Of a stretch of 64,000 nucleotides of DNA, positions 1 to 64,000 are shown one piece after another. Under the pieces are notes generated by a model. It was given only the letters and a program-made list of their open reading frames with translations, searched no databases and was not told where the DNA came from. The position numbers were made by a program, and so were the translations under genes. This DNA is from Anaerolineae bacterium. Lineage in GTDB: Bacteria; Chloroflexota; Anaerolineae; S140-20. Each line of letters opens with the position of its first letter. The stretch's first letter is position 1. The DNA is taken from the NCBI GenBank assembly GCA_027021705.1, contig JALUTT010000077.1, positions 1 through 64,000 on the forward strand. The letters are read 5' to 3'.

Positions 1-1986
1 CTGCTGACCTTCGCCGCTCCCTTCCTGGCCGCCGCCGGTCCGGACAGGGCCGGCGCCCTCGTCACCTCCCCCCTGCTGCTGACCCTGCTCATCGCCCTCA
101 GCGGGGCCGCCCTCCTGGTCGAGCTCCAGGGGGAGGCCCTCAACGCCCGGACGGTCGCCCTGCTGGGCATCTTGGTGGCCACCAACGCCGCCCTGCGCTT
201 CCTGGAGGTCAGCTTCCCCGGTCCCGGCGGCTTCAGCCCCATCTTCGCCCTGGTCATCCTGAGCGGCTTCACCTTCGGCCCCCGCTTCGGCTTCCTGATG
301 GGGGTCTTCACCCTCCTGGCCTCGGCGCTGATCACGGCCGGCATCGGCCCTTGGCTCCCCTACCAGATGCTGACGACGGGCTGGATGGGGATGAGCGCAG
401 GGCTGCTGGGGCGCTGGCTGCGCACCGTCCTCCCCTCCGGGAGTCGGGGGCAGCCCCGACGGGTGGTTATCCTGGCCCTCTTCGGCTTTGTCTGGGGGAT
501 GCTCTACGGCCTGATCACCAACCTCTGGTTCTGGCCGGCCGCCGTCGGTCCCGCCGGACAGCGATGGCAGCCGGGGATGGGGCTGCTCACCACGCTGGAG
601 CACTACGCTCTCTTCTACCTGACCACCTCGGCCTGGTGGGACCTCTTCCGGGGGCTGGGCAATGCCCTGCTCATCGGGCTGGTGGGGGCGCCGACGCTGC
701 GGGCTCTGGAGCGGTTCCGCCGCAGAGGGGGGGTGCAGGGCGGGGGGGATGAGGCAACGAGGCAACGGGGGAGGGAGAAGGCAATGAGGGATGAGGCACC
801 GAGGGGAGGGAGGAGGGCGAGGCAACGGGGCGACGAGGCACCACGGGGGTGGGGGGAGGCGGAGCAGGTCCGCCGGCCCCTGCACCCGCTGGTCTGGGTG
901 GTCTGGCTGGGGAGCGCCCTGGTGGTCGTCTCGACGACTCGGAACCCCCTCTACCTGGTCGAGCTGCTCCTGGTCGCCTTGGTCGTCTCCTTCGGGATCG
1001 AGGGGGACGCGCCGGCACCCTGGCGGCCCGGCCTGCGCTTCGGCCTCTTCCTCGTGGGCTTCAGCACCCTCTTCAACGGGCTCAGCAGCCACTTCGGGCG
1101 GACGGTTCTCCTCTCCCTGCCCTCGGGATTGCCGCTGGTGGGCGGCCCGGTGACGCTGGAGGCGCTGGTCTACGGCGCGATCAACGGCCTGGTGCTGCTG
1201 ACGATGCTGTTCCTCTTCGCCGTCTTCAACCAGGCGCTCCCGGCCCACCAGATGGTCCGGCTGGTGCCCCGCGCCTTCCACGAGGCGGGCGTTGTCCTCT
1301 CCGTAGCGATGACCTACGTGCCGGCCACCCGCCGCTCCCTTCAGCAGATTCGGGAGGCCCAGGCGGTGCGGGGGCACCAGGTCCGCTCCTGGCGCGACTG
1401 GCTTCCCCTCTGGATGCCCCTGCTGGTGAGCGGGCTGGAGCGGGCCTTCCAACTGGCCGAGGCGATGGTGGCCCGGGGCTTCGGCGCGACGGCAGACCGT
1501 GCCCTCCCCTTGGGGGTACGGGCCGGCCTCGCCGGCGGGCTGTTGGCGCTCCTGACCGGCGAAATTGTGGCCGCCTTCTACCCCTCGCTGCGAGGAGCGG
1601 CCCCGCTCTTGCTGGCGGTCGGTGTAGCCCTGTTGGGGCTCTCCCTCTGGCGGGCCGGTCGGCGGGTGCCCTACACCCCCTACCGCTCCTCCGGCTGGGG
1701 GTGGCGGGAGGGGGTGACCCTGGCCGGGGCGCTCCTCACCCTGGCCGTCGTCGTCTGGCCCGGCCTGGGGATCGCCTGCGCCGGGGAGCAGGGAGGGCTC
1801 CTCCTGGTGGGCTGCCGGGGCGCTCGCCTTTACAACCCCTACCCACGCTTCGCCCCGCCTCCTTTCGACCCCCTCGCCGGACTGGCCCTCCTGGGGCTGC
1901 TGGTGCCGACCCTCGCCTCCCCCCGGTCGCCCAGGGCGGGTGCGGTGGAGAGCGCGGAGGGCACGGAGCCCATCGGGGGTCCCTGA
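1..1986 (+). CDS. ECF transporter substrate-binding (S) component fused in frame to an EcfT/CbiQ transmembrane (T) component; 5' end lies outside the window
   Basis: Frame is open from base 1. S-component-like motifs (GPRFGFLMG, GIGPWLPYQML, WDLFRGLGN) are followed by a repetitive linker and an EcfT-like region (IREAQAVRG, LAEAMVARGF). The stop overlaps the ATG of the ATPase gene. Confidence 0.75.
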   Translation: MLTFAAPFLAAAGPDRAGALVTSPLLLTLLIALSGAALLVELQGEALNARTVALLGILVATNAALRFLEVSFPGPGGFSPIFALVILSGFTFGPRFGFLMGVFTLLASALITAGIGPWLPYQMLTTGWMGMSAGLLGRWLRTVLPSGSRGQPRRVVILALFGFVWGMLYGLITNLWFWPAAVGPAGQRWQPGMGLLTTLEHYALFYLTTSAWWDLFRGLGNALLIGLVGAPTLRALERFRRRGGVQGGGDEATRQRGREKAMRDEAPRGGRRARQRGDEAPRGWGEAEQVRRPLHPLVWVVWLGSALVVVSTTRNPLYLVELLLVALVVSFGIEGDAPAPWRPGLRFGLFLVGFSTLFNGLSSHFGRTVLLSLPSGLPLVGGPVTLEALVYGAINGLVLLTMLFLFAVFNQALPAHQMVRLVPRAFHEAGVVLSVAMTYVPATRRSLQQIREAQAVRGHQVRSWRDWLPLWMPLLVSGLERAFQLAEAMVARGFGATADRALPLGVRAGLAGGLLALLTGEIVAAFYPSLRGAAPLLLAVGVALLGLSLWRAGRRVPYTPYRSSGWGWREGVTLAGALLTLAVVVWPGLGIACAGEQGGLLLVGCRGARLYNPYPRFAPPPFDPLAGLALLGLLVPTLASPRSPRAGAVESAEGTEPIGGP

Positions 1987-3605
1987 TGGCCGCTCCCCTC
2001 ATCCGCTTCGACCGCTTCACCTTCACCTACCCCGGGGCCGAGGGGCCGGTGCTGACCGACGTCAGCCTGGAGGTGGCCGAGGGAGCCTTCGTCCTCGTCA
2101 CCGGCCCCTCGGGGGCCGGCAAGTCCACACTGCTGCGGGTCCTCAACGGGCTGGTGCCCCACTTCACCGGCGGGCGGGCCGAGGGGCGCGTCCGGGTGGC
2201 CGGCCACGATCCCCTGGACGAAGGCCCCGCCCGCCTCAGCCGCGTCGTCGGCTTCGTCTTCCAGGACCCCGAGGCCCAGTTCGTGGTGGACCGGGTGGAG
2301 GACGAGGTCGCCTTCGCCCTGGAGAACGCCGGGCTGCCGAGGGGGGTGATGCAGGCGCGGGTGGAGGAGGCGCTGGCCCTGATGGGGCTGACCCCTCTGC
2401 GCCATCGCCCCCTGGAGCGCCTCTCCGGCGGCGAGATGCAGCGGGTGGCCGTCGCTTCGGCCCTCGCCCTGCGCCCCCGCCTCCTGGTGTTGGACGAACC
2501 CACCAGCCAGTTGGACCCGCAGTCGGCCCAGGAGCTCCTGAGCGCTCTCGTCCGCCTGAACCGGGAGATGGGGCTGACGGTGGTCCTCAGCGAGCACCGG
2601 CTGGAACGGGTGGTGGCCTACGCCGATCAACTCGTCTACCTGGAGGGGGCGGGGTGTCCTCCCCTCAGCGGACCGCCTCGGCAGGTGCTGGCCCAGGTCC
2701 CCTTGGTCCCGCCGGTGGTGGCCCTGGGGCGGGCGCTGGGCTGGCAGCCCCTCCCCCTCACGGTGGAGGAAGCCCGCCCCTTCGCCGCCCACCTGTGCTC
2801 TTCGTCCTCCGAGGCCACGACCTCCCGCCCGGTCAGGAAGGCCGCCGGCGCGGAGGCGGTGCTCCGGGTGCAGGACCTCCACGTCGCCTACGGGGATCGG
2901 CCGGTGCTCCAGGGGGTGGACCTGGAGGTGCGGGAAGGGGAGGTTGTAGCGCTGATGGGGCGCAACGGCGCGGGGAAGACGACGCTGCTGCGGACCGTCG
3001 TCGGCCTGGTCCGTCCCCGGCGGGGGGAGGTGAAGGTGCGGGGGCGATCGGTGATCGGGCGGCCTGTGGCCCAGGTCTGCCGGGAGGTGGGCTACCTGCC
3101 CCAGAACCCCAACGCCCTCCTCTTCGCCGACACGGTGCGGGAGGAGCTGACCGTCACGCTGCGCAACCACGGGCTCTTGGAGCAGCCTCCCATCCCCCCC
3201 GACGCGCTGCTGGCCCGGCTGGGGCTGGCCGAGATGGCCGATGCCTACCCCCGCGACCTGAGCGTCGGGCAGCGGCAGCGGGTGGCCCTGGCCGCCATCA
3301 CCGTCACCCGTCCGCCCCTCCTCCTCCTCGATGAGCCGACCCGGGGGCTGGACTACCAGGCCAAGGAGACGCTGACCCGGCTCCTGCAGGGGTGGCGCGC
3401 CGAGGGGGTGGGGGTGCTCCTGGCGACCCACGATGTGGAACTGGTGGCCCGGCTGGCCGACCGGGTGGTGCTTCTGGAGGCGGGCAAGGTCCGCGCCGAG
3501 GGGCCGCCGGCCCGGGTCCTTGACCCTTCATCCCCCTTTGCCCCCCAGATCATCCGGCTCTTCCCCGGCCGCGGTTGGCTGACGCCGGAGGAGGTGCGTC
3601 CGTAG
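1986..3605 (+). CDS. ECF/ABC transporter ATPase with two tandem nucleotide-binding domains
   Basis: Two Walker A motifs (GPSGAGKST, GRNGAGKTT), FQDPE/PQNP Q-loops, LSGG/LSVG signatures and two LLDEP-type Walker B motifs. The ATG at 1986 overlaps the upstream TGA. Confidence 0.92.
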   Translation: MAAPLIRFDRFTFTYPGAEGPVLTDVSLEVAEGAFVLVTGPSGAGKSTLLRVLNGLVPHFTGGRAEGRVRVAGHDPLDEGPARLSRVVGFVFQDPEAQFVVDRVEDEVAFALENAGLPRGVMQARVEEALALMGLTPLRHRPLERLSGGEMQRVAVASALALRPRLLVLDEPTSQLDPQSAQELLSALVRLNREMGLTVVLSEHRLERVVAYADQLVYLEGAGCPPLSGPPRQVLAQVPLVPPVVALGRALGWQPLPLTVEEARPFAAHLCSSSSEATTSRPVRKAAGAEAVLRVQDLHVAYGDRPVLQGVDLEVREGEVVALMGRNGAGKTTLLRTVVGLVRPRRGEVKVRGRSVIGRPVAQVCREVGYLPQNPNALLFADTVREELTVTLRNHGLLEQPPIPPDALLARLGLAEMADAYPRDLSVGQRQRVALAAITVTRPPLLLLDEPTRGLDYQAKETLTRLLQGWRAEGVGVLLATHDVELVARLADRVVLLEAGKVRAEGPPARVLDPSSPFAPQIIRLFPGRGWLTPEEVRP

Positions 3606-6507
3606 CTGAAAGCGCCCTCGACCGGTGACCTGCGGGAGGGTAGGCTGATAGATACCCAAGGACGTAGTTGGGCTGGACGTACTCAACGGCCGGATCGGCG
3701 GCCAGCTTCTGGAGGAAGAGGAGTTCCTGACCTTCCGGCACCGCCACCAGCAGGTCTCCGCCGTAGCTCCAGCGGAGCGGGCGGATGCCGTGCTTCCAGA
3801 GGAGGTCCAAGAGGGCGGCGCTGCTGAGGCCCGACCAGGGGCGCAGGATGAGTTGGCCGGGCACATACTCTGCCTTGGGTTGGAGAGGTGTAGACCCTCG
3901 GGAGGGAGACGCGGCTTCAGCCCCCCAGGTTGTGGTCCCCAGGCAGAGGGGGCTGCTCCCTTGAGCTCCGTTGAGGAGGGCTGCGTAGGCGTCTATCCGG
4001 CCACAGCCGTAGTAGGAGTCCCAGCCCGGATCCCCCCGGTCCACGGCGTTGTCCAGGATGGCGGAGGCCACTTGATCGGGTGTGTAGCCGGGATTGGCGG
4101 CGTAGAGGAGGGCGGCCAGGCCCGACACCAGCGGCGTTGCCATCGAGGTCCCCTGCATGTAGACGTACCCTCCCCCCTTCGCTGTGCTCAGGATGGTCTC
4201 CCCGGGCGCGGCGACGCTGACGTAGCTGCCGTAGTTGGAGAAGGTGGAGACGAGGTCTCCCTGGCCGGTGGAGGCGACACCTAGGGTGTACCGGCAGGTG
4301 GCCGGGGCGACCAGGTGGCTGGAGCCTTCGTTGCCCGCCGCGGCGACCAGCAGCACTCCCTTGCTGTGGGCGTAGTCTACAGCCGCCTGCAGTGCCGGCG
4401 TGTCTACAAGGCAGTTGATGTCGCCGCTCTGGTTCCCCAGACTCATGTTGATCACCTGAGCGCCCTGATCGGCGGCGTAGCGGATGGCCTCGGCCAGGTC
4501 GGCGATGGTGCCGCTTCCGTTGGCATCCATCACCTTGAGGGGCAGGATGGTGGCCCTCCAGCCCATCCCTGCCACGCCGATCCCGTTGTCGGTGGCGGCG
4601 GCGGCGATCCCCGCCACGTGCGTCCCGTGGCCGTGATCGTCGTCGGGGTCACCGTCGGCGTTGATCCAGTCCCAGCCGTGCACGTCGTCCACGTAGCCGT
4701 TCCCGTCGTCGTCCTGCCCGTTGCCGGGGATCTCGTTGGGGTTGGTCCAGAGCTTGTCCATCAGGTCGGGGTGGTCCAGGTCCACGCCGGTGTCCAGCAC
4801 AGCGATCAGGGCACCGTCCCCTTTGGAGAGCCTCCAGGCGAGGGGGGCTTGTACTTTCGTCATCGCCCACTGGTCACCAAAGTAGACGTCGTTGGGTGTA
4901 GTGGAGGAGATGGTGGTGGTGAAGTGCCAAGTGTAAGGAGGGCCCATCGGCGTTCCCTCGGCGTCGGCCACGTCGCCATCCACGGTGGCCGTGTAGGGGG
5001 TCTCGTAGGCCAGCGCCGTCGCCGGCGTCAGCGTCCAGGTGTAGGAGATGGGATCGTAGCCGAGGGTGCCGGAGATGGGCGTTCCATCAGGGCCGACCAA
5101 GGTGAAGCGGGCGTCCAGGAGGGTTGCCGGATCCATCGCCTCGCTGAAGGTGACGACCAGGGTGGTCCCGACGGAGATGTCGCTGGCCTGGTCTGTCGGA
5201 AGGGTGCCCACGACCTGGGGGGGGGTCGGCGGCGTGTAGTTACGGAGGGCCACGGGGAGGTAGACCCGCTTCAGTTGGTCGGCCACTTTCAGCGTGACCG
5301 AGATCGTCTGAGGGCTGTTCTCAACGCCCGGGGTGGTGCTGGTGATGGTGAGGGAGGCGCTGTAGACCCCGCTGATCGCCGTGAGCCCGCCCGAGGTGGT
5401 CACCCAGAGGGTGACCCGATCCCCTTGGGTGCCGGAGAGGGGGGTGGCGTGGAGCCAAGGGGTGTTGACCCAGGCCTGCCAGTTCAGCGTTGCTCCTCCG
5501 GCGTTCTCCACTTGCACTTGATGGGTCAAGGGCAGCGTGGTGGTCATCCCCACCTCGGTGAGGAAGGTGAGGCTGGAGGGGGTGACGCTGAGGATGGGTG
5601 GTGCTTCCTCCAGGACGATGGTGTCGTAGCTGGTGTAGGTGGTATCCCCGTTGCGGATCTGGACCCAGACCTGCTTCTCGCCGTTGCCGGCCGGCAGTGT
5701 CCACGTCTTCTGGGCGGTGAAGGGCTCCCAATCGGTCCAGGTGGTGCCGTCGTCGCTGAAGCGCATCTGGGTGGCCCAGCCCTCCCCGTAGATGTAGAGC
5801 TGGACGACGCGGCGGGTTGTCGAGTAGGCCTCGCCGTTGATGATGAGGGGGTAGACACCTTGACGGGTTCCGAAGTCCTGAGTCCAGTAGTGGCCCCAGC
5901 TCCCACCGGCGTAGTACCCTACCCCGATCTCCCGGAAGGTGGTGCTCAGGATGTTGCGTCGGTGGGCATCGCTCCCCATCCATCCCGCCATCACGCTCTC
6001 CGGGGTGGTGTAGCCGACGGCGATGTTCTCCCCCAAGCTGGTCCAGCCTGAGTAGTAGCTGCCGATCCGCTCATACCAGTAGCGCTCGAAGACGAGCTGG
6101 CCGTTGACCCGGTTGTAGCTGTCGTGATCGAAGTAGTCGTCCACAGCCATGTCCTGGCTGTGGTAGGCGGCGGCAGCGGCCAGTTCGTCGGCTTGTCGCA
6201 AGGGAGGCAGCCCCTGCTCTTGACGAGCCTGGTTGACCAGTTCGACGACCCGCTGCTTGTAGGAGACGCCGGAGGCCACCTTCGGGCGGGGGTGGGGTAG
6301 CGACGGGAGAGGAGGGAGGCCCATCGCCCCGACGGCCGGCGCCGGTGTGGCCGGCGGCCGATGGAGCAGCGAGACAGGGTCGCCGACGGTCTGGTTGGCG
6401 GGCGTGGGGGTTGGCGACGGTGGGGAGGCGACGGCGAGGGAACTTCCCAGGACCAGGACCACGCCCAGTAGCAACAATCCACCGAGAGGCCAGCGTTGGG
6501 ATCTCAT
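3550..6507 (-). CDS. Secreted multidomain S8 subtilase: signal peptide, CAP/SCP domain, BACON-like and Ig-like (Big_5-like) domains, S8 catalytic domain, C-terminal prodomain-like module
   Basis: Catalytic motifs AVLDTG, HGTHVAG, AAGN and GTSMA. CAP motifs VNQAR..GLPPL, GENIA, HRRNIL and YWTQDF. Hydrophobic N-terminus after the ATG at 6507. The last ~35 codons derive from the MITE-B fragment and the overlap with the ATPase gene. Confidence 0.9.
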   Translation of the reverse strand: MRSQRWPLGGLLLLGVVLVLGSSLAVASPPSPTPTPANQTVGDPVSLLHRPPATPAPAVGAMGLPPLPSLPHPRPKVASGVSYKQRVVELVNQARQEQGLPPLRQADELAAAAAYHSQDMAVDDYFDHDSYNRVNGQLVFERYWYERIGSYYSGWTSLGENIAVGYTTPESVMAGWMGSDAHRRNILSTTFREIGVGYYAGGSWGHYWTQDFGTRQGVYPLIINGEAYSTTRRVVQLYIYGEGWATQMRFSDDGTTWTDWEPFTAQKTWTLPAGNGEKQVWVQIRNGDTTYTSYDTIVLEEAPPILSVTPSSLTFLTEVGMTTTLPLTHQVQVENAGGATLNWQAWVNTPWLHATPLSGTQGDRVTLWVTTSGGLTAISGVYSASLTITSTTPGVENSPQTISVTLKVADQLKRVYLPVALRNYTPPTPPQVVGTLPTDQASDISVGTTLVVTFSEAMDPATLLDARFTLVGPDGTPISGTLGYDPISYTWTLTPATALAYETPYTATVDGDVADAEGTPMGPPYTWHFTTTISSTTPNDVYFGDQWAMTKVQAPLAWRLSKGDGALIAVLDTGVDLDHPDLMDKLWTNPNEIPGNGQDDDGNGYVDDVHGWDWINADGDPDDDHGHGTHVAGIAAAATDNGIGVAGMGWRATILPLKVMDANGSGTIADLAEAIRYAADQGAQVINMSLGNQSGDINCLVDTPALQAAVDYAHSKGVLLVAAAGNEGSSHLVAPATCRYTLGVASTGQGDLVSTFSNYGSYVSVAAPGETILSTAKGGGYVYMQGTSMATPLVSGLAALLYAANPGYTPDQVASAILDNAVDRGDPGWDSYYGCGRIDAYAALLNGAQGSSPLCLGTTTWGAEAASPSRGSTPLQPKAEYVPGQLILRPWSGLSSAALLDLLWKHGIRPLRWSYGGDLLVAVPEGQELLFLQKLAADPAVEYVQPNYVLGYLSAYPPAGHRSRALSATDAPPPASANRGRGRAG
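3605..3655 (-). mobile_element. Truncated copy (left ~50 bp) of MITE family B
   Basis: The reverse complement GTATCTATCAGCCTACCCTCCCGCAGGTCACCGGTCGAGGGCGCTTTCAGC matches the left end of the copies at 19822, 49080 and 55434. Confidence 0.8.
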
Positions 6508-6613
6508 CGCGATCACGTCTCTCAGAACTTCGTTGGGTTGCATAGTTGTCGGGTCGGGTGGCCTTTGGATTTTGGCCGTCCGATCGGGTGGAGCCATCGC
6601 GCTCCACCCTGTT

Positions 6614-6642
6614 ATTGTACTGTTGCTCCGGTTTGGAGCCAA
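6614..6642 (-). promoter_or_regulatory. Sigma70-type promoter for the subtilase gene
   Basis: TTGGCT-17bp-TACAAT on the minus strand, about 105 bp upstream of the ATG at 6507. Confidence 0.5.
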
Positions 6643-6750
6643 TGAGAAGAAAGTCCCGATTGTCCCTTGGTGTGCTTGTCCTGCCTCTCAGCGCTCTCCC
6701 TGGACTCGCGATCCGACAGACGGGAGCGCCGGCCGGGCCTGTTCCGTTCC

Positions 6751-8280
6751 TCAAGGTCCCTTCAGTACGAGGGGCAGGTGGACGGGGTAGAGGCGCGGGG
6801 TGGCGTGTAGGGTGAGCGTCACCGACTGAGGCGTGCCCAGGGTGTCGGTGGGCCAGGCACTCAACCGGATGACGCTGGTGTAGAGGCCGGCCCGGGTGAT
6901 GGGATAGCTGTCCACCGTCAGCGTGAGCCGATCTCCTGCCCGGCCCCGGGTGACCCACAGTGTCGGGGCGATCCCCGGCGGGGCCAGCGTCCCGCCGGCG
7001 ACAAAGGGCGAGACGGTGGCCGTCCAGGTGAAGGTACGGTAGCCTTGGTTCCAGACTTTCAGGGTGCGGGTGAAACGCTGGGGCCGGTCCAGGCCCGCCA
7101 GCAGGACCAGGCGGGAGGGTTGCACCGCCAGCCGAGGGCCGAAGGGTCCCGGGCGCTTCTCCATCTGGGCCAGCGCCTCGTAGGCGGGGCTTGGCGAACC
7201 ATCCTGCCGTAGGAGGGAGAACCAGCGGATGGAATCGCAAGGACCGTGCCCTTGGTCGTGCCAGTCCAGGTTCCAGACGAAGAGAGCGCCCATCCAGGGC
7301 CAGTGGGCGTCGGCCCATTGGAAGGCCCGCACCAGGTAGTCGGCCTGTTCCTCCGGCGAGACGAGCATCCAGCCGAAGGCGTCGTGGTCAGGCGTGCCCT
7401 CGCACCAGAAGATGCTCTCGGAGCGGGGGTCTCGCGCCCAGCCGAATTCGGTGGCCCAGATGGGCTTTCCCTCCAGACCGTGGGCTTCCATAATGGCTCG
7501 AATCGCCTCCACACCCCGGAAGGCGAAGCCGTTACCCTGATCGTCAGGGGGGAGTTGGTCCAGGGCGGTCTCCGGCGGATAGGCGAAGCCGAAAGGGTGG
7601 TAGCCGAGGACGTCGAAGCAGTCGCCGGCCCCCAGTTGGAAGAGCCAGCGGGCGTACTCCCGTTCGTCCATCACCTGGCCGTTGTGTCCCGTGTAGGTGT
7701 TTCCTCCGTAACCGACGTAGGTCCCTTCGATCCGTCCCACCGGTCCCAGTCCCCCGCTGACCACGATGGCCCCGGGATCCACGGCTTTGATCGCCTCGTA
7801 GGCCGTGCAGAGGGCCTGGACGAACTGGGCGGGATCCGGGGGGCGGTTGCCCCACTGCCAGGCCATGTTGGGCTCGTTGCCGATCTCGTAGGCCTCCACC
7901 AGCCCGCGACCTTCCATAGCGATCTCCCTCACCTCCTGCCGCCATTGGTCTAGGTCCAGGAAATCCCCTTCCGAGGAGATCCGCTCGTGCAGGTCTATGC
8001 GGAAGAGGACCTGGTAGGGAAGCCGGGTGGTCGGCATCGCGCCATAGCGTTCGTAGAGCTTGACCCACCGGAAGCCCAGCGGGGCAACCAGGCTCTCCAG
8101 GTGGTCGGGATCACGCACATTGATGCCGTATCCCAGGTGGGCGGGGGGAAGGGTGGGGGCGTCCCGGCCTGCTGCGGAGGGGGCTTGAGCAGAGCGGGCG
8201 GCCACCTGGGTGAGCAGCAAGAGCGCGAAGGCCAGCAATGGGGACAGCCCCAGGAGAGGGCGAGAGGGGTGGACAACCAT
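6751..8280 (-). CDS. Secreted clan GH-A glycoside hydrolase (GH5/GH39-like) with a C-terminal beta-rich domain and LPLV tail
   Basis: Signal peptide, YEIGNEPN acid/base motif, GYHP, IWATEFGW nucleophile motif; ends VHLPLVLKGP. Confidence 0.82.
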   Translation of the reverse strand: MVVHPSRPLLGLSPLLAFALLLLTQVAARSAQAPSAAGRDAPTLPPAHLGYGINVRDPDHLESLVAPLGFRWVKLYERYGAMPTTRLPYQVLFRIDLHERISSEGDFLDLDQWRQEVREIAMEGRGLVEAYEIGNEPNMAWQWGNRPPDPAQFVQALCTAYEAIKAVDPGAIVVSGGLGPVGRIEGTYVGYGGNTYTGHNGQVMDEREYARWLFQLGAGDCFDVLGYHPFGFAYPPETALDQLPPDDQGNGFAFRGVEAIRAIMEAHGLEGKPIWATEFGWARDPRSESIFWCEGTPDHDAFGWMLVSPEEQADYLVRAFQWADAHWPWMGALFVWNLDWHDQGHGPCDSIRWFSLLRQDGSPSPAYEALAQMEKRPGPFGPRLAVQPSRLVLLAGLDRPQRFTRTLKVWNQGYRTFTWTATVSPFVAGGTLAPPGIAPTLWVTRGRAGDRLTLTVDSYPITRAGLYTSVIRLSAWPTDTLGTPQSVTLTLHATPRLYPVHLPLVLKGP

Positions 8281-10235
8281 CAGGGAGACTCCGCGCCTGT
8301 CTCACCTCCCGTTCCCACTTTGTAGACGGCCCGCCAGGGGTGGTACTTGCTCACGAAGGTGTTGACGTGCATCACCTGGCCGTTGGCGTCCCGGACAATC
8401 CGTTTGACCGTGGCGGTGAGCCCATCCACGGCCCAATCCACTTGCTTGATGGTGCCCTTGGGCAGTGTTGGGTCCTCCTCGTAGATGGGCTCGCCGTGAG
8501 GGATGATGTCGGTGATCTCCGGTCCGATCATCTCCACCGTCCGCCCGTCGGAGGTGCCGTAGAACTTGAAGGTCAGCCGGTAGCGGGTCGGGTTGACGTA
8601 GGTTTCGATGAGGATGTAGCCGGGCGTGTCGTTGACGAACTTCAGGTCCACCAGGGGGGAGTAGACGGTGGCGTCCAGGCCGGGGGGGATGCCCCCCTGC
8701 TCGTAGTAGCCCACCCGGTAGCCGTGGGCCCAGCGTTCGACGATGGGGAGGCCGGCCCAGAAGGCGGCCCGGAAGGCGGTGGTGGAGACTTGGCAGACGC
8801 CGCCGCCCAGCCCGACGACGGTCCGGTTGCCGTAGATGATGAGGGATTCGTCGTAGCCGGCCTCTTTGCTCACCTCGCCCAGGTACTTGTTGAACGAGAA
8901 GGTCTCCCCGGGGGCGACGAGGATGCCGTGGAAGCGGGAGGCGGCCACGGTGATGTTGTTGACCCGACCGGCTGAAGAACCGGCGAAGTAGGAGGTGTTC
9001 TCCACCAGCAATTCCCGGATGCCCAGTTCCTCAGCGGTGGCGCTGTCGGAGATGGATGGGGGCACGGTGGTCAGCACGGCGGCCACTTCCCGCTCCCCCT
9101 CATCCATCGCGGCAGCCAGCAGCCGGTTCAACGTGGCCTCGAGGTCCAGGGACTGTCCCGGCTTCCCCGGCGTGATGAGCTCCAGTTGGCGGGTTTGGTC
9201 GTTGAAGACGAAGCGGGGGTTCTCCGGCTCCCGGGCGACCAGCTCGGCGATGGGGGTTAGGAAGGCCCGCAGGGCGTCGGTGTCCAGCGTCGCTGTGACG
9301 TGGACGCCATCCTCACGGAGTTCCTCCCCCAGGATCACCAGCCCGGCCAGTTCCTGGGGGGAGAGGACCCACGGCCCCAGGTCGTCGGTGAGGGGCACCG
9401 TGGAGGTAACGGTGAGGGTGATGGGGCCGCTGAGAATAGCTTCTACCCGTCGGCGGGCCTCCGAGGCATCCACCACACGGGGTGGGGTCTCGGCGATGAC
9501 CAGGGGGACCTCGATGGGGGCAATCTGTCCGATGGATGTCTGGAGCAGGGCCAGCGTCGCGCCGACGTTCAACTCCCGGCCTACCTGGGCGGTGGTCTCG
9601 ACGGGGATCGGGGGGCTGTTGACCGCGTCGCGCTGCTCCAGGCGGAGGGCTGCGTCGCGGACGGGCTGGTTGATCTGCTGGGCCAACTCCTCCAGATAGG
9701 CTCGGGCCGTCCGTTCATCGTAGATGATGCGGGGGGCGAGTTGTTCCCCTTCCCACCAGGCGCGGGCCTGTTCGAGAAGCCGGTCCCAGGGAGGGCCGTG
9801 GCGACCGATGCGGAAGGCGGCCATCGCCGTCGCGTCGGCGTCCAGGCGCAGCCCCACCCGCTCCGGTGGCAGTTCCCACCGTCGCTCGCCATCGGTGAAG
9901 ATGACGGGAGCCCGGTGGGGGAAGTTCAGAGCGGCGACGAGGACGGCTTCGGCCTCCTCCGGCGTCATCCCCTCCAGCGGGATGCCCCAGACCTCGACGC
10001 CTGGGTAGATGCGGTCCCGGTAGAAGACTTGGAAGAGGCCAATAGGGAGCCAGATCGCCAGCACCAGCGCGGTCAGAAGGAGGGGGATGGCGATCAAGGA
10101 CTTCCAAGGGTAGGGCTTGCGCTGCGCCGGGCGCACCACACGCACCGCCGGTACGGTTACTTCTCCCAGTTGTGCGCTCGGGCTGCCGCTCTCCACAGGA
10201 CTCTCCAACGCTTCTCCAACGGGTGTACCCACCAC
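8280..10235 (-). CDS. VanW family protein with an N-terminal TM helix and peptidoglycan-binding repeats
   Basis: GETFSFN, GGGVCQVSTT, GLDATVY and DLKFVNDT motifs of the VanW domain; IYPGVEVWGIPLEGMT start of PG-binding-like repeats. Confidence 0.88.
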   Translation of the reverse strand: MVGTPVGEALESPVESGSPSAQLGEVTVPAVRVVRPAQRKPYPWKSLIAIPLLLTALVLAIWLPIGLFQVFYRDRIYPGVEVWGIPLEGMTPEEAEAVLVAALNFPHRAPVIFTDGERRWELPPERVGLRLDADATAMAAFRIGRHGPPWDRLLEQARAWWEGEQLAPRIIYDERTARAYLEELAQQINQPVRDAALRLEQRDAVNSPPIPVETTAQVGRELNVGATLALLQTSIGQIAPIEVPLVIAETPPRVVDASEARRRVEAILSGPITLTVTSTVPLTDDLGPWVLSPQELAGLVILGEELREDGVHVTATLDTDALRAFLTPIAELVAREPENPRFVFNDQTRQLELITPGKPGQSLDLEATLNRLLAAAMDEGEREVAAVLTTVPPSISDSATAEELGIRELLVENTSYFAGSSAGRVNNITVAASRFHGILVAPGETFSFNKYLGEVSKEAGYDESLIIYGNRTVVGLGGGVCQVSTTAFRAAFWAGLPIVERWAHGYRVGYYEQGGIPPGLDATVYSPLVDLKFVNDTPGYILIETYVNPTRYRLTFKFYGTSDGRTVEMIGPEITDIIPHGEPIYEEDPTLPKGTIKQVDWAVDGLTATVKRIVRDANGQVMHVNTFVSKYHPWRAVYKVGTGGETGAESP

Positions 10236-10423
10236 TGAACGTTCTCGCCTCCCGGCATCCGGTAGGAGCGGGGGGAAAGAGGGCCCGGCGCTGGTGCACC
10301 GGGCTGAAGGAGCGAAGCCCCCTGCGGGGGCTCATCTCAGCCCGCAGGGCTTGCCTTGTTTTCCAAGCAGGGGAGCGATCCTGCCCATCGGCTGCCGGAT
10401 CCACGGCTGGAAGGGGGATGGGC

Positions 10424-10927
10424 CTAGGGGCCGGCGAGGCCGGCCGGTTGGCGGTACATCCGACCGTGGACGAAAGGGATCACCCCGTTGCCGAAATCCA
10501 CCTCGATGGCGTAGGCCCACATTCCCTGCTCCACCGGCCAGAGAATCCGGCGGACGAAGCGGGCCGGGAATTCCGGGGAGGCGTTGGTGATCTGGACGGT
10601 GGTGAGGGTCAATCTCCCTTGAGCGTCGGCCCAACCGATGGCCCGCTCGGCCCGTCCATCGCTGCCGAAGAACCAGGCGACGAGCATCTGCTCCCGACGG
10701 TCGTAGTGGATGTAACCGTGCTCGCTGCCCAGCGGCTGGCCGGACTCGTCATAGACGGCTACCTCCAGTGCGAGGTAGTGATCCTTCAGGGCCCAGCGTA
10801 CCTCCCCTTGGAGCCGGTAGCTGGCGCCTTGTCCCGCTCCTTCACCTTCCCAGGAACCGACGAGGTACCAGAGGCGAAGCAGAGCGATCTCTCGGGTGCG
10901 GGTCGTTTCTTGGGTGATTGTCTCCAT
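10424..10927 (-). CDS. Hypothetical beta-barrel protein (DUF1579/THAP4-like)
   Basis: LWYLVGSWEGEG N-terminal motif typical of this fold; GGAGG RBS before the ATG at 10927. Confidence 0.55.
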   Translation of the reverse strand: METITQETTRTREIALLRLWYLVGSWEGEGAGQGASYRLQGEVRWALKDHYLALEVAVYDESGQPLGSEHGYIHYDRREQMLVAWFFGSDGRAERAIGWADAQGRLTLTTVQITNASPEFPARFVRRILWPVEQGMWAYAIEVDFGNGVIPFVHGRMYRQPAGLAGP

Positions 10928-11200
10928 AGCGTGACCTCCGGGATGACGGGGTCGGCCGGCAGAGCGCCCATCCTCCAAACGAGAGTGCGCCATCCGACCC
11001 CTGGGGTGGGATGGTGTTGAAACTCCCCGCGCGCGCCTCGCGGTTTTCGGCCCGCTTCTTCCCTGGTCCTTCCTGGTCTGCTCGCTCGCCCCGTCGGGCG
11101 AAGCGGAGCCTATGCCGCGCCAGGCACCCCCCTGCCTAAATCGTGATGGATTGCAAAGGTTCGGCGTTCAAGACAGCTCACTCTCCTCCTGCTTCCCTCA

Positions 11201-11228
11201 ATTGTAGCACAAAGCCGTGGTAACGCAA
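11201..11228 (-). promoter_or_regulatory. Sigma70-type promoter with extended -10
   Basis: TTGCGT-16bp-TACAAT with a TG extension (TGCTACAAT) on the minus strand. Confidence 0.55.
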
Positions 11229-11238
11229 GGGGGGTGAT

Positions 11239-11375
11239 GCGGTGATTACCCACAAGGGAGCGAGAGAGTGGTCCGTAGCAGGCCGTCCACGAATTTCTCA
11301 CAAATGCACGAATGAGGCGGTCCTTAATTCGTGTATTCGTGCCCCATTCGTGGACGGCTAGTCTCCCTTATCTCC
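11239..11375 (+). mobile_element. MITE family A, copy 1 (right end truncated)
   Basis: Begins GCGGTGATTACCCACAAGGGAGCGAG and is near-identical to the copies at 20016, 26748, 52105 and 55656; lacks the final ~20 bp. Confidence 0.85.
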
Positions 11376-11379
11376 GAGG

Positions 11380-12528
11380 TCACACGAGGACTTCCCGCAC
11401 CCGGGCGCTGGTGTAATCCATCGCCCACACGACGATGACGATGGCCCAGACGGCGACAGAGGCCCAGGTCCACTGGGTCTGGTTGATCCACTGGCGCAGG
11501 ACGAAGCCAATGCCCCCGCCGCCGACGAAGCCGATGATGGTCGAGATGCGGACGTTGATGTCCCAGTGGTAGATGGTGAAGGCCAGGTAAGGGGGGATGA
11601 TCTGGGGAATGACGGCGTAGACAATCACCTGGGCCTCGTTGGCCCCGGTGGCGCGGATCGCTTCGATGGGGCCGGGGTCAATGCTCTCCACCGCCTCGGA
11701 GTAGAGCTTGCCCAAGGAGGCGACGGTGACGACGCTCAGGGCCAGCACGCCGGCGAAGGGGCCGAACCCCACCCAGATGGCGAAGATGGTGGCCAGGATG
11801 ATGGGCTCGATGGAGCGGGTGATGTTGAAGAAGGTGCGGGTCGCTCCGTAGATCAGAGTGCCCAGCCAGGTACGGGGCATGATGTTGCGGGCTCCCAGGA
11901 AGCTGAGGGGGACGGCGACGATCCCACCGGCGGTGGTGGCCATCAGGGCGAGAAAGATGGTCTCGATGATCTTGGCCAGGGTGATCCGCAGGGGCTCGCT
12001 GGGGCGGAGTTGCCCTGACTCCCAGGAGAGTTCGGCACGCAGACCGGAGACGCCGCCCTGCTCCTCCAGCAAGGGGGGGATGGTCGTCTCCACCTGGAAG
12101 CGGCCCTGGGCGTCGGTGGTGAAGCGGGCATCCCGCAGCCGGCCCTGCAGCCCTCGGGGCAGCCAGTAAAGCCGCCCTTGGGTGTTGGGGCGGAAGCCCT
12201 CGCCGGTCACGGTGATGGGCTCCCGGGCTGCGGCGCAGGGCTTCGACAGGGACAACCGTGGCCCCTGGGCCGGGGGGGAGGGTTGGGGCGGCGTCGTCGA
12301 GCAAGGCACCTCGATCACCGTCTCGGCGATCTGGCTCTCCTCTTCCCGCTCTAGGAGGTGGGGGCGCAGCAGGTCCAGCAGGATGTGCCGCGCCTTGGGC
12401 GCACCCTCGATGAGCAGGGAGGGCTGCATGCCGGCCGCGTTCCAGCTCCAGACGTACATCGCTGCGACCAGGAGGAGCAGGAAGAGGCTGCGTCCCCAAC
12501 GGAGCCAGGAGTAGGCTTGTCCCTTCAC
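11380..12528 (-). CDS. phnE: Phosphonate/phosphite/phosphate ABC transporter permease PhnE (paralog 2) with a large extracytoplasmic insert
   Basis: GKLYSEAVESIDPGPIEAIRATGA EAA-like motif and WDINVRISTIIGFVGGGGIG; the GTG at 12528 overlaps the upstream stop. Confidence 0.88.
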   Translation of the reverse strand: MKGQAYSWLRWGRSLFLLLLVAAMYVWSWNAAGMQPSLLIEGAPKARHILLDLLRPHLLEREEESQIAETVIEVPCSTTPPQPSPPAQGPRLSLSKPCAAAREPITVTGEGFRPNTQGRLYWLPRGLQGRLRDARFTTDAQGRFQVETTIPPLLEEQGGVSGLRAELSWESGQLRPSEPLRITLAKIIETIFLALMATTAGGIVAVPLSFLGARNIMPRTWLGTLIYGATRTFFNITRSIEPIILATIFAIWVGFGPFAGVLALSVVTVASLGKLYSEAVESIDPGPIEAIRATGANEAQVIVYAVIPQIIPPYLAFTIYHWDINVRISTIIGFVGGGGIGFVLRQWINQTQWTWASVAVWAIVIVVWAMDYTSARVREVLV

Positions 12529-13931
12529 ACGATCCGCTCCCGTACCTGCGCACTGAGGTAGTCCAGCACCGAGACGACGATGGCGATGGCCCAGATGGCC
12601 GTCGCCGCCGCCCGGTAGTCCGACAGCCGAATCCACTGCTGAAGCAGGAAGCCGATGCCCCCGCCGCCGACGAAGCCGATGATGGTGGACATACGGACGT
12701 TGATGTCCCAGCGGTAGACGCTGAAGGCGACGAAGGGGGGCAGGACCTGGGGGATGACGGCGTAGACGATGACCTGGAGCCGATTGGCTCCGGTAGCGGT
12801 GATGGCCTCGATGGGACCGGGGTCAATGCTCTCGATGGCCTCGGAGTAGAGCTTGGCCAGGGCGGCCACCGAGTGGGCGACCAGGGCCAGCACGCCGGCG
12901 AAGGGTCCCAGCCCCACCCAGACCACGAAGACGATGGCCATGATCAGCGGCTCGATGGAGCGCAGGATGTTGAAGGCGGTGCGCGCGGCGTAGTAGATCG
13001 CCGTGCCCACGGGGTTGACGGTCATCAGGTTGCGGGCTCCCAGGAAGCTCAGCGGCACGGCCAGGAGGATCCCCAGCGTCGTCGCCATCAGGGCCTGGGC
13101 GATGGTCTCCCCCATCCGCTCGGTGACGAGCCAGAAGGTCTCGCTGGGGCGGGGGGGGCCGACCTCCCGGCTGATCCGAGCGATGATATGGTGGGTCTGC
13201 GGCCCGGTGCGGAAGGATCGGGGCACCGCCTCGGGGACGATGATGGTGAGGGTGAACTGGCCGTTGGCGTCGGTCTGGAAGTCCACAAAGTGGCCCTCCT
13301 GACGCAGGTGCTGCTCCTGGCCGATGGGGTTCTCCCACCAGATCTCCCCTCGGGTCGAAGGGGGCAGGTTGATGCCCCGCAGGGTGACCACGTCGCCGAT
13401 CTCGGCGCAGGTGGGCTCGACCACCAGATAGGGGGCATCGGTCGGTGGGGTATCCGGCGTTGGGGGTGTCTCCGAGCAGGGCACCTCGATCCCCACGCGG
13501 CTTTCCTGGATCTCCCGATCGCGGGTGAGGACGTCGGGCTGCAGCAGGCTCTTCACCACCGGCTGAATCTTGGGCATCCCGACGACGAGCTTGCCCAGGT
13601 CAATCTCGGTGACCTGCCAGCCGATGGCGTAGACGGCCAGGGCGGCCAGCAGCGCGCCGGAGACGGCCGAGGAGCGCTCCCCTCGGGCTATCTTCCTGGC
13701 GTCCCAGGCCCCCCACAGCCAGACCGGCACCAGGCTCAGGTAGAGCCAGGGGATGTCCAGCCAGAGGAGGAGCAGGACCAGGACGGCCTCGACGCCGAAG
13801 AGGGCCAGGCCGCGCTCACGAGCCCCCAGGTAGGCCTGTCCCAGCCCCGGCAGGAGCAGCGAGAGGAGCCCGGCAAGGGCCGGCGATCGAACCGATCGGA
13901 GTTCCCCTGGGTCCCGTTTCGTTTTTTTCAT
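12525..13931 (-). CDS. phnE: Phosphonate/phosphite/phosphate ABC transporter permease PhnE (paralog 1) with N-terminal TM extension and extracytoplasmic insert
   Basis: AKLYSEAIESIDPGPIEAITATGA and RWDINVRMSTIIGFVGGGGIG motifs. Confidence 0.88.
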   Translation of the reverse strand: MKKTKRDPGELRSVRSPALAGLLSLLLPGLGQAYLGARERGLALFGVEAVLVLLLLWLDIPWLYLSLVPVWLWGAWDARKIARGERSSAVSGALLAALAVYAIGWQVTEIDLGKLVVGMPKIQPVVKSLLQPDVLTRDREIQESRVGIEVPCSETPPTPDTPPTDAPYLVVEPTCAEIGDVVTLRGINLPPSTRGEIWWENPIGQEQHLRQEGHFVDFQTDANGQFTLTIIVPEAVPRSFRTGPQTHHIIARISREVGPPRPSETFWLVTERMGETIAQALMATTLGILLAVPLSFLGARNLMTVNPVGTAIYYAARTAFNILRSIEPLIMAIVFVVWVGLGPFAGVLALVAHSVAALAKLYSEAIESIDPGPIEAITATGANRLQVIVYAVIPQVLPPFVAFSVYRWDINVRMSTIIGFVGGGGIGFLLQQWIRLSDYRAAATAIWAIAIVVSVLDYLSAQVRERIV

Positions 13932-13955
13932 CACCGGTGGTGGCCTCGATGTCCT

Positions 13956-14714
13956 CTACCGTACCTCGACCTCGGCGGCCTCTTCCCCGTAGATTTCTTT
14001 GAACCGCTGCTCGTCTATCTCCTCGGGCCGGCCGTCGAAGACCAGACGGCCCTCCCGCAGGGCGATGATGCGCGTTCCGTACCGCCGGGCCAGGCTCAGG
14101 AAGTGCAGGCTGCACAGCACCGTCACGCCGCGCTCCCGGTTCAGCAACTCGATGTACTGGAGCACCGAGTGGGAGGTGGCCGGGTCCAGGCTGGAGACGG
14201 GCTCGTCGGCCAGCATCAGCTTCGGCTCCTGCATCAGCGCGCGGGCGATGCCCACCCGTTGCTGCTGCCCCCCGGAGAGCTCGTCGGCCCGGCTGTGGGC
14301 CTTGTCGGCGATGCCCACCAGTTCCAGGTTGTGCATGGCCATTTCGTGGGCCTCCCGGGGGAACCGGTGGAACAGGCTCAGCCAGGGGTTGACGTACCCC
14401 AGGCGGCCGGAGAGGACGTTGGTCAGGACGGAGGAGCGCTTCACCAGGTTGAACTGCTGGAAGATCATCCCGATCTGGCGGCGGATCTTTCGCAGCTCTT
14501 CATGGGAGGCAGCGGTGATGTCCACGCCGTTCCAGATGATCCGCCCCGAGGTGGGCTCCACCAGGCGGTTGATGCAGCGCAGCAGGGTGGATTTGCCCGA
14601 GCCGGAGAGGCCGATGATCACCAGGAACTCGCCTTCCTCGACGGTGAAGCTGACATCGTCGAGGGCGACGGTTCCATCTTCGTAGACTTTGGTCAGATGC
14701 TGAATCTCAAGCAC
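13956..14714 (-). CDS. phnC: Phosphonate ABC transporter ATP-binding protein PhnC
   Basis: GLSGSGKST, IFQQFNLV, VLTNVLSGRLG, LSGGQQQRVGIARAL, LADEPVSSLDP; probable GTG start at 14714. Confidence 0.92.
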   Translation of the reverse strand: MLEIQHLTKVYEDGTVALDDVSFTVEEGEFLVIIGLSGSGKSTLLRCINRLVEPTSGRIIWNGVDITAASHEELRKIRRQIGMIFQQFNLVKRSSVLTNVLSGRLGYVNPWLSLFHRFPREAHEMAMHNLELVGIADKAHSRADELSGGQQQRVGIARALMQEPKLMLADEPVSSLDPATSHSVLQYIELLNRERGVTVLCSLHFLSLARRYGTRIIALREGRLVFDGRPEEIDEQRFKEIYGEEAAEVEVR

Positions 14715-14737
14715 CGTTCGTCCCACCAGGTTGGTGA

Positions 14738-14769
14738 GGTGCCCGGCACCCCAGGAGGTGCCGGGCACC
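14738..14769. repeat. Perfect 13-bp-stem intergenic palindrome (REP-like or mRNA-stabilising hairpin) after phnD
   Basis: GGTGCCCGGCACC-6nt-GGTGCCGGGCACC. Confidence 0.65.
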
Positions 14770-14783
14770 GGCAAGATCGGTCT

Positions 14784-15725
14784 CTACTTGGCCAGTTCCT
14801 CGATGTCCACGCCGGCCGCGTCCAGCGTGGCCCGGAAGCCGTCGTAGAAGGAGTCGTCCACCTCCACCAGGTCCTCAATCTCGTAGACCTGCTTGAGGGC
14901 TTCCTTCCCCTCGTCGGTCTGGGCGATCTCCAGGAGCGCGTTCTTGATGGTCTCGACGACCTCCGGCGGCAGGTCCTTGCGGACCGAGACGGTGTCGTTG
15001 GGGATCTGCGGCGATTCGGCGATGACGACCACCTTCTCCATCACATCGGGGAGGTCCTTCTCGACGGTGCGTCGGGCGTCCACATAGGTGGCTCCCGCGT
15101 CGCAGTCGCCGTTGTAGACGGCGATGACGACGTTGTTGTGAGAGCCGGCCTCGACGGTCTTGGCGAAATCCTTGTCCGGGTCAATGCCCGCCGCCTGGAG
15201 CATCACTCGGGGGATGACGTAGCCTGAGGTGGAGAGGGGGTCCACCCAGCACATAGTCTTCCCCTTCAGGTCCTCCAGCGTCTTAATGCCGCTGTCGGCG
15301 CGGACGATGATCTGCCCGGTGTAGTAGGGGCGACCGAAGCGGACGGTGGCCAGGATCACCTCGACGCCGTATTTCTCGTGGGCCAGGATGTAGCCGAAGG
15401 TGTTGAGCCAGCCGATGTCCGCGTTGCCGGCCCCCATCGCCTCGACCACGGCGGCGTAGCTGGTGGCGACGTTGGTGTCAATCTCGTAGCCGGTCTTCTC
15501 CTCTAGCAGGCGCTCGATGGCCTCCCCGCCGGTGATGATCTGCTGGGTATCGCCGGAGGGGACGAAGGACATAATCAGCTTGACCGGCTTCTTCTCGACG
15601 ACGACGGTCTCCTTGACGACGACGGTCTCCTTGACGACCTCGGGCGTCGGCTGCCCGCAGGCGGCCAACAGCCCCAGACTCAGGACGAGGAGCAAGGCGA
15701 GGAAGAACAGGGATCGCTTCTGCAT
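14784..15725 (-). CDS. phnD: PhnD-family substrate-binding lipoprotein
   Basis: AGGAGGAGG RBS, lipobox LAAC, VVKET repeats, SYAAVVEAM, DPLSTSGY, GSH and IPND motifs. Confidence 0.92.
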   Translation of the reverse strand: MQKRSLFFLALLLVLSLGLLAACGQPTPEVVKETVVVKETVVVEKKPVKLIMSFVPSGDTQQIITGGEAIERLLEEKTGYEIDTNVATSYAAVVEAMGAGNADIGWLNTFGYILAHEKYGVEVILATVRFGRPYYTGQIIVRADSGIKTLEDLKGKTMCWVDPLSTSGYVIPRVMLQAAGIDPDKDFAKTVEAGSHNNVVIAVYNGDCDAGATYVDARRTVEKDLPDVMEKVVVIAESPQIPNDTVSVRKDLPPEVVETIKNALLEIAQTDEGKEALKQVYEIEDLVEVDDSFYDGFRATLDAAGVDIEELAK

Positions 15726-15844
15726 GGGACCTCCTCCTTTACAGGATGCAAGTAGAAGCCACGCTTCTACGGCGGGCCGGGCTTCTCGGCCCGGCATACG
15801 ACTCCCTCCCCTGATAGGGGCAGATCGGCCTTCCCTGGCCGATG

Positions 15845-16846
15845 CTACCAGACAATGGGGTTCTCCAGGATGGTCACCATCAGCCGGACGGCGTTTTCCA
15901 CATCCCTGATGTCCACCATCTCAGAGGGGCTGTGGATGTGGCGACAGGGGATGGAGAGGCAGCCGGCCGGCACCCCTTCCCGGGTGACCTGGATGGCCAT
16001 AGCATCGGTGGACCCCATGGGGAGCACTTCCAACTGATAGGGGATCCCCGCCTCCTCGGCCCGGCGGATCATCAGTTCCTTGAGCCCTGGATGGGCCAGC
16101 ATCCCTGAGTCCCGCACCTTGATGGCCGGCCCCTTCCCCAGGGAGACGGCCATCGGGCGGTCCTCAGGGCAATCCCCGGTCCCGGTCACGTCCACGGCGA
16201 TGCCCACGTCGGGGTCCAGGCCGAAGGCGGAGGTGCGGGCCCCGCGCAGGCCCACCTCTTCCTGAACGCTGAAGACGAAGGCCACCTGGTGCGGCGTCTT
16301 CTTCAGGCGACGCATCGTCTCGATGAGCACCGCGCAGCCGATCCGATCGTCCATCGCTTTGGCCACCACCCGGTCGCCCAGGTCCGACATCTCCCGTAGG
16401 AAGGCGGCTGCATCCCCCACCCCCACCGGGACGGAGTCCTTGTCCTGAGCGCCAACGTCAATGTAGAACTTCTCCAGGGGGGGCAGCTTCTTTCCCACGG
16501 CGTCGAAGATCCCCTTTTCGACGTTGATCACGCCCACGGTGCCGTTGGCGAAGAGGACCCGGTTGCCCGGTAGCGTGGGGGGGACGACGCCGCCGATGCG
16601 GGTGAAGCGGAGGAACCCCTTGTCGTCCACGTGGGTGACCATCACCCCGATCTCGTCCATGTGGGCGGAGAGCATCACCTTGCGCCCCTGGCCGTCGCCC
16701 TGGCGGAGGGCGATTAGGTTGCCCAAGGCGTCCACCTGGACTTCGTCTGCCAGCCCTGCGATCTCCTCCTGGATGAGGGCGCGCACCTGCTCTTCGTGTC
16801 CTGAAGGACCGTAGGCTTCTGTCAACTTTTTGATCAGCTCTTTCAC
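15845..16846 (-). CDS. M42 (TET) family aminopeptidase
   Basis: SAHMDEIG, KAMDDRIG, QEEVGLRGA and HIHSP metal-ligand motifs. Confidence 0.93.
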   Translation of the reverse strand: MKELIKKLTEAYGPSGHEEQVRALIQEEIAGLADEVQVDALGNLIALRQGDGQGRKVMLSAHMDEIGVMVTHVDDKGFLRFTRIGGVVPPTLPGNRVLFANGTVGVINVEKGIFDAVGKKLPPLEKFYIDVGAQDKDSVPVGVGDAAAFLREMSDLGDRVVAKAMDDRIGCAVLIETMRRLKKTPHQVAFVFSVQEEVGLRGARTSAFGLDPDVGIAVDVTGTGDCPEDRPMAVSLGKGPAIKVRDSGMLAHPGLKELMIRRAEEAGIPYQLEVLPMGSTDAMAIQVTREGVPAGCLSIPCRHIHSPSEMVDIRDVENAVRLMVTILENPIVW

Positions 16847-16922
16847 CGCTGGTTCTCCTTGACGCTGTCTGCTGTAGGCTATCCGCTATCCACCGGTCGC
16901 CGTCCGCCGGCCGCTTTCCTCG

Positions 16923-17939
16923 TTACGGCGTCCACTTCTCCAGAGCAGCCCGCATCAACTGAATGGTCTGCTGGAGGTCAGTCAGGTTGAGCATCGCTAC
17001 CGGCGAGTGGATGTAGCGGCAGGGGACGGAGACGGCTGCCGACGGGACCCCCTCGCGGGTGATGTGGATGGCTCCGGCGTCGGTCCCTCCGATGCCCGGC
17101 TGCTTGATCTGGGTGGGGATGCCCAGGGCCTCCGCCGTGTTGAAGAGGAGCCGGAGCAACCGCTTGTCGGCGATGAAGGAGCGGTCCATCACCGTGATGG
17201 CCGGCCCCTTGCCCAAGGCGGTGGTGGGACTCACGTCCTCCTTGCGGGGGAGGTCGTCGGCGATGGTGCCTTCCAGGACGAAGGCGGCGTCAGGCTCGAT
17301 GGCGTAGGCGGCCACGCGCGCTCCTCGCAACCCCACCTCCTCCTGGACGGTGAAGGCGCCGTAGAGGTCGAAGGGGAGGGGCTCCCCCTGCAGCAGTTCG
17401 ATGAGGACGGCACAGCCGGCCCGGTCGTCGAAGGCCTTGCCCGTCGCCGTCGGCCCCAGCTCCTGGTAGCGGGTCAGGAAGGTGGCCCTTTCCCCCAGCC
17501 GGACCGCCTTCTTGGCCTCATCCTTGCTGGAGGCCCCGATCTCGATCACCAGGCTCTCGATCTTCGGGATCCGCTCCCGTTCGTCCCGCTCCAACAGATG
17601 GATGGGCTTCAGCCCGATGACGCCGGGGATATGATCGGGGCCGACTTGGACCTGGGCTCCGGCCAGCACCCGGGCGTCCAGGCCACCGACGGCGCGGAAC
17701 TTGAGGCCGCCGTCGCCGGTGTAGCCGACGACCATCATGCCGACCTCGTCCATATGGGCGGCCAGCATGACCCGGGGGCGGGGCTCAGGGCCGGTGCCCC
17801 GCTTCAGGACCAGGAGGTTGCCTAAGGCGTCCTCCCGCATCTCGTCCACGTGATCACCGAGGGCGTCCCGGATGATCCGGCGGACCTCATCTTCCGCGCC
17901 GGAGACGCCTACGGCGTTGGATAACGGTTCCAGGTACAC
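16923..17939 (-). CDS. M42 (TET) family aminopeptidase
   Basis: AAHMDEVG, KAFDDRAG, QEEVGLRGA, YIHSP. Confidence 0.93.
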   Translation of the reverse strand: MYLEPLSNAVGVSGAEDEVRRIIRDALGDHVDEMREDALGNLLVLKRGTGPEPRPRVMLAAHMDEVGMMVVGYTGDGGLKFRAVGGLDARVLAGAQVQVGPDHIPGVIGLKPIHLLERDERERIPKIESLVIEIGASSKDEAKKAVRLGERATFLTRYQELGPTATGKAFDDRAGCAVLIELLQGEPLPFDLYGAFTVQEEVGLRGARVAAYAIEPDAAFVLEGTIADDLPRKEDVSPTTALGKGPAITVMDRSFIADKRLLRLLFNTAEALGIPTQIKQPGIGGTDAGAIHITREGVPSAAVSVPCRYIHSPVAMLNLTDLQQTIQLMRAALEKWTP

Positions 17940-18023
17940 GGTTGTCTCCTCCGAAGCACTAAGGGTCAGCAGCTAGCGGGAGCAAATGGGCGAAGCGACA
18001 AGACGAAGCTCAATAAGCCTGCA

Positions 18024-19091
18024 TCAAGCCCCCGAGGTTTGGAAGTCCTCATCGGAGGCGAGGAAGTCGGGCTCCAGGCGGGCGACGAAGCCGGCCAGCA
18101 GCCGGGCGGTCCGCTCCAAGTCCTTCAGGTTCACGGTCTCCACCGGGCTGTGCATGTAGCGGAGCGGGATGCTGACCAGGCCGGTCGGAATCCCCTCCCG
18201 ACTGACCTGGATGGCCCAGGCATCGGTCCCGCTGCGGCCCGGGATCGGCTCGACCTGGTAGGGGACTTCCAGCGCTTTGGCCGTCGCCTCCAGCTCCTCG
18301 AAGAGGCGGGGGTGGATGTTGGGGCCGTAGGCGATGGTCGGCCCCTTCCCCAGGGCGAAGGACTCCTCTTCAGGGACGCCGTTCTGGCGGCCAAAGGTGA
18401 CGTCCACGGCGATGGCCGCGTCGGGGGCCAAGCCGTAGGCGCTGGTCATCGCGCCGAAGAGCCCCACTTCTTCCTGGACCGTTGCCACGGCGTAGACGTC
18501 CCACCTATGGCGCATCGAACTCAGGGCCTCTAGGGCGAGGATGAGGGCTGCTACCGAAGCCCGGTTGTCCAGCGCCTTCCCGCTGAAGAGGTCGCCCTTC
18601 AGTTCCAGGGCCTCTTGGCGAAAGCTGATCAGGTCCCCGACCCGGACCAGCTTTTCCACCTCTTCGGGGGGAAGCCCTACGTCCACGAAGAGCTCTTCCC
18701 AGGGAAGCGCCTTGTCCCGCTGGTCGGGCGGGAGGACGTGAGGGGGGCGACTGCCGACGATGCCCGGCAGGTCCCGCCGCCCGTGGACGGTGACCTTCTG
18801 GCCCCAGAGGAGGCGGCGGTCCGTTCCTCCCACGGGGGTGATGCGCAGGAATCCCTTCTCGATGCCGGAGACTATCAGGCCGATCTCGTCCATGTGGGCG
18901 GCCAGCATCAGCCGCCGATGGGGGGGCTCCCCTTCGCCCCGCTTGAGGGCGATGAGATTGCCCAGCTTGTCCTCGCGCACTTCGTCGGCGAAGCGGGCGA
19001 GGGAGTCCCGAACCAGGTCACGGATGGCCTGTTCGTAGCCGGAGATCCCTGGTGTCTCCGAAAGTTGCTTGAGGAGCGGTACGGTATCCAT
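18024..19091 (-). CDS. M42 (TET) family aminopeptidase
   Basis: AAHMDEIG, KALDNRAS, QEEVGLFGA, YMHSP. True start is near 19091 (MDTVPLL); the upstream extension in the ORF track is an off-frame read of the Pro/Thr-rich gene. Confidence 0.92.
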   Translation of the reverse strand: MDTVPLLKQLSETPGISGYEQAIRDLVRDSLARFADEVREDKLGNLIALKRGEGEPPHRRLMLAAHMDEIGLIVSGIEKGFLRITPVGGTDRRLLWGQKVTVHGRRDLPGIVGSRPPHVLPPDQRDKALPWEELFVDVGLPPEEVEKLVRVGDLISFRQEALELKGDLFSGKALDNRASVAALILALEALSSMRHRWDVYAVATVQEEVGLFGAMTSAYGLAPDAAIAVDVTFGRQNGVPEEESFALGKGPTIAYGPNIHPRLFEELEATAKALEVPYQVEPIPGRSGTDAWAIQVSREGIPTGLVSIPLRYMHSPVETVNLKDLERTARLLAGFVARLEPDFLASDEDFQTSGA

Positions 19092-19783
19092 CACGATCCT
19101 GTATCCTTCCTGTCTTGAGCTGTGAAGGAGAACAAGGAGAAGGTGCTTTCGGTCGAGGTGCTCGTGGCCGTCACCGTGACGGTGGGGGTGATGGGGGTGG
19201 CGGTGGGCGTGGAGAGGGTAGGGGTCGCCGGTGGCGGCACGGGCGTGTCGGTCGGTGTGGATGGGAGCGGTGTGAAGGTGGCCGTAGGAGCCCCCGGTGT
19301 TGGGGTCTCCGTAGCGGTCGGCTCCACGGGTGTCGGCGTGAGGGTGGCTGTAGGCGTTGGCAGGGTGGGCGTCCAGGTCGCCGTAGGGGTGAGCGTCTCG
19401 GTGGGCGTCGGCGTGAAGGTGGGTGTGGCCGTTGCCGTCGGGGTTGGGGTGGGCGTTGGCGTCGCCGTGGGTGTGAGGGTCCCCGTGGGCGTCTCCGTGG
19501 GCGTGGATGTGGGGGTGGGTGTCGGTGGGAGCCACTGGGTCGGCGTAGGGGGTAGCGTGCGGGTGGGCTCAAAGGGCCCCAGCGTGGCGGTCGGAGGCAT
19601 CGGGGTTGGCGTGGGCTGCATTGGCGGCGAGGTCGCCGTCGGCGTTGGTGGGGCGGGAGGGGTGGGGCGGAAGAGCAGCAGCCCGACCCCCAGGCAATAG
19701 CAAGGCAGGGTGAGCAGGATGATGGCGATCAAGACGCTGTAGAGGGTGCGGCGCTCCTGGGGAACGCCTTGAAACCAACGCAT
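19091..19783 (-). CDS. Membrane-anchored Pro/Thr-rich protein
   Basis: One TM helix ([24 protein letters not shown]) followed by ~170 aa of PT repeats. Confidence 0.75.
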
Positions 19784-19821
19784 TCGCAATCTCCGTTGCT
19801 GGGAGACCTGGTGCTCATCGG

Positions 19822-19943
19822 GTATCTATTCAGCCTACCCTCCGGCAGGTCGCCGGTCGAGGGCGCTTTCAGCCCCGATGGGCTATTTGAAGCATGGTTT
19901 CGCGTCGGAAACGCGCCTAACCTGCGGGAGGGTGCACAGTTAC
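19822..19943 (+). mobile_element. MITE family B, 122 bp, with 8-bp target-site duplication
   Basis: Ends GTATCTATTCA...TGCACAGTTAC; CTCATCGG is duplicated at 19814-19821 and 19944-19951; internal inverted arms ACCCTCC(C/G)GCAGGT / ACCTGCGGGAGGGT. Confidence 0.9.
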
Positions 19944-19975
19944 CTCATCGGCTTGATAGGCACATCGGGGAAGAG

Positions 19976-20004
19976 AAGATACCACACTCTCTCCACCTTG
20001 TCAA
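19976..20004 (-). promoter_or_regulatory. Sigma70-type promoter for the Pro/Thr-rich protein/M42 operon
   Basis: TTGACA-17bp-TATCTT with a TG extension on the minus strand. Confidence 0.7.
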
Positions 20005-20015
20005 ATGCTCGCGAT

Positions 20016-20172
20016 GCGGTGATTACTCACAAGGGAGCGAGAGAGTGGTCCATAGCGGGCCGTCCACGGATTTCTCACAAATGCACGAATGAGGCGGTCC
20101 TTAATTCGTGTATTCGTGCCCCATTCGTGGACGGCTCGTCTCCCTATCTCCAAAGATATGGGTAATCACCGG
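20016..20172 (+). mobile_element. MITE family A, copy 2 (157 bp), with 8-bp target-site duplication
   Basis: TIRs GCGGTGATTACTCA...TGGGTAATCACCGG; CTCGCGAT at 20008-20015 and 20173-20180. Confidence 0.92.
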
Positions 20173-20238
20173 CTCGCGATCCTCCTGCAGGTCCCGTCAG
20201 GGTATGTCAGCCACCGGGTGCGCCCGACCTGGGGAGGC

Positions 20239-21081
20239 TTAAGGACGGCGGGTGTCGAAACGGGAGGCCAGGGTCCTCAGGTCGGTCCGCGCCGTCAGGT
20301 CCAGGCTGAGAGGCGAGACGGTCACCATCCGCCGGACGCTGAAGACGTAGATGTCCGAATCAGGCTCCAGTCGGTCCGGGTCCACCACCGGCTCGTAGTC
20401 CAAGGGGGCCGGGTTGTCCAAGGGTGGGGGAGCCTCTTCCCCTGGGCGGTCCCGAAGGGCCAGGGGCATGAAGTAGCGCTGACGAGAGATGCGGGTCATC
20501 CGCCAGGGGGTCTCGGGCGTCGCAGTGCTAGGGACGTCCACCTTCAGCGCGTCTACGTCGGGCGGGAGGGGGACCTGGAGGAGCCGCCGGGCGAAGAAGC
20601 GGGTGAAGTGGATGGCGGCGGTGAAGTCCACGTCCTCAGAATAGGTCAGGTGGTAGAATTTGTGGGTCTCCAGGGAGACGGCCAGCCCCTTGATGCCGAA
20701 GCTGGCCGCCTCCAGGACGGCCCCGATGGTGCCGCTGACCGTGACACCGCTGCCCAGGTTCTCCCCGTAGTTGATGCCGGCCACGAGCAAGGCCGGTCGG
20801 CGATAGGCCAGTTCCAGAAGCGCATGCTGGACGACCTGCGCCGGTGCCCCTTCGATGGCATAGGCGCGGAAGGACCGGGGACCTACTTCAAGGGTCGTTT
20901 CGATGATCCGCCCTGTGGCCGAGGCGGGCATGCTCCGTCCGGCGCCCGTCTGCTGCCAGCGGGGGGCAGCGATCAGCAGGTCCCCCAGATCGTGTACGGC
21001 TTCTACGGCGGCCCTCAATCCCGGTGAGGCGATGCCGTCGTCGTTGGTGACGAGGATGAGAGGCCGGTCGCCATTGGTCAC
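20239..21081 (-). CDS. surE: 5'/3'-nucleotidase SurE (paralog 2)
   Basis: ILVTNDDG, GINYGENLG, SGTIGA; the GTG at 21081 overlaps the stop of paralog 1. Confidence 0.9.
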   Translation of the reverse strand: MTNGDRPLILVTNDDGIASPGLRAAVEAVHDLGDLLIAAPRWQQTGAGRSMPASATGRIIETTLEVGPRSFRAYAIEGAPAQVVQHALLELAYRRPALLVAGINYGENLGSGVTVSGTIGAVLEAASFGIKGLAVSLETHKFYHLTYSEDVDFTAAIHFTRFFARRLLQVPLPPDVDALKVDVPSTATPETPWRMTRISRQRYFMPLALRDRPGEEAPPPLDNPAPLDYEPVVDPDRLEPDSDIYVFSVRRMVTVSPLSLDLTARTDLRTLASRFDTRRP

Positions 21082-21833
21082 CAATCCCACTCCCGTAGTC
21101 GGTTCATCAGCTCATAAGCGGTCATGTCCAGTTGGAGCGGTGTGATGGAGACGTAGTTGTGGGCCAGGGCCCAGATGTCGGTGCCTTCTTCGGGGACGCC
21201 CGTGGGGCGGTCCCCCCCGATCCAGTAGTAGGGCTTGCCCCGAGGGTCCACCCGCCGCACCAGTTGGTCCCGGTAGATGCGTAGCCCCTGGCGGGTGATG
21301 AGGACGCCGGCGATCTCCTCTTCGGGGACGTTGGGCACGTTGACGTTGAGGAGGGTATAGGGAGGGAGCCCTTCCTGGGCGATACGTTGGGCCAGTCGAG
21401 CGGCGAATTGGGCAGCGAAGGTGTAGTCGGCATCCCCTCCCTGTCCGTCCAGAGAGACGGCGATGGCGAGGGCCCCGGCGATGGCCCCTTCCATCGCGGC
21501 GGTCACCGTGCCCGAGTAGGTGACGTCGTGGCCTAGGTTGGCCGTGGGGTTGATGCCGGAGACGACCATGTCAATGGGCTCCTCCACGATGCCCAGGAAG
21601 GCCAAGGCGACGGCATCGGAGGGGGCACCGTTGGTGGCCAAGGCCATCGTCCCGTCGGCCAGCCGGGCCGGTTCTACCCGGAGGGGCTTGTGCATCGTCT
21701 TCACGTGGCCGGAGGCGCTCCAGTTGTGGGAAGGGGCCAGGACCGTCACCTTGCCCACCTGGCTGAGGGCCTGCTTCAGGGCCAGCAACCCCGGCGCGCC
21801 TATGCCGTCATCGTTAGTAACCAAGATGTGCAT
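21078..21833 (-). CDS. surE: 5'/3'-nucleotidase SurE (paralog 1)
   Basis: MHILVTNDDG, SGINPTANLG, YSGTVTAAMEG, DPRGKPYYW. Confidence 0.95.
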   Translation of the reverse strand: MHILVTNDDGIGAPGLLALKQALSQVGKVTVLAPSHNWSASGHVKTMHKPLRVEPARLADGTMALATNGAPSDAVALAFLGIVEEPIDMVVSGINPTANLGHDVTYSGTVTAAMEGAIAGALAIAVSLDGQGGDADYTFAAQFAARLAQRIAQEGLPPYTLLNVNVPNVPEEEIAGVLITRQGLRIYRDQLVRRVDPRGKPYYWIGGDRPTGVPEEGTDIWALAHNYVSITPLQLDMTAYELMNRLREWDW

Positions 21834-22397
21834 CTACATCCTCTCGTGCAAGAGTGCGAGCAGCTTGTGCAGGCAACGGGCGGCGCTTCGATTGCCCTGC
21901 GCTGCCCGCTCCAAGGAGAAGTGGGGGGCAATCCGACGGGCCATCTCAACTTCTGTGGGGAACTTCCCAATCCTGCGCTGGAAGAGACGCTTGAGCTGGG
22001 CCTTGGCATCTCTGAGGGAATCTGTTGGGAGATGGCTAAACGTTGTCCCCGTTGCAACTTGAAGGGCCTGGCCATCGGCCAGAAACCAAGCTTCCAATTC
22101 TCGGACACACACGCAAACCAGTACATCGGGCTCTCGACGCAAGTTGGCCAGACGCCGGGCCGTAGCCGGGGCGCAGGGGTCTTGGTCTTGGTCCAGCAGG
22201 AAGAGCACGTAATGACACCCCTGTTGTCGCAAGAGGTCAAGATGCTTCTGAGCATCACGGATCAGCCGAGGTCGTCCTTGGGCCTGACGCACTTTCAACA
22301 CGAACCCCTTCTGACGCCACCAAGGGGCATTCTGCTTAAGGAAGATGAGGTCAGAGGTTCCCTCCACAACGATTCCCAATACTACCCGTGGGCTCAT
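21834..22397 (-). CDS. TOPRIM-fold protein (DUF4276/RloB-like), partner of the upstream ATPase
   Basis: VVEGTSD, LLDQD and RELEAWFLAD motifs; translationally coupled to the ATPase. Confidence 0.7.
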   Translation of the reverse strand: MSPRVVLGIVVEGTSDLIFLKQNAPWWRQKGFVLKVRQAQGRPRLIRDAQKHLDLLRQQGCHYVLFLLDQDQDPCAPATARRLANLRREPDVLVCVCVRELEAWFLADGQALQVATGTTFSHLPTDSLRDAKAQLKRLFQRRIGKFPTEVEMARRIAPHFSLERAAQGNRSAARCLHKLLALLHERM

Positions 22398-23629
22398 ACC
22401 GGTGTCCCGTGCTCCAGGTAGCCTTGTAGCCAGAGTTCGTCAAGAGTGAAGCGTTCCAAAAAGGTCTCGATCTGGGCAATCTCGCTGGCCCGGACGACTC
22501 GGCTGAGCCCATCCACTTTGTCCATCAGCCACACCTCTTCGGGCCGGCAATAGCGCACGAAGTCCGCGCTATGAGTCGTGATGATGATGGGCGTCCGCCG
22601 ACCCGTCTCCCGCATCAAGGCCACCAGCGGTTCCAGGGCGGCGGGGTGGAGCCCCCGTTCTGGCTCTTCGATGATGATCTCGCTGGCTCGTTCGTCCTCG
22701 TGCAGGAGGGCGATGAGCAGGATAAGCAATCGGAGAGTGCCGTAGGAGACCAAGCTGGCAGGCAAGCTCCCGCGAAGTCCCTTCTCCCGCACTTTGAACG
22801 TGACGGTTCCATCGGGGAGCAACTCCGTCCGCCAGCCCTCAAATCCCGGCACCAGTGTTTGCATCAACGTGATCACCCGTTCTCGAAGGCCATCGCCCTC
22901 CATCGGTGCTTTTTCCAAGCGCTGCAAGACGAGGGCCAAAGTCTCCCCTGTCTCTGAGAGGGTGGTCTTCTCTTGAGGCCGGACCGGAGTCTGCGCGGCG
23001 AGAGGTTGGGGATCGTAGAAGCGCCAGCGGGCGATCTCCTCTCCCAGCATCAGGCTGGCGAGGGAGCCGAAACGGTTCCCGACGAAAAGATGGGCCTGGT
23101 TTTCCTCCGGGATCGGTAACGTCTGTCGTCTTTCCGCCACGGACTCTTCAAGAAAGACTTGTTCCGCTGTCCGTCGGAACCGGGAGAGCACTTGTTCCTG
23201 CTCCAAGGTCTCTTCGTCAGCGCTCCGACCCCACAGGGTGGCTTCTTCAAGCACCACTTGATACCCCTTCCCGGTGTATCGGAAGCGAAGCCGGTAGACG
23301 TACCGCACTGAGCGGAAGCGTTGAAGCGATGCCTTGCCTTCTTGCCTTGAGTGGACCCGGATCTCACCTTCCTGGTTCAACGAGCCTTCCAGGGTAAAGC
23401 GCACCTCCTTCCGGCGCTTACGACGGCAGCGGATGGCCGACCACCCTCCTCGACGGGCTGCAGCGACACTCAGTCCCCCGGCTACGCTCTCTTGCAGGAA
23501 CCGGAGCGCATCTACCAGGTTGGTCTTCCCACAGGCGTTCGGACCGACCAGGACATTGAAGGGCCCCAGCTCCAGCCTAAAGCTGTCCCCGAAGGTCTTG
23601 TAGTTGGCGATCTCCAGCGCCGTGATCAT
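22394..23629 (-). CDS. ABC/SMC-like ATPase (AAA_21/AAA_15 type)
   Basis: LEIANYKTF, GPNACGKTN Walker A, VSYGTLR signature, IIIEEPERGLHP Walker B/D-loop, TTHS H-loop. Confidence 0.88.
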   Translation of the reverse strand: MITALEIANYKTFGDSFRLELGPFNVLVGPNACGKTNLVDALRFLQESVAGGLSVAAARRGGWSAIRCRRKRRKEVRFTLEGSLNQEGEIRVHSRQEGKASLQRFRSVRYVYRLRFRYTGKGYQVVLEEATLWGRSADEETLEQEQVLSRFRRTAEQVFLEESVAERRQTLPIPEENQAHLFVGNRFGSLASLMLGEEIARWRFYDPQPLAAQTPVRPQEKTTLSETGETLALVLQRLEKAPMEGDGLRERVITLMQTLVPGFEGWRTELLPDGTVTFKVREKGLRGSLPASLVSYGTLRLLILLIALLHEDERASEIIIEEPERGLHPAALEPLVALMRETGRRTPIIITTHSADFVRYCRPEEVWLMDKVDGLSRVVRASEIAQIETFLERFTLDELWLQGYLEHGTPV

Positions 23630-26600
23630 TCCTCTCTCCGAACGAAGATCTTCACCTTGGGGCTCTCGGTCTTGTTCCCCGCCGCATCGTAGGCGATGAC
23701 GTGGATGGTGTGGGCACCGGTGCTCTTGATGATCCAGCGGTCGTTGAAGGGGGCAACCCGGCGGGTGGAGAAGAGTTCATCGTCAATGTAGAACTCCACC
23801 CGGTCCACGGAGATGTTGTCCTGGACCTCAACGTTGACGTTGACCCATTCGTCGTCGCCGAAGATGTACTCGGCCCCGTCGGGCGGGTAGGTCAGCTCCA
23901 GCTCCGGCGGCGTGTTGTCCACCGTCACCTGGATGGTGTGTTGCCGGAAGCTGCCATCGCGGTTGACGACGGTGAGCTGAAGGCTGTAGAGCCCCTCTTC
24001 GATCTGGCTGACATCCCAGAACTCCAGCGGGCCGTTGTCCACCTGATTGCCGTGGTCGGTGCCGATCTGGATCCAGGCTTCGGGGTTGAGGCCGGCACCA
24101 TAGGCCAGCCGGTAGAAGTTGAAATCGCCTCCCCGGGCGTTGCCCACGATGACCACGGCTCCGCTGATATAGCTGTAAGGTTGGGGCTCCACGATGGACA
24201 CCTCAGCGGCGTGGGGGTTGGGGCCGTAGACGGTATCCCACTCGGTGGGTGGCAGAGGCCGCTCGTTCTCGGTGGCCCAGTCCAGGGCCTCCGGCGGGTA
24301 AACCTCGAAGACCTTCTCCTCCACCAGCTCCGGCGGCGTGTAGACGGTGGCCAGCTTCCCCGTCTCCCGGTTGATGCGGAAGACCTGGTGAATGGTGTCG
24401 TAGGTGGTGGGTTCGGTGCCGGGGATGAAGATCTCGGTCACCGTGGGACAGTGGGGGGTGGGCAGGAGGCCGGAGACGGCACAGACCTGCTTCTCCACCA
24501 GCCCTTCGGGCCGGGGGAAGTCCACGATGGGTTCGTCGGCCAGGGCGTACTCCATGATCGCCTTCCAGATGGGCGCGGCCCCTTTGGAGCCGGGCACGTT
24601 CTCCATCGGTGTGTTATCGGTGTTGCCCACCCAGACTCCGGCGACCAACTGGGGGGTATAGCCGATGGTCCAGGCGTCCACGTAGTCGTTGGTGGTGCCC
24701 GTCTTGGCTGCTGCCGGCCGGTTGTTGTCCAGCTCCAGGGCGTTGGGGCAGCCGAAGGCTGCGCAACGGGCCTGGCGGTCCGAGAGAATGCTGTTCATCA
24801 GGTAGGCCAGTTGGGGCGAGAGGACGTCGCGCTGCTGCCGCTGGCTCTCGTCGTACTGCCAGAGGGTCTTGCCGTTGCGGTCCTCCACCCGCAGAATGGC
24901 GACGGGGTTCAGTTCCCGGTAGCCAGGTCGGCGCTGGGCCTCCGGCACCGGCACCCCCACCATCCGCCCGCCGTTGGCGAAGACGCTGAAGGCGTAGACC
25001 ATGTCCAGCAGCGAGACCTCCCCGCCGCCCAAAGTCAGGCTCAGGCCGTAATAGTCCAGTCCCTTGTCCAGCCCGTTGATGCCCATCCGATGGGCGGTGC
25101 GGAGCACGTTGTCAATGCCGGCCCAGTCCATGGCGATGACTGCAGGCACGTTGTAGGAGCGGGCCAGGGCGAGCCGGAGCCGCTGGGGACCGTGGTACTT
25201 CCGGTCGTAGTTCTCCGGCGTGTAGGGGGGGCGGCCCGGCTGGTCGAAAGCCTGACGCACGTCCCAGAAGAGGGTGGCCGCCGAATAGCCCTGGGAGAGC
25301 AGGGTCACATAGGTGAAAGGCTTGAAGGCAGAGCCGGGCTGGCGCTGCCCATCCACGGCCACGTTGAACTTGCCGTCAATGGTCTCGTCCCAGTAGTCCA
25401 GGCTGCCCACCATCGCCAGGATCTCCCCGGTGCTGGGCCGCAGGACGACCACCGAGGCGTTGGAGACCTGATGGTCCTTGCCCGCGTCGCGGGCGCGGAG
25501 GGGGTAGAGGTAACGGGCGGCCTCACAGCCATCGGCGATGGCCTCTCGCTGCACCACCTCGGGGTCTTCACCGGAGAGGCGGCGGACCTGGGCGCGGGCC
25601 ACGCACTCCGCCTGGGCCTGGAGGTCCAGGTCAATGGTGGTGTAGACCTTCAGCCCGCCTCGGTAGATCTGGTCCGGCTCCAGCCCCAACTGTTCGCTCA
25701 GGAGCCGGACAACGTAGGTGGAGAAGTGGGGGGCGATGATGTCAAAGCGCTGCTCCAGCTTCCGGTACTGGAGCTTTTCCTTCTTCGCCGCTTCCGCTTC
25801 CTGGCGGGTAATGCATCCCTGCTCCGCCATCCGGTCCAGGGCGACTTCCTGGCGCTTCTTGGCCAGAGCGCGGATCTCCGGGTCGTCGGAGAGGGGCGTG
25901 ATGGCCGGCGACTGGGGGATGGGGGCCAGCATGGCTGCCTCGGCCGGCGTCAGCTCCGCCGCCGACTTCCCGAAGTAGATGCGGGCGGCCGCCTCAATCC
26001 CGTAGGCCAGGTTGCCGTAGAAGTTGGTGTTCAGGTACCACTCCAGGATCTGGTCCTTGCTGTAACGGCGGGTGATCTCGGTGGCCAGGATCAGCTCCTT
26101 GATCTTGCGAGCGTAGCTGCGCTTCACCCGCTCCTCCGGGGAGATGAGGACGTTTTTGATGAGCTGTTGGGTGATGGAGCTGCCGCCCTGGATGGGGAGC
26201 CCCCGCAGGTTGGAGACGAAGGCGCGGGCGATCCCCTCGGGGTCAAAGCCGGGGTTCTCGTAGAAGGTCTTGTCCTCCAGGGCGATGGTCACGCACTGGA
26301 GGTGAGGGGAGATCTCGGCCAGGGGAACCCAACTCCGGTCGCCGGCGCGGGGGTCAATCACTTCGTAGAGCAGGACCTTGCCTGTGCGGTCGTAGATCTT
26401 GGTTGTTTCGAAGTCCTCCTCGACGACCTGGATCTTTTCAGGCTCCGGGAGGTCGCGGGCGAAGTAGGCGTAGACGCCGGCCACGGTGCCCACGCTCAGG
26501 GCGATGAGCAGGAAGAGGGTCAGGAAGGCGCAGCCGATGCCGCCGGCGGCGAGCCGCAAGGCGACTCCCAAGGGGGTTATCTGCCGCTTCTTACGTCGTC

Positions 26601-26640
26601 GCAGGCGTTGCCAACGGACGATGTGCAGGGTTCGTTTCAT
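23626..26640 (-). CDS. Class A bifunctional penicillin-binding protein (transglycosylase-transpeptidase) with C-terminal Ig-like domains
   Basis: EDKTFYEN, GGSSITQQLIKN and RKIKE transglycosylase motifs; SAFK, SYN and KTGT transpeptidase motifs. Confidence 0.94.
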   Translation of the reverse strand: MKRTLHIVRWQRLRRRKKRQITPLGVALRLAAGGIGCAFLTLFLLIALSVGTVAGVYAYFARDLPEPEKIQVVEEDFETTKIYDRTGKVLLYEVIDPRAGDRSWVPLAEISPHLQCVTIALEDKTFYENPGFDPEGIARAFVSNLRGLPIQGGSSITQQLIKNVLISPEERVKRSYARKIKELILATEITRRYSKDQILEWYLNTNFYGNLAYGIEAAARIYFGKSAAELTPAEAAMLAPIPQSPAITPLSDDPEIRALAKKRQEVALDRMAEQGCITRQEAEAAKKEKLQYRKLEQRFDIIAPHFSTYVVRLLSEQLGLEPDQIYRGGLKVYTTIDLDLQAQAECVARAQVRRLSGEDPEVVQREAIADGCEAARYLYPLRARDAGKDHQVSNASVVVLRPSTGEILAMVGSLDYWDETIDGKFNVAVDGQRQPGSAFKPFTYVTLLSQGYSAATLFWDVRQAFDQPGRPPYTPENYDRKYHGPQRLRLALARSYNVPAVIAMDWAGIDNVLRTAHRMGINGLDKGLDYYGLSLTLGGGEVSLLDMVYAFSVFANGGRMVGVPVPEAQRRPGYRELNPVAILRVEDRNGKTLWQYDESQRQQRDVLSPQLAYLMNSILSDRQARCAAFGCPNALELDNNRPAAAKTGTTNDYVDAWTIGYTPQLVAGVWVGNTDNTPMENVPGSKGAAPIWKAIMEYALADEPIVDFPRPEGLVEKQVCAVSGLLPTPHCPTVTEIFIPGTEPTTYDTIHQVFRINRETGKLATVYTPPELVEEKVFEVYPPEALDWATENERPLPPTEWDTVYGPNPHAAEVSIVEPQPYSYISGAVVIVGNARGGDFNFYRLAYGAGLNPEAWIQIGTDHGNQVDNGPLEFWDVSQIEEGLYSLQLTVVNRDGSFRQHTIQVTVDNTPPELELTYPPDGAEYIFGDDEWVNVNVEVQDNISVDRVEFYIDDELFSTRRVAPFNDRWIIKSTGAHTIHVIAYDAAGNKTESPKVKIFVRREE

Positions 26641-26707
26641 CGTGCTTCCTCGCTCATCCGCATCCCGGGGGATTGGTTGCCCAGCGGTGGCTGAACAGCA
26701 ACCAAGA

Positions 26708-26735
26708 ATTATACCCCTTGCGGCACCAGATGCAA
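26708..26735 (-). promoter_or_regulatory. Sigma70-type promoter for the PBP operon
   Basis: TTGCAT-16bp-TATAAT on the minus strand, about 70 bp upstream of the ATG at 26640. Confidence 0.65.
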
Positions 26736-26747
26736 GCTGGAGGCGCT

Positions 26748-26904
26748 GCAGTGATTACCCACAAGTGAGCGAGAGAGTGGTCCGTAGCGGGCCGTCCACG
26801 AATTTCTCACAAATGCAAGAATGAGGCGGTCCTTAATTCGTGTATTCGTGCCCCATTCGTGGATGGCTCGTCTCCCTATCTCCAAAGATATGGGTGATCA
26901 CCGG
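26748..26904 (+). mobile_element. MITE family A, copy 3 (157 bp), with 9-bp target-site duplication
   Basis: GCAGTGATTACCCA...TGGGTGATCACCGG; GGAGGCGCT at 26739-26747 and 26905-26913. Confidence 0.92.
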
Positions 26905-27180
26905 GGAGGCGCTCTGCTGTTTCCCCTCCTGAGATTGTACTTCAGGCCCGGTGAATCCGCAAGGGGGACGTGCGGTGGTTCCCTGTGGATGAGGGGGATC
27001 GCCGCTGAAAACCCCTTCACGAAGACCAAAAATTATGATACAATGGAGCCGAAGGCTGCGGATTCCCAGCCCGGAGGGGGGACGCCTGAGAAGAGGCCGG
27101 CGGTGCCTTTATCAGGCTGCTGCGCCGCCTGTTGTGAGCCGGACGAGCTGCCCATCGCCCGGCCGAGAGAGTTGCTGCCC

Positions 27181-28455
27181 ATGAGACAGGAAGCTCAAGA
27201 GAGAACAGTCCCCGAACCGATCGAGTTGGACCTGACGACAATGGCCTATGGAGGAACCGCCCTGGGGCGCTACGAAGGACGGGCTGTCTTCGTCCCCTAC
27301 GCCATCCCCGGTGAGACGGTACGGGTGACCCTGGTCGAGGACAAACGTCGCTTCGCCTATGCCCGCTTGCTGGAGGTACTGGCCGAGTCGCCGGACCGAA
27401 TTCCCCCCCGCTGTCCTCACTTCGGTCCGGGACGCTGTGGCGGATGCCAGTGGCAGCACATCAACTATCCGGCCCAGCTGCGGTGGAAGCGGGAGGTGCT
27501 GCGCGATCAACTCCGGCGCATCGGCGGCTTCGAGGACCCGCCGGTTCTAGAGACCTTGCCCTCTCCCTCGCCTTGGGGCTATCGCAACCGCTTGACGCTC
27601 CACGCTCTCCCCGATGGCCGGCTGGGCATGTGGCGGGCCAACAGCCGTGAGATCGAGCCCATCCAGGAGTGTGCCATCGCCGACCCCCGTCTGATGAACC
27701 TGCTGCGTAGCCTAGATCTGGAACTGCCCGGCCTGCAGCGCCTGACCCTCCGGGCTGGTGCAGCCGAGGATGATCTGATGCTCGTCTTCGAGACGGAGAA
27801 CGATGACCCCCCCGCTCTGGAGGCGGATTTCCCCCTCTCCTGCGTCCTCCTGCTGGAGGATGGCACCCCGGTCAACCTGATCGGACGGAACTACGTGACC
27901 GAGATCGTGGCCAGCTACCCCTACCGGGTCACGGCGGGGCGTTTCTTCCAGGTCAACACCGGCGTGGCCGAGACCCTGCTCCGACTGGTGAGCGAGTGGC
28001 TGGCTCCCGATGAGACGATGACGGTGCTGGATGCTTACTGCGGCGTTGGCCTGTTCACCCTCCCCCTGGCTGAACGGGCCGGCTATGTCGTTGCCGTGGA
28101 GGCGGATCCCTGGGCCGTGGAGGACCTGCTTGTTAACACCGCTGACCAGGAGAACGTGGAGGTGATCGAAGGATCCGTGGAGGCGGTGCTGTCCGATCTG
28201 GATGTCACGTTCGATGGCGTGGTCGTGGACCCGCCCCGTGCCGGCCTGGATGTCGTCGTGGTGGAGGCTCTGGCCGGGATGCGGCCTGACCGAATCGTCT
28301 ACGTCTCCTGCGATCCGGCCACGCTAGCCCGGGACCTGAAGCGGCTCACCGACAACGGCTACCGGCTGGTCCAGGTGCAGCCGGTGGACATGTTCCCCCA
28401 GACCTACCACATCGAGAGCGTCAGCCTGCTGACCTGGGCAGGCCACGAAGGCTGA
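27181..28455 (+). CDS. rlmD: 23S rRNA (uracil-5)-methyltransferase RlmD/TrmA family with TRAM domain and Fe-S cluster motif
   Basis: AIPGETV TRAM motif, CPHF..CGGCQWQH, FFQVN, DAYCGVGLF, DPPRAG, YVSCDPATLARD, DMFPQTYHIE. Start uncertain (27181 or 27241). Confidence 0.92.
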   Translation: MRQEAQERTVPEPIELDLTTMAYGGTALGRYEGRAVFVPYAIPGETVRVTLVEDKRRFAYARLLEVLAESPDRIPPRCPHFGPGRCGGCQWQHINYPAQLRWKREVLRDQLRRIGGFEDPPVLETLPSPSPWGYRNRLTLHALPDGRLGMWRANSREIEPIQECAIADPRLMNLLRSLDLELPGLQRLTLRAGAAEDDLMLVFETENDDPPALEADFPLSCVLLLEDGTPVNLIGRNYVTEIVASYPYRVTAGRFFQVNTGVAETLLRLVSEWLAPDETMTVLDAYCGVGLFTLPLAERAGYVVAVEADPWAVEDLLVNTADQENVEVIEGSVEAVLSDLDVTFDGVVVDPPRAGLDVVVVEALAGMRPDRIVYVSCDPATLARDLKRLTDNGYRLVQVQPVDMFPQTYHIESVSLLTWAGHEG

Positions 28456-28497
28456 TGCCCCTTTCCCGACAGCTCGGACTTATGGAGGGTCAACTTG

Positions 28498-29502
28498 ATG
28501 ATCTGGTCACGTATCTGTGCAGGCAAATATAATCCTCGCGGCACCTTCACTGGAAACTGTAGATGCATTTTCGGGAGGATTCGATGGATTGTCCTCCTCC
28601 CGCTCCTTTTAGCCATCACCTTGCTGGCCGCTTGTAAACCGGGCCGGTCCTCTTCCTCTCCCGCCGAAGGGATGACCGCGCTGGTGTTGGAGGAGAGGCT
28701 CCCAGGGCCTCTCGCCTTCGTTTCGGATCGGGATGGAAACCCGGAGATCTATGTAGTGACGCCGGGGAAAGGCGCACCGATCAACCGATCCCAGAACCAG
28801 GCCGTTGATGCCCTCCCCGCCTGGTCGCCCGACGGCGAGTGGATTGCCTTCACCTCCAATCGGGATGGGAACCCGGAGGTCTACGTGATGCGGGCGGATG
28901 GCTCCGACGTAACTCGCCTGACGGACAACCCAACCTTCGATGGGACGCCGACCTGGTCGCCCGACGGGAAGTGGATCGCCTTTACCTCTGACCGAGATGG
29001 CAACTTCGAGGTCTACGTGATGCGGGCGGATGGGTCGGACCTAAGGAACCTGACCCAAAATCCAGCTCGGGACGGAGCGCCGGCCTGGTCGCCTGACGGG
29101 GAGTGGATCGCCTTTACCTCTGACCGGGACGGCAACCTGGAGGTCTACGTGATGAAGGCCGACGGGTCCGAGGTCACCCGCCTAACGGACAACGACGCTT
29201 TCGAAGGCATGCTTGCCTGGTCGCCTGATGGGGAGCGGATCGCCTTTACGTCTGACCGGGATGGCAACTTCGAGATCTACGTGATGAAGGCCGACGGGTC
29301 GGAGCCGAAAAACCTGACCCAAAATCCAGCCCGAGATGGAGGGCCGGCCTGGTCGCCTGATGGCGAGTGGATCGTCTTCACCTCCGATCGGGATGGCAAT
29401 CCAGAGCTCTACCTGGTCAGAGCCGATGGCTCGGAGCAGGTCCGCCTGACGGACAGCCCATCGGTGGAGAGCAATCCCACCTGGGGACCATTGGGAGGGT
29501 AA
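28498..29502 (+). CDS. TolB-like beta-propeller (PD40 repeat) lipoprotein
   Basis: Lipobox LAAC; five to six repeats of WSPDG.WIAFTSDRDGN.EVYVM; start uncertain. Confidence 0.85.
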   Translation: MIWSRICAGKYNPRGTFTGNCRCIFGRIRWIVLLPLLLAITLLAACKPGRSSSSPAEGMTALVLEERLPGPLAFVSDRDGNPEIYVVTPGKGAPINRSQNQAVDALPAWSPDGEWIAFTSNRDGNPEVYVMRADGSDVTRLTDNPTFDGTPTWSPDGKWIAFTSDRDGNFEVYVMRADGSDLRNLTQNPARDGAPAWSPDGEWIAFTSDRDGNLEVYVMKADGSEVTRLTDNDAFEGMLAWSPDGERIAFTSDRDGNFEIYVMKADGSEPKNLTQNPARDGGPAWSPDGEWIVFTSDRDGNPELYLVRADGSEQVRLTDSPSVESNPTWGPLGG

Positions 29503-29546
29503 GGTGACGGAGCCGCAAGTTGACCGGTCTAGAGGGAGCTGCACCG

Positions 29547-30467
29547 ATGAATGACGTGGTTCTTCGCATCGAAGGGCTGACCAAGTTCTACGGTCCCGTC
29601 CGAGCGCTGCATGACCTGACCCTCAGCGTCCGACGGGGGGAGGTTTACGGCTTCCTAGGGCCAAATGGGGCCGGCAAGACGACGACGGTCTCCCTCATCC
29701 TAGGGCTGATACGCCCTACGGCCGGCCGCATCGAGTTGTTGGGCCACGATACCCGTCGGGGCCGGCGCAAGGTCCTGCGTCGGGTGGGGGCTATCGTCGA
29801 GCGGCCCGCTTTCTACCCGCACCTCTCCGGGGCCGACAACCTGCGGGTGGCCGCGTGGGAGCTGGGCGGCGTCCCTGAAGTCCGGATCGCGCAACTTCTG
29901 GAGCGGGTGGGGCTAGCGGATCGGGCCGATGACAAGGTGAAAGGCTACTCCACCGGGATGGTCCAGCGGCTGGGGCTGGCCGCTGCCCTCCTCAACGAGC
30001 CCGAACTCCTTTTCCTCGATGAGCCCACCAGCGGGCTGGATCCGGCGGGCCAGGCAGAGATCAGGACCTTGATCCGCGAGCTGGCTGAAGAGGGCGTGAC
30101 GGTTTTCCTCTGCAGCCACCTGCTCCACGAGGTTGAGCAGGTCTGCCACCGGGTGGGCATTCTGAACAAGGGGGAGTTGATCGCCGAGGGGGCGGTGGAG
30201 GAGTTGCTCCGGCGGAAAGAGGTCATCCAGGTCCGCGTCGCCGACCTGGAACGGGCAGCGGCCCTCCTGCGCCGGCTGGCCTGGGTGCGGGAGGTCCGCC
30301 GGGAGGACGACCGGCTGCTGGTGGAGGCTCCCATCGCCCGCTCCGCCGAGGTGAACGCTGCCCTGGCCCGTCGGGGTCTCTACGCTTCGGAGATCCGCCC
30401 GCTGGAGACGACGCTAGAGGCCTTTTTCCTGCAGGTCACCCAGGAGGAGGCAGACAATGGTTCGTAA
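29547..30467 (+). CDS. ABC-2 type exporter ATP-binding protein
   Basis: GPNGAGKTT, YSTGMVQRLG, LDEPTSGLDP, SHLLHE. Confidence 0.92.
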   Translation: MNDVVLRIEGLTKFYGPVRALHDLTLSVRRGEVYGFLGPNGAGKTTTVSLILGLIRPTAGRIELLGHDTRRGRRKVLRRVGAIVERPAFYPHLSGADNLRVAAWELGGVPEVRIAQLLERVGLADRADDKVKGYSTGMVQRLGLAAALLNEPELLFLDEPTSGLDPAGQAEIRTLIRELAEEGVTVFLCSHLLHEVEQVCHRVGILNKGELIAEGAVEELLRRKEVIQVRVADLERAAALLRRLAWVREVRREDDRLLVEAPIARSAEVNAALARRGLYASEIRPLETTLEAFFLQVTQEEADNGS

Positions 30468-31350
30468 CCTTCGCGTCGAACTGCTCAAGCTGCGCAAGCG
30501 CTGGCTGACCTGGATTGTCCTGCTGATCCTGGTCTCCAGCGCCATCATCCTTCCGGGTATGCTCCTCGCCATCCTCAAGATGGGGGATCGCCTGCCGGGG
30601 GCCCAGCCGATGCCTCCTGCCATCGCAGCCCAGTTGGAGCAGGCGCTGCTTCTCCCCGATGGCGTGGGCTTCCTCCTGAGTTTGATCGGGGGGAGCAATG
30701 GGATGGGGATGCTCCTCTTCGTTATCCTAGCCGGCGTCAGCGTGGGAAACGAGTACACCTGGAAGACGGTGCGGGCATCGCTGGTCCGGGGCCGAGGTCG
30801 GTGGGACTTCCTGCTGACCAAGCTGGTGGCCATCCTGCTTCTGATGGGGGTGGGTTTCCTGCTGACGATGGCGGTGGGGATTCCCTACCTGGGGTTGCTC
30901 ACCGCCGCCAGCCGGGGTCAACTCGATCTGAGCTTTCTGACGGCCTCCTTCGTGGGCGAGGTCCTGCTGGGGGTCCTGCGCACCGGCTACGCCCTGGTCC
31001 CCTATATCTTGCTGGCGATGCTGCTGGCGGTGGTCGGACGGTCCCCCTGGATCGGCGTGGGGGTCACCCTGGCCTACGCCCTGCTGGTGGAGGGGATGGC
31101 GCTCCAGTTGTTGGTGCTGGTGGGCCGGCCCTGGAGCCAGCTCTACCGCTTCTCACTGGGGGGCAACGTGACCGGCCTGATGGCGGCCAACCCGGGTGGA
31201 CAAGCCCTCGCAGGAGGCGAGCTGGGGGGGATGGACGCACTCCTGAACCTGCCTTCGGCCAACCAGGCGGCACTGGTGCTGGCCCTCTACAGCCTTCTCT
31301 TCCTGGCGGGGATGTTGGTCGTCTTCCAGCGCCAGGAGATCACGCCTTGA
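30457..31350 (+). CDS. ABC-2 type exporter permease
   Basis: ELLKLRKR N-terminus, GNEYTWKT motif, ~6 TM helices, FQRQEI C-terminus; overlaps the ATPase gene. Confidence 0.85.
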   Translation: MVRNLRVELLKLRKRWLTWIVLLILVSSAIILPGMLLAILKMGDRLPGAQPMPPAIAAQLEQALLLPDGVGFLLSLIGGSNGMGMLLFVILAGVSVGNEYTWKTVRASLVRGRGRWDFLLTKLVAILLLMGVGFLLTMAVGIPYLGLLTAASRGQLDLSFLTASFVGEVLLGVLRTGYALVPYILLAMLLAVVGRSPWIGVGVTLAYALLVEGMALQLLVLVGRPWSQLYRFSLGGNVTGLMAANPGGQALAGGELGGMDALLNLPSANQAALVLALYSLLFLAGMLVVFQRQEITP

Positions 31351-31359
31351 AGGAACCCG

Positions 31360-31723
31360 ATGGGCAAGCGGCGACTTCCCTTCTTCTGGGACTACGATCT
31401 AGGGGAAGAGGACCTGCGGGCGATCCTGGTCGGTGACGACGAGGAGCGCAAGGTGTGGGTCATCAGCCGCCTCCTCAACGCAACTCCCTGGGATGAGATC
31501 TGGACGTACCTCACGGTGGATGACATCGGTGCTCACTTCCCCCGACTGCGGTTCCGGTCATCTCGCCTGCGGGAGCTGTGGGCCCACGCCGGCGATGCGA
31601 CAGGTCCGCAGGATTCGGGACCGACCCGTGATGCTCAAGTCCGTGGATTGGGAGGCGCTGGTCGCCTTCTACGAAGAGTTGGCGGATCACCTGCTGGCCT
31701 GGCATAGGCTGCCATCGTCGTGA
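31360..31723 (+). pseudogene. Probable deletion remnant of a toxin-antitoxin pair: small FWDY-motif protein joined out of frame to the C-terminal tail of a nucleotidyltransferase-like toxin
   Basis: MGKRRLPFFWDYDL...ELWAHA loses protein-like character at ~31590, where another frame gives AMRQVRRIRDRPVMLKSVDWEALVAFYEELADHLL. Family identity is by resemblance only. Confidence 0.5.
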
Positions 31724-31802
31724 GCGGTCGGGCCTGGTGGAATGGCGACCCGGGGAGCGCCGAGAGGCGCGCCTGGTCTGGGTCGCCTGGAGGGGAGGGG
31801 CA

Positions 31803-32516
31803 TTGCTGACGTTCACCCTGGTTCTGGAGGTTGTGGTCCTGCTGGCTCTGCCGGTGGCTGTGGGCTTCTGGATGCGCCGGCGGTTGGGGACGGCCTGGGG
31901 GCTCTTCTTCAGCGGGGCCCTGGCCTACGTAGCGGCCCAGATGGTGAGCGCAGTCCTTGGGTCGCCGCTTCTGGGGGGGCTTCCGGCAGGGCCGGCCGGG
32001 GGCCTCATCGCCGCCCTGGTCGCTGCCCTGGCCCAGGAGATGGCCCGCTACGGCCTCTACCGCTTTTTCTTGCGAGATGTGCGAGCCGGGCGGGAGGCGT
32101 TGATGGTAGGGGCCGGCCACGGCGGCGCCGAGATGGTGATCATCGGGCTCCTTCTGCTGCTGACCCTGTTTCAGTTCCTCTCCTTCCGAAATGCTGATCT
32201 GACGATGCTGGACCTGTCTCCCGAAGAGCAGGACCAGATTCGTCAAATTGTGGCCGATTTCTGGACGACACCCTGGTTTGTCCCCCTTCTCCGGCTGCTC
32301 CATCAGCTCCTCATCGCTCCCTTTCACCTGGTGGCCTCCCTCTTCGTGATGTGGTCGGTGACCCAGCGGCGCTGGGATTACCTGGCGGGGATGGTGGGAT
32401 TGCACTTGCTGCTCTACCTGAGCCAAGGGCTTGGCCCCATCAGTGCCCTGACGGTAGCCGGTCTCTTCGCCGCAGGGAGTCTTGCCTACCTGCGTCATCA
32501 CTGGTCGGCTTTCTGA
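31803..32516 (+). CDS. YhfC/PrsW-like intramembrane glutamic/metallo-protease family protein
   Basis: Multi-TM protein with QEMARY, GAGHGGAE and APFH motifs; GGAGG RBS before the TTG at 31803. Confidence 0.7.
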   Translation: MLTFTLVLEVVVLLALPVAVGFWMRRRLGTAWGLFFSGALAYVAAQMVSAVLGSPLLGGLPAGPAGGLIAALVAALAQEMARYGLYRFFLRDVRAGREALMVGAGHGGAEMVIIGLLLLLTLFQFLSFRNADLTMLDLSPEEQDQIRQIVADFWTTPWFVPLLRLLHQLLIAPFHLVASLFVMWSVTQRRWDYLAGMVGLHLLLYLSQGLGPISALTVAGLFAAGSLAYLRHHWSAF

Positions 32517-32534
32517 GGTTTCACGTGAAACCTC
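32515..32534. promoter_or_regulatory. parS centromere-like site
   Basis: 20-bp perfect palindrome GAGGTTTCACGTGAAACCTC containing the 14-bp core of the TGTTTCACGTGAAACA consensus. Confidence 0.75.
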
Positions 32535-32542
32535 GCGGTGTG

Positions 32543-32636
32543 CCCTCCCGCAGGTTCCCCCCGGCCCGAAGCGCGTTATCGGTAGCCTCCGATAAGCCAT
32601 GGCGGTCGCCGGGCCCCGCGGGACCTGCGGGAGGGT
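32543..32636. repeat. Diverged relative of MITE family B (same inverted arms, different interior)
   Basis: CCCTCCCGCAGGT (32543-32555) and ACCTGCGGGAGGGT (32623-32636) are 67 bp apart, versus 69 bp in MITE-B. Confidence 0.6.
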
Positions 32637-32653
32637 GAGCGAGTTGATCGTAG

Positions 32654-32682
32654 TTGACAGGACGGTCATTCCGTGGTAGAAT
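32654..32682 (+). promoter_or_regulatory. Strong sigma70-type promoter
   Basis: TTGACA-17bp-TAGAAT with a TG extension. Confidence 0.75.
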
Positions 32683-32688
32683 TCTATG

Positions 32689-32773
32689 CGTAGGACGCAG
32701 TAAGTTCCCTGGTACGGCTGTACATACAAAGTGCAAGACCGCTCAGGCGACTTACTCGCCTGAGCGGTTTCTT
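32689..32773 (+). ncRNA. Candidate ~85-nt small RNA or attenuated leader
   Basis: Lies between a consensus promoter and a 13-bp-stem terminator; no credible ORF; not matched to an RNA family I recognise. Confidence 0.4.
32738..32773 (+). terminator. Intrinsic terminator-like hairpin
   Basis: ACCGCTCAGGCGA-cttac-TCGCCTGAGCGGT followed by TTCTT. Confidence 0.7.
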
Positions 32774-32927
32774 ATCCGGGTGGGACTCCCTGCGTTCCTG
32801 GCCGATTTCCGTCTTCGTTAGCACGCCTGAGCCGAGGGTCGGCGTGATGAGAGACGCGATCCTGAGGGGAGAAGTATATCCTGGGCGCTGTGCGTGCTAA
32901 CCCGTTTTTTTTCTTAAGGAGGGTAGA

Positions 32928-33404
32928 GTGACAGATCCACAAACCGTTCAAGATGACGTCGTCGTCAGCCTGGAGTACACGGTTCGGCTGAACGATGGCA
33001 GCATCGTTGACAGCTCTGTAGGGCGAGAGCCTTTGCAGTTCCTGCAGGGCCACGGCCAGGTAATCGAGGGATTGGAGCAAGAGATCCACGGAATGCGTGT
33101 GGGTGAGACCAAGAAGTTCGTCGTGACCGCCGCCAGGGCTTACGGCGAGCGCATCCCTGAAGCAATGGAGTGGGTGCCCCGTGCGGCCTTCCCGGCAGGC
33201 ATGGACCTGGAGCCCGGGATGGGCTTCCGACTGCAGACCGCCTCGGGCGAGAGCATCGTCGCCTATGTGCGGGAAGTATTGCCCGATCGAGTGCTGATGG
33301 ACTTCAACCATCCCCTGGCAGGGGAGGACCTTCACTTCGAGGTGACGATCACAGGGTTGCGTGCGGCAACCTCCGAGGAACTCGCTCACGGCCACGTCCA
33401 CTGA
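32928..33404 (+). CDS. slyD: FKBP-type peptidyl-prolyl isomerase SlyD with a short His tail
   Basis: VVSLEYTV, PLQFLQGHGQVIEGLE, AYGE, DFNHPLAG, ELAHGHVH; AGGAGG RBS. Confidence 0.93.
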   Translation: MTDPQTVQDDVVVSLEYTVRLNDGSIVDSSVGREPLQFLQGHGQVIEGLEQEIHGMRVGETKKFVVTAARAYGERIPEAMEWVPRAAFPAGMDLEPGMGFRLQTASGESIVAYVREVLPDRVLMDFNHPLAGEDLHFEVTITGLRAATSEELAHGHVH

Positions 33405-33540
33405 GCCAGGAGATCGAAGCGGCATCTCTCTGGTGTGTGAGCCTGCACGCCCATCGAATCGGCAGGGTGTAAGGATCTCCACCAGGATGCAAAGTGCTAA
33501 CGTCAGTCTTGTTTGAATTTTCAACTAAGGGGGTTAAGCT

Positions 33541-33756
33541 ATGTTTGGCGAGCGCATCACCGGAACCGTCAAGTGGTTCGACGAGAAGAAGGGCTACGGC
33601 TTCATCCAGCGGGATGACGGCCAACGCGATGTCTTCGTCCACTTCACGGCAATCCAGGCTCAGGGCTTTCGGAAGTTGCTCGAAGGTGATCGGGTAGAGT
33701 TCAGCGTTGAACAGGACCCACGGGGCCCCAAAGCTGTGAACGTCGTCCGACTCTGA
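33541..33756 (+). CDS. Cold-shock protein (CspA family)
   Basis: [15 protein letters not shown] (RNP1) and DVFVHFTAI (RNP2). Confidence 0.96.
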
Positions 33757-33787
33757 GTTCAGAAGTTCCGTAACCAGTTTAAATCGA

Positions 33788-33818
33788 AAGGCCGCCTCCT
33801 CCAGCAGGGGGCGGCCTT
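33788..33818 (+). terminator. Terminator-like hairpin after the cold-shock gene
   Basis: AAGGCCGCC...GGCGGCCTT inverted repeat. Confidence 0.6.
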
Positions 33819-33964
33819 CCTGTATCGGCCCCTTGAGAGGCTTGAAGATGCTTCTGAAAGGGTAGCGGTTGCCTTTCAGGACCGCTTTCCAGACCTCGGA
33901 AATCTCCAGAATTAAGGCATTGACGAGCCCTGTAGGATGACGGGGGGGCGGAGGGGCTGAAGAC

Positions 33965-33992
33965 TTGTCAAAGTGGGAAACTGTGGTAGAAT
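33965..33992 (+). promoter_or_regulatory. Promoter of tRNA-Lys
   Basis: TTGTCA-16bp-TAGAAT with a TG extension, 16 bp upstream of the tRNA. Confidence 0.7.
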
Positions 33993-34008
33993 ATTAAGCG
34001 CTCCGGTT

Positions 34009-34082
34009 GGCCCGCTAGCTCAATTTGGCAGAGCAGGGGACTCTTAATCCCTTGGTTGCAGGTTCGAGTCCTGCGCGGGTCA
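34009..34082 (+). tRNA. tRNA-Lys (anticodon CTT); CCA not fully encoded
   Basis: Acceptor GGCCCGC/GCGGGTC, D arm TAGCTCAATTTGGCAGAGC, anticodon arm GGGGA-CTCTTAA-TCCCT, T arm GCAGG-TTCGAGT-CCTGC. Confidence 0.97.
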
Positions 34083-34085
34083 CCT
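34041..34085 (+). repeat. attL: 45-bp core (3' half of tRNA-Lys)
   Basis: CTCTTAATCCCTTGGTTGCAGGTTCGAGTCCTGCGCGGGTCACCT, identical to 46589-46633. Confidence 0.96.
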
Positions 34086-34117
34086 GTAAACGCACCCTAA
34101 CCCGAAAGGGGGTGCCT

Positions 34118-34366
34118 ATGCCCAGACGGGTAGCTACCCTGGTGGACTGGGCTTTTGCCCCTGACTGGCTCACCGTCGAGAAGGCCGCCGAACTAACCGG
34201 CTACACCGAGGACTTCATCCGCTGGCTGATCCAGGATGGGGGCGTAGAAGTGAAGCAACAAGGCGATACGTGGCTCATCGAGAAGGCCAGTCTGCGTGAG
34301 TACCGGGACGCACTGCTGGAAACGCTCCAGTTGCAGCGTGACCTGGGGCTTGAGTCCGATGACTGA
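34118..34366 (+). CDS. Excisionase-like HTH DNA-binding protein 1
   Basis: WLTVEKAAELTGYTEDFIRWLIQDG..WLIEKASL, typical of the HTH_17/Xis pattern; adjacent to attL. Confidence 0.78.
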   Translation: MPRRVATLVDWAFAPDWLTVEKAAELTGYTEDFIRWLIQDGGVEVKQQGDTWLIEKASLREYRDALLETLQLQRDLGLESDD

Positions 34367-34387
34367 GCCGGTGTAGCGCTGCACCCC

Positions 34388-34420
34388 AGGCCCCACCATC
34401 GGCAGGTGGGGCTTTGCTTT
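34388..34420 (+). terminator. Intrinsic terminator after xis-like gene 1
   Basis: AGGCCCCACC-7nt-GGTGGGGCTT followed by TGCTTT. Confidence 0.65.
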
Positions 34421-34506
34421 GTCTCGGAAAACGCTCCCCCCGGCCTTCCTGAAAGGGGGAGGACGGAGCGAAAAAAATTTTCCCCAGAAAAGTACCTATG
34501 GGTCCC

Positions 34507-34658
34507 CTGACTGGTGACACTGGTGACACTGGTGACACCGAGAAACTTAAGCGTAAATGTTTCCTTTATAAAGTGTCTTCTCCCAGGAGAAAGCCTGTCA
34601 CCAGTTGACACAAAAACTGGTGACAGGACTGGTGACACCGGTGACAAAACCGGTGACA
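34507..34658 (+). repeat. Left iteron/AT-rich block (origin-like); inverted copy of 45173-45313
   Basis: Three tandem CTGGTGACA, an AT-rich spacer, one inverted TGTCACC and four further GGTGACA; about 7 differences in ~141 bp from the reverse complement of the right block. Confidence 0.9.
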
Positions 34659-34705
34659 AGACCGGGAGGAGAGCCATCACCGGCCTTCACCCTTTGTACC
34701 CTGGA

Positions 34706-34741
34706 AAAGCCTTCAAAGTCTTCAAAGCCTTCAAAGCCTTC
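34706..34741 (+). repeat. Four tandem 9-mers AAAG(C/T)CTTC
   Basis: AAAGCCTTC AAAGTCTTC AAAGCCTTC AAAGCCTTC. Confidence 0.85.
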
Positions 34742-34758
34742 ACCGGCCGTTGGCTGCA

Positions 34759-34992
34759 ATGGGCAAAGACTTCGACCCGACCGAATGGATCACCACCAAA
34801 GAGGCTGCCGAGTTGACGGGGTACCACGTTGTCCATATCCGTCGGCTTGCGAAAGCTGGCCGTATCAGGGGGATAAAGCGTGGACGCGATTGGTGGGTAG
34901 AGCGCGAGAGTGTACAGGCTTACGTTGAGGAGATGGAGCGGTTGGGCTCCGCCAAGCATGATCCTCGGCGGGTAGGCGTCCGTCAGAGATGA
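34759..34992 (+). CDS. Excisionase-like HTH DNA-binding protein 2
   Basis: WITTKEAAELTGYHVVHIRRLAKAGRIRGIKRGRDWWVERESV. Confidence 0.8.
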   Translation: MGKDFDPTEWITTKEAAELTGYHVVHIRRLAKAGRIRGIKRGRDWWVERESVQAYVEEMERLGSAKHDPRRVGVRQR

Positions 34993-34993
34993 G

Positions 34994-35022
34994 TTGACAC
35001 CCTCTTTTTTTTGTGGTATACT
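34994..35022 (+). promoter_or_regulatory. Near-consensus sigma70 promoter driving the element's main operon
   Basis: TTGACA-17bp-TATACT with a TG extension. Confidence 0.8.
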
Positions 35023-35108
35023 GTGTTCGCACGGGAACGGTCCTATCCCGTTTCTTTTTCCGGCTAAGTTAGTTCTCCAGAGAACACACACCAGCGAGGG
35101 AAATAGCG

Positions 35109-35330
35109 ATGTACTTGGGATACTGGGCAGAAGAGGTTTACCCCCGCCCGCTGGAGGACGATGGGCTTTGTGGGGAATGCGGCCGGCGACCGGCATCCTG
35201 GGGTGATTGGTTGTGCCCTCGGTGCCGCCGGCGGCTGGAGGAATCCCTGGCCCCGGATGCCGACGATACCGTCCAGAATGCCCCTGAGAGGCCCCAGGAG
35301 GCCCCAGGAGCGGCTTTTTCGGCAGAATAG
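35109..35330 (+). CDS. Small Zn-finger-like hypothetical protein
   Basis: CGEC...CPRC; GAGGG RBS; first ORF after the promoter. Confidence 0.55.
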   Translation: MYLGYWAEEVYPRPLEDDGLCGECGRRPASWGDWLCPRCRRRLEESLAPDADDTVQNAPERPQEAPGAAFSAE

Positions 35331-35341
35331 GAGGGAGAACC

Positions 35342-35593
35342 TTGAGCGAAGTCCTTGAGGGGTGGATTACGGCAGCCGAGGCCGCAGCCTTGACCGGTTA
35401 TACTGTCCCTCATATCCGTCGCCTGGCCCGCCAGGGCCGGATTGAGGCCCAGAAGGTGGGCCGAGACTGGCTGATCGGCCGGGAGAGCCTGCTGGCCTAC
35501 AAGCGGCAGATGGAGGCCCTGGGCTCCCAGAAACACAACCCCTGGCGGGAGGACCTGGGGCGGCAAGGACGACGGAGGAAGGCCGATGACTAA
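35342..35593 (+). CDS. Excisionase-like HTH DNA-binding protein 3
   Basis: WITAAEAAALTGYTVPHIRRLARQGRIEAQKVGRDWLIGRESL; clear paralog of 34759-34992, including the MExLGSxKHxP tail. Confidence 0.82.
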   Translation: MSEVLEGWITAAEAAALTGYTVPHIRRLARQGRIEAQKVGRDWLIGRESLLAYKRQMEALGSQKHNPWREDLGRQGRRRKADD

Positions 35594-35984
35594 CTGGCAA
35601 CATCCCAGGAAGAAACTGATCTCGGCCGCTGCCGATGCTTATCAGCGGGGCTGGGGAAGCATCGGGGAGTTGGCCGAGAGCGCGGTCCGACGGCACTATA
35701 TGGGCAAGTCACCGGACCGTGCCCTCCGGCTTTTCGTCCGAGACCTGTACCGCGAGGTGGTCCGTCGAGGAGACCCAGAATTTCGGCAGATGGTTGAGAC
35801 CCTCCACGCCGAAGGTTGGGAGTATCTCCCGATGGACGGTGTGGGGATGCGAGGAATCTTTTTCCATCGCCCCACCGGTAACCAAGTGAACCGGATGGGT
35901 GGCCCCTTCGATTCGTTTGAGGAGGCCGTCAAGGCAACCTACTACAGCGCGACCAGAGAACTCTTGCAAGAGGGGAACCGATGA
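35586..35984 (+). CDS. Hypothetical protein
   Basis: Coupled start/stop overlaps with both neighbours; GGAGG RBS; protein-like composition. Confidence 0.6.
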   Translation: MTNWQHPRKKLISAAADAYQRGWGSIGELAESAVRRHYMGKSPDRALRLFVRDLYREVVRRGDPEFRQMVETLHAEGWEYLPMDGVGMRGIFFHRPTGNQVNRMGGPFDSFEEAVKATYYSATRELLQEGNR

Positions 35985-36250
35985 CCGATACCCAGATCAT
36001 CCGGCTCACCACCCCGCTCCCCTGTGGGGTGATGCGTGAGGGAAACCGATGTGGACGACCGGCCTATGTGGCTTCCGCTACGCCGGTGGCTATGTCCGAG
36101 GACCCGGAACCGGACAACGTTGTGGCCGATCTGGTGGCCCGGATGTACCGGGGGCACTGGCTCATCCTGCCGGTGTGTGTGCAGTGTGTGCGTGACCTGT
36201 CCGAACGCTACCAATTGGAGGTGTCCGATGAAGAAAGCGCGACGACTTGA
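35981..36250 (+). CDS. Hypothetical Cys-containing protein
   Basis: ATGA overlap; C-x7-C...CVQC pattern. Confidence 0.6.
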   Translation: MTDTQIIRLTTPLPCGVMREGNRCGRPAYVASATPVAMSEDPEPDNVVADLVARMYRGHWLILPVCVQCVRDLSERYQLEVSDEESATT

Positions 36251-36962
36251 GATCATCCCGCTGGTCCTGTGGCTGACCCTGGCCCTGGCAATGGTCGGCT
36301 CCCTGACGCACACCGCCTGGGCCTTCGCCACCCTGGAGGACGGGAACCTGACCGCCGGCTACATCCAGGCGGTGGCGGTGGACCTGGGCCTCTTCGCCCT
36401 GGCGTTCAGCATCCAGAAGCGCCGGCGGCAACGTCGCCCGACCTGGACCCTCTGGGCCGGAGTTGGGCTGTTCAGCGGAATCTCCGCCTACGCCAACCTG
36501 TTGCACGGGCTGGCGTTCCAGGGCCGCTTGCCCCTGTCAGGGTGGACGTGGCTGGCCTCCCTGCGCCCGTTCATCCTGTCGGGCGTCCTCCCCCTGCTGG
36601 TGCTCTACCTCTCCGAGATCATCTCCTCCGACGTTCAGCACGCCGTCCAGCAGGCCGAGCGGGAGCGAAAGCGGGCCGAACGGCTGGCCGCCCGCCGGCC
36701 GTCAACTTCAGAGCAACCCAACGCCTTCCCCTACGACATCGAACAGGCCAGAACCCAAGCCCTGGAACGCCGGCGCCTTAGCAAGGACCAGGCTCTGGAA
36801 CGCCTCCTTGACTTCCTGGCCGACCACCCGGACGCAAGCCTCTCCGAAGCCGGGCGGCACATCGGACGAAGCAAGACCACCGTCTCCAACTACCTGAACG
36901 AACTGGAGGAGAGCGGGCGCATCCGGCGGAACGGCCAGGGAATCGAGGTGCTGGCGAGGTGA
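36228..36962 (+). CDS. Four-TM membrane protein with coiled coil and C-terminal HTH (DUF2637/Spd-like)
   Basis: GGAGG RBS; TM segments with SLTH, AVAVD, SAYANLLH and LPLL motifs; C-terminal SLSEAGRHIGRSKTTVSNYLNELEESGRI winged HTH. Confidence 0.75.
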   Translation: MKKARRLEIIPLVLWLTLALAMVGSLTHTAWAFATLEDGNLTAGYIQAVAVDLGLFALAFSIQKRRRQRRPTWTLWAGVGLFSGISAYANLLHGLAFQGRLPLSGWTWLASLRPFILSGVLPLLVLYLSEIISSDVQHAVQQAERERKRAERLAARRPSTSEQPNAFPYDIEQARTQALERRRLSKDQALERLLDFLADHPDASLSEAGRHIGRSKTTVSNYLNELEESGRIRRNGQGIEVLAR

Positions 36963-37127
36963 ACGGAGGTCCGGGGGCAGGTGTGCAAACGGGCGTTGGC
37001 CCACCTGCCGGGGAAAGGAAACCGCCGGCAGGTCTTGGACCCACCGGCGGAAGGGAGATGCCCGCGCGAGAACGCGGACACCCCAAGTATACAGGAAACG
37101 GTGCGAGTTGACAAGGGGAGGTGCCCA

Positions 37128-38717
37128 ATGAGGCGAGAACGAGGACTAGCCGTCACCGTCTTGCTCATCGCTGCGTTGGCCGTCTTCAGCGGATGGCAGC
37201 TTGCAGGGGGCATCCGCGACATCATCACCCGCGACGAACTCCGGGAGGCCGCCCGGCTGGAGAACGAACACCGCGCCCGGATGGAACCCTGGCGACGGGC
37301 GGGGAAGATAGCCGCAGGCGTCATCGGCCTGCTCACCCTGGCCGGTCTGGGGAGTGCCCTCATCGTCTACGCCCACCGACGGGCCGGGGAGATTCGGCCC
37401 GGCCCTGACGGCCAGTTTCCCATCATCCGGGTCCGAGTGGGCGGCGCTACGGTCCTACACGACCCCAACCGGCAGTTGGCCCCCACCGTCGTCTACACCA
37501 CCCCCCGACTGGCCCAGAACGTGGTGGTGATGCCGGTACTTCCCCCCGGCCTGGAGACCGAGCAGGTGGCCACCACCGCCCGCGCCCAGGCCGTCCAACT
37601 GGCCTCGGCGGTCAACAAACATCGGCCGGTGCTGACCGATGGTGGCGCACCGACGCACCCCCAACCCCTGGAGGACCGCCGGCAGGCCCTGGAGGACGCC
37701 CTGGCCCCCCTCTGGCCTACCCGGGTGCCCCTCACCGGCCTACTCAACGGGAGCCCCGTCAGCCTGGAGCGGCTGGTGTTGGGGGTGACCGTCCGCGAGG
37801 ACGGGCGGACAGAGGTTGTCCGGGGCGGGATGAGCAAGCTGGTCCACGTCGCCGTCGGCGGGAGCTCGGGTTGGGGCAAGTCCAACTTCCTCCGCGCCCT
37901 GGCCTACCAACTGGTCCTGGCCCAAGAGCGGCCCGACCTGGTGATGATTGACCTGGAGGGGGCAACCCTGGCCCCTTTCAGCCGGTCGGACCGGCTGCTC
38001 TACCCCCTGGCCGACACCGAGGACGACGCCCTGGCCGTGCTCCAGGCCGTCAACGAGGAACTGGACCGGCGCAAGGCCCTCTTCGGCCGGTATCCCGGCA
38101 CCGACAGCCTGGCGGCCTACAATGCCAGGGCCGAGGAGCCCCTGGCCCCCGTGATCACGGTCACCGATGAGGCGACGGCCTTGCTGGGCGACAAGCGGGT
38201 CGAGAAAGCGCTGAAGACCCTGGCCTTGAGGGGGCGCAAGTACGGCCTCTGGCTGGTCTTGGCGGGGCAGGACTGGAAGGCCAGCAGCCTCGATACCGCC
38301 ATCAGGAACCAGCTTGCGACGCGCGTCCAGTTTAAGGCCCTCAGCTCTTCCCAGAGCCGGGTGCTCTTGGGGCAGCCGGGGGCCGAGAAGCTGGAGGATG
38401 TGCCGGGGCGGGCCTTGGCCGTGCTGCCGGGCCGTGGCCTGGTCAAAATCCAGGCCCCCCACATCAGCCCGGCCGAGATTGAGCGGGCGCTGGCCGGTCA
38501 CGACACCGGAGCACGGCGGAACGTGCCGCGACCTGAGATGGACACCCGAGCCGAGACCATCCGGCAACTGGCGGCCCAGGGGTTGAGCCTGCGCGAGATT
38601 CAACGTCGGGTGTTCGGCTACGTGGGGGGAGCCGCTTACGATGAGGTCAAGCGGGTTCTGGAGGGCGGTACTGAAGGCGATACAGGCGGTATTACTGTAC
38701 CGTCTGGGGCCGTCTAG
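37128..38717 (+). CDS. Membrane-anchored FtsK/SpoIIIE (TraB-like) DNA translocase
   Basis: Two N-terminal TM helices; HVAVGGSSGWGKSN Walker A, MIDLE, ELDRRK, VTDE Walker B, RGRKYG arginine finger, LAGQ, GAEKL..PGRA; C-terminal HTH. Confidence 0.88.
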   Translation: MRRERGLAVTVLLIAALAVFSGWQLAGGIRDIITRDELREAARLENEHRARMEPWRRAGKIAAGVIGLLTLAGLGSALIVYAHRRAGEIRPGPDGQFPIIRVRVGGATVLHDPNRQLAPTVVYTTPRLAQNVVVMPVLPPGLETEQVATTARAQAVQLASAVNKHRPVLTDGGAPTHPQPLEDRRQALEDALAPLWPTRVPLTGLLNGSPVSLERLVLGVTVREDGRTEVVRGGMSKLVHVAVGGSSGWGKSNFLRALAYQLVLAQERPDLVMIDLEGATLAPFSRSDRLLYPLADTEDDALAVLQAVNEELDRRKALFGRYPGTDSLAAYNARAEEPLAPVITVTDEATALLGDKRVEKALKTLALRGRKYGLWLVLAGQDWKASSLDTAIRNQLATRVQFKALSSSQSRVLLGQPGAEKLEDVPGRALAVLPGRGLVKIQAPHISPAEIERALAGHDTGARRNVPRPEMDTRAETIRQLAAQGLSLREIQRRVFGYVGGAAYDEVKRVLEGGTEGDTGGITVPSGAV

Positions 38718-38801
38718 GGCGATACCCGGTACCGGTAATACCGCCGGTACTGTAATACCGCTTGTCCGGGGAGCGGATACACCGGATTCTGGACGGTGGC
38801 A

Positions 38802-38870
38802 ACGGTGACAAGTGACGGTGACAAGTGACGGTGACAAGTGACGGTGACCGGTGACACCTGTCACCGTCAC
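38802..38870 (+). repeat. Tandem 13-mer array ACGGTGACAAGTG (about 3.6 copies) plus GGTGACACCTGTCACC palindrome
   Basis: Read directly; contains the same GGTGACA core as the origin-like blocks. Confidence 0.88.
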
Positions 38871-38943
38871 CCGGCAGCTTATCAACCGCCTATGCGTCAA
38901 CTGCCTATGTGTTAACCACCGTCACCTGCGGAGGGAGGGGAAG

Positions 38944-39417
38944 ATGCTAAGCGAGGCGGACCTGGAACGATTCTTCCGGCGGATGTGGGAGGAGCAGCGT
39001 CGGGGGCGATACCTTCTCCCGGAGGACCCCAGGCGCACCCTCGCCCGCCGGGTTGAGCGGGCAGTCATCCAGAAGCTCATCGGGCGGGGGCACCGGGTGA
39101 GCAAGGCTGCCCCCAACGAGCACTGGGACCTCTGGGCCGACGGGATCAGGATTGAGGTCAAGGCGGCCACCTGGCACGGACGCTACCAGGCGAATCTGAG
39201 GGGGAACGACGCCGACGTGCTCATCCTCGGCTGCGTCAACGGGGATGTCCACTTCTTCGTCATCCCCTTCGACCGGCTGGAGGGCCGACGCCACGTTGCC
39301 ATCTGGTCGCCCGACCCGGCCCGCTACCTGGGCCGCTGGGCGCCCTTCTACGAAGCCTGGGAGTGGCTGGACGCCCTGGAGGTCCGCAATCCCTGGCAAC
39401 TCCCGCTGTTCCCCTAG
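38944..39417 (+). CDS. PD-(D/E)XK-fold nuclease-like protein
   Basis: E...WDLWADGIRIEVKAA matches the E-D-EXK active-site pattern; GGAGGG RBS. Confidence 0.65.
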   Translation: MLSEADLERFFRRMWEEQRRGRYLLPEDPRRTLARRVERAVIQKLIGRGHRVSKAAPNEHWDLWADGIRIEVKAATWHGRYQANLRGNDADVLILGCVNGDVHFFVIPFDRLEGRRHVAIWSPDPARYLGRWAPFYEAWEWLDALEVRNPWQLPLFP

Positions 39418-39469
39418 TTTCAATCCCCCATCAGGCGGGAGAGGGTTTGCGACTTGGAGGGATGAAGCT

Positions 39470-39730
39470 ATGCTGACAGAACAGGAACGAATCTTGGAGA
39501 CCCAGGAACAAGTCTTGGAGACCTTGGACCGACTTGCCTCCTTGGTTGAGCTTGCCAAGGAGGAAGCCGAGAGATATGACCCGTTCGGCCTTCTCGAAAC
39601 TCGGCTTCGGCAGATCGAGCAGACCGTTCAGACCGTGCGCGACTTGGCCGGGGTGGGCAAGAAGAGAACCCGACTTACGATCACCATCACCGACCGGCCG
39701 TGGCTGCCGGGGCTGCCCTGGCCGCTGTGA
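39470..39730 (+). CDS. Hypothetical coiled-coil protein
   Basis: GGAGG RBS; helical E/L/Q-rich sequence. Confidence 0.55.
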   Translation: MLTEQERILETQEQVLETLDRLASLVELAKEEAERYDPFGLLETRLRQIEQTVQTVRDLAGVGKKRTRLTITITDRPWLPGLPWPL

Positions 39731-39742
39731 GGGAGGGGCACG

Positions 39743-40009
39743 ATGACTACCCTGATCGCAGCGTACAACTCTGAGGGCTGCATTGGCCGTTGTGACGCCA
39801 AGTGCTACAACGCCACCGGCCCCGACTGCGAATGTATCTGCGGCGGCCTTAACCACGGCGCAGGGGTGGAAAAGGCGATGGAGAACACCCGCGAGCTGGC
39901 CGAGGAGTGGATGCGGCAGTGGCGCACGGAGCACCCGGACACGGAATACTTCCTGGTCCCGGCGGCGCAACTGTCCTTGTGGGGCCTTCTGGAGGAAGGG
40001 CGATGTTGA
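39743..40009 (+). CDS. Cys/His-rich hypothetical protein (probable metal binding)
   Basis: CDAKCYNATGPDCECICGGLNHG; GGAGG RBS. Confidence 0.7.
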   Translation: MTTLIAAYNSEGCIGRCDAKCYNATGPDCECICGGLNHGAGVEKAMENTRELAEEWMRQWRTEHPDTEYFLVPAAQLSLWGLLEEGRC

Positions 40010-40197
40010 GGCTTCTGATGATCGCGCTGGTGCTGGTGTTGTCGGCCTTCGTGCCCGGTACGACGGTGGTTGAGGGAACGATGAAGGGGACGGCCACCCT
40101 CGGCCTCGCCCGCCTGACCATCGGGCGGGCGACGGTCCGCGTCACCCTGCACCCCTACCGGCCCAACCGGGTGTACTACCGTCTGGCGGTGACGTAG
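40003..40197 (+). CDS. Small hypothetical protein with hydrophobic N-terminus
   Basis: GGAGG RBS; fills the operon gap exactly. Confidence 0.45.
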   Translation: MLRLLMIALVLVLSAFVPGTTVVEGTMKGTATLGLARLTIGRATVRVTLHPYRPNRVYYRLAVT

Positions 40198-40599
40198 ATG
40201 GACGACCGGGATCGGCTCTGGGCAGCCTGGAGAGAGGAACAGGCAAGGCGCTGGCGGGCCTTCGCCGATTCCCTGACGCCGGATCAGCGAGAACTGCTCC
40301 GACGCTATGAGGAAGCCTGTCGGCAGGTGGCCCGGTTGCGCCGGATGGAATCGGCCCGGAGGCGCGGGCGGCCTTACCGGGGGCAGCCGGTGCCCCGGCC
40401 TTGGACCGAAGTCGGGGGCATCGTCCGGTGGCACGACACCCGGTGGCGCGTCGCCCGGCGCTACCGGATGAGCGAGGTGGGCAGGCTGGAAGCCGAGGAC
40501 CGTTGGCTGGTGGACCTGGAGCCGTTGGAAGAGGGATGGGACCCCTACGTGGGGGTCCCCGAGTCTGAAATCGAGGAATGGAACGATGAAAGTAAGTGA
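40198..40599 (+). CDS. Hypothetical protein
   Basis: Abuts the upstream stop and overlaps the downstream start. Confidence 0.55.
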   Translation: MDDRDRLWAAWREEQARRWRAFADSLTPDQRELLRRYEEACRQVARLRRMESARRRGRPYRGQPVPRPWTEVGGIVRWHDTRWRVARRYRMSEVGRLEAEDRWLVDLEPLEEGWDPYVGVPESEIEEWNDESK

Positions 40600-40780
40600 C
40601 GATCTGGTGTTAGAAGCGTGGCGAGGAGAGCAGCCGTACTTTCTACTGCGCAGCCTGGGGCGGGAGGAAGGCGGACAGGGGGTGATCATCCTGCCCGACG
40701 AAATCCCCGCCCTGATTGAGGCGCTGACCGAGGTGGTGAACGATGAGCAACGACCTGGCGGTGACCCACAACGCGGCTGA
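40586..40780 (+). CDS. Small hypothetical protein
   Basis: GAGG RBS; protein-like composition; provides the RBS for the recombinase. Confidence 0.5.
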   Translation: MKVSDDLVLEAWRGEQPYFLLRSLGREEGGQGVIILPDEIPALIEALTEVVNDEQRPGGDPQRG

Positions 40781-41702
40781 GTTGCTGAGGCGAGAGGACC
40801 TGCTGGCAGCGTTCGCGGCGTTCCTCCGGCTCAACGTCGCCGAGGGTGACGCAAGCGCGGCCACGGTGCGGACCTACTGGAGCCAGGTACGCCAGTACGT
40901 GGCCTGGTGCCGGGAGCGGGGGCTGGACCCGGCCCTGGCCTCGGAGCACGACCTGCTGGAGTACCGCGCCTGGCTGGCCGAACGCTACACGCGGGCGACG
41001 GTGGCCACCAAACTCGCGGCGGTGCGCCGGCTCTACCAGGCCGCCGTCTGGCGGGGGATGAGGGCCGACAACCCCGCTGCCGGCCTGAAGGCCCCGAAGG
41101 AAAAGACGGCCAGGGAGGAGCGGGTGAAGTTTCTGCCGCTGGAGGGGCTCAAGCGGCTCCTCCAGGCCCCCCAGGGCGACGGGGCCAAGGGCCGGCGGGA
41201 TAGGGCGATGCTGGCCCTGATGGGCGTCCACGGCTTGCGTGTAAGCGAGGTGGCCGGGCTGGATGTGGACGACCTCGACCTCGACCAAGGTCGGGTCACG
41301 GTCACCGGCAAGGGCCGGAAGACGCGCACCGTCTACCTGACGGAGCAGACCGCGCAGGCCCTGGCCGCTTGGCTGGAGGCGCGGGATCGGGTGGCCGCCG
41401 AGGATGAGCCGGCCCTGTTCGTCAGCCTTCGCCATCCTGACCCGGGCACCCGGATGAGCGCGAGGTCAATCCGCTACCTGGTGGACGGCTACCTGGAGCG
41501 GCTGGGGCTCAAGGGGGAAGGGATAAGCTGCCACAGCCTGCGGCATAGTGCCGCGACCTGGGCGCGGGCCGGGGGCGCGGCCCTGGACGCCATTGCCGGG
41601 ATGCTGGGGCATTCGTCGGTGACGACGACGCAGGTCTACGCCCGGATCGTGGACCGGATGACCGAGAACCCGGCCCGCTACCTGGAGGCCCTGCTGGGAT
41701 AG
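40743..41702 (+). CDS. XerC/D-like tyrosine recombinase (probable resolvase)
   Basis: SAM-like N-terminal domain; catalytic set GLRVSE, GKG, HSLRH, LGH, TTQVY. Confidence 0.93.
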   Translation: MSNDLAVTHNAAELLRREDLLAAFAAFLRLNVAEGDASAATVRTYWSQVRQYVAWCRERGLDPALASEHDLLEYRAWLAERYTRATVATKLAAVRRLYQAAVWRGMRADNPAAGLKAPKEKTAREERVKFLPLEGLKRLLQAPQGDGAKGRRDRAMLALMGVHGLRVSEVAGLDVDDLDLDQGRVTVTGKGRKTRTVYLTEQTAQALAAWLEARDRVAAEDEPALFVSLRHPDPGTRMSARSIRYLVDGYLERLGLKGEGISCHSLRHSAATWARAGGAALDAIAGMLGHSSVTTTQVYARIVDRMTENPARYLEALLG

Positions 41703-41754
41703 GGGAGGGAGGCTTGCTCTCGCCCTCTCTCCCCTTCCCAGGGAAAGGGCCGGT

Positions 41755-41782
41755 GCTTCCTGTTATTGGGATTATCGGAAGC
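41755..41782 (-). promoter_or_regulatory. dif-like 11-6-11 tyrosine-recombinase site
   Basis: The minus strand reads GCTTCCGATAA-TCCCAA-TAACAGGAAGC, an imperfect inverted repeat 53 bp after the recombinase stop. Confidence 0.65.
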
Positions 41783-41859
41783 AACGCTGACAGTCGTATA
41801 CTGTATAATCCGCATTTTGTCAAGGGCACTTGTGTTTGAACTGCCTACAGCAGTCGTTC

Positions 41860-41904
41860 TTGACACCTACAGGGAGGAGTGTTATAATCCTGCGTGTATA
41901 ACAC
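41860..41904 (+). promoter_or_regulatory. Consensus sigma70 promoter of the replication operon with an overlapping operator-like inverted repeat
   Basis: TTGACA-17bp-TATAAT with a TG extension; the GTGTTATA-10bp-TATAACAC palindrome overlaps the -10 and start site. Confidence 0.8.
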
Positions 41905-41965
41905 AATGAGAGGGGACACTGGAGGAGGATGTGCCCACAGTGTCCCCTTTTGCTAGGAGGACACA

Positions 41966-42133
41966 ATGCGCAAACACTTCGTGGGGTTCCGCCTTGAGCC
42001 GCACCTGTATCACGCTTTGAAAACACAGGCGCGGCAGCGTGGCAACACCGTCTCTGAGGAGATTCGGCTGGCGATTCGGGAATACCTGAAGAAAAGGAGT
42101 AAAAAAACAAGGAGTAAACGATGGCTATCGTAA
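41966..42133 (+). CDS. CopG/Arc-like ribbon-helix-helix protein (55 aa; below the ORF-track cutoff)
   Basis: AGGAGG RBS; MRKHFVGFRLEPHLYHALKTQARQRGNTVSEEIRLAIREYL fits the beta-alpha-alpha pattern; overlaps the primase start. Confidence 0.8.
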   Translation: MRKHFVGFRLEPHLYHALKTQARQRGNTVSEEIRLAIREYLKKRSKKTRSKRWLS

Positions 42134-45100
42134 CCCGTAGGAACGAAAGAAGGCCCGCTACAGCGGGGGATGCTGGCGGGCCGGGCGGGAATAACCACCG
42201 AGTTGTTTCTGCCCCACATTATACCCCAAATTCCCCCAACGGTCAAGTACCGCGCGAGGTCCTTGACGCAATCAAGGACCGCGTGGACTTCCCCCGCCTG
42301 TTCGAGGAGGTCTTCGGGATCACCTTGCCCCGTTCCCCCAACGGACGGGGGTCGGTGAAGGTCCGCTGCCCCCGGCCCAATCACCTCGACCGGGACCCGA
42401 GCTGTACCGTCTACCACAACCGCGTCCACTGCTTCGGCTGTAACTGGCACGCCGATGTCATTAACCTGGTGAGGGAGCGGTACGGGGTGGGATTCCGGGA
42501 AGCCGTGCGTATCCTGGCGGCTCAGGTCGGGTATCCGCTCTCCTCCCTCACCCCTGAGCAGGTCCAAGCGATGCAGACACAGCGGGAATACGAGGACGGC
42601 TTGATCCGGGCGGCAGCGTTCTTCCACCAACACCTGCTGGAATCGGAGGCCGGGATGGAGTACGCCCGGAGCCGCTGGTCCGAGGAGGCGATCCGGGCGG
42701 AGTGGATCGGCTTTGCCGACGGCTCCCCTCTACCCGACCTGGGCAACGAACAGGCTCGGCAGGTGGCGGAGGCCGTCAACCGCTGGGCGGCCCGGGTCGG
42801 CGGGGCCGTTGTCTACGCCCACCGACGGGGCGGGCGCGTTGTCTACCTCTCGGCCCGGTCCATCCGGGAGAAAAAACACTACAACCCCCCCGGCCGCTTC
42901 GCCGGTCCGAAACAGCCCTACGTCAACTCCGTCTATTCCTCCCGGTCCGACGAGGTGATCATCGTCGAAGGGCAGGCGTGCGCCATCACGCTGGCCGGGT
43001 GGGGCTTTCCTGCCGTCGCCCTGGCGGGAAGCAGTCCGTCCGAGGACCTGGCCCGGCTGCTACGGGGGGAGCGGGATGTCTACGTCATCCCCGACGCCGA
43101 CGGAAGAACCGATGTCCAGGGCTTGGTGGAGGCCCTGGGGCCACAGATCATCGTGGTCACCCTGCCGGACGGGGTTGCCGACGTGAACGACTGGGCACGG
43201 AAGGACGGGACGGCGGAGGCGCTGAGGGACCGCCTGAACGAGGCCCCGGAGTGGCTGGAGCAGCAGATCACAGAGATCGCCGAGATGCCGAAGGGCCGCC
43301 GGCGGGATAGGGAGATGGAGAGGGTGTTCCGGTGGCTGAAACCCCTTCCCCCCCTCGACTGGGAACGCTACGGGGCGTTGGTGTGCGAGGACCTAAAACT
43401 CCTCTCACGACGGACGTTCAACAGGATGCTCAAGCAGACGGAGGCCGTCGAGATCGAGGGCAACCGCTACCTGGTCCGAGAGGGGAGGCTGTGCATCGAG
43501 CACCGGAAGGACGGGGGACGCTACGTTGAGCCTCTGTGCAACTTCGCGGCCAGGGTGACGACCGACATCACCTATGACGACGGGCAAGAAACCGTCCGCC
43601 GTTTCATCGTAGAGGGCCAACTGGAGGACGGGACCGCCCTTCCCCCCGCCCTAGTGGACGCGGGCAAATTCCCGGACATGAAGTGGATCACCGAGGCGTG
43701 GGGATCGAGGGCCATCGTTGCCGCCGGACACGGGAAGCGAGACCAACTACGGGAAGCGATCCAGCGGCTTAGCGGTGAGGTGGTCACCAAACGGGTGTAC
43801 ACACACCTCGGCTGGCGACAGATTGACGGGAAGCGGTGCTACCTGCACGCGGGCGGGGCGCTGGGACACGACGGCGTGGAAGTGGAACCGGCAAAGGAAC
43901 TGACCCGCTACCGGCTGCCCAACGAGCCTGACGACGTGCGCGGTGCGATGGAGGCCAGCCTACGGCTTCTGGAGATGGCCCCTCTCCGGCTCACCGTCCC
44001 CCTCTGGGCGTCGGTCTGGTTGGCCCCCGTGTCGGAGATCGTCCACCCGGACTTCGTGCTCTGGCTCTACGGTCGGACGGGGACCTTCAAGAGCAGTATG
44101 GCGGCCCTCTTCCTCTCCCACTACGGCGGGCCGTTCACGGCCAAGGACTTGCCGGGGTGGTGGTCCACGGCCAACGCGCTGGAGAAGCTATGCTATCTCA
44201 CCAAGGACGCACTGCTGGTCATTGACGACTTCGCCCCGAAGAGCAACCCCCGTGAGGCCAGGGAGCAGAGGGCGACGGTGAACCGGATCATCCGTGCCGT
44301 CGGCAATCGGGCCGGCCGGCAACGGCTCAACCGCAACCTGCGCCTGCGGAAGTCCTACCCCCCTCGCGGTCTGGTCATCTCAACGGGGGAGATGATCCCC
44401 GGCTTGCAGTCCGTTGTAGCCAGGCTGTACGTTGTCGAGGTGGGGCAAGGAGACGTGGACCGGGAGCGACTGAGCGCGGCCCAGGCGGAAGCCGAACGAT
44501 ACCCCCACGCGCTGGCCGGATACGTGCTCTGGCTCTCGGAGCAGTGGGACGAACTCAGGCAATCGCTTCCCCGGCAACTGAGGGAGATCCGCGATAGACT
44601 GGTGTCGGAGGTAGGGGGAGAACATATGCGCCTCCCCAATGCACTGGCTATGTTGTACCTGGGATTTGACCTGGGGTTGCAGTACGCAGTTGAGGTTGGG
44701 GCTCTGAGTGAGGAAGAGGCAAACGGGTGGCGCAATGCCGGATGGACTGCCCTTACCGCGTCGGCAGAAGCCCATAGCCGCCAGGTGGCAGCCGAGAGCC
44801 CCACCGGCCTCTACTTTGAGGCCCTGGAGGAGTTGCTGGCCCAGAGGAAGGTGAGGCTTAAGTCTGTACAGGGCGGTTCCATCGTGGGATCGGAAGAGGG
44901 GGAACACATCGGATGGTACGACGATGACCACATCTACCTGCTTCCCCGGGTCGCATACAAAGCGGTCAACGACCTTCTCCGGGGCACGGGGCGAGACTTT
45001 CCCCTCGACGAGCGAGCGCTGCGCAAGTACCTGGCGGAAGAGGGGTATTTGGAACGGCAGGGTGAGCGGTACACCGTCCTAAAGCGGACACCGGCGGGGC

Positions 45101-45168
45101 GCCGGCACGTGTTGAAAATACGCCGGGAGCGGGTGACACTGCTCCCGGAGGAGGGTTCTCCAGGGTAA
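42121..45168 (+). CDS. Primase-helicase replication protein (CHC2 Zn finger, TOPRIM, DUF927-like region, P-loop helicase)
   Basis: CPRPNH..DPSC..HCFGC Zn finger; IIVEG, PDAD and DVNDW TOPRIM motifs; GRTGTFKSS Walker A, STAN, LVIDDF Walker B, ISTGE. Confidence 0.9.
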   Translation: MAIVTRRNERRPATAGDAGGPGGNNHRVVSAPHYTPNSPNGQVPREVLDAIKDRVDFPRLFEEVFGITLPRSPNGRGSVKVRCPRPNHLDRDPSCTVYHNRVHCFGCNWHADVINLVRERYGVGFREAVRILAAQVGYPLSSLTPEQVQAMQTQREYEDGLIRAAAFFHQHLLESEAGMEYARSRWSEEAIRAEWIGFADGSPLPDLGNEQARQVAEAVNRWAARVGGAVVYAHRRGGRVVYLSARSIREKKHYNPPGRFAGPKQPYVNSVYSSRSDEVIIVEGQACAITLAGWGFPAVALAGSSPSEDLARLLRGERDVYVIPDADGRTDVQGLVEALGPQIIVVTLPDGVADVNDWARKDGTAEALRDRLNEAPEWLEQQITEIAEMPKGRRRDREMERVFRWLKPLPPLDWERYGALVCEDLKLLSRRTFNRMLKQTEAVEIEGNRYLVREGRLCIEHRKDGGRYVEPLCNFAARVTTDITYDDGQETVRRFIVEGQLEDGTALPPALVDAGKFPDMKWITEAWGSRAIVAAGHGKRDQLREAIQRLSGEVVTKRVYTHLGWRQIDGKRCYLHAGGALGHDGVEVEPAKELTRYRLPNEPDDVRGAMEASLRLLEMAPLRLTVPLWASVWLAPVSEIVHPDFVLWLYGRTGTFKSSMAALFLSHYGGPFTAKDLPGWWSTANALEKLCYLTKDALLVIDDFAPKSNPREAREQRATVNRIIRAVGNRAGRQRLNRNLRLRKSYPPRGLVISTGEMIPGLQSVVARLYVVEVGQGDVDRERLSAAQAEAERYPHALAGYVLWLSEQWDELRQSLPRQLREIRDRLVSEVGGEHMRLPNALAMLYLGFDLGLQYAVEVGALSEEEANGWRNAGWTALTASAEAHSRQVAAESPTGLYFEALEELLAQRKVRLKSVQGGSIVGSEEGEHIGWYDDDHIYLLPRVAYKAVNDLLRGTGRDFPLDERALRKYLAEEGYLERQGERYTVLKRTPAGRRHVLKIRRERVTLLPEEGSPG

Positions 45169-45172
45169 AGGC

Positions 45173-45313
45173 TGTCACCAGTGTCACCAGTTTTGTCACC
45201 AGTTTTTATGTCAACTGGTGACAGGCTTTCTCCTGGGAGAAGACACTTTATACAAGGAAACACTTACGCTTAAGTTCCTCGGTGTCACCAGTGTCACCAG
45301 TGTCACCAGTCAG
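45173..45313 (-). repeat. Right iteron/AT-rich block (probable replication origin), immediately after the primase stop
   Basis: Three TGTCACCAG, one inverted CTGGTGACA, an AT-rich spacer and three tandem TGTCACCAG; reverse complement of 34507-34646. Confidence 0.9.
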
Positions 45314-45366
45314 AGATACAGGGTATCTTTTGGGAGAAAAATTTTTCCGCCTCTGGAGGGTAGACG

Positions 45367-45642
45367 ATGGGGTACCGGCTTATACTACCGTCTGTGCTCT
45401 CGGAAGTAGAGCGTCCGGCGCAAGGAGAACGGACCGAGCGCCCTTCCGCCCTTGTTCGGCCCCCCATCCCTGAGCCGGACTGGGAAGCGTTGGGCATCTG
45501 CTTTCCCCTGGACCTACGGGAGCTCCCTTGGGCGTGCGCAAGGCTGGAACAAGCCGGCTACGACGCCTGGGTTGAGGACGACGGATGGCAATTGGTCCTG
45601 CGATACCGCCTAAACACACAGACGAAGGGGGGTGAACGATGA
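45367..45642 (+). CDS. Hypothetical protein upstream of the integrase
   Basis: GGAGG RBS; ATGA overlap with the integrase. Confidence 0.6.
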   Translation: MGYRLILPSVLSEVERPAQGERTERPSALVRPPIPEPDWEALGICFPLDLRELPWACARLEQAGYDAWVEDDGWQLVLRYRLNTQTKGGER

Positions 45643-46595
45643 GACTTCTGGAGGCCGTTGATGCATTCTTGACCGCGACCAGGGCCGACGGTCGCAGCCC
45701 CAAGACGGTGGACAGCTACCGGCGGAAGCTGAAACCCCTGACGGACTTCCTGGGCGACGTGCCGGTCGAGGCGATCACCGCCGACGATCTACGGAAGTAC
45801 ATTACCGACCTGATGGATCGGCGGACCAGGTGGCGTGAGCACCCGAAGCACCGGGAACGGGAGGGTGGGCTTTCGCCCTTCACCGTCGCCGGTCACGTTC
45901 GGGCTCTCAAGCGGCTGTTCAACTGGCTGGAAGGCGAGGGGGTGATCACGAACAATCCCGCCCGCCGTATCAAGACACACCAGCCGAAACAGCGGACGTT
46001 GAAGGCGGTCTCCGTCGAGGACTTCCTGGCACTGCTGGCCACCACCCAGGGGGAAGGGGTGTCGGACCTACGGGATCGTGCTATCATCCTCTTCCTGGCC
46101 GATACGGGATGTCGAATCGGGGGGCTGTGTGGGCTGAGGCTGGACGACCTGGACCTGGAGGAAGAGGTTGCCTTCGTCACGGAGAAGGGGGGGAAGACGC
46201 GCCCGGTGCCCTTTACCACGGTGACGGCAGAGGCGTTGAGGGCCTGGCTGGCCGTGAGGCCCGACGCCGGCGAGTACGTCTTCGTCAGCCTGGGCAACAA
46301 GGCAGTCGGGCGTCTCACACCCAACGGGGTGCGGCAGATGCTGAGGCGACGGGCGAAGCAGGCCGGGATAACGCGGCCCGTCAACCCCCACGCCTTCCGG
46401 CATGCCTTTGCAAGGGAGTATCTGCTGAACGGTGGCGATCTGGCGACGCTTGCCGACCTGCTAGGGCACAGCAGCGTTGAGGTCACCCGGTTTTTCTACG
46501 CGAGGTTTCGGTACAAAGAGCTGAAGGAAAAGCACGACCGTCATAGTCCGGTAGCGCGATTAGTCGAGAAAGGAGGGCTCCGTGTCCGCTCTTAA
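45639..46595 (+). CDS. Tyrosine integrase of the tRNA-Lys element
   Basis: GRSPKTVDSY SAM-like domain; TGCRIG, EKGGK, HAFRH, LGHS and FFY catalytic motifs; ends inside attR. Confidence 0.93.
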   Translation: MRLLEAVDAFLTATRADGRSPKTVDSYRRKLKPLTDFLGDVPVEAITADDLRKYITDLMDRRTRWREHPKHREREGGLSPFTVAGHVRALKRLFNWLEGEGVITNNPARRIKTHQPKQRTLKAVSVEDFLALLATTQGEGVSDLRDRAIILFLADTGCRIGGLCGLRLDDLDLEEEVAFVTEKGGKTRPVPFTTVTAEALRAWLAVRPDAGEYVFVSLGNKAVGRLTPNGVRQMLRRRAKQAGITRPVNPHAFRHAFAREYLLNGGDLATLADLLGHSSVEVTRFFYARFRYKELKEKHDRHSPVARLVEKGGLRVRS

Positions 46596-46633
46596 TCCCT
46601 TGGTTGCAGGTTCGAGTCCTGCGCGGGTCACCT
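46589..46633 (+). repeat. attR: duplicated 3' half of tRNA-Lys
   Basis: 45/45 identity with 34041-34085. Confidence 0.96.
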
Positions 46634-46681
46634 ACCTGTTCGTAGCCCTCTTGGCTATCCCAACTGAAAGATGAGCCCTCG

Positions 46682-46709
46682 ATGAGGGCGCACGTCAGTG
46701 CGCCCTCAT
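46682..46709. repeat. Perfect 12-bp-stem hairpin downstream of attR
   Basis: ATGAGGGCGCAC-GTCA-GTGCGCCCTCAT. Confidence 0.7.
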
Positions 46710-46900
46710 GTGTTCCATCTCCACGCGACCAACCGCAACACCTGGACCTCCTGATCCGTCAGCCCGGCGGCTTCCACAGGGGGCTGCCTTTCTCCCCGGG
46801 CCCAAGCCACCACCTTCCTCTTCACAGCCTGGCTGTACCACGTTTCCCCTCGAGTTACTGCTTGCACCGCTGCCACTATCACCTCCGACCCTTTCTCCGC
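46706..46900 (-). pseudogene. Internal fragment of a NarL/LuxR-family response regulator
   Basis: EVIVAAVQAVTRGETWYSQAV...LTDQEVQVLRLVA corresponds to the receiver end, linker and HTH start; there is no N-terminus and the HTH is truncated. Confidence 0.7.
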
Positions 46901-46952
46901 GTGAGCCGTCAAGGGAAGCGATCGGCCGGCCGTCGCGGGGTCTGGTGCACCC

Positions 46953-47768
46953 TCACACCTCTTCGGCGAAGCGGGGGCTGTAGTGGTGGAAAATGAGGTA
47001 GCCAATGAGGAGGGTGAGGAAGGCGGTCACGGCGGTGCGGAGGAAGAAGTCCAGGCCGGGCCGAGCCCCCCAGTAGAGGATGTCCCGATAGGAGGCAATG
47101 ATGGAAGCCATCGGGTTGAGCCGCCGCAGCCAGACCCGCAGGGGGACGGCCACGCCTAGGATGACCCGCTGCTCCGGCACCTGGTTGATGGGGTAGAAGA
47201 CCGGGGTCAGGAAGAACCAGGCCAGTAGGACCACCCCCAGAATGAGGTGGGTGTCCCGGTAGAAGACGTTCAGCGTGGACAGGATGAAGGCCATCCCGAT
47301 GGTGAAGGCGACCTGCACCAGGATCACCAAGGGGAGCAGCAGGGCCCACAGTGTGGGGGGGCGGCCCATCAAGGTGGCGAGCACGAAGTAGACGGGGAGG
47401 GCGATGAGGAAGTTGACCAGGTTGGAGAGGACGAGGGCGATGGGCAACACCTCGCGGGGGAAATAGACTTTCTTGATCAAATGGGCGTTGCCCACAATCG
47501 TGGCGGTCGCGCCGGCAACGGAATCCTGGAAGAAGTTCCAGGGGAGCAGGGCGCAGAGGATGAAGGCGGGGAAGGCCGGATAGGCGCTCTGACCGGCCAG
47601 GTACTTGAAGACGATGGTGAAGACCACCATCATCAGCAGCGGGTTGAGGAGCGACCACCCTACCCCTAGGATGGAGTTTTTGTAGCGGACCTTCAAGTCC
47701 CGCACGACCAGGTTGTAGATGAGCTCCTGGTAGCGCCACAGCTCGTAGAGCCTACCCAGCAAGCTCAT
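46953..47768 (-). CDS. wzm: Polysaccharide ABC-2 exporter permease (Wzm/TagG-like)
   Basis: RDLKVRYKNSILGVGWSLLNPLL, LIKKVYFPRE, FYRD, LTPVFYP, LNPM. Confidence 0.92.
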   Translation of the reverse strand: MSLLGRLYELWRYQELIYNLVVRDLKVRYKNSILGVGWSLLNPLLMMVVFTIVFKYLAGQSAYPAFPAFILCALLPWNFFQDSVAGATATIVGNAHLIKKVYFPREVLPIALVLSNLVNFLIALPVYFVLATLMGRPPTLWALLLPLVILVQVAFTIGMAFILSTLNVFYRDTHLILGVVLLAWFFLTPVFYPINQVPEQRVILGVAVPLRVWLRRLNPMASIIASYRDILYWGARPGLDFFLRTAVTAFLTLLIGYLIFHHYSPRFAEEV

Positions 47769-49015
47769 CCCGCCTCCTCTTGCTTCAGCGCGGTCAGGGC
47801 GGCCTGTCGGCCGGCGACAGGGCGGAGCAGCGCATCGTAGATGGCGACAATGCGCCGACCGGCCTGATCCCACGAGAACTGCTCGGCAGCCCGCCGTCGG
47901 AGGCGCTCGCCCAAGCGGACGGCTCCCTCTCGGTCCTTCAGCAGGCCGGCGATGGCATCGGCCAGGGCGATGGGGTTACCTGCCTCGGCGTAGATGCCCA
48001 GGGACCCCAGGTACTCCCGGCTGACCGGCGTGTCGAAGGCGACGGTGGGCAGGGCCATCGCCATGTAGTTGAGGATCTTGCCGCTCCCCTCGGTGGCCGA
48101 GAGCTTGGGGGCGACGGCGATGTCGGCCAGGGCCAGGTGGGCCGGGGCCTGCTCGTAGGGAACCTTGCCGGTGAAGGTTACCCATCCCTCCAGCCCCATC
48201 GCCCTGGCCCGCTGACGGTAGAGTTCCACAGCCGGGTAGCCCATGATCAGAAAGTGGGCCTTCGCCCCCCGGCGGCGGAGCTCCGCCGCTGCCTCTAGGA
48301 GCTTCCCCGTCCCCTGGTACTCGGCCAGCAACCCCAAATAGCCGACGACGGGCCGGTCTGGAGGGATGCCCAGCCGTGCCCGGTGGGCGGCGATCTCCGC
48401 CGGCGAGCGCCCTCCCCCCGGTCGGAAGAAGCTCAGGTTCACGGCATCGGGGAGGGGCTGGATCCGGTAGGAGGGAACGCCGAAGTCGTGGACGAGGAGA
48501 CCTGCCGCGTGGTGGGAGCTGGTCAGGATCGCGTCGGGCAGGTGGTCAATCCGCCGCTCCAGCCAGCGGGCGGGGCGGTACCAGGGGCCGTGGGGGTTCA
48601 GGAAGTTGTGGTCCACCATCTCCCCCGTCAGGCTCCCCTGGAAGTCGAAGATGAGGGGGAGCCGGCGCAGCCGGCTCAAGACGCCGCCGATGAGCGCCCC
48701 TTCGTGCAGGTGGGCGTGGATGAGGTCAAACCGCTCCCGCAGGACGAGGGTCAGCGCCTTCCAGGAGAGGAGCAGGTCGAAGGCGATCTTGTGGCGGGAG
48801 GAGCCGACCTCGTACTCGGCCCGCCAGGGGACCGGACGGGTGCGCAGGATGCGTAGGTCGGGCAGGTTGCGCCCCTTGTAGTAGGTGACGATGGTGACCT
48901 GGTGGCCCAGCTTCTGGAGGACGCGGGCCTCCTCCAGGATGCGCACGTGGCAGCCGTAATCGGCGAAGAAGGAGGTCGGCGCGATCATCAGGATACGGTA
49001 AGGCGTTGGGGGCAT
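47765..49015 (-). CDS. GT4 family glycosyltransferase
   Basis: YRILMIAPT, DLIHAH, VGYLG, KILNYMAMALP GT-B motifs; start at MPPTPY (49015). Confidence 0.88.
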   Translation of the reverse strand: MPPTPYRILMIAPTSFFADYGCHVRILEEARVLQKLGHQVTIVTYYKGRNLPDLRILRTRPVPWRAEYEVGSSRHKIAFDLLLSWKALTLVLRERFDLIHAHLHEGALIGGVLSRLRRLPLIFDFQGSLTGEMVDHNFLNPHGPWYRPARWLERRIDHLPDAILTSSHHAAGLLVHDFGVPSYRIQPLPDAVNLSFFRPGGGRSPAEIAAHRARLGIPPDRPVVGYLGLLAEYQGTGKLLEAAAELRRRGAKAHFLIMGYPAVELYRQRARAMGLEGWVTFTGKVPYEQAPAHLALADIAVAPKLSATEGSGKILNYMAMALPTVAFDTPVSREYLGSLGIYAEAGNPIALADAIAGLLKDREGAVRLGERLRRRAAEQFSWDQAGRRIVAIYDALLRPVAGRQAALTALKQEEAG

Positions 49016-49079
49016 CGCTTGGCTCCTGGTCTGTGGTTTGACCGTTCTGGCTCTCCAGACCTCCGAGGTCTGGAAGAAA

Positions 49080-49200
49080 ATATCATTCAGCCTACCCTCC
49101 CGCAGGTCACCGGTCGAGGACACTTTCAGCCCCGATGGGCTATTTGAAGCACGGTTTCGCGTCGGAAACGTGCCTAACCTGCGGGAGGGTGAACAGTTAC
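49080..49200 (+). mobile_element. MITE family B copy (121 bp)
   Basis: Near-identical to 19822-19943; flanks GGAAGAAA / GGAAGAGA (7/8 match). Confidence 0.88.
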
Positions 49201-49233
49201 GGAAGAGAAATCCAAGGCGCGGGAGGATCCGGC

Positions 49234-50226
49234 CTAGCGTGAGCGGGGAGGAGGCCGGCGGTCGCCGAAGCCGAAGAGGCGCTTGAGGAAGCTGCCCGAC
49301 GAAGGGGCCTCCTCGCGACCTCGTTCTTCCCACATCCCCTGCTGGCGGTCGTGCATCCAGGCATCCCGCGCCTCCACCAGTTCGGTGAAGAGCGCTTCCA
49401 GCGGAGCTTCCTCCTCGGCCAGGAGCATCGCCCGCAGTCTCTCCAGCGTTCCCAGCCAGGCGTTCAGTTGGCGCAGCAGGTTCTCCCGGTTCAGCCGGAG
49501 CAGGGCGGCCTGGGAGCGGGCCTGACCGACGACGGGGGCGGTGGCCTGGAGGAAGGCGGGTCCTGCCACTTTGCGGGCCTCGCGCCAGCCGGGGGAGTCC
49601 AGGGCGGTGCGGAGCAGGACGGTGCCCAAGAGCATCGGCAGCGCTTCCACGGCTGCCCGCAGCCCATCGTGCTCCTGGGGGTCCAGGAAGATGGGGCGTG
49701 CCCCCAGCATCTCGGCCAGGGCGGCAAGTTGCTCGACGGCCTCCGGGGTCGTGCCGGTGTCCGGCGTGATGCAGTAGAGCCCCCCCTCGAAGGCGTCGGC
49801 GCGGGCCGCCTCCGGCCCCCCCTTGCACTCCAGGGGCGAGAGGCGGGGGTTGAAGAGGGGAGCCCCGCCCACGTAGTGGACCTGGGGGGAGAGCCACCGC
49901 CGCGCCCACTCCAGCACGGGCACCTTCAGGCTCGCCGTGTCGGTGACGATGGCCCCCGGCTTCAGTTCCGGGCCGATCACCTCCAGCGTGTCCCGCACTT
50001 CCAGGAGGGGGACGGCCAGGATCACCAGGTCAGCCTGCTCGCAGGCGCGGATCAGGTTGATCCGGGTTCGGTCCACAGCACCCAGCCGTCGGGCTTGGCG
50101 GGCCCGCAGCGGGTCTACCTCGTGGCCGGTGATGGAGAGGGAGGGGTCCCGCGCCTTCAGCGCGAGGCCGATGGAGGTGCCGACAAAGCCCAACCCAACC
50201 AGCGTGATCTGCGTGCGTTCGCTCAT
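49234..50226 (-). CDS. tyrA: Prephenate/arogenate dehydrogenase family protein
   Basis: GLGFVGTSIG Rossmann motif, DLVILAVP, TDTASLK, QEHD. Some conserved His positions (GHP, SHLP) appear replaced, so activity is uncertain. Confidence 0.72.
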   Translation of the reverse strand: MSERTQITLVGLGFVGTSIGLALKARDPSLSITGHEVDPLRARQARRLGAVDRTRINLIRACEQADLVILAVPLLEVRDTLEVIGPELKPGAIVTDTASLKVPVLEWARRWLSPQVHYVGGAPLFNPRLSPLECKGGPEAARADAFEGGLYCITPDTGTTPEAVEQLAALAEMLGARPIFLDPQEHDGLRAAVEALPMLLGTVLLRTALDSPGWREARKVAGPAFLQATAPVVGQARSQAALLRLNRENLLRQLNAWLGTLERLRAMLLAEEEAPLEALFTELVEARDAWMHDRQQGMWEERGREEAPSSGSFLKRLFGFGDRRPPPRSR

Positions 50227-50232
50227 AGGACC

Positions 50233-50754
50233 TCAATTCCGGTTGTCTGCCCACTGGAGAAGGGAGAGCAGGTGGAGCAGGTCGGGGTCTGCATCGGGCG
50301 GGGCCTTCTCCTGGTGGTGGCGGATCAGCCAGACGGCTCGGGGGGAGGCACCGGCTTCCTCAGCCCAGCGGGCGCCGATCTCGGGGTGCCGATGGTGGAG
50401 GGCGAAGCCCCGCCGCCATCCCGTTGCCCCGTCGGCGCTCACCCGATCCAGCAGTGCTGTGCCTTCCAGCAGCACGACGGCCACCCGCTGCCAGAGGGGG
50501 AGGGGGCCGGCCGCCTTCCCCACGTCGTGGAGCAGGGCCGCCGTGAGTAGGTCAGGGTCGCGATGGCCTGCCTGCAGCAGCGTGCGGCAGACGCGGATGG
50601 CGTGCTGCTGGTCGTTGGGGGGCATGCGCTGGAAAAGGGCGGCCTGGGCCGGCGTCAGCAACGCTCGCACCATCTGCCGGTCCTCCTCGCCCACCCGGGC
50701 GGTGATCGCCTGGAGGAACTGCCGAATCCTATACGAGGAGACGGAAAAGCGCAT
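50233..50754 (-). CDS. HD-domain phosphohydrolase
   Basis: DQQH, ALLHDVGK, HPEIGA, RHH, WAD. Confidence 0.85.
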   Translation of the reverse strand: MRFSVSSYRIRQFLQAITARVGEEDRQMVRALLTPAQAALFQRMPPNDQQHAIRVCRTLLQAGHRDPDLLTAALLHDVGKAAGPLPLWQRVAVVLLEGTALLDRVSADGATGWRRGFALHHRHPEIGARWAEEAGASPRAVWLIRHHQEKAPPDADPDLLHLLSLLQWADNRN

Positions 50755-51382
50755 TGGCCAGCGGTCCCAGGATACGCCCCAGGATGTTAAGCGGCGTCAT
50801 CTGGTCCACGAGGATGACCAGCAGGAAGATCATCGGGCCGTAGGGCTGTAGCCGGTCCAGAAAGCCCTGCAGGTCGTAGGCCCAGCGGGTCGGGACGGTG
50901 CTCAGGACGCCGCGCAGGATGTTGTAGCCGTCCAGAGGGTAGAGGGGGATCAGGTTGAACAGGCAGAGGATGATGTTGACGATGACTCCGGTGAGCAGGA
51001 TGTGCTGGAAGAAGGCGGGGATCACCAGGCCGCCCAGCCGCAGGGGGATGGCCCAGAGCACCGCCTGCAGCAGGTTGGAGAGGGGGCCGGCCGCGGCGAC
51101 GATGCCGAAGCCCAGCCGGGGGCCGTAGCGGAGATAGCGCGGATTGACGGGTACCGGCTTCCCCCAGCCGAATCCGTAGCCGGTGAAGGCGCTGAAGACC
51201 ATCATCGCCGTTCCCATCGGGTCCAGATGAACGGCGGGGTTCAGCGTCAGCCGCCCTTGGTAGCGGGCCGTTGGGTCTCCCAGCCGGTCGGCCGCCCAGG
51301 CATGGGCGAACTCGTGGACGGCGATGGAGAGCACCAGGATCAGCATGGTGATGAGAAACTGGGTGATGTCCAGACCAGGCAT
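50729..51382 (-). CDS. Site-2 protease (M50) family membrane metalloprotease
   Basis: HEFAH, GRLTLNP, AGPLSN, FNLIPLYPLDG. Confidence 0.93.
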   Translation of the reverse strand: MPGLDITQFLITMLILVLSIAVHEFAHAWAADRLGDPTARYQGRLTLNPAVHLDPMGTAMMVFSAFTGYGFGWGKPVPVNPRYLRYGPRLGFGIVAAAGPLSNLLQAVLWAIPLRLGGLVIPAFFQHILLTGVIVNIILCLFNLIPLYPLDGYNILRGVLSTVPTRWAYDLQGFLDRLQPYGPMIFLLVILVDQMTPLNILGRILGPLANALFRLLV

Positions 51383-51422
51383 CGGTGGATCCTCTCCTTT
51401 ACGGACAAATGGGCAATTTGTC

Positions 51423-52015
51423 TTACATCCTCTCTGCACCCTCGCCGGGGCACACCAAATCCAGGATCAACGGCTCGTCGGTGCCGTGGGGGGATTCCGC
51501 CAACACGTTACCGGCTCCATCCACGACCATTCCGCCGCCGAAACTTCCTTCCTTGATCCCCACGTCCAACGCATTGACGATCACCGCGCAGGTCCCTATA
51601 CGCTCGACCGCCTTTCGGTAGACCTGCCGCTCTTCTTCTTCCCACCGCCGGCGATCGGGCGATTGCCCATCGAACCCGCGTGCCATCGGCACCATCAGCC
51701 ATTGGGTGTCGGGTGGGACCTGTTGAAGATGCCGGTGGCGGCTCTTTCGACGAGCCCGAAACAGACGCCGGCTCGCAACTGCCTTGCCAGCGATGCCACC
51801 TTATCGGTCGTTGGGCCCGGGATGGGCTCCGCAAAACCTGCCAAGTCGTCCTGCTCGTACAGGTACCCCGTGAAGGCACACTCCGGCAGGCAGATGACGT
51901 CCACCCGCTCTCGGGCAACCGCCTCCTCTGCCACGTTGACAAATCGCTGCCAATTGAGGTCCGGCCTTTTGACGTGCGTTCGGAGCGGGATCAGCGCGAC
52001 GCGCACCGGCAACAT
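51423..52015 (-). pseudogene. Carbon-nitrogen hydrolase (nitrilase superfamily) with internal deletion and frameshift
   Basis: The N-half ICLPECAFTGY...GIFN ends in a stop at 51695. The C-half (WLMVPMAR...VIVN...FGGGMVVD..GNVLA) is in another frame. The segment with the catalytic Lys and Cys is missing. Confidence 0.72.
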
Positions 52016-52064
52016 TTCTCATTATCCAGCCGTAGGTCACCTGCCGTAGCCCCACAGGAAGGGG

Positions 52065-52093
52065 ATTATACCACGAATCGGGGAGCGAGGCGA
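52065..52093 (-). promoter_or_regulatory. Extended -10 promoter for the hydrolase/M50/HD/tyrA operon
   Basis: TGGTATAAT on the minus strand with a weak -35 (TCGCCT) 17 bp upstream. Confidence 0.6.
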
Positions 52094-52104
52094 GTGAGAG
52101 GGAG

Positions 52105-52261
52105 CCGGTGATTACCCATATCTTTGGAGATAGGGAGGCTAGCCGTCCACGAATGGGGCACGAATGCACGAATTAAGGACCGCCTCATTCGTGCACTTGT
52201 GAGAAATTCGTGGACGGCCTGCTACGGACCACTCTCTCGCTCACTGGTGGGTAATCACCGC
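52105..52261 (-). mobile_element. MITE family A, copy 4 (157 bp)
   Basis: CCGGTGATTACCCATATC...GGGTAATCACCGC, reverse complement of copies 2 and 3; flanks match only 6/8. Confidence 0.9.
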
Positions 52262-52270
52262 AGGAGGAGA

Positions 52271-55186
52271 TCAGGCCCCCCGTGCCACCAGCGGGAGGAA
52301 GAGACGGGAGGCCCAGGGCACGATGGTCCGGTTGGGGCGCAGGGCCGGGTCTCCCAGCAGGATGAAGGTGTCCAGCAGGTCGAGGTAGAGCCCGCTGGCA
52401 GCCAGCTTCAGCTTCCCCGTCAGCGTGGCCTCCCCCACCGTCGCCACCCCGTCGGTGAAGAGGGCTTGGAAGAAGCCCTGGGAGAGGCGGTCGTGGCCGG
52501 TTCCCACCCCCAGCCCCGTGGCTCCCCAGGCCGCCACCGCTCCTCCTCCCGGCTGCGTCACCAGCCCTTCGTCCAGCGTCGGTTCCGGTCGCTGGAAGGC
52601 TCCGGTGAAGCAGGTCATCTCCACGACCACGGGCAGGCGACGGTCATTGCTCAGGGAGGACAGGTCGTCCAGGTGGAAGAAGCGCTCGGCGGCCCACTGC
52701 TGCCAGGAGGCGTGGCCGGTGAACTGGACCAGCAGCGCCCCCCGGTTCCAGTCGGCGAGGAGGGCGGTGTGGAGCTCGGCGGTCTCCTGGGGGGAGCAGT
52801 CGCTGAGGTGATCGGCGCTCCCGGCACAGTAGCGGCGGGTCACGGTGAAGGGGGCGGTGACGTAGGGGACGGCGTAGGTCTCCGACGAGGCGGCGAAGTC
52901 CCCCGCCGCGTCGGCATCGTCGGCCACCAGGAGCACGTTGGCGTTCCAGCCGCCGGGGAAGGGGGCGCTCTCGTACCGGACGATCTTCCCGACCACGGTC
53001 TGGGCTTCGGCCGCCGTCTGCACCGGCAGCCGGCCCAAGAGGAGGTCGGGCAGGCGGTCGTTGCCGTCCACGGTGACATAGCGGTTGTCGGCCGCCACCT
53101 CCCCGGCCCAGGGGTCCGCATCGGCCAGGTAGGGCGGGATGAAGGTGGGGGGCGAGTCGGTCCGGTAGCGCCGGGGGTCGAAAGAGCCGTCACCCACCAG
53201 CAGGACGTAGGCGGGGCGGGGGGTCCAGCTCGCGTAGGCGTCGGCGATGAAGGCCCGGATCGCCTGAGGGTCGGGTCGGCCGTCGCCGTAGGCATCGTAA
53301 AGACCCAGCACGCTGACGACGGTGACGCTGAGCCCCTGGGACCGGCGCAGGGTCAGCAGGGGGGCCAGGGCGTCGGCGAAGTCCGGATGGGTGATGACGA
53401 GGAGGTCGGCTCCGGTCAGGTCACCGCTGAGGAGGAGGGGTTCGCCGGCCCGGATGCGCCGGGGAGGGCGCAGGCCGTCGGCGTTGAGCAGGAGGTAGCG
53501 GCGGGGGCCGCCCTCCGGCGGGTCGGCCAGGGTCGCCCTGTCACCTGTCACCGCCAGCCCCGTCAGCCGCCGGGGGTGCCGGGGGTCGGTGACGTCGTAG
53601 GCCCGCAGGCCGGTGGTCTCGGTCAGGGCGAGGGTGTAGGCCCACCGTCCTGACCCACCCTCGAAGGTGAGGGCGCTACCGGTGGCGGTGGTGGTGTGGG
53701 CATAGCGGAGGGCGAAGGCGTCCACCCAGGCCCCCTCCACCGTCACGTCGGGGAGGCCCGGCAGCGTCAGCGTGAGGGTGTTGACGTCGCTCTGGAGCAG
53801 GCCGGGCGTGATGGCGAGGGTGGCGGTGATCGCCCGCTTGCCGTTCCAGGTCACGGAGCCCAGGGAGGAGCCGTTGAGGGCGACGGCGACCTGGTGGTCG
53901 GGGTTGGCGCTCACGTCGGTGTAGCCCAGGAGCCAGAGGGTCAAGGTGGCCGGTTGGGAGGCATCCACCGCCGGCGTCGCGAAGGGGAGGGCGACGGAGG
54001 TCCGGTCGGGGAGGCGCAGGACCTCCCAGGTCCAGCGGTCCCCGTCGCGACCGGTGGGCAGGGGGCCGCAGAAGCAGTCGGGGGTGTAGAGGCGGTTTTC
54101 CTCGACGGTCTGCTCGACCCAGGGGGTGCCGGCGGGGAGGCCGGTCGGGTCGGCACTGCGGGTCGCCATCCGCAGACCGGGGGTCGTGTCGGCGACCAGC
54201 CGGTAGACGTCGCCGGCCACCCAGCGGCTGAAGCGGGGCTCGGCGTAGAAGGTGAGGGCCTCCCCCGGCTCGAAGCGGGCGTCGTCGTCCCCCTCCCACT
54301 CGTAGGCCACCTCCCGGCTGCCCTGGAAGAGGCGCAGGTTGCGGGGGGTGGCGGTGGCGAAGCCCAGGGGGTCCAGGTCCTCGTAGGTCACCCGGTAGAG
54401 GCCGGGGGCGTCCACCTCCAGGAAGGCTTGTGGGGATGCCTGCTGCGTGCTCACCGATGAAGGGTTCCTCGGTCGGGGTGCAGGGAGAGCCGGGATGGCG
54501 TCCCAGGGGTTCAGGACCTGGCGGCGCACCGCCTCCAGGAGGGGGTCCGAGGAAGCGGGCGCGGGAGAGGCGGCGTGGGCCGACGCCGGTCGGGACCAGC
54601 GGACGGTCAGGCGCAGCCGGCGGACGACCCGCAGGTGGCGGCCCTGGGGGCGGGCGGGGTAGAGGCGCAGCCGGGCCAGGCGGATGCCGCGCACCGTCCC
54701 GACCTCCTCCAGGAGGACGGGAGAGGTGGGGGGAACGCCGGTGGGGTCCGGGGCTGCCGGGGCGAACCCTCCGCCGATGGGGCGTCCTGCGGTGTCCCGG
54801 ACCACCCCCTGGGGCCGGGGGGCCGGGGCGATGGGAGCCGGGAGCGGTCGGTCTTCCTCGTCGAGGGCCAGGACCTGGAGCTGGGGGGTGGCCCCCGGCG
54901 GGAGGGCGATGAGGGCGGCGGCGAAGGGGAGGCGGGGCCGGCCGGGTTCGTCGTCCAGGGGGAGGCCGGCTGCCGTGACGGTCACGGCGCCGTCCTTCTG
55001 GAGGCGCAGCGCCACCGGGGGTGGGGTCCAGACCATCTCCAGGCCGGTGGCGTCGGCCCGGAGCAGGCGTAGGCCCGGCGGCGGGGCGGGGGCAGCCGCC
55101 GGAAGGGCCATTGCGCCGGTCCCGCTGCCGGCGAGGAGGAGGAGCAGGAAGAGCGGGAAGAGCAGGAGCCGTGGTAGTTGGAGCAT
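52271..55186 (-). CDS. Secreted C25 (gingipain-like) cysteine peptidase
   Basis: Signal peptide, propeptide-like region, YVLLVGDG, LLGRLP, FTGH (catalytic His), MTC (catalytic Cys), LLGDPAL; ends LFLPLVARGA. Confidence 0.9.
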   Translation of the reverse strand: MLQLPRLLLFPLFLLLLLAGSGTGAMALPAAAPAPPPGLRLLRADATGLEMVWTPPPVALRLQKDGAVTVTAAGLPLDDEPGRPRLPFAAALIALPPGATPQLQVLALDEEDRPLPAPIAPAPRPQGVVRDTAGRPIGGGFAPAAPDPTGVPPTSPVLLEEVGTVRGIRLARLRLYPARPQGRHLRVVRRLRLTVRWSRPASAHAASPAPASSDPLLEAVRRQVLNPWDAIPALPAPRPRNPSSVSTQQASPQAFLEVDAPGLYRVTYEDLDPLGFATATPRNLRLFQGSREVAYEWEGDDDARFEPGEALTFYAEPRFSRWVAGDVYRLVADTTPGLRMATRSADPTGLPAGTPWVEQTVEENRLYTPDCFCGPLPTGRDGDRWTWEVLRLPDRTSVALPFATPAVDASQPATLTLWLLGYTDVSANPDHQVAVALNGSSLGSVTWNGKRAITATLAITPGLLQSDVNTLTLTLPGLPDVTVEGAWVDAFALRYAHTTTATGSALTFEGGSGRWAYTLALTETTGLRAYDVTDPRHPRRLTGLAVTGDRATLADPPEGGPRRYLLLNADGLRPPRRIRAGEPLLLSGDLTGADLLVITHPDFADALAPLLTLRRSQGLSVTVVSVLGLYDAYGDGRPDPQAIRAFIADAYASWTPRPAYVLLVGDGSFDPRRYRTDSPPTFIPPYLADADPWAGEVAADNRYVTVDGNDRLPDLLLGRLPVQTAAEAQTVVGKIVRYESAPFPGGWNANVLLVADDADAAGDFAASSETYAVPYVTAPFTVTRRYCAGSADHLSDCSPQETAELHTALLADWNRGALLVQFTGHASWQQWAAERFFHLDDLSSLSNDRRLPVVVEMTCFTGAFQRPEPTLDEGLVTQPGGGAVAAWGATGLGVGTGHDRLSQGFFQALFTDGVATVGEATLTGKLKLAASGLYLDLLDTFILLGDPALRPNRTIVPWASRLFLPLVARGA

Positions 55187-55300
55187 AAGTCTTTCGTCCT
55201 CGGTCCGTAGTCCGCAGTCCTTGGTCGAGTGGTCGGGTGGTCAAGTGGTCGGATGGTCGGTGATCGGCGATAGAGTCGGCGGTCTGCGGTCAGTAACGCC

Positions 55301-55330
55301 ATTATACCCCCCTCCCCACGTCTATGCCAA
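55301..55330 (-). promoter_or_regulatory. Sigma70-type promoter for the C25 peptidase
   Basis: TTGGCA-18bp-TATAAT on the minus strand. Confidence 0.55.
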
Positions 55331-55433
55331 CGCCATCGGGGGATCAGTGGGTGGTCAAGTGCCCCTCGCCTCCTGCCTCTTGGTCAGGTGGTCGTCTGGT
55401 CGGGTTAGTCATTTGGCCCTCAATCCTCAGTCC

Positions 55434-55555
55434 GTATCTATTCAGCCTACCTTCCCGCAGGTCACCGGTCGAGGGCGCTTTCAGCCCCGATGGGTTATTT
55501 GAAGCACGGTTTCGCGTCGGAAACGCGCCTAACCTGCGGGAGGGTGAACAGTTTC
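55434..55555 (+). mobile_element. MITE family B copy (122 bp) with 8-bp target-site duplication
   Basis: GTATCTATTCA...TGAACAGTTTC; CTCAGTCC at 55426-55433 and 55556-55563. Confidence 0.9.
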
Positions 55556-55655
55556 CTCAGTCCTTGGTCCTCGGTCCGCCGCTAAGTCGCTGGCCGCTAG
55601 TTCGCTAGGTCGCTTGATCGGCGGTTTGCGGTCCGCGGTCGGCCGTCGGAAGCTT

Positions 55656-55811
55656 CCGGTGATTACCATATCTTTGGAGATAGGGAGACTAGCCGTCCAC
55701 GGATGGGGCACGAATACACGAATGAAGGACCGCCTCATTCGTGCATTTGTGAGAAATTCGTGGACGGCCTGCTACGGACTACTCTCTCGCTCCCTTGTGG
55801 GTAATCACCGC
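55656..55811 (-). mobile_element. MITE family A, copy 5 (156 bp)
   Basis: CCGGTGATTACCATATC...GGGTAATCACCGC; GGAAGCTT occurs on both flanks, offset by 3 bp on the right. Confidence 0.9.
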
Positions 55812-55825
55812 CGAGGAAGCTTGGC

Positions 55826-55853
55826 TTGACTTTTTCCCTCACCCTGCTACAAT
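55826..55853 (+). promoter_or_regulatory. Sigma70-type promoter with extended -10
   Basis: TTGACT-16bp-TACAAT with a TG extension. Confidence 0.7.
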
Positions 55854-55934
55854 TTTGAGATAGTGGGTGCCATCTCGAGGCGGCCGGGCTGCTCTGGAGA
55901 AGAACCGATCCCTGCGTGCTGCAAGGAGGCAAAG

Positions 55935-56795
55935 GTGTCCAGGCAAGTGTTGGCGGTAGATAGCAATGAAGCCTTTGCGGTGCTGTTAAAGGAAGGGTTG
56001 GAGAGTCAGGGGGATTACGAGGTCACCATCGCTCTGGATGGGGAGACCGCCCTGCAAGCGATGGAGGGCCGGCGCTGGGACTTGGTTATCGTGGACCTGG
56101 GCCTACCTGAGGAGGACCCCGGTGCGTTGATCCAGGCGATGCGCCAGCGGCAGCCCGACCTGCACCTGATCTGCATCCCCGTGGATGAGGACCGGGTACC
56201 GCCGGAGATCGCCGCCCTCGACGTCCAAGGGGTGCTGACCAAGCCTTTCTTCTTCCCCGACCTGCCCAAGGTGGTCGAGGAAGCCCTCTCCCGACCGGTC
56301 CGTCCGGCAGCCCCCGCGCCGGCAGGGCCTGAGGAGCCCGAGGCGGAGGTGGGGGAAGAGGCTGAAATGGCTCCGCCTTCCCCTGCTCCTCCTTCGCCGG
56401 AGCAACGGGCAACGCTGCAGGAGCATGCTTCCCAGTTGACCGAGCACTTGAAGGCTCTCTCCCGCGAGCTGAGTGCCGACGCCATCCTGCTGACGGCCGG
56501 CAACGAGTTGGTGGCTTACGCCGGTCGCTTCCGCCGCGACGAAGTGGAAACCCTGGCCCGGCTGGTGATGGAAAGTTGGGAGGCCGGTGCCCGGGTCGCC
56601 GCCGCCCTGGGGCGGGAGGGGAGCCGCTTCGAGCAGAGCCTGCACGAAGGAGCCGACTACCTCCTCTACTCCCTCGCTGCCACCGATGACCTGATCCTCT
56701 CCGTCGCCACCCGTCCCGACCGCCCCCTAGGGATGGTCCGCTACCGCACCCGGGAGACCGCCCAGGCGCTACGGGCTGTCCTGGGTGGATCATAG
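55935..56795 (+). CDS. Receiver (REC) domain fused via a Pro/Glu linker to a Roadblock/LC7 (MglB-like) domain
   Basis: AAGGAGG RBS; VLAVD, DLVIVDLGLP and LTKPF receiver motifs; C-terminal AILLT..G.LVAY...LILSVA....PLGMVRY Roadblock pattern. Confidence 0.75.
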   Translation: MSRQVLAVDSNEAFAVLLKEGLESQGDYEVTIALDGETALQAMEGRRWDLVIVDLGLPEEDPGALIQAMRQRQPDLHLICIPVDEDRVPPEIAALDVQGVLTKPFFFPDLPKVVEEALSRPVRPAAPAPAGPEEPEAEVGEEAEMAPPSPAPPSPEQRATLQEHASQLTEHLKALSRELSADAILLTAGNELVAYAGRFRRDEVETLARLVMESWEAGARVAAALGREGSRFEQSLHEGADYLLYSLAATDDLILSVATRPDRPLGMVRYRTRETAQALRAVLGGS

Positions 56796-56984
56796 GATGA
56801 TCGGACCGTCCACAGTCCCCAGTCCGTGGTCCATTTTTTCCACTTTTCCACCAGCGTGGGATGTGGGTCGGACTGGGGGCCGAGGACTGAGAATCCTGTT
56901 CCCCCACACCCGTGGGGGTGAACTGCGAGGGCGCTGTATGCTGCATCCCTATGCTGCGCTCCTTACTGGGTTGGGAGAGCTTCG

Positions 56985-59804
56985 ATGAGTGCAACCCGTG
57001 ACACCCTTTCCCCGTCAACCGACACCCCCGGTCAGGAGGGCGACCGGCCCAAGCTGGTCCTCATTGACGGTCACGCCCTGGCCTACCGGGCCTTCCACGC
57101 CCTGCCGGCCGACCTGAAGACCTCCCGAGGCGAGCTGACCAACGCCGTCTACGGCTTCACCTCGATGCTCCTCAACGTCCTGCGGGACGAACAGCCCGAC
57201 TACATCGCCGTCACTTTCGATAAAGGGCGCACCTTCCGTCACGACACCTACCCTGACTACAAGGCCCACCGGGTCAAGATGCCCGACGAGATGCACGACC
57301 AGATGGCCCGCATCCGCCAGGTCGTCCAGGCCCTGAGCATCCCCATCTTCGAGGTCGAGGGGTATGAGGCCGACGACCTGCTGGGCACGCTGGCCCGCCA
57401 GGCCGCCGAACAGGGTGTCGAGACCCTCATCGTCACCGGCGACACCGACGCCCTGCAGTTGGTGGACGACCACACCCGCGTCCTCACCTCCCGCTGGCGC
57501 TTCTCCGAGACGGTGACCTACGACGAGGAGACGGTCCGTCAGCGGTACGGCCTCTCGCCGGCCCAACTGGTGGACCTGAAGGCGCTGGAGGGAGACAAGT
57601 CGGACAACATCCCCGGCGTGCGGGGCGTCGGGAGGAAGACGGCGGTCAAGCTGCTTCAGAAGTATGGCTCACTGGAGGGGATCTACGAGCACCTGGACGA
57701 GCTCTCGCCGAGCCTGCGCCGCAAACTGGAGGCGGGCCGTGAGGCCGCCTTCCTGAGCAAGGCCCTGGCCACCATCCGCCGCGACGCCCCCATCCGCCTG
57801 AACCTGGAGGCCTGCCGGAGCCGCGCCTTCGATCGGGAGCAGGTGATGCGGCTCTTTCGCGAGTTGGAGTTCCGCTCCTTAGTGGATCGGGTGCCCCAAC
57901 CGGAAGGGGAGAAGCCGTCGGGCCGGCCCCGCCAGTTGGGCCTCTTCGAGGCGGCGGCGGAGCCGACCGCTGCGCCCGGCCCGGAGCCTGCCTCCTACCA
58001 GGTTATTGCTGACCTCCCTGCCCTGGAGGCCCTGGTCGCCCGGCTGCAGACGGTGGAGGCGATCACCCTGGACACGGAGACGACCCACACCGACCCGATG
58101 CAGGCGGAGTTGGTGGGGATCGCGCTCACCGACGGGCCGGGCCGGGGCTACTACGTCCCCATCGCCGGCCCCGACGGCACAGGTGAGGGGCTGCCCCCGG
58201 CCCAGGCGCTGGAGGTGCTGCGCCCCCTGCTGGAGGGGCCGACGCCGTTCAAGTACGGCCACAACGTCAAGTACGACCTCACCGTTCTGGCCCTGTTGGG
58301 CGTTCACCTGGCACCGCCGGCCTTCGATACGATGATCGCCGAGTGGCTGCTGAATCCGGCCTCGGGCAACCTGGGGCTGAAGAACCTGGCCTGGGCACGG
58401 CTGGGCGAGGAGATGACCCCTATCACCGACCTCATCGGCAAAGGCAAGAAGCAGATCACGATGCGCCAGGTGCCGGTGGAGGAGGCGGCCCGCTACGCCT
58501 GCGCCGACGTGGATATGACCCACCGGTTGGTGGGGGTGCTGGAGCCCGAGCTGAAGGAAAAGGCGCTCTGGTCCCTCTTCACCGACCTGGAGATGCCCCT
58601 GGTGCCGGTGCTGGCGGCGATGGAGATGGCCGGCGTCCGCCTGGACGTGGATCTGCTGGCCCGGATGTCCCGGGAGTTGGCCGCCCGGCTGGGGGAGTTG
58701 GAGCGGCAGATCCACGAGATGGTGGGCTTCCCCTTCAACGTCAACTCCACCCAGCAGCTCTCCGATGTCCTCTTCGTCCACCTCAAGCTGCCGGCGACGG
58801 GGGTGCGCAAGACGAAGTCGGGCCACTACTCGACGGGAGCCGGCGTCCTGGAGAAGCTGCGGGGCCTCCACCCGGTGGTGGACCTGATCCTGGAGCACCG
58901 GCAACTGGCCAAGCTCAAGTCCACTTACGTGGATGCGCTGCCCCGGATGGTGAACCCGCGCACGGGCCGGCTGCACACCTCCTACAACCAGACGGGCACC
59001 GTCACCGGGCGCATCTCCTCATCGGCCCCCAACCTGCAGAACATCCCCATCCGCAGCGAGTTGGGCCGGCAGGTGCGGCGGGCCTTCGTCGCCGAGCCGG
59101 GCTGGCGGCTGGTGGGGGCCGACTACTCCCAGATCGAACTGCGGATCATGGCCCACGTGGCCGATGATCCGGGGCTCCAGGCCGCCTTCCAGCGGGGGGA
59201 GGACATCCACGCCAGCACGGCGGCCGCCGTCCTGGGGGTGGCGCTGGAGGAGGTGACGCCGGAGATGCGCCGGCTGGCCAAGAGCGTCAACTTTGGCCTC
59301 TCCTACGGGCAGACCGCCTACGGCCTGGCCCAGACGACGGGCCTCTCCCAGGAGGAGGCGGAAGCCTTCATCCGCACCTACTTCGAGCGCTTCCCCGGCG
59401 TGAGAGCCTACATCGAGCGGACGAAGCGGCAGGCGCTGGAGCAGGGGTACGTGGAGACGCTGTTGGGGCGGCGGCGCTACTTCCCCAACCTGGCCAACCT
59501 GCGGGGGCCGGCCCGGGGCCGCGCCGAGCGGGAGGCCATCAACGCCCCCATCCAGGGCACCGCCGCCGACATCATCAAGATCGCCATGGTGCGGCTCCAC
59601 CGGAGCCTGCAGGAGCAGGGCTTCCAGGCCCGGATGATCCTCCAGGTCCACGATGAACTGATCCTCGAAGCCCCGGAGGAAGAGGTCCCCACCGTCGCTC
59701 CCCTCGTCCGAGAGGTGATGGAGAGCGCCTTCACCCTCAAGGTGCCGCTGAAGGTGGACCTGAAGGTGGGGGAGAACTGGGAGGAGATGGAGGAGATGGC
59801 GTAG
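56985..59804 (+). CDS. polA: DNA polymerase I
   Basis: LIDGHALAYRAFHA 5'-3' exonuclease, LDTET 3'-5' exonuclease, TGRISS..PNLQNIP, ADYSQIELR, AKSVNFGLSYG, QVHDEL. Confidence 0.98.
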   Translation: MSATRDTLSPSTDTPGQEGDRPKLVLIDGHALAYRAFHALPADLKTSRGELTNAVYGFTSMLLNVLRDEQPDYIAVTFDKGRTFRHDTYPDYKAHRVKMPDEMHDQMARIRQVVQALSIPIFEVEGYEADDLLGTLARQAAEQGVETLIVTGDTDALQLVDDHTRVLTSRWRFSETVTYDEETVRQRYGLSPAQLVDLKALEGDKSDNIPGVRGVGRKTAVKLLQKYGSLEGIYEHLDELSPSLRRKLEAGREAAFLSKALATIRRDAPIRLNLEACRSRAFDREQVMRLFRELEFRSLVDRVPQPEGEKPSGRPRQLGLFEAAAEPTAAPGPEPASYQVIADLPALEALVARLQTVEAITLDTETTHTDPMQAELVGIALTDGPGRGYYVPIAGPDGTGEGLPPAQALEVLRPLLEGPTPFKYGHNVKYDLTVLALLGVHLAPPAFDTMIAEWLLNPASGNLGLKNLAWARLGEEMTPITDLIGKGKKQITMRQVPVEEAARYACADVDMTHRLVGVLEPELKEKALWSLFTDLEMPLVPVLAAMEMAGVRLDVDLLARMSRELAARLGELERQIHEMVGFPFNVNSTQQLSDVLFVHLKLPATGVRKTKSGHYSTGAGVLEKLRGLHPVVDLILEHRQLAKLKSTYVDALPRMVNPRTGRLHTSYNQTGTVTGRISSSAPNLQNIPIRSELGRQVRRAFVAEPGWRLVGADYSQIELRIMAHVADDPGLQAAFQRGEDIHASTAAAVLGVALEEVTPEMRRLAKSVNFGLSYGQTAYGLAQTTGLSQEEAEAFIRTYFERFPGVRAYIERTKRQALEQGYVETLLGRRRYFPNLANLRGPARGRAEREAINAPIQGTAADIIKIAMVRLHRSLQEQGFQARMILQVHDELILEAPEEEVPTVAPLVREVMESAFTLKVPLKVDLKVGENWEEMEEMA

Positions 59805-59837
59805 GCGAGGCGGAATCCCCTCGCGGCACCGGTATCC

Positions 59838-61244
59838 CTATTCCGGCGCTGGCATCTCCGAAACCAGCAGCGCCTCCGCCTGTCGGATCTGCGCCCGGAC
59901 CGTCTCGGGTGCGGTGCCCCCCACGGCCCGCCGCCGGGCCACGGAGCGGGCCGCGTCGAAGACCCGGTAGAGGTCGGCAGCGAAGGCGGGGTGGATGGCC
60001 CGGTAGCAGGCCAGGGGAAGCTGCGAGAGGGGAAGGCCCGCCTCCGCGGCCTCCCGGACCACCTGCCCGACGATCTGGTGGGCCTGCCGGAAGGGCAGGC
60101 CCTTTTCGACCAGGTAGTCGGCCAGGTCGGTGGCCAGCATCGCCTCGTCCAGCGCCGCCGCCATCCGCTCCTCGTGGACGGTCATCGTGGCGACCGCGCC
60201 GGCGACGACGGGCAGCGTGAGGGCCAGCGTCTCCACGGCGTCGAAGAGGGGCTCCTTGTCCTCCTGGAAGTCCTTGTTGTAGCCGCTGGGTGTCCCCTTG
60301 AGCACCGCGAGCAGCGTCACCAGGTCCCCCAGGAGCCGTCCGCTCTTCCCCCGCGTCAACTCCAGGCTGTCCGGGTTCTTCTTCTGGGGCATCAGGCTGG
60401 AGCCGGTGCTGTAGGCATCGGCCAGGGTGACGAAGCCGAACTCGGCCGTGGAGAAGAGGATCAGGTCCTCGGCCAGCCGGCTCAGGTGGACGCCGATGAG
60501 GGCGGCAACGAAGAGGAACTCGGCGATGTAGTCCCGGTCGGCGACGGCGTCCAGGCTGTTGGGGCTGACGGCCCGGAAGCCCAGTTCCTGCGCCAGTGCC
60601 TCCCGGTCTATGGGGAAGGGGGTGCCTGCCAGCGCACCGCTGCCCAGGGGGAGCACCGCCGTCCGACGGCGACAGTCGGCCAGCCGCTCCCGGTCCCGCT
60701 GCAAGGGCCAGAAGTGGGAGAGCAGCCAGTGGGCGAAGAGGAGGGGCTGGGCCCGCTGGAGGTGGGTGTAGCCGGGCATCAGGGCCTGGGGATGGGCCTG
60801 GGCTTGCTGCACCAGGGCGGCCTGGAGCTCCCGTAGCCCCGCCTCCACGGTGGGGATCGCCTCCTCCAGCAGGTAGAGACGGGTGTCGGTGGCCACCTGG
60901 TCGTTGCGGGAGCGCCCGGTGTGGAGCTTGCCGGCCACCTCGCCGATCAGTTCGTGCAGCCGCCGCTCCACGGCGGTGTGGATGTCCTCGTCCTCCGAGG
61001 CGGGCACGAAGGTGCCCGCCTCGAACTCCTCCCGGACCTGCTCCAGCCCGGCGACGATCCGCTCCGCCTCCTCGGCGGTCAGCAGGCCGACCCGGGCCAG
61101 AGCCCGGGCGTAGGCGATGCTGCCCCGGATGTCATGGGCGTAGAGACGCCGGTCGAAGGGGAAGGAATCGTGGAAGCGCCGCATCGCTTCGGCGGGCGGC
61201 TCGGTGAAGCGCCCGCCCCAGAGCCGGTGGGGTTCTCGGTTCAC
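59838..61244 (-). CDS. argH: Argininosuccinate lyase
   Basis: LWGGRF, EDIH, HTGRSRNDQ, GYTHLQRAQ, GSSLMPQKKNPD; the GTG at 61244 overlaps the kinase stop. Confidence 0.97.
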   Translation of the reverse strand: MNREPHRLWGGRFTEPPAEAMRRFHDSFPFDRRLYAHDIRGSIAYARALARVGLLTAEEAERIVAGLEQVREEFEAGTFVPASEDEDIHTAVERRLHELIGEVAGKLHTGRSRNDQVATDTRLYLLEEAIPTVEAGLRELQAALVQQAQAHPQALMPGYTHLQRAQPLLFAHWLLSHFWPLQRDRERLADCRRRTAVLPLGSGALAGTPFPIDREALAQELGFRAVSPNSLDAVADRDYIAEFLFVAALIGVHLSRLAEDLILFSTAEFGFVTLADAYSTGSSLMPQKKNPDSLELTRGKSGRLLGDLVTLLAVLKGTPSGYNKDFQEDKEPLFDAVETLALTLPVVAGAVATMTVHEERMAAALDEAMLATDLADYLVEKGLPFRQAHQIVGQVVREAAEAGLPLSQLPLACYRAIHPAFAADLYRVFDAARSVARRRAVGGTAPETVRAQIRQAEALLVSEMPAPE

Positions 61245-64000
61245 GATGGTCTCTCCTTCAGCGCTTGGGCAATCACCGCCGCCAGGCGCTCCACGTCCGG
61301 TGGTTTCTGGAGCCAACCTACGACGCCGTGGGTTCGCAGTCCTGCCGCTTCCTCACCCAGCGGGTAACCGGTGAGTACGATGATCTTCACGCCCGGCTTG
61401 CGCTGCTGGAGGGCCTGGCAGAGGGCCTGCCCCCCCATCTCCGGCATCACCAGGTCGCTCAGCACCAGGACGATCTCGTCGCTGTGTTGCTCGAAGACCC
61501 TCAGGGCTTCCCGACCATGGGCTGCCTCCAGCACCCGGTAGCCCAGGGTCTCCAAGAGCTCCTTCAGCGCCTGCCGTGTGACCAAGTCATCTTCCACCAC
61601 CAACAGGACCTCGCCGGCCCCCCGAGGGAGGACCGGGTCCTCCCTCAAGGGCTCCTCTATCTCGGGGTGGGCGAGGGCGGGCAGGTAGAGGGTGAAGATG
61701 GTGCCCTGCCCCACCTGGCTCTCCACGTCAATGTATCCCTCGTGCTGCCGGATGATCCCGTAGACCTGGGAGAGCCCCAAGCCGGTGCCCTCGCCGGGGG
61801 GTTTGGTGGTGAAGAAGGGCTCGAAGATGTGGGGCATGACCTCCGGTGGGATGCCGATCCCGGTGTCTGCGACCTGGATCTGCACCCACTCCCCCGGTGC
61901 CATATCGGGCGTCGGGGGCACGTCATCAGACCCGATCTGCACCTGTTCCAGCGCGATCCGCAATCGTCCCCCGTTGGGCATCGCATCCTGGGCGTTGAGG
62001 GCCAGGTTGATCAGTGCCTGCTGGAGGCGGGTGGGATCGGCGTTGACGGTGCAGGGACCCGGGCCGAGGGAGAGGTCCAATTGGATGTTCTCCGGCAGGA
62101 TCCGCTCCAACAGCCTGGTCAGCTCCTTCAGGAAGGGCACCAAGTCGAGGGGCTGGAGTTCGATGAGGGAACGCCGGCTGAAGTCGAGGATCTGTTGGAT
62201 CAGGCTGGCAGCCCGCCGGGCCTGGTCGGCGATGACCCGCAGGCGCTGGTGGGTTTTGGGTGGCAGCCCCGCATCGCGCAGGGCCATCTGGGTGTGGAGG
62301 AGGATGACGGCCAGGATGTTGTTGAAGTCGTGGGCGATGCCGGCGGCCAACTGCCCCACGGTGGCCAACCGTTCTTGTTCCTGCGCCTGCTGCTGGATCT
62401 GCCGTTGGCGGGTCACGTCGCGGATGACCAATACCCAACCTCCAGGAGGGAGATTGGTCCCTTCCTCCACCATAGGCCGGGCTGTCATCTCGAAGATGTA
62501 GCGGGGAGGACCCTCGATGGCGATCTCGTGCCAGGGCTCCTCCGGGGCGGGGATTAGCAGTTCCTCGATGGGGTTTCCTCCCAAGTGGGTGATCCGGGGA
62601 GGGGATTCGTCGCCTACCAGCACGGCGAGGCAGGCGCGGGCGGCCGGGTTGGCCATCAGAAGGCGATGGTGAGCGTCCAGCAGGAGCACACCGTGGGGCA
62701 CCGTGTCTATGATCTGCTGGACCTGCCGGGCCTGCTCCTGGGTCTGGGCCAACAACCGGGCGTTCTGGATGGCGATGGCGGCCTGGGCGGCGAAGCGGGA
62801 GAGGAGGGCGGCATCTCCCAGGCTGAAGCAGCGCTGACCTCGGCCCGCCTGGATGATGAGCACGCCCAGGAACTCCTGGCCCCACCGGATGGGCACCCCA
62901 ACGAGGGTGGCGGGGAGATCGGCCCACTTGGGGGAGCGACCAGGCCACGTCGAGTAGTCCTCGACGATGATGGGTTCGCCGGTGGCCCAGACCTTCCCGG
63001 CCAACCCCTCGCCCCACTCGAGGGTGAAGCCTATCCGCCGCTCCAGTTCCTCGCCGACGGCGACGGCCCACTCCAGCACGTTTCGACGGGGGCGGTAGAG
63101 GTAGATCCCGCCGGTCTCACCATCCAGCAAGCGGATCGCCCGCTCGACGATCTGGCGCAGCAAGGTGTCCAGGTCGTGCAGGAGGGCCAGGTCCTGAGAG
63201 ACTTGGTAGAGGGCTTCCATCTGGTCGGCCTGCCGCCGGGTCTCGTCGAAGAGGCGGGCGTTCTCCAGGGCGATGGCGACCTGGGCGGCCAGGGACTCCA
63301 ACAGGCGGCGGTCGGCCTCCCCGAAGGCGTGGGGGCGGAAGGACTGAACGGAAATGGCTCCGACCAGACGATCGTGGGCGACCAGGGGGATGCCCATCCA
63401 GGTCCGAGCCGGACGGGAGCCGTGCTGGGGTTCGGCGGGCAGGGGGTCCTTCTCCAAGTCCTCCACCAGCAGCGATCGCCGCTCCCGCATCACCCAGCCG
63501 GTCAGGCCGCCCTCCGCCAGGGGCATCTCCATCCCGACGGCCCCGGGAACGGGCCGGCCCTCCTCCAGAGCGAGGACCACCTGGAGGGCATCCGTCTCGG
63601 CCTCGTAGAGGGCGACGACGAAGGTATCCGGTGCCAGCAGCCGGTGGATCTGCTCGGCGAGGCGTTGGAGCAGTTCCTCGGTGTCCAAGACACTGCTGAT
63701 GGCCAGAGCTGTTTCATAGAGGCCGGCCAGTTCCTGGGCGCGGCGCCGGGACTCCTCGAAGAGGTGGGCGTTCTGGAAGGCGATGGCGGCCTGGACGGCG
63801 AAGGCGGCCAACCGATCGAGGTGTTCCGGGCGGTAGAAGCCGGGCTCGGTCTTGTCCAGGGAGAAGAAAGCGATGACCTCTCCGTGGATGATGATGGGAG
63901 CGCCGGCCCAAGAGCGCAGGTAGTCCGAAGCCCGGAACCGCACCCAGTCGGGGTCGGCAGCGGTGTCGGGGATGATCATCGGCTTCCCCGTTTCGATCAT
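61241..64000 (-). CDS. Hybrid sensor histidine kinase (at least 3 GAF, PAS-like, HisKA, HATPase, REC); 5' end outside the window
   Basis: Repeated QAAIA.QNA.L GAF ends; [11 protein letters not shown]-box; [40 protein letters not shown] and QKP receiver motifs. Confidence 0.95.

Follow-up and report, generated by a model that had tools for sequence, protein, structure and literature searches.

A compact tRNA-integrated element of a Chloroflexota bacterium, tentatively an integrative plasmid with an FtsK-type membrane pump

The window analysed here, a stretch of 64,000 nucleotides, holds an element of ~12.5 kb that we interpret tentatively, at somewhat less than even confidence, as an intact integrative plasmid, or episome-forming replicon, of a Chloroflexota-specific family with a membrane pump that moves the element's DNA. 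This family, which appears to be undescribed, has its kin in temperate Chloroflexota siphoviruses, in the non-structural half of their genomes. The initial annotation had read the element as a hybrid resembling the actinomycete integrative conjugative elements (AICEs), a reading that is partly supported. The AICE-like module content is there, as the set of integrase, replicase and FtsK/SpoIIIE protein matches the operational AICE definition in the criteria set out by Ghinet et al. 2011 (PMC3218068). TraB-type transfer is one candidate role; septal segregation or a satellite lifestyle would be others.

Repeat search of the window revealed an exact 45-nt direct repeat (34041-34085 = 46589-46633) with a spacing of 12,548; chance recurrence of an exact 45-mer within 64 kb is negligible. 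The left copy is the 3' part, from the anticodon loop on, of tRNA-Lys(CTT) (34009-34084, + strand), the sole tRNA found in the window by ARAGORN, and the tRNA is therefore kept whole. All genes lie on the same strand, closely packed and translationally coupled, and comprise three excisionase-type HTH proteins, a TM/winged-helix protein, an FtsK-type ATPase, a second recombinase (Rec2), an RHH protein, a primase-DUF927 replicase and an integrase. The features are as follows.

34009-34084, + strand: tRNA-Lys(CTT), integration target, complete at attL (ARAGORN)
34041-34085, no strand: attL core, exact 45-nt copy, anticodon loop to tRNA 3' end (repeat search, 100%; sequence read)
34118-34366, + strand: Xis-like HTH_17/excisionase-family protein, 82 aa (PF12728 1.3e-7; TIGR01764 above cut-off)
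34468-34660, no strand: left array (IR-L), eight GGTGACA units enclosing an AT-richer spacer of 60 nt (IR-R repeated in inverted orientation)
34750-34992, + strand: HTH_17 protein 2, 80 aa (PF12728 4e-11)
34994-35022, + strand: promoter-like TTGACA-17-TATACT before the long operon (consensus match only, 11/12, TG-extended)
35109-35330, + strand: small Cys-rich (zinc-ribbon-like) ORF, 73 aa (weak DZR_2, 0.0075; coding presumed)
35342-35593, + strand: HTH_17 protein 3, 83 aa (PF12728 3.5e-11)
35586-35984, + strand: ORF of 132 aa (no family in Pfam, PHROGs or NCBIfam; no TM)
35981-36250, + strand: Cys-rich ORF, 89 aa (similarity to an ORF on contig C124)
36228-36962, + strand: polytopic membrane protein (3-4 TM) with C-terminal winged helix (IclR/MarR-type), putative ATPase partner (Pfam, TM prediction, atlas)
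37128-38717, + strand: FtsK/SpoIIIE-type ATPase with two N-terminal TM, motor and C-terminal three-helix HTH (PF01580 8e-12; phrog_1358 2e-40)
38682-38765, no strand: 21-nt inverted repeat across the ATPase stop codon (repeat search)
38794-38888, no strand: middle array, ACGGTGACAAGTG three to four times plus an inverted unit (repeat search)
38941-39417, + strand: PD-(D/E)xK-fold nuclease-like protein, 158 aa (atlas structure match, PDDEXK_5 cluster, TM 0.67)
39470-39730, + strand: small ORF, 86 aa, probably helical/coiled-coil as judged by eye (no family)
39743-40009, + strand: Cys-rich ORF, 88 aa (no family in Pfam or NCBIfam)
40003-40197, + strand: small ORF with a single helix of TM or signal type (TM prediction)
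40198-40599, + strand: ORF of 133 aa (no family in Pfam, PHROGs or NCBIfam)
40586-40780, + strand: ORF of 64 aa, overlapping both neighbours, translational coupling (sequence)
40743-41702, + strand: second tyrosine recombinase (Rec2, Xer-like), H-x-x-R ... H ... Y present (PF00589 1e-34)
41860-41904, + strand: consensus promoter TTGACA-17-TATAAT before the RHH-replicase operon, its -10 box covered by an 8-nt inverted repeat (sequence read; repeat search)
41966-42133, + strand: RHH (CopG/Arc-type) protein, 55 aa (PF01402 7.6e-6)
42121-45168, + strand: replicase of 1015 aa, CHC2 zinc finger and DnaG-type primase with a DUF927 helicase-like part (PF01807, PF06048, TIGR01391)
45160-45350, no strand: right array (IR-R), directly after the replicase stop, both orientations round an AT-richer spacer (probable origin of replication)
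45367-45642, + strand: 91-aa ORF running over the start codon of int (no family)
45639-46595, + strand: tyrosine integrase, catalytic residues present (PF00589 2e-33)
46589-46633, no strand: attR core, exact 45-nt copy (repeat search, sequence read)

The long ORFs are all open, and catalytic motifs are kept in the integrase, the recombinase, the ATPase and the replicase. Among the 19 ORFs, Pfam, PHROGs and NCBIfam gave no match to capsid, terminase, portal, tail, relaxase or T4SS families, apart from weak similarities to terminase families that are HTH-only or P-loop-only. The initial annotation was thus confirmed in describing a complete att-bounded element with intact core genes, identical att sites, an integrase with an Xis-like protein (PF00589; PF12728/TIGR01764) and no recognisable capsid, terminase, relaxase or T4SS gene. 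It had allowed that the small ORFs might prove to be virion proteins; PHROGs, TM prediction and atlas structures gave no virion signature, and only one of the six small ORFs after the ATPase has a TM helix.

The integrase is 64% identical to those of the related loci L040 and L060, with which it groups in the tree (support 100/99). L040, L060 and L063 are 90-99% variants with the order int (64% identical to that of the window), tRNA-Met 3' half and xis (54%), in which the tRNA-Met is partial and no full tRNA is present. This is an attP junction, which shows that the integrase and excisionase-type genes flank attP in the circular form; the Xis-like protein of the window (34118-34366) has its 54%-identical homologue next to attP in L040. 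HTH_17 proteins 2 and 3 also have homologues in relatives, at 45-64% and 46-72% identity, respectively. Moreover, the whole 12,562-nt contig of L038 has identical 123-nt ends and a period of 12,439, and is a closed ~12.4-kb circle carrying a tyrosine recombinase, an actin-like partition gene, an FtsK-like gene, a PrimPol-D5 replicase and a serine recombinase, with no structural gene match. Related elements and circles, on which the initial annotation had made its reading depend, do exist, and the occurrence of relatives with partition genes and as circles in bulk metagenomes is plasmid behaviour.

Judged from PolA, the host belongs to Chloroflexota and is not an actinomycete, because its PolA is 76% identical to Thermoflexia/Anaerolineae MAG proteins; the best relatives reach at most 76% identity, and the named ones are all Thermoflexia, Chloroflexota or Anaerolineae MAGs. 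The placement of the element outside Actinomycetota therefore stood this taxonomic check. The coverage ratio and the circle and empty attB joints, proposed earlier as signs of activity, came out negative in the probable source run: contig depth was 55-68 for the element versus 69-79 for the flanks, and neither a circle joint nor an empty-site joint was listed among the contigs, so this run gives no sign of activity. A variant of 95-99% identity sits at the same site in other runs.

The replicase matches the PDB primases 2au3 and 1d0q. In the databases it comes nearest to replicases of actinobacterial plasmids and to small, unannotated contigs from phage collections (23-32% identity), which does not bear out the earlier assignment to the P4/PICI type of primase-helicase. 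Of the 24 copies of GGTGACA/TGTCACC in the window, 21 lie within the element in three arrays, which are the only clusters of at least four copies per 200 bp in the 5.19-Mb assembly (432 copies). The repeats named as iterons in the initial annotation are therefore real, although it left out the ~180-bp inverted repeat (34468-34646 / 45173-45350) of which the two outer arrays are parts. The units run rightward in the left and middle arrays and leftward in the right one, converging on the second-recombinase region; the middle array is missing in the variant of runs X2 and X3 (joint 38756>38885). Iteron arrays directly follow the replicase gene in L038, L065 and L066, and because they hold the same position, IR-R is the probable origin of replication. 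No clt-like array after the ATPase gene is conserved in the relatives, whose repeats follow the replicase gene, and the GGTGACA repeats behave like replication iterons, not like clt.

The ATPase gene, whose longest possible ORF begins at 36981, encodes a protein modelled by AlphaFold with a pLDDT of 82 and a C-terminal three-helix bundle. Its top PDB fold matches are FtsK motor domains (E 1e-19), followed by EccC and TcpA, and no virion packaging ATPase is found in the best 50 of at least 500 matches. The FtsK alpha and gamma domains, which the true FtsK of an Actinomadura plasmid does show, gave no match in it. Its resemblance is about the same to proteins of TraB-bearing plasmids, TcpA (24.6% sequence identity; fold match E 2e-16), chromosomal FtsK and FtsK-like proteins of mycobacteriophages, at 24-33% identity and in the motor only; the membrane ATPase and its TM-HTH partner described initially are upheld as a 2-TM motor and a 3-4-TM winged-helix protein, but no TraB-specific similarity backs the TraB-type transfer proposed with them. 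In L017, L065, L066 and L083 the gene immediately before that of the ATPase encodes a homologue of the TM/winged-helix protein, and many loci of the ATPase family have a 3-4-TM protein in this position; the pairing of ATPase and partner is putative. A link of the partner to DUF2637 is a weak atlas lead (0.81-0.82) with no Pfam match, and Pfam gave no match to DUF2637, Nudix or GntR among the element's proteins.

The true family of the ATPase, at 42-64% identity, is rare, occurring in one of 400 other sampled Chloroflexota genomes (E <= 1e-60), and the members checked all have one or two N-terminal TM helices. By PHROGs, eight of 15 loci carry terminase, portal, capsid, protease or tail matches within 10 kb (the tailed-prophage loci are L017, L019, L020, L021, L008, L055, L067 and L023), and 13 of 23 annotated loci have a partition gene of the actin-like (ALP) or ParA type at most 3 kb away. 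Since the family occurs both in tailed prophages and beside partition genes, a lone FtsK-like gene is not diagnostic of conjugation here.

In the mechanism we propose, the integrase and Xis would excise a 12,548-bp circle, and the replicase would bind the GGTGACA iterons and start theta replication, with IR-R as origin and IR-L and the middle array as extra binding sites. The second recombinase would resolve multimers. The membrane ATPase may form a hexameric double-stranded-DNA pump that, together with its polytopic DNA-binding partner, would move element DNA across the septum or envelope into neighbouring cells, for septal segregation, spread, or both. The pump and partner would thus work like Streptomyces TraB-SpdB2, and the element as a whole might work like an AICE, which does not imply membership in the AICE family.

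Compared to AICEs as defined in PMC3218068, the element falls in the same 9-24-kb class, integrates into a tRNA gene, carries int/xis and its own replication module, lacks a relaxase, and has a single FtsK/SpoIIIE-domain membrane protein in place of a T4SS. Some AICEs are also described with a Prim-Pol replicase, as in the relative L038 (Prim-Pol/D5) (PMC3218068, PMC2440964). However, AICEs were reported there only from Actinomycetales (PMC3218068), whereas the host phylum here is Chloroflexota, and the replicase is of the DnaG-primase/DUF927 type instead of the RepSA, RepAM or Prim-Pol given for AICEs. The element further differs in having two recombinases and no Nudix (Pif) or GntR (Kor/TraR) genes, and its ATPase is no nearer to actinomycete plasmid translocases than to other FtsK-family proteins and belongs to a family also found in tailed phages and beside partition genes.

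As described by Thoma et al. 2015 (PMC4447253), TraB combines an N-terminus in the membrane with a translocase domain and, at the C-terminus, a domain for DNA recognition; TraB of the Streptomyces plasmid pSVH1 is a membrane-anchored FtsK-like hexameric motor, and its partner SpdB2, which has homologues in phages of the same host group, has four TM helices, is oligomeric and binds dsDNA. The element similarly pairs a 2-TM motor bearing a C-terminal HTH with a 3-4-TM winged-helix protein, both of families present in tailed phages. Nevertheless, its partner has no detectable sequence kinship to SpdB2-type proteins, and in its relatives no 8-bp clt array is conserved next to the gene of the ATPase.

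TcpA of pCW3 acts with a full Tcp conjugation locus. In TdtA of ICETh1, involved in transjugation of Thermus thermophilus, a single FtsK/HerA-superfamily ATPase is described as driving DNA export together with the recipient's competence system (PMC5365140). Both resemble the element's motor in being single FtsK/HerA-superfamily ATPases that mobile elements outside Actinomycetota use for DNA export, but the present element has neither a Tcp locus nor a competence context.

Alternatively, the pump, the partition genes of relatives and the Xer-like recombinase might be a plasmid or prophage stability module serving maintenance only, which we consider rather unlikely. The pump would clear or pump element DNA at the closing septum while multimers are resolved, as FtsK-XerCD-dif does for chromosomes, in a plasmid derived from a phage-plasmid by loss of virion genes and without transfer machinery of its own. 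The partition gene adjoining the ATPase gene in those 13 of 23 loci fits maintenance better than transfer; yet the window element itself has no partition NTPase by Pfam or PHROGs. Here and in eight relatives (L009, L036, L046, L060, L062, L085, L018 and L020), the ATPase gene is followed within 4 kb by one for a tyrosine recombinase, but in the tree these recombinases do not form one orthologous group with Rec2, which takes no resolved position, and a phage integrase clusters with one of the downstream types. Like FtsK-XerCD-dif, the element combines a membrane-anchored FtsK-fold motor that ends in an HTH, a Xer-like recombinase encoded in one operon with it, and short oriented repeats, and the presence of the ATPase family in tailed prophages and the FtsK motors leading the best 50 fold matches agree with this. 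Rec2, however, matches the XerC/XerD models only under their cut-offs, the FtsK alpha and gamma domains gave no match, and no dif-like or other resolution site was found, so that of the resolution module annotated initially the second recombinase (PF00589) stood and the dif-like site could not be confirmed. The convergence of the GGTGACA arrays would be a KOPS-like polarity, although three arrays are too few to prove it. In addition, the system is element-borne and dispensable to the host, whose chromosomal FtsK is encoded by an open frame of 809 aa on contig C145, and a 12-kb circle would hardly need a dedicated pump.

Also unlikely, in our view, is a phage satellite that retained what a siphovirus lineage uses for integration, regulation and replication and takes its capsids from a helper tailed phage, like P4 and PICIs. 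The tailed prophages L017, L020 and L021 also have its ATPase, TM/winged-helix protein and type of replicase; in the atlas, the clusters nearest to the TM/winged-helix protein and to the nuclease-like ORF, which has no Pfam match, are largely Uroviricota; and the phage contigs behind L019 and L021, of 36.7 kb and 41 kb, are about three times as long as the element (12.5 kb). In SaPIs and P4, int and an AlpA/excisionase-type HTH go with a primase-helicase whose gene is directly followed by iterons, and the P4 ori/crr pair places iteron sets in more than one location. The element shares this set: immediately behind its replicase gene, iterons enclose an AT-richer spacer, and further sets lie elsewhere. 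Contig C159 of the assembly carries a terminase and portal. Nonetheless, Pfam, PHROGs and NCBIfam recognised no small terminase, capsid-size, packaging, capsid-redirecting or helper-interference genes, and no helper was identified. The only DNA in common with other contigs of the genome is a 47-nt match to C132, and therefore a shared cos or pac site is not evident, nor do the GGTGACA arrays recur elsewhere in the genome. The relatives with partition genes, circular in bulk metagenomes, also speak against a satellite; the replicase is nearest to plasmid proteins and small unannotated contigs, not to P4 alpha or SaPI Rep; and to our knowledge phage satellites lack a membrane FtsK-type pump, which the element has.

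An inert remnant of a prophage without structural genes is very improbable: its phage-related gene content and chromosome-like depth (55-68 vs 69-79) would fit, but the att copies are identical, the long ORFs are uninterrupted and catalytic motifs are present, gene spacing is tight with translational coupling, complete circular relatives of equal size exist, and the 95-99% variant is retained at the same site in other runs. The least probable reading by our estimate is a non-tailed membrane-extruding dsDNA virus with the ATPase as morphogenesis or packaging motor, modelled on IME1 of Dehalococcoides, a Chloroflexota-restricted element described as integrated and circular, proposed to be a budding or filamentous dsDNA virus, and composed of a recombinase, a central membrane-associated ATPase followed by small TM proteins, and a resolvase with primase-helicase (bioRxiv 10.64898/2026.09.15.751708), since although the phylum, the integrated and episomal forms and this three-part recombinase-ATPase-primase-helicase layout agree when compared by description, IME1 is reported with a pI-like ATPase, many small TM proteins (every IME1 having five conserved TM-containing groups directly behind the ATPase) and 21-28 kb, whereas the element has 12.5 kb, one small TM ORF among six, and a motor that is FtsK-type by Pfam and fold, not pI/Zot-like, of a family found in tailed phages, which need no such motor.

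The inverted repeat at the end of the ATPase gene has a counterpart in L040 and L018, both of which have a long hairpin at the same position. A 32%-identical copy of the 89-aa Cys-rich ORF (E 3e-6; not recovered in a search with a stricter E limit of 1e-5) is located just upstream of a second FtsK-like gene of the host genome, on contig C124.

The sole tRNA gene in the window, tRNA-Lys(CTT) at 34009-34084, overlaps the left end of the element. An exact 45-nt direct repeat (34041-34085 and 46589-46633, spacing 12,548) runs from the anticodon loop of this gene to one base beyond its 3' end, the typical mark left by a tyrosine-integrase element restoring the tRNA when it integrates. The bounded interval is slightly AT-richer at its ends, with a G+C content of 58-61% vs ~65%. 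All convincing genes occupy the + strand, in a dense arrangement where stop and start codons often overlap.

Genes and promoters of the element, in window coordinates
34118-34366 (+): Xis-like HTH_17 protein (Pfam/PHROGs/NCBIfam)
34750-34992 (+): HTH_17 paralogue 2 (Pfam/PHROGs/NCBIfam)
34994-35022: consensus-grade promoter TTGACA-17-TATACT, before the long operon
35342-35593 (+): HTH_17 paralogue 3 (Pfam/PHROGs/NCBIfam)
between the HTH_17 genes and the partner (+): small Cys-rich and unassigned ORFs
36228-36962 (+): partner, with 3-4 TM helices and a C-terminal IclR/MarR-type winged helix
37128-38717 (+): FtsK/SpoIIIE ATPase (PF01580)
between the ATPase and Rec2 genes (+): six small ORFs
40743-41702 (+): Rec2, Xer-like tyrosine recombinase
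41860-41888: consensus-grade promoter TTGACA-17-TATAAT, its -10 box covered by an inverted repeat, before the RHH-replicase operon
41966-42133 (+): RHH protein
42121-45168 (+): replicase, CHC2/DnaG-type primase fused to a DUF927 part, 1015 aa
between the replicase and integrase genes (+): 91-aa ORF
45639-46595 (+): integrase (PF00589)

The ATPase possesses Walker A (GGSSGWGKS) and Walker B (DEA) motifs, and both recombinases contain H-x-x-R ... H ... Y. The Pfam, PHROGs and NCBIfam assignments, together with the exact att copies and the catalytic motifs, bear out the genes and att sites described in the initial annotation. The dif-like site that it proposed was not recovered: the region 41702-41966 gave only short inverted repeats and the promoter. 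In the 19 ORFs of the element, Pfam, PHROGs and NCBIfam gave no match to capsid, terminase, portal, tail, relaxase or T4SS genes, and the largest unassigned ORF has 158-188 aa. PADLOC found domain-level matches only (mad1, mad8, SspH and a DRT primase) and no complete defence system on the element. We conclude firmly that the element is an intact, att-bounded, self-replicating and integrative one, whose family also exists as closed circles.

The closest named relatives of PolA (56985-59804), with identities of 69-76%, all come from Thermoflexia, Anaerolineae or 'Chloroflexota bacterium' MAGs, which confirms that the host is a member of Chloroflexota and not an actinomycete. In the run from which the assembly may derive, the contig depth is 55-68 on the element vs 69-79 on the flanks, corresponding to one element copy per chromosome. 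Neither a circle nor an empty-site joint was among the joints listed for the four runs examined, whose contigs break at every repeat. Two runs of another study, X2 and X3, contain a 95-99% variant of the element at the same site, with some segments replaced. This variant lacks the window stretch 38757-38884 with the middle repeat array and has three short replaced segments within the ATPase gene (37635-37828, 38099-38169 and 38312-38544); the distal replicase/IR-R region, which includes the right repeat array, is uncovered in both runs at a likeness of at least 90%. Forty related genomes are without the element, with the tRNA and the right flank on separate contigs and a nucleotide identity of at most 70%; an empty attB was not found among them.

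The ATPase matches PF01580 at 8.3e-12 (45.5 bits vs a cut-off of 24) and has two N-terminal TM helices. Its AlphaFold model, built on 30 family members with a pLDDT of 82.4, consists of the motor and a C-terminal three-helix bundle. A Foldseek search ranked FtsK motor domains first (E 1e-19), followed by EccC/EssC and then the pCW3 coupling protein TcpA, with HerA-type and virion-type ATPases far lower or absent among the best 50 of at least 500 matches; PDB sequence searches agree with this ranking. Against reference collections, only the motor is matched, at 24-33% identity and about equally across the groups, which comprise ~110-kb mycobacteriophages (genes annotated as FtsK-like translocase), Bacillus phages, and actinomycete and Clostridium plasmids, including tcpA. 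The fold ranking and the even, motor-only matches indicate a true FtsK-type dsDNA motor outside any TraB subgroup. Compared to chromosomal FtsK, the ATPase has no match to the FtsK_alpha and FtsK_gamma domains (PF01580 only), both of which were matched by a control plasmid FtsK.

Homologues of the partner are encoded directly upstream of the ATPase gene in four of the collected loci with relatives of the element genes (L017, L065, L066 and L083), and in L038, L009 and L036 a 4-TM protein without winged helix takes its place. The nearest atlas clusters of the partner are one from Chloroflexota and one of 520 members, 53% of which belong to Uroviricota, with a structural TM-score of 0.68. No DUF2637 or other Spd-type Pfam domain was matched; a link to DUF2637/SpdB2, suggested only by atlas scores of 0.81-0.82, was rejected upon finding no Pfam match at E <= 0.1 in the partner and five relatives. 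In L065, an ORF of 853 aa that seemed to fuse the partner to the ATPase proved to be an over-extended frame, and the grouping of Rec2 with downstream recombinases in one clade was dropped, as the tree did not resolve it.

The ATPase family is large in metagenomes, with 233 proteins at E <= 0.001 (8000 candidates scored), and the 120 matches listed are all at E <= 4e-96; the named members all come from Chloroflexi or Anaerolineae. In genome contigs of species representatives it was found at 10 loci in five MAGs, all Chloroflexota, and it is rare, being present in one of 400 other sampled Chloroflexota genomes at E <= 1e-60. We collected nine loci from IMG/VR and 56 from metagenomes, the latter including the window's own contig and several duplicates of IMG/VR or MAG loci. 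By tblastn against 77 loci (duplicates included), integrase-like sequences were found in 21, Rec2-like in 19, HTH_17 in 10-11, the partner in nine and the replicase type in five. DNA similarity of the element to the other loci is confined to homologous genes at 65-82% identity, namely the ATPase gene (~30 loci), the integrase gene and short stretches of HTH genes. The family has two contexts: compact plasmid-like elements and tailed prophages.

One of the compact elements, L038, fills an entire contig whose identical 123-nt ends make it a circle of 12,439 bp. It encodes a tyrosine recombinase, an actin-like partition protein, a 4-TM protein, the ATPase, a PrimPol-D5 replicase with iterons and a large serine recombinase. 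Three further loci, L040, L063 and L060, are 90-99% variants of a single element. In each, the 3' half of a tRNA-Met(CAT) lies no more than 70 nt past an integrase gene (64% identical to that of the window), and no full tRNA was detected. Next come xis (54%), the pair of HTH_17 genes, an actin-like gene and that of the ATPase. Since the order is int-att-xis, we interpret this site as the junction of the excised form (attP); it implies a circumference of ~14.5 kb, equal to the length of the contig behind L060 (14,585 nt). The related Chloroflexota elements anticipated by the initial annotation thus exist, including one closed circle and int-att-xis junction contigs. The tRNA-Lys core gave no blastn-short match in the relatives, the closest of which use tRNA-Met. 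A Pfam scan of ORFs of at least 100 aa in eight compact loci (L040, L060, L052, L036, L038, L009, L065 and L085) found no virion genes.

A PHROGs scan covered 15 loci, in part with ORFs of at least 170 aa only and with L041, which duplicates L008, left out. Virion matches (terminase, portal, protease, capsid, tape-measure or tail-fibre) lie within 10 kb of the ATPase gene in eight loci (L017, L019, L020, L021, L008, L055, L067 and L023), six had no virion match (L018, L007, L013, L066, L075 and L083), and L050 had an amidase domain only. L019 carries, in this order, int, primase, methylase, actin-like partition gene, small ORF and ATPase, and 1.5 kb after the ATPase gene come terminase, portal, protease and an HK97-type capsid. 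This gene order assigns the ATPase to the phage and not to a neighbouring island. An actin-like or ParA partition gene lies at most 3 kb from the ATPase gene in 13 of the 23 annotated loci (window included). We regard as well established that the element is kin to the early/maintenance half of Chloroflexota siphoviruses; the DNA-pump cassette of the family also occurs in tailed phages of this phylum. As a separate observation, the related tailed-phage contigs L020 and L021 each carry a tRNA-Thr(CGT) gene (546-618 and 5670-5741, respectively).

FtsK-type dsDNA conjugation is regarded as a speciality of mycelial actinomycetes. The initial annotation read the element as AICE-like, and it does share with AICEs the integrase at an att-bounded tRNA site, here with exact 45-bp att copies in tRNA-Lys, and a protein with the FtsK/SpoIIIE domain (PF01580). 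By the AICE gene criteria in the survey of Ghinet et al. 2011 (PMC3218068), the element has two of three and L038 all three. Compared to the RepSA, RepAM (DUF3631) and Prim-Pol replicases described there, the replicase of the element has only a CHC2 zinc finger and DUF927; the Prim-Pol plus D5_N replicase of L038 is AICE-like. In addition, AICEs were confined to Actinomycetales in that survey, whereas the host here is a member of Chloroflexota. Host, replicase type and the lack of specific similarity place the element outside the AICE/TraB family. What we describe is a Chloroflexota family with AICE module logic, comprising closed circular members and one integrated intact member. The rule 'integrase + replicase + FtsK domain' is insufficient alone to identify conjugative elements outside actinomycetes.

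In the TraB-SpdB2 apparatus, plasmid dsDNA is pumped across septal cross-walls, and the four-TM, dsDNA-binding partner SpdB2 has homologues in actinophages, according to Thoma et al. 2015 (PMC4447253). The element similarly encodes a putative membrane pump and a polytopic DNA-binding partner. No specific similarity to TraB or SpdB2 was found, the 24-33% identity being that of the motor with any FtsK-family protein. Of the TraB-type transfer initially proposed, the architecture and the AICE gene content thus hold, whereas TraB-specific similarity is missing and the phage and partition contexts weigh against it. On the strength of that architecture and gene content, we keep as the leading reading, with slightly below even confidence, that the pump would work like TraB/Spd, as a septal or envelope dsDNA pump.

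The occurrence of the ATPase family in phages and beside partition genes also favours two other readings. One is a maintenance role of the pump, which we consider rather improbable; the window itself is one of the 10 of 23 loci without a partition gene near the ATPase gene. The other is a satellite lifestyle, an unlikely one in our view. The element resembles P4-like elements and PICIs in its integrase and its primase-helicase with an adjacent putative iteron origin, placed by position. Its 19 ORFs include no helper-hijack gene (small terminase, capsid-size or interference), a shared cos/pac site was not found, as no DNA is common to other contigs of the assembly beyond 47 nt on C132, and two HTH_17 proteins have HTH-level similarity only to phrog_57 (E 6e-6 and 7e-4). 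The element also differs from Caudoviricetes prophages in being without terminase, portal, HK97-fold capsid and tail genes. A dead remnant is very improbable for an element with intact genes and identical att copies. An IME1-like virion-forming element is about equally improbable, the motor being FtsK-type compared to the pI/Zot-like ATPase of IME1, and one of the six small ORFs after the ATPase gene having a TM helix compared to several in IME1, as judged by the published description of IME1.

In a filamentous host, segregation via a closing septum resembles spread via a closed one, so the data do not separate these readings. Extending the TraB/Spd-like mechanism, it is possible, though doubtful, that integrative plasmids and temperate tailed phages of filamentous Chloroflexota share a two-protein septal pump that spreads naked dsDNA from cell to cell along or between filaments. 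If so, a second multicellular phylum would possess its own, independent counterpart to the TraB/Spd conjugation of Streptomyces, and phages would use the pump as a virion-free route of spread. A pump that moves DNA between cells would represent a second, independent T4SS-free conjugation, again tied to filamentous growth; one that serves segregation would be a new kind of plasmid or prophage stability module. Either way, there is a defined two-gene cassette with a defined repeat motif. Transfer, if demonstrated, would raise the finding from moderate to high significance. The full-text literature searched, outside which most subscription journals lie, gave no description of Chloroflexota elements of this kind; it described AICEs for actinomycetes only, and for Chloroflexota only the different IME1 family.

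The repeat motif GGTGACA occurs 24 times in the window (both strands), with 21 copies within the element in three arrays.

GGTGACA arrays of the element
34513-34652: left array, 8 copies
38804-38859: middle array, 5 copies
45132-45301: right array, 8 copies

These are the only clusters of at least four copies within 200 bp in the 5.19-Mb assembly (432 copies genome-wide), and no GGTGACA array was found in any other locus or any other contig of the assembly, to which the sole DNA match of the element is the 47 nt on C132. The outer arrays belong to a ~180-bp inverted repeat (34468-34646 and 45173-45350) that is 89% identical overall, with about six differing positions in its 150-nt core. Each copy consists of three 9-bp units, a ~60-nt AT-richer spacer, a perfect palindrome and more units. 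In the circle, int-attP-xis lies between the two copies. IR-R, the right-hand one, begins just past the stop codon of the replicase gene (45168), with its first unit at 45173. Repeat arrays in the relatives directly follow the replicase genes: ACCCTACA x7 at 10525-10712 in L038, where the PrimPol-D5 gene ends at 10529; x6 at 16651-16802 in L065; and x7 at 16564-16704 in L066. These have other replicases and another short motif, in both orientations around an AT-rich stretch, as at the IR-R position. This placement suggests the right array as the origin, with the GGTGACA units as putative iterons to which the replicase would bind, and the left and middle arrays as further putative binding sets. 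The arrangement is presumably akin to the P4 ori/crr pair and the SaPI origin. The long inverted duplicate is absent in the relatives examined for it (L038 and L040).

In the TraB/Spd system, clt consists of direct 8-bp repeats beside traB that are recognised by the C-terminal domain of TraB. The element has a 13-nt repeat array 77 nt past the ATPase stop codon, which is absent in the X2/X3 variant; the relatives have only a hairpin after the ATPase gene, and their repeats sit after the replicase gene. Three elements that otherwise diverge have a long inverted repeat exactly where the FtsK-like gene ends (window 38682-38765, L040 7394-7448 and L018 10972-11025), with 17-21-nt arms and a 30-42-nt loop; the arms are (ACT)n/(AGT)n runs in L040 and L018. 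This repeat may act as a terminator or as a cis site.

Other mobile pieces were found in the same assembly: an element on contig C124 and a terminase-portal fragment on C159. The former (L027 and L028) is a second, different mobile element, which has a homologue of the 89-aa Cys-rich ORF and in which the FtsK-like gene is split into a TM part of 243 aa and a motor part of 424 aa. C124 also codes for a ParB-like protein, a DnaC-like loader, a RelE-type toxin-antitoxin pair, a helicase and a DnaG-type primase, and in its first 13 kb there are unassigned ORFs, the longest of 786 aa. The fragment on C159 (L029, 5.7 kb) comes from a tailed phage and contains large terminase, portal and head-morphogenesis genes; the PF05065 capsid had no match across the genome.

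Elsewhere in the window, a pair of genes at 21834-23629 (-), coding for an AAA_21/AAA_15 ATPase of 411 aa and then a DUF4276 protein of 187 aa, matches HEC-01, a candidate defence system in PADLOC (A 1.9e-62, B 7.6e-18). On one side of the pair are two tandem SurE paralogues (20239-21833, -), on the other a gene for a class A penicillin-binding protein. Three paralogues of M42 glutamyl-aminopeptidase lie in tandem at 15845-19535 (-). The ~120-nt stretch 49082-49204 has at least six copies, 96-98% identical, on contigs C19, C120, C22, C48, C93 and C2, and is probably a member of a MITE family. The peptidase C25 (gingipain-family) gene at 52271-55186 (-), coding for 971 aa, lies in a region of unusually high G+C content (73-76% vs ~66%).

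Follow-up and report, generated by a model that had tools for sequence, protein, structure and literature searches.

Why should a small integrated element carry two near-identical, inverted blocks that both resemble a replication origin, one next to its primase-helicase gene and the other 10.5 kb away? The blocks, here termed the left and right arms, belong to a 12.5-kb plasmid-like element in a Chloroflexota genome, and the window analyzed is the whole 64,000-nucleotide stretch that contains it.

The element is an island in a tRNA-Lys gene

The element is bounded by a 45-nt perfect att repeat at both ends, and its integration genes lie next to these sites.

34009 to 34084, + strand: tRNA-Lys(CTT), the integration target (ARAGORN; Rfam tRNA, 65 bits)
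34041 to 34085, no strand: attL, left copy of the 45-nt direct repeat, 100% identity, equal to the 3′ part of the tRNA (repeat search)
46589 to 46633, no strand: attR, right copy of the 45-nt direct repeat (repeat search)
45639 to 46595, + strand: int1, att-adjoining tyrosine integrase (Pfam Phage_integrase, E 2e-33)
34025 to 34366, + strand: hthA, excisionase-like HTH_17 protein adjoining att (Pfam HTH_17, E 2.5e-7)
34388 to 34414, + strand: terminator-like hairpin that closes the int1-hthA unit
45367 to 45642, + strand: orf45367, 91 aa, starting 54 nt outside the right arm

The true start of hthA is probably downstream of the tRNA, and orf45367 has no family match in Pfam or PHROG searches. 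By tblastn, int1 homologues adjoin hthA in relatives (54-69% identical), and hthA homologues (54-57% identity) directly follow int1 in L006, L113, L122 and L135. Equivalents of the hairpin lie upstream of the left arm in L100, L102, L122 and L126. The contig depth of the element in run X1 is 64-68 versus 79 and 69 for the flanks; it is not above the flanks and thus gives no sign of autonomous replication in this sample.

Each arm has an origin-like architecture

The arms were located from repeats, motif counts and alignment.

34468 to 34658, + strand: left arm, with its core at 34507-34646; the iteron triple spans 34511-34537, the AT-rich spacer 34538-34595, the inverted iteron 34596-34604 and the direct iterons 34617-34658
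45173 to 45350, − strand: right arm, with its core at 45173-45313 and in reverse complement to the left arm; iterons occupy 45173-45200, inverted iterons lie around 45217-45223, the spacer covers 45224-45282 and the iteron triple 45283-45309
45192 to 45225, + strand: hairpin in the right arm, terminator-like on the + strand

Global alignment of 34507-34646 with the reverse complement of 45173-45313 gives 6 mismatches and 1 gap in 141 columns (95% identity). The repeat search returned inverted pairs I1 (34560-34646 and 45173-45259, 87 nt, 92%) and I2 (34507-34566 and 45254-45313, 60 nt, 97%). Similarity weakens over ~45 nt outward, where 34460-34506 has 5 mismatches and 12 gap columns in 49, and disappears inward of the cores. 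The two arms are the only copies of the block in the 5.19 Mb of their own assembly.

The window contains 24 copies of GGTGACA where 8.1 are expected, a count reached by 0 of 100 shuffles, and 21 of the 24 sit in three clusters within the element (34513-34658, 38804-38865 and 45132-45307). In each arm, three contiguous CTGGTGACA units (period 9 bp) are followed by a ~58-nt spacer, then one inverted unit lying 16 nt from the next direct one, and finally three (right) or four (left) direct units. The left-arm spacer contains the most AT-rich 50-nt window of the element (GC 0.34 vs 0.645), and the right-arm spacer contains the third most AT-rich (GC 0.38). None of the 7 differences in the core alignment falls within a shared GGTGACA core. 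Judged by this layout, each arm is a complete origin-like unit and not a half.

The right arm begins 5 nt past the stop codon of the primase-helicase gene (45168). Integrated, the element has its arms 10.5 kb apart; in the excised circle the coordinates put them ~1.74 kb apart, across orf45367, int1, attP and hthA. The first-pass annotation had described inverted, ~95% identical blocks with weaker similarity outward, iterons on either side of an AT-rich spacer, one block directly behind the primase-helicase gene, the other 10.5 kb away, and an int-attP-xis segment between them in the circle; the measurements above bear out this description. Its view that the blocks are origin-like also gains from the place of the right arm, immediately 3′ of an initiator-helicase gene as in SaPI/PICI-type origins.

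The primase-helicase ends in a predicted origin-binding fold

41860 to 41888, + strand: sigma-70-like promoter ahead of the primase-helicase gene, 12 of 12 consensus positions
42121 to 45168, + strand: primase-helicase with DnaG-type zinc ribbon and primase, DUF927 helicase and C-terminal winged helix in about the last 120 aa (Pfam)

The amino terminus is DnaG-like (PDB profile match 2au3, E 6e-33), and the available text of PMC7581432 gives DUF927 as a mark of Cch, a relative of SaPIbov1 Rep. A structure was predicted for the last 150 aa (pLDDT 83). The best structural match to this model is the SaPIbov1 Rep C-terminal domain (8tch_A residues 453-561; Foldseek E 1.4e-4), which superimposes with Z 10.1 and rmsd 3.0 Å over 103 residues; the P4 origin-binding domain is not among the 50 structure-search matches listed. 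The model makes the C-terminal domain a plausible iteron binder, a role for which the first-pass annotation had put it forward. Wings of quite different sequence go with an identical iteron core, and hence no recognition code can be derived.

A duplicated helicase-loading site is the favored explanation

We favor, at a probability of roughly 55%, the explanation that the arms are duplicated helicase-loading origins, or an origin with an auxiliary iteron locus. Both blocks would be complete SaPI/PICI-type replication origins in which iterons of 9-bp period flank an AT-rich melting region. The iterons would be recognized by the β-hairpin wing of the C-terminal winged helix in the element's own DnaG-primase/DUF927-helicase, which we infer loads itself at these sites. 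The right copy would occupy the canonical place directly 3′ of the helicase gene, and the left copy would be an inverted duplicate set behind the terminator of the int1-hthA unit, where the hthB genes begin. Selection would maintain both. The copies would most likely serve as two helicase-loading sites, either of which may fire, or as an origin and an auxiliary locus that cooperate, the latter pairing with the origin for copy control or looping, like P4 crr or plasmid inc iterons. The inter-arm segment would be an exchangeable integration cassette. Because the copies are inverted, homologous recombination between them would only flip a segment and could not delete the integration cassette or the core.

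Iteron arrays also accompany small regulator genes

The segment between the left arm and the primase-helicase gene contains the following features.

34706 to 34741, + strand: AAAGYCTTC array of four tandem units with period 9, immediately before hthB (repeat search)
34750 to 34992, + strand: hthB, HTH_17 DNA-binding protein (Pfam E 4e-11; PHROG excisionase/regulator families), likely starting at the ATG at 34759
34994 to 35022, + strand: sigma-70-like promoter ahead of the hthC operon (TTGACA, 17 nt, TATACT)
35342 to 35593, + strand: hthC, HTH_17 DNA-binding protein (Pfam E 3.5e-11)
36981 to 38717, + strand: FtsK/SpoIIIE-type translocase, AICE TraB-like (Pfam FtsK_SpoIIIE, E 8e-12; PHROG 1358, E 2e-40)
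38802 to 38865, + strand: third GGTGACA cluster, 13-nt-period units and an inverted pair, in the intergenic stretch after the FtsK-like gene
40743 to 41702, + strand: int2, second tyrosine recombinase, Xer-like (Pfam Phage_integrase, E 1e-34)

The AAAGYCTTC array differs from the arm iterons and is the sole such array in the window; neither it nor the third GGTGACA cluster at 38.8 kb was in the list of the first-pass annotation. Equivalent promoters stand upstream of hthC in L100, L102 and L122. In many relatives int2 lies upstream of the primase (tblastn identity 65-76% in L003, L103, L109, L110, L112 and L132).

The arms could instead be operator arrays for a small HTH_17 (Xis/MerR-like) regulator, hthB or hthC, that would control orf45367-int1-hthA through the right arm and hthB through the left, with origin function separate or absent. 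The HTH_17 proteins match excisionase/regulator PHROGs, and hthB is replaced from its recognition helix onward whenever the iterons change. In the window, L100, L102, L113/L115, L116, L126 and L127, hthB is immediately preceded by an iteron array, even where the helicase has other iterons. L113, L116 and L127 have an unrelated helicase and C-terminal domain with their own palindromic iterons after the primase; they also have GGTTACA-, GGTCAA- and GGTGCG-type triple arrays upstream of hthB, and no cognate group-1 C-terminal domain was found within the sequence examined. Regulator binding would fit these arrays, which the origin reading leaves unexplained. Bare iteron triples that stand 20-55 nt ahead of the following gene's ribosome-binding site in L118, L120, L122, L124 and L126 look like operators; the gene concerned is the one after the primase, or int1.

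The recognition helix of hthB, however, does not track the proximal iteron: GTTACA goes with three different helices (L102, L113 and L116), the near-identical helices of L126 and L006 accompany GGTAACA and no array, respectively, and hthB has no array in L006/L135 and L122. The array closest to hthB in the window is of AAAGYCTTC, not GGTGACA. The arms are inverted yet both neighboring units are on the + strand, which rules out a single promoter geometry for the two, and a promoter scan found no sigma-70-like promoter within either arm, whereas consensus promoters are used elsewhere in the element. The operator reading would also leave the group-1 helicases with no origin repeats of their own. 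We consider it rather unlikely.

Arms, iterons and wing change together in relatives

The favored explanation, that both arms are kept as helicase-loading or auxiliary sites, bears on what relatives retain. Two full inverted arms are kept in L100 and L102 and reduced pairs in L122 and L126; L060, a distant relative whose primase is 31% identical, has an adjacent pair of complete inverted blocks of opposite polarity. In the window, L100, L102, L122 and L126 the arms are inverted and the iteron triples point toward the inter-arm segment. The bracketed cassettes vary, with a tyrosine integrase, a serine integrase or a remnant. The first-pass annotation had looked to homologous elements for two co-evolving inverted copies, which L100 and L102 have and L122 and L126 have in part. 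It had also named single-block relatives in advance as evidence against its reading, and these exist. A single full block is present in L126 and one short array in each of L114, L106, L118 and L120; a second inverted copy is seen in none of the nine viral-contig relatives, in which any post-primase repeats form a single array. Two copies are therefore a feature of a subgroup and not a requirement of this replication system, and this initiator family does not need the second.

L100 and L102 differ in iteron. Their primases are 86-100% identical per 50-residue window across alignment columns 150-1050, and identity drops to 46% at the C-terminal end, spanning the wing strands. Both arms of L100 carry GCGGTAACA as their iteron, and both arms of L102 carry GTGGTTACA. 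At the DNA level the FtsK region is 96.7% identical despite the iteron switch, so the translocase does not track the iterons. Identity between the two is 43% for hthB and 30% for hthC; these diverge as well, and the co-variation thus does not single out the helicase domain. A sister element in runs X2 and X3 covers the primase only to 43331 and resumes at 45465 or later, leaving the helicase, C-terminal domain and right arm uncovered, and it also departs within hthB, from 34825. One X2 contig skips the left arm (34422 to 34697), its shorter side being just 22 letters. The mosaic P0011 is 82% identical over residues 1-446 and then continues into an unrelated helicase. The gaps in X2 and X3 and the matching P0011 mosaic hint weakly at co-replacement of arm and helicase.

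One arm might be a recent neutral duplicate left by acquisition of the integration cassette, for example through recombination between two element copies, with only the primase-adjacent copy working. An identity of 95% would fit a recent event, the left arm has a copy of ~45 nt of the right arm's outer leader at a place where no gene follows, and many relatives manage with one block. Against this, L100 and L102 have retained the pair at 77-82% arm identity; both arms underwent the iteron switch, and the copied outer flank is of the same extent in the two elements. Iteron cores are preferentially kept (92% inter-arm identity in L100 vs 68% for other columns, Fisher p 3e-4), and the distant L060 also has two complete blocks. 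These data make neutral duplication improbable.

Spacing and orientation of the arms

The first-pass annotation had proposed a bipartite origin whose halves are joined only by excision, so that circularization licenses replication. The arms do approach each other across attP in the circle, and int1 and hthA lie between the iteron sets in L122 and L126 too. Yet each arm is complete, integration leaves both intact, the 10.5-kb path is present in integrated and circular forms, the L100 arms are 370 bp apart with no attP between them, the L060 pair is ~100 bp apart, and one-block relatives exist. We regard this proposal as very improbable; what stands of the earlier interpretation is the origin-like blocks and the paired relatives, not the halves joined by excision.

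It is very improbable that the arms are crossover sites that invert the 10.5-kb core, or the int cassette in the circle, to give isomers or 2-micron-like amplification during replication: 141 inverted bp at 95% identity suffice for homologous recombination and int2 supplies a second tyrosine recombinase, but in 5 of 5 split-arm elements the genes between the arms are oriented alike with respect to the primase, the arms have iteron architecture and no short recombinase core, int2 also occurs in relatives that lack split arms, and the depth of the element equals that of its flanks. No strand-changing joint is listed in four public runs, a result that says little about inversion because their short contigs break inside the arms.

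Comparison with known systems

The closest likeness is to SaPI/PICI origins, which in the available text of PMC9371898, PMC6092414, PMC7581432 and bioRxiv 10.64898/2026.10.17.759575 consist of 6-12 short iterons immediately downstream of rep in two sets around an AT-rich center, 7-nt units separated by a dinucleotide (period 9) and, at a distance of 15-17 AT-rich bp, an inverted iteron. As these sources describe SaPIbov1 and SaPI5, with their self-loading Rep/PriRep helicases, the element has an origin-like block immediately 3′ of its initiator-helicase gene, a period of ~9, two iteron sets around an AT-rich center, an inverted iteron, a helicase with a C-terminal winged helix, a primase fused to the helicase as in SaPI5, and an integrated island with int and xis. 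Unlike SaPI/PICI, it has two complete inverted copies ~10.5 kb apart bracketing the integration cassette, a DnaG-type primase in place of an AEP, an FtsK-like translocase with no phage-interference or packaging genes, and a Chloroflexota host.

The AICEs pSAM2, SLP1 and pMEA300, as covered in the available text of PMC2440964, are 11-17 kb, sit in tRNA genes and carry int, xis, a replication gene and a single FtsK/SpoIIIE-type transfer protein, and pMEA300-type elements have Rep binding sites at the 3′ end of rep. The element is likewise tRNA-integrated, of comparable size and similarly equipped. AICE replication proteins, by contrast, are RepSA/RepAM-type with proposed rolling-circle replication and no theta-type iterons, that text describes no duplicated origin, and AICE hosts are actinomycetes.

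P4 alpha combines a Toprim/DnaG-type primase, a helicase and a winged-helix origin binder that binds origin repeats in one polypeptide, according to the available text of PMC4234260, and the comparison with it drawn in the first-pass annotation holds for protein architecture. The element also has primase, helicase and winged helix in one polypeptide, but its helicase is DUF927 (Cch/SaPIbov1-Rep-like). P4 has two separated iteron loci, ori and crr, on one small integrative replicon, as the element does; the P4 loci are differently built, whereas those of the element are near-identical inverted copies of one full unit.

Initiator-binding repeats distant from the origin and pairing through the initiator are familiar from P1 incA and the R6K α/β/γ origins. 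Such auxiliary loci are arrays of 19-22-bp iterons without an AT-rich center of their own and are not inverted full origin copies; the element shares the additional distant iterons, but its second locus is an inverted full copy with its own AT-rich center. The herpes simplex virus oriS pair is similar in layout, with identical inverted origin copies that flank a unique segment and initiator-helicase sites on either side of an AT spacer. Origins also lie inside the large inverted repeats of pSM19035 and plastids. In these three systems the origin is carried along within kilobase-long inverted repeats, and inversion of the segment is established. The element likewise has two inverted origin-like copies flanking a unique segment, but here inversion is not seen and the repeat is approximately the origin unit itself (~140-190 bp), in a paired inverted layout that several relatives share.

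Host element and inverted iteron arms

Perfect direct repeats of 45 nt, corresponding to the 3′ part of tRNA-Lys(CTT), border the 12.5-kb island in which the iteron arms sit. All element genes are on the + strand and are arranged in the following order.

Order of features in the element
34041-34085: 45-nt direct repeat, left border
+ strand: hthA, HTH_17 protein, excisionase-like
34507-34646: left arm
+ strand: hthB and hthC, HTH_17 proteins
36036-36962, + strand: winged-helix protein
+ strand: FtsK/SpoIIIE translocase with an FtsK_SpoIIIE domain
+ strand: several ORFs without a family match
+ strand: int2, Xer-like recombinase
+ strand: primase-helicase, 1015 aa
45173-45313: right arm
+ strand: 91-aa ORF
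+ strand: int1, tyrosine integrase
46589-46633: 45-nt direct repeat, right border

The first-pass annotation had reported the two arms as an inverted repeat, and repeat search and alignment confirmed the repeat at exactly these positions. The repeat search of the window returned two inverted pairs, 34560-34646/45173-45259 (87 nt, 92%) and 34507-34566/45254-45313 (60 nt, 97%). Global alignment of arm with arm (141 columns) showed 6 mismatches and a single gap, with weaker likeness for ~45 nt outward and none inward. A sequence search of the 183 contigs (5.19 Mb) of the assembly that includes the window found these two block copies only.

Each arm has three contiguous CTGGTGACA units, followed by a ~58-nt spacer, one inverted unit, 16 nt to the next direct unit, and then further direct units, three in the right arm and four in the left. 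The most AT-rich 50-nt stretch of the element is in the left-arm spacer (GC 0.34 versus 0.645 for the element), and the third most AT-rich is in the right-arm spacer; over the whole spacers, GC is 0.41 (left) and 0.46 (right). The right arm begins 5 nt past the stop codon of the primase-helicase. A consensus scan found no promoter within the arms, and hexamers picked by eye were unconvincing. The search for known RNA families returned tRNA only, plus one sub-threshold chance match.

The window has 24 occurrences of the motif GGTGACA, where 8.1 are expected, and 21 of the 24 fall in three clusters within the element. The third cluster (38804-38865) was absent from the first-pass list. Within 38682-38888, this cluster, which has a 13-nt period and is followed by an inverted pair, separates the FtsK-like gene from the gene after it; a 21-nt inverted repeat (38682-38702/38745-38765) lies just ahead of the cluster. 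A clt-like transfer site and a copy-control site are both possible roles for it. A different repeat, AAAGYCTTC in four copies with period 9 (34706-34741), separates the left arm from the start of hthB and is found once in the window.

Sigma-70-type promoters were seen ahead of the primase-helicase (41860-41888, 12/12 consensus positions) and ahead of the hthC operon (34994-35022, 11/12); promoters like the latter also lie upstream of hthC in the relative loci L100, L102 and L122. The winged-helix protein was considered as a conserved iteron binder and dropped, because tblastn of L003-L082 and L098-L176 gave no match at E<=1e-5. In the public sequencing run X1 the element contig has a depth of 64-68 and its flanks 79 and 69; the element is not above its flanks, and this sample thus gives no hint of additional copies.

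The primase-helicase and the SaPI origin layout

The N-terminal part of the primase-helicase holds a DnaG-type zinc ribbon and primase core (Pfam; profile match to 2au3, E 6e-33), and the middle is a DUF927 helicase. The AlphaFold model of the C-terminal domain has a pLDDT of 83, and its best match is the C-terminal domain of SaPIbov1 Rep (Foldseek E 1.4e-4; VIA-align Z 10.1 and rmsd 3.0 Å over 103 residues, against Rep residues 453-561). A second structural match is the SCCmec helicase Cch (Z 7.0). The P4 alpha origin-binding domain is not among the 50 entries listed from the structure search. At the level of fold similarity only, the initiator is predicted to be a self-loading helicase with a C-terminal winged-helix, putative iteron-binding domain.

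The accessible text of PMC7581432 gives DUF927 as a mark of Cch, a relative of SaPIbov1 Rep, and describes SaPI Reps whose C-terminal domain recognises a short-iteron origin directly downstream of their own gene. SaPI origins are presented in the available sections of PMC9371898 as a central AT-rich region amid 6-12 iterons that have opposite orientation on either side. For SaPI5, the part of bioRxiv 10.64898/2026.10.17.759575 at hand describes three consecutive 7-nt iterons with a dinucleotide between them, hence a period of 9, an inverted iteron 15-17 AT-rich bp off, and bases read by a beta-hairpin wing. The iteron sets and AT-rich spacer of both arms match the SaPI/PICI origin layout as far as it is set out in the excerpts of PMC9371898 and PMC6092414. 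The right arm also has the SaPI/PICI place, immediately 3′ of the initiator gene, whereas the left arm does not and is located after the hthA terminator. Because the right arm repeats the SaPI origin layout closely, each arm is a complete origin-type unit and no half.

Many primase-helicases of both helicase groups described below (L100, L122, L120, L124, L106, L060, L009, L136, L113, L116 and L127 among them) have an acidic run followed by an IPF, VPF, ISF, IHF or IAF end, in codons that vary among elements. This tail resembles that at the C-terminus of bacterial SSB, and it may recruit host replication proteins. The window protein ends in EEGSPG without an acidic-run tail (codons in 45140-45168).

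Iteron arrays in relatives

About 15 proteins match the primase-helicase over its full length, with identity up to 52%, and the best of these matches reaches 51-52%. The gene was found in one of four genomes of the window's order, the window's own, and in 12 of 401 genomes in a sample of the class, where the best match outside the window's own genome is 52% identical. Related MAG contigs carry titles that assign the family to Chloroflexota (Anaerolineae, Thermoflexus, Aggregatilineales).

Element genes and repeats were mapped in 80 genome, 80 metagenome and 61 viral-contig loci. A strict search for triple tandem units in the 34 loci with the full-length type of primase, the window included, located an array directly behind the primase in 11 of them (window, L060, L085, L087, L100, L101, L102, L122, L124, L125 and L169), and such arrays were seen by eye in L106, L114, L118 and L120 as well. 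The iteron varies from element to element, with GCGGTAACA, GTGGTTACA and ACTGGACAA as examples.

Split pairs and palindromes were counted in the 28 metagenome loci that measure at least 5 kb and have a primase identity of at least 40%. In three of the 28 an inverted pair is split, one arm being by the primase: L100, with arms 77% identical and 370 bp apart; L102, with arms 82% identical and at both ends of the core, the segment with the primase-helicase, as in the window; and L122, whose pair is a common stretch of 53 nt (91%). In nine others (L105, L111, L112, L113, L115, L116, L117, L127 and L135) the primase is followed by a single self-complementary palindrome, 113-180 nt long. All nine belong to group 2, in which the helicase and C-terminal domain are unrelated to those of the window; group 1 has the window-type helicase. 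L126 has one full block upstream of hthB and a bare inverted triple upstream of int1. The distant L060 (primase 31% identical) has two complete inverted blocks ~100 bp apart with opposite polarity. No second inverted copy was found within the available DNA of the nine viral contigs with a full-length relative, and in at least four of the nine (L178, L182, L223, L225) short repeats, opposed or in tandem, directly follow the stop codon. The first-pass annotation had proposed a check of whether homologous elements keep two co-evolving inverted copies; L100 and L102 do, and L122 and L126 do in part.

The viral collection holds full-length primase-helicase relatives with 34-36% identity on 29-54-kb contigs (L177-L182, L223, L225 and L226), which indicates that the same initiator type also serves phage-like genomes. 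The gene immediately downstream of the primase-helicase in L177 and L181 was read as ParB-like from its translation. The two ends of L126 (18276 nt) are identical over 123 nt, and those of L116 (19531 nt) over 127 nt. Both relatives are thus probably complete circles, 18.2 and 19.4 kb in size, and if so would represent the family as free plasmids.

Several different period-9 sets of triple iterons are stacked upstream of hthB in L116 (14700-14940), L113 (9930-10260) and L127 (8700-8970). In L124 (9150-9700) the stack precedes the gene that follows the primase and consists of four tandem cassettes with a repeated leader. Some stacked sets match the origin iterons of other elements (L106-type, L122/L124-type). 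The sets could be left over from module exchange, or they may serve as decoys or sensors for rival initiators.

Concerted iteron change and mosaic initiators

The L100 and L102 primases are 86-100% identical per 50-residue window over alignment columns 150-1050, and identity drops to 46% at the C-terminal end, wing strands included. Between these two elements the iteron is changed in both arms and the spacer palindromes are kept. Arm against arm, the iteron cores of L100 are 92% identical versus 68% elsewhere (Fisher p 3e-4). The corresponding values of 91% and 82% in the window (p 0.09) and 83% and 75% in L102 (p 0.14) are not significant. An alignment of 19 domains revealed no code that relates wing residues to the bases of the iteron.

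A sister element in the public runs X2 and X3 matches the window up to 43331 (primase residue ~404), and the match resumes at 45465 (X3) or 45890 (X2). It has no match to the window's helicase, C-terminal domain or right arm. One X2 contig skips the left arm (34422 to 34697), with only 22 letters on its shorter side, and the sister element departs from the window in hthB from 34825. The protein P0011 is 82% identical to the window protein over residues 1-446, the DnaG-type primase part, and continues with a helicase and C-terminal domain of the unrelated second type. Comparison of window positions 42121-43330 with P0011, together with X2 and X3, shows that the window primase-helicase is a mosaic with a breakpoint near residue 400-446. 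The sister element amounts to a weak natural swap experiment.

The inter-arm cassette

The segment outside the core differs in content among the split-arm elements.

Genes of the inter-arm cassette
Window: small ORF, tyrosine integrase, attP, hthA
L102: small ORF and large serine recombinase (Resolvase, Recombinase and Zn_ribbon_recom domains)
L100: small ORF as in L102 and a 13-codon remnant of an L102-type serine recombinase gene
L122: five genes, then tyrosine integrase and hthA

This segment is best read as an exchangeable integration cassette. The window, L100, L102, L122 and L126 share one geometry, with inverted arms, iteron triples that point toward the inter-arm segment, and an identical inter-arm orientation in all five. 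An invertible segment, or amplification of the 2-micron type, would be expected to show both orientations. Four public runs were examined for inversion isomers and circular junctions; no strand-changing joints were listed among their short contigs, which stop inside the arms (X1 contigs end at 34536 and at 45238/45284). The first-pass suggestion that the arms are origin halves joined by excision fits badly on three counts, since the arms are complete units, L100 and L060 keep pairs with no attP between them, and the 10.5-kb inter-arm path is present in the integrated and excised forms alike.

Discussion

The reading we favor, at a probability of roughly 0.55, is that the arms are two inverted complete SaPI/PICI-type origins, or an origin and an auxiliary iteron locus, of the DnaG-primase/DUF927-helicase. 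We infer helicase binding to the arms, origin firing and cooperation between the arms.

The main rival reading takes the arms as operator arrays for the HTH_17 regulator hthB/hthC, and we give it a real, if clearly minor, chance. Between L100 and L102, hthB is only 43% and hthC only 30% identical, and hthB is divergent in the sister element as well. Linkage thus does not distinguish between the helicase wing and the HTH_17 proteins. Several relatives have a bare iteron triple 20-55 nt ahead of the ribosome-binding site of the next gene, and three group-2 elements (L113, L116, L127) have their stacked arrays, which are of group-1 type, upstream of hthB; tblastn of the available DNA found no stand-alone group-1 C-terminal domain in group-2 elements. 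However, the hthB recognition helix fails to track the proximal iteron, hthB lacks an upstream array in L006/L135 and L122, and in the window the array nearest hthB is the different AAAGYCTTC repeat.

It is doubtful, though conceivable, that the inverted pair functionally brackets the cassette and that, jointly, foreign triples upstream of hthB act as decoys or sensors for rival initiators. Helicase hexamers on both arms would then pair the arms. In the circle, pairing would throw int-attP-xis into a loop, or in the chromosome it would bring attL close to attR. One protein would couple excision, integrase expression and initiation, and the decoys or sensors would mediate iteron-based incompatibility or cross-talk among co-resident Chloroflexota elements. 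A neutral recent duplicate is unlikely, because the pair persists and the iteron has switched in concert in L100 and L102. The idea that the iterons are FtsK/TraB recognition (clt-like) sites was rejected, since the FtsK region is 96.7% identical in DNA between L100 and L102 and the iterons differ.

The natural variants amount to a specificity-swap series in which the backbone is the same and the iteron, helicase wing and hthB are switched. This series could be used to ask how wing residues read iterons, and the variants let the contribution of the second origin copy be tested, be it dual initiation, copy control by pairing or cassette protection. If the arms pair, the elements would offer a simple model of how replication can be coupled to excision.

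Literature searches on Chloroflexi integrative elements with a primase and FtsK, and on two inverted origins with iterons, gave no title or abstract that describes this arrangement. The overall content of the element is like that of actinomycete integrative conjugative elements (AICEs) as portrayed in the accessible text of PMC2440964. The AICE-like features of tRNA integration, a tyrosine integrase and att duplication were all found, with int1 adjoining attR. AICEs have a single FtsK/SpoIIIE-type protein for double-stranded DNA transfer, and the FtsK_SpoIIIE-domain protein is a candidate counterpart.

The P4 helicase is not known to be of the DUF927 type, and the two different iteron loci of P4, ori and crr, are both required in cis. 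The window has two iteron loci, plus the third cluster, but the two are near-identical full copies. The literature search gave no paper describing crr, which the available text of PMC9942202 only names. According to the sections at hand of PMC4234260, P4 joins a bacterial-type primase, a helicase and a winged helix in one protein, as does the window.

SaPI/PICI-type origins and self-loading helicases are described, in the portions available of PMC9371898, PMC6092414, PMC7581432 and bioRxiv 10.64898/2026.10.17.759575, only as single-copy modules of Firmicutes and Proteobacteria satellites. The present elements would extend this origin logic to Chloroflexota (Anaerolineae/Thermoflexus-like MAGs), both in small integrative elements that carry FtsK and in phage-like contigs, with one subgroup that has two inverted complete copies around non-homologous integration cassettes. 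On present evidence this is no categorically new mechanism.
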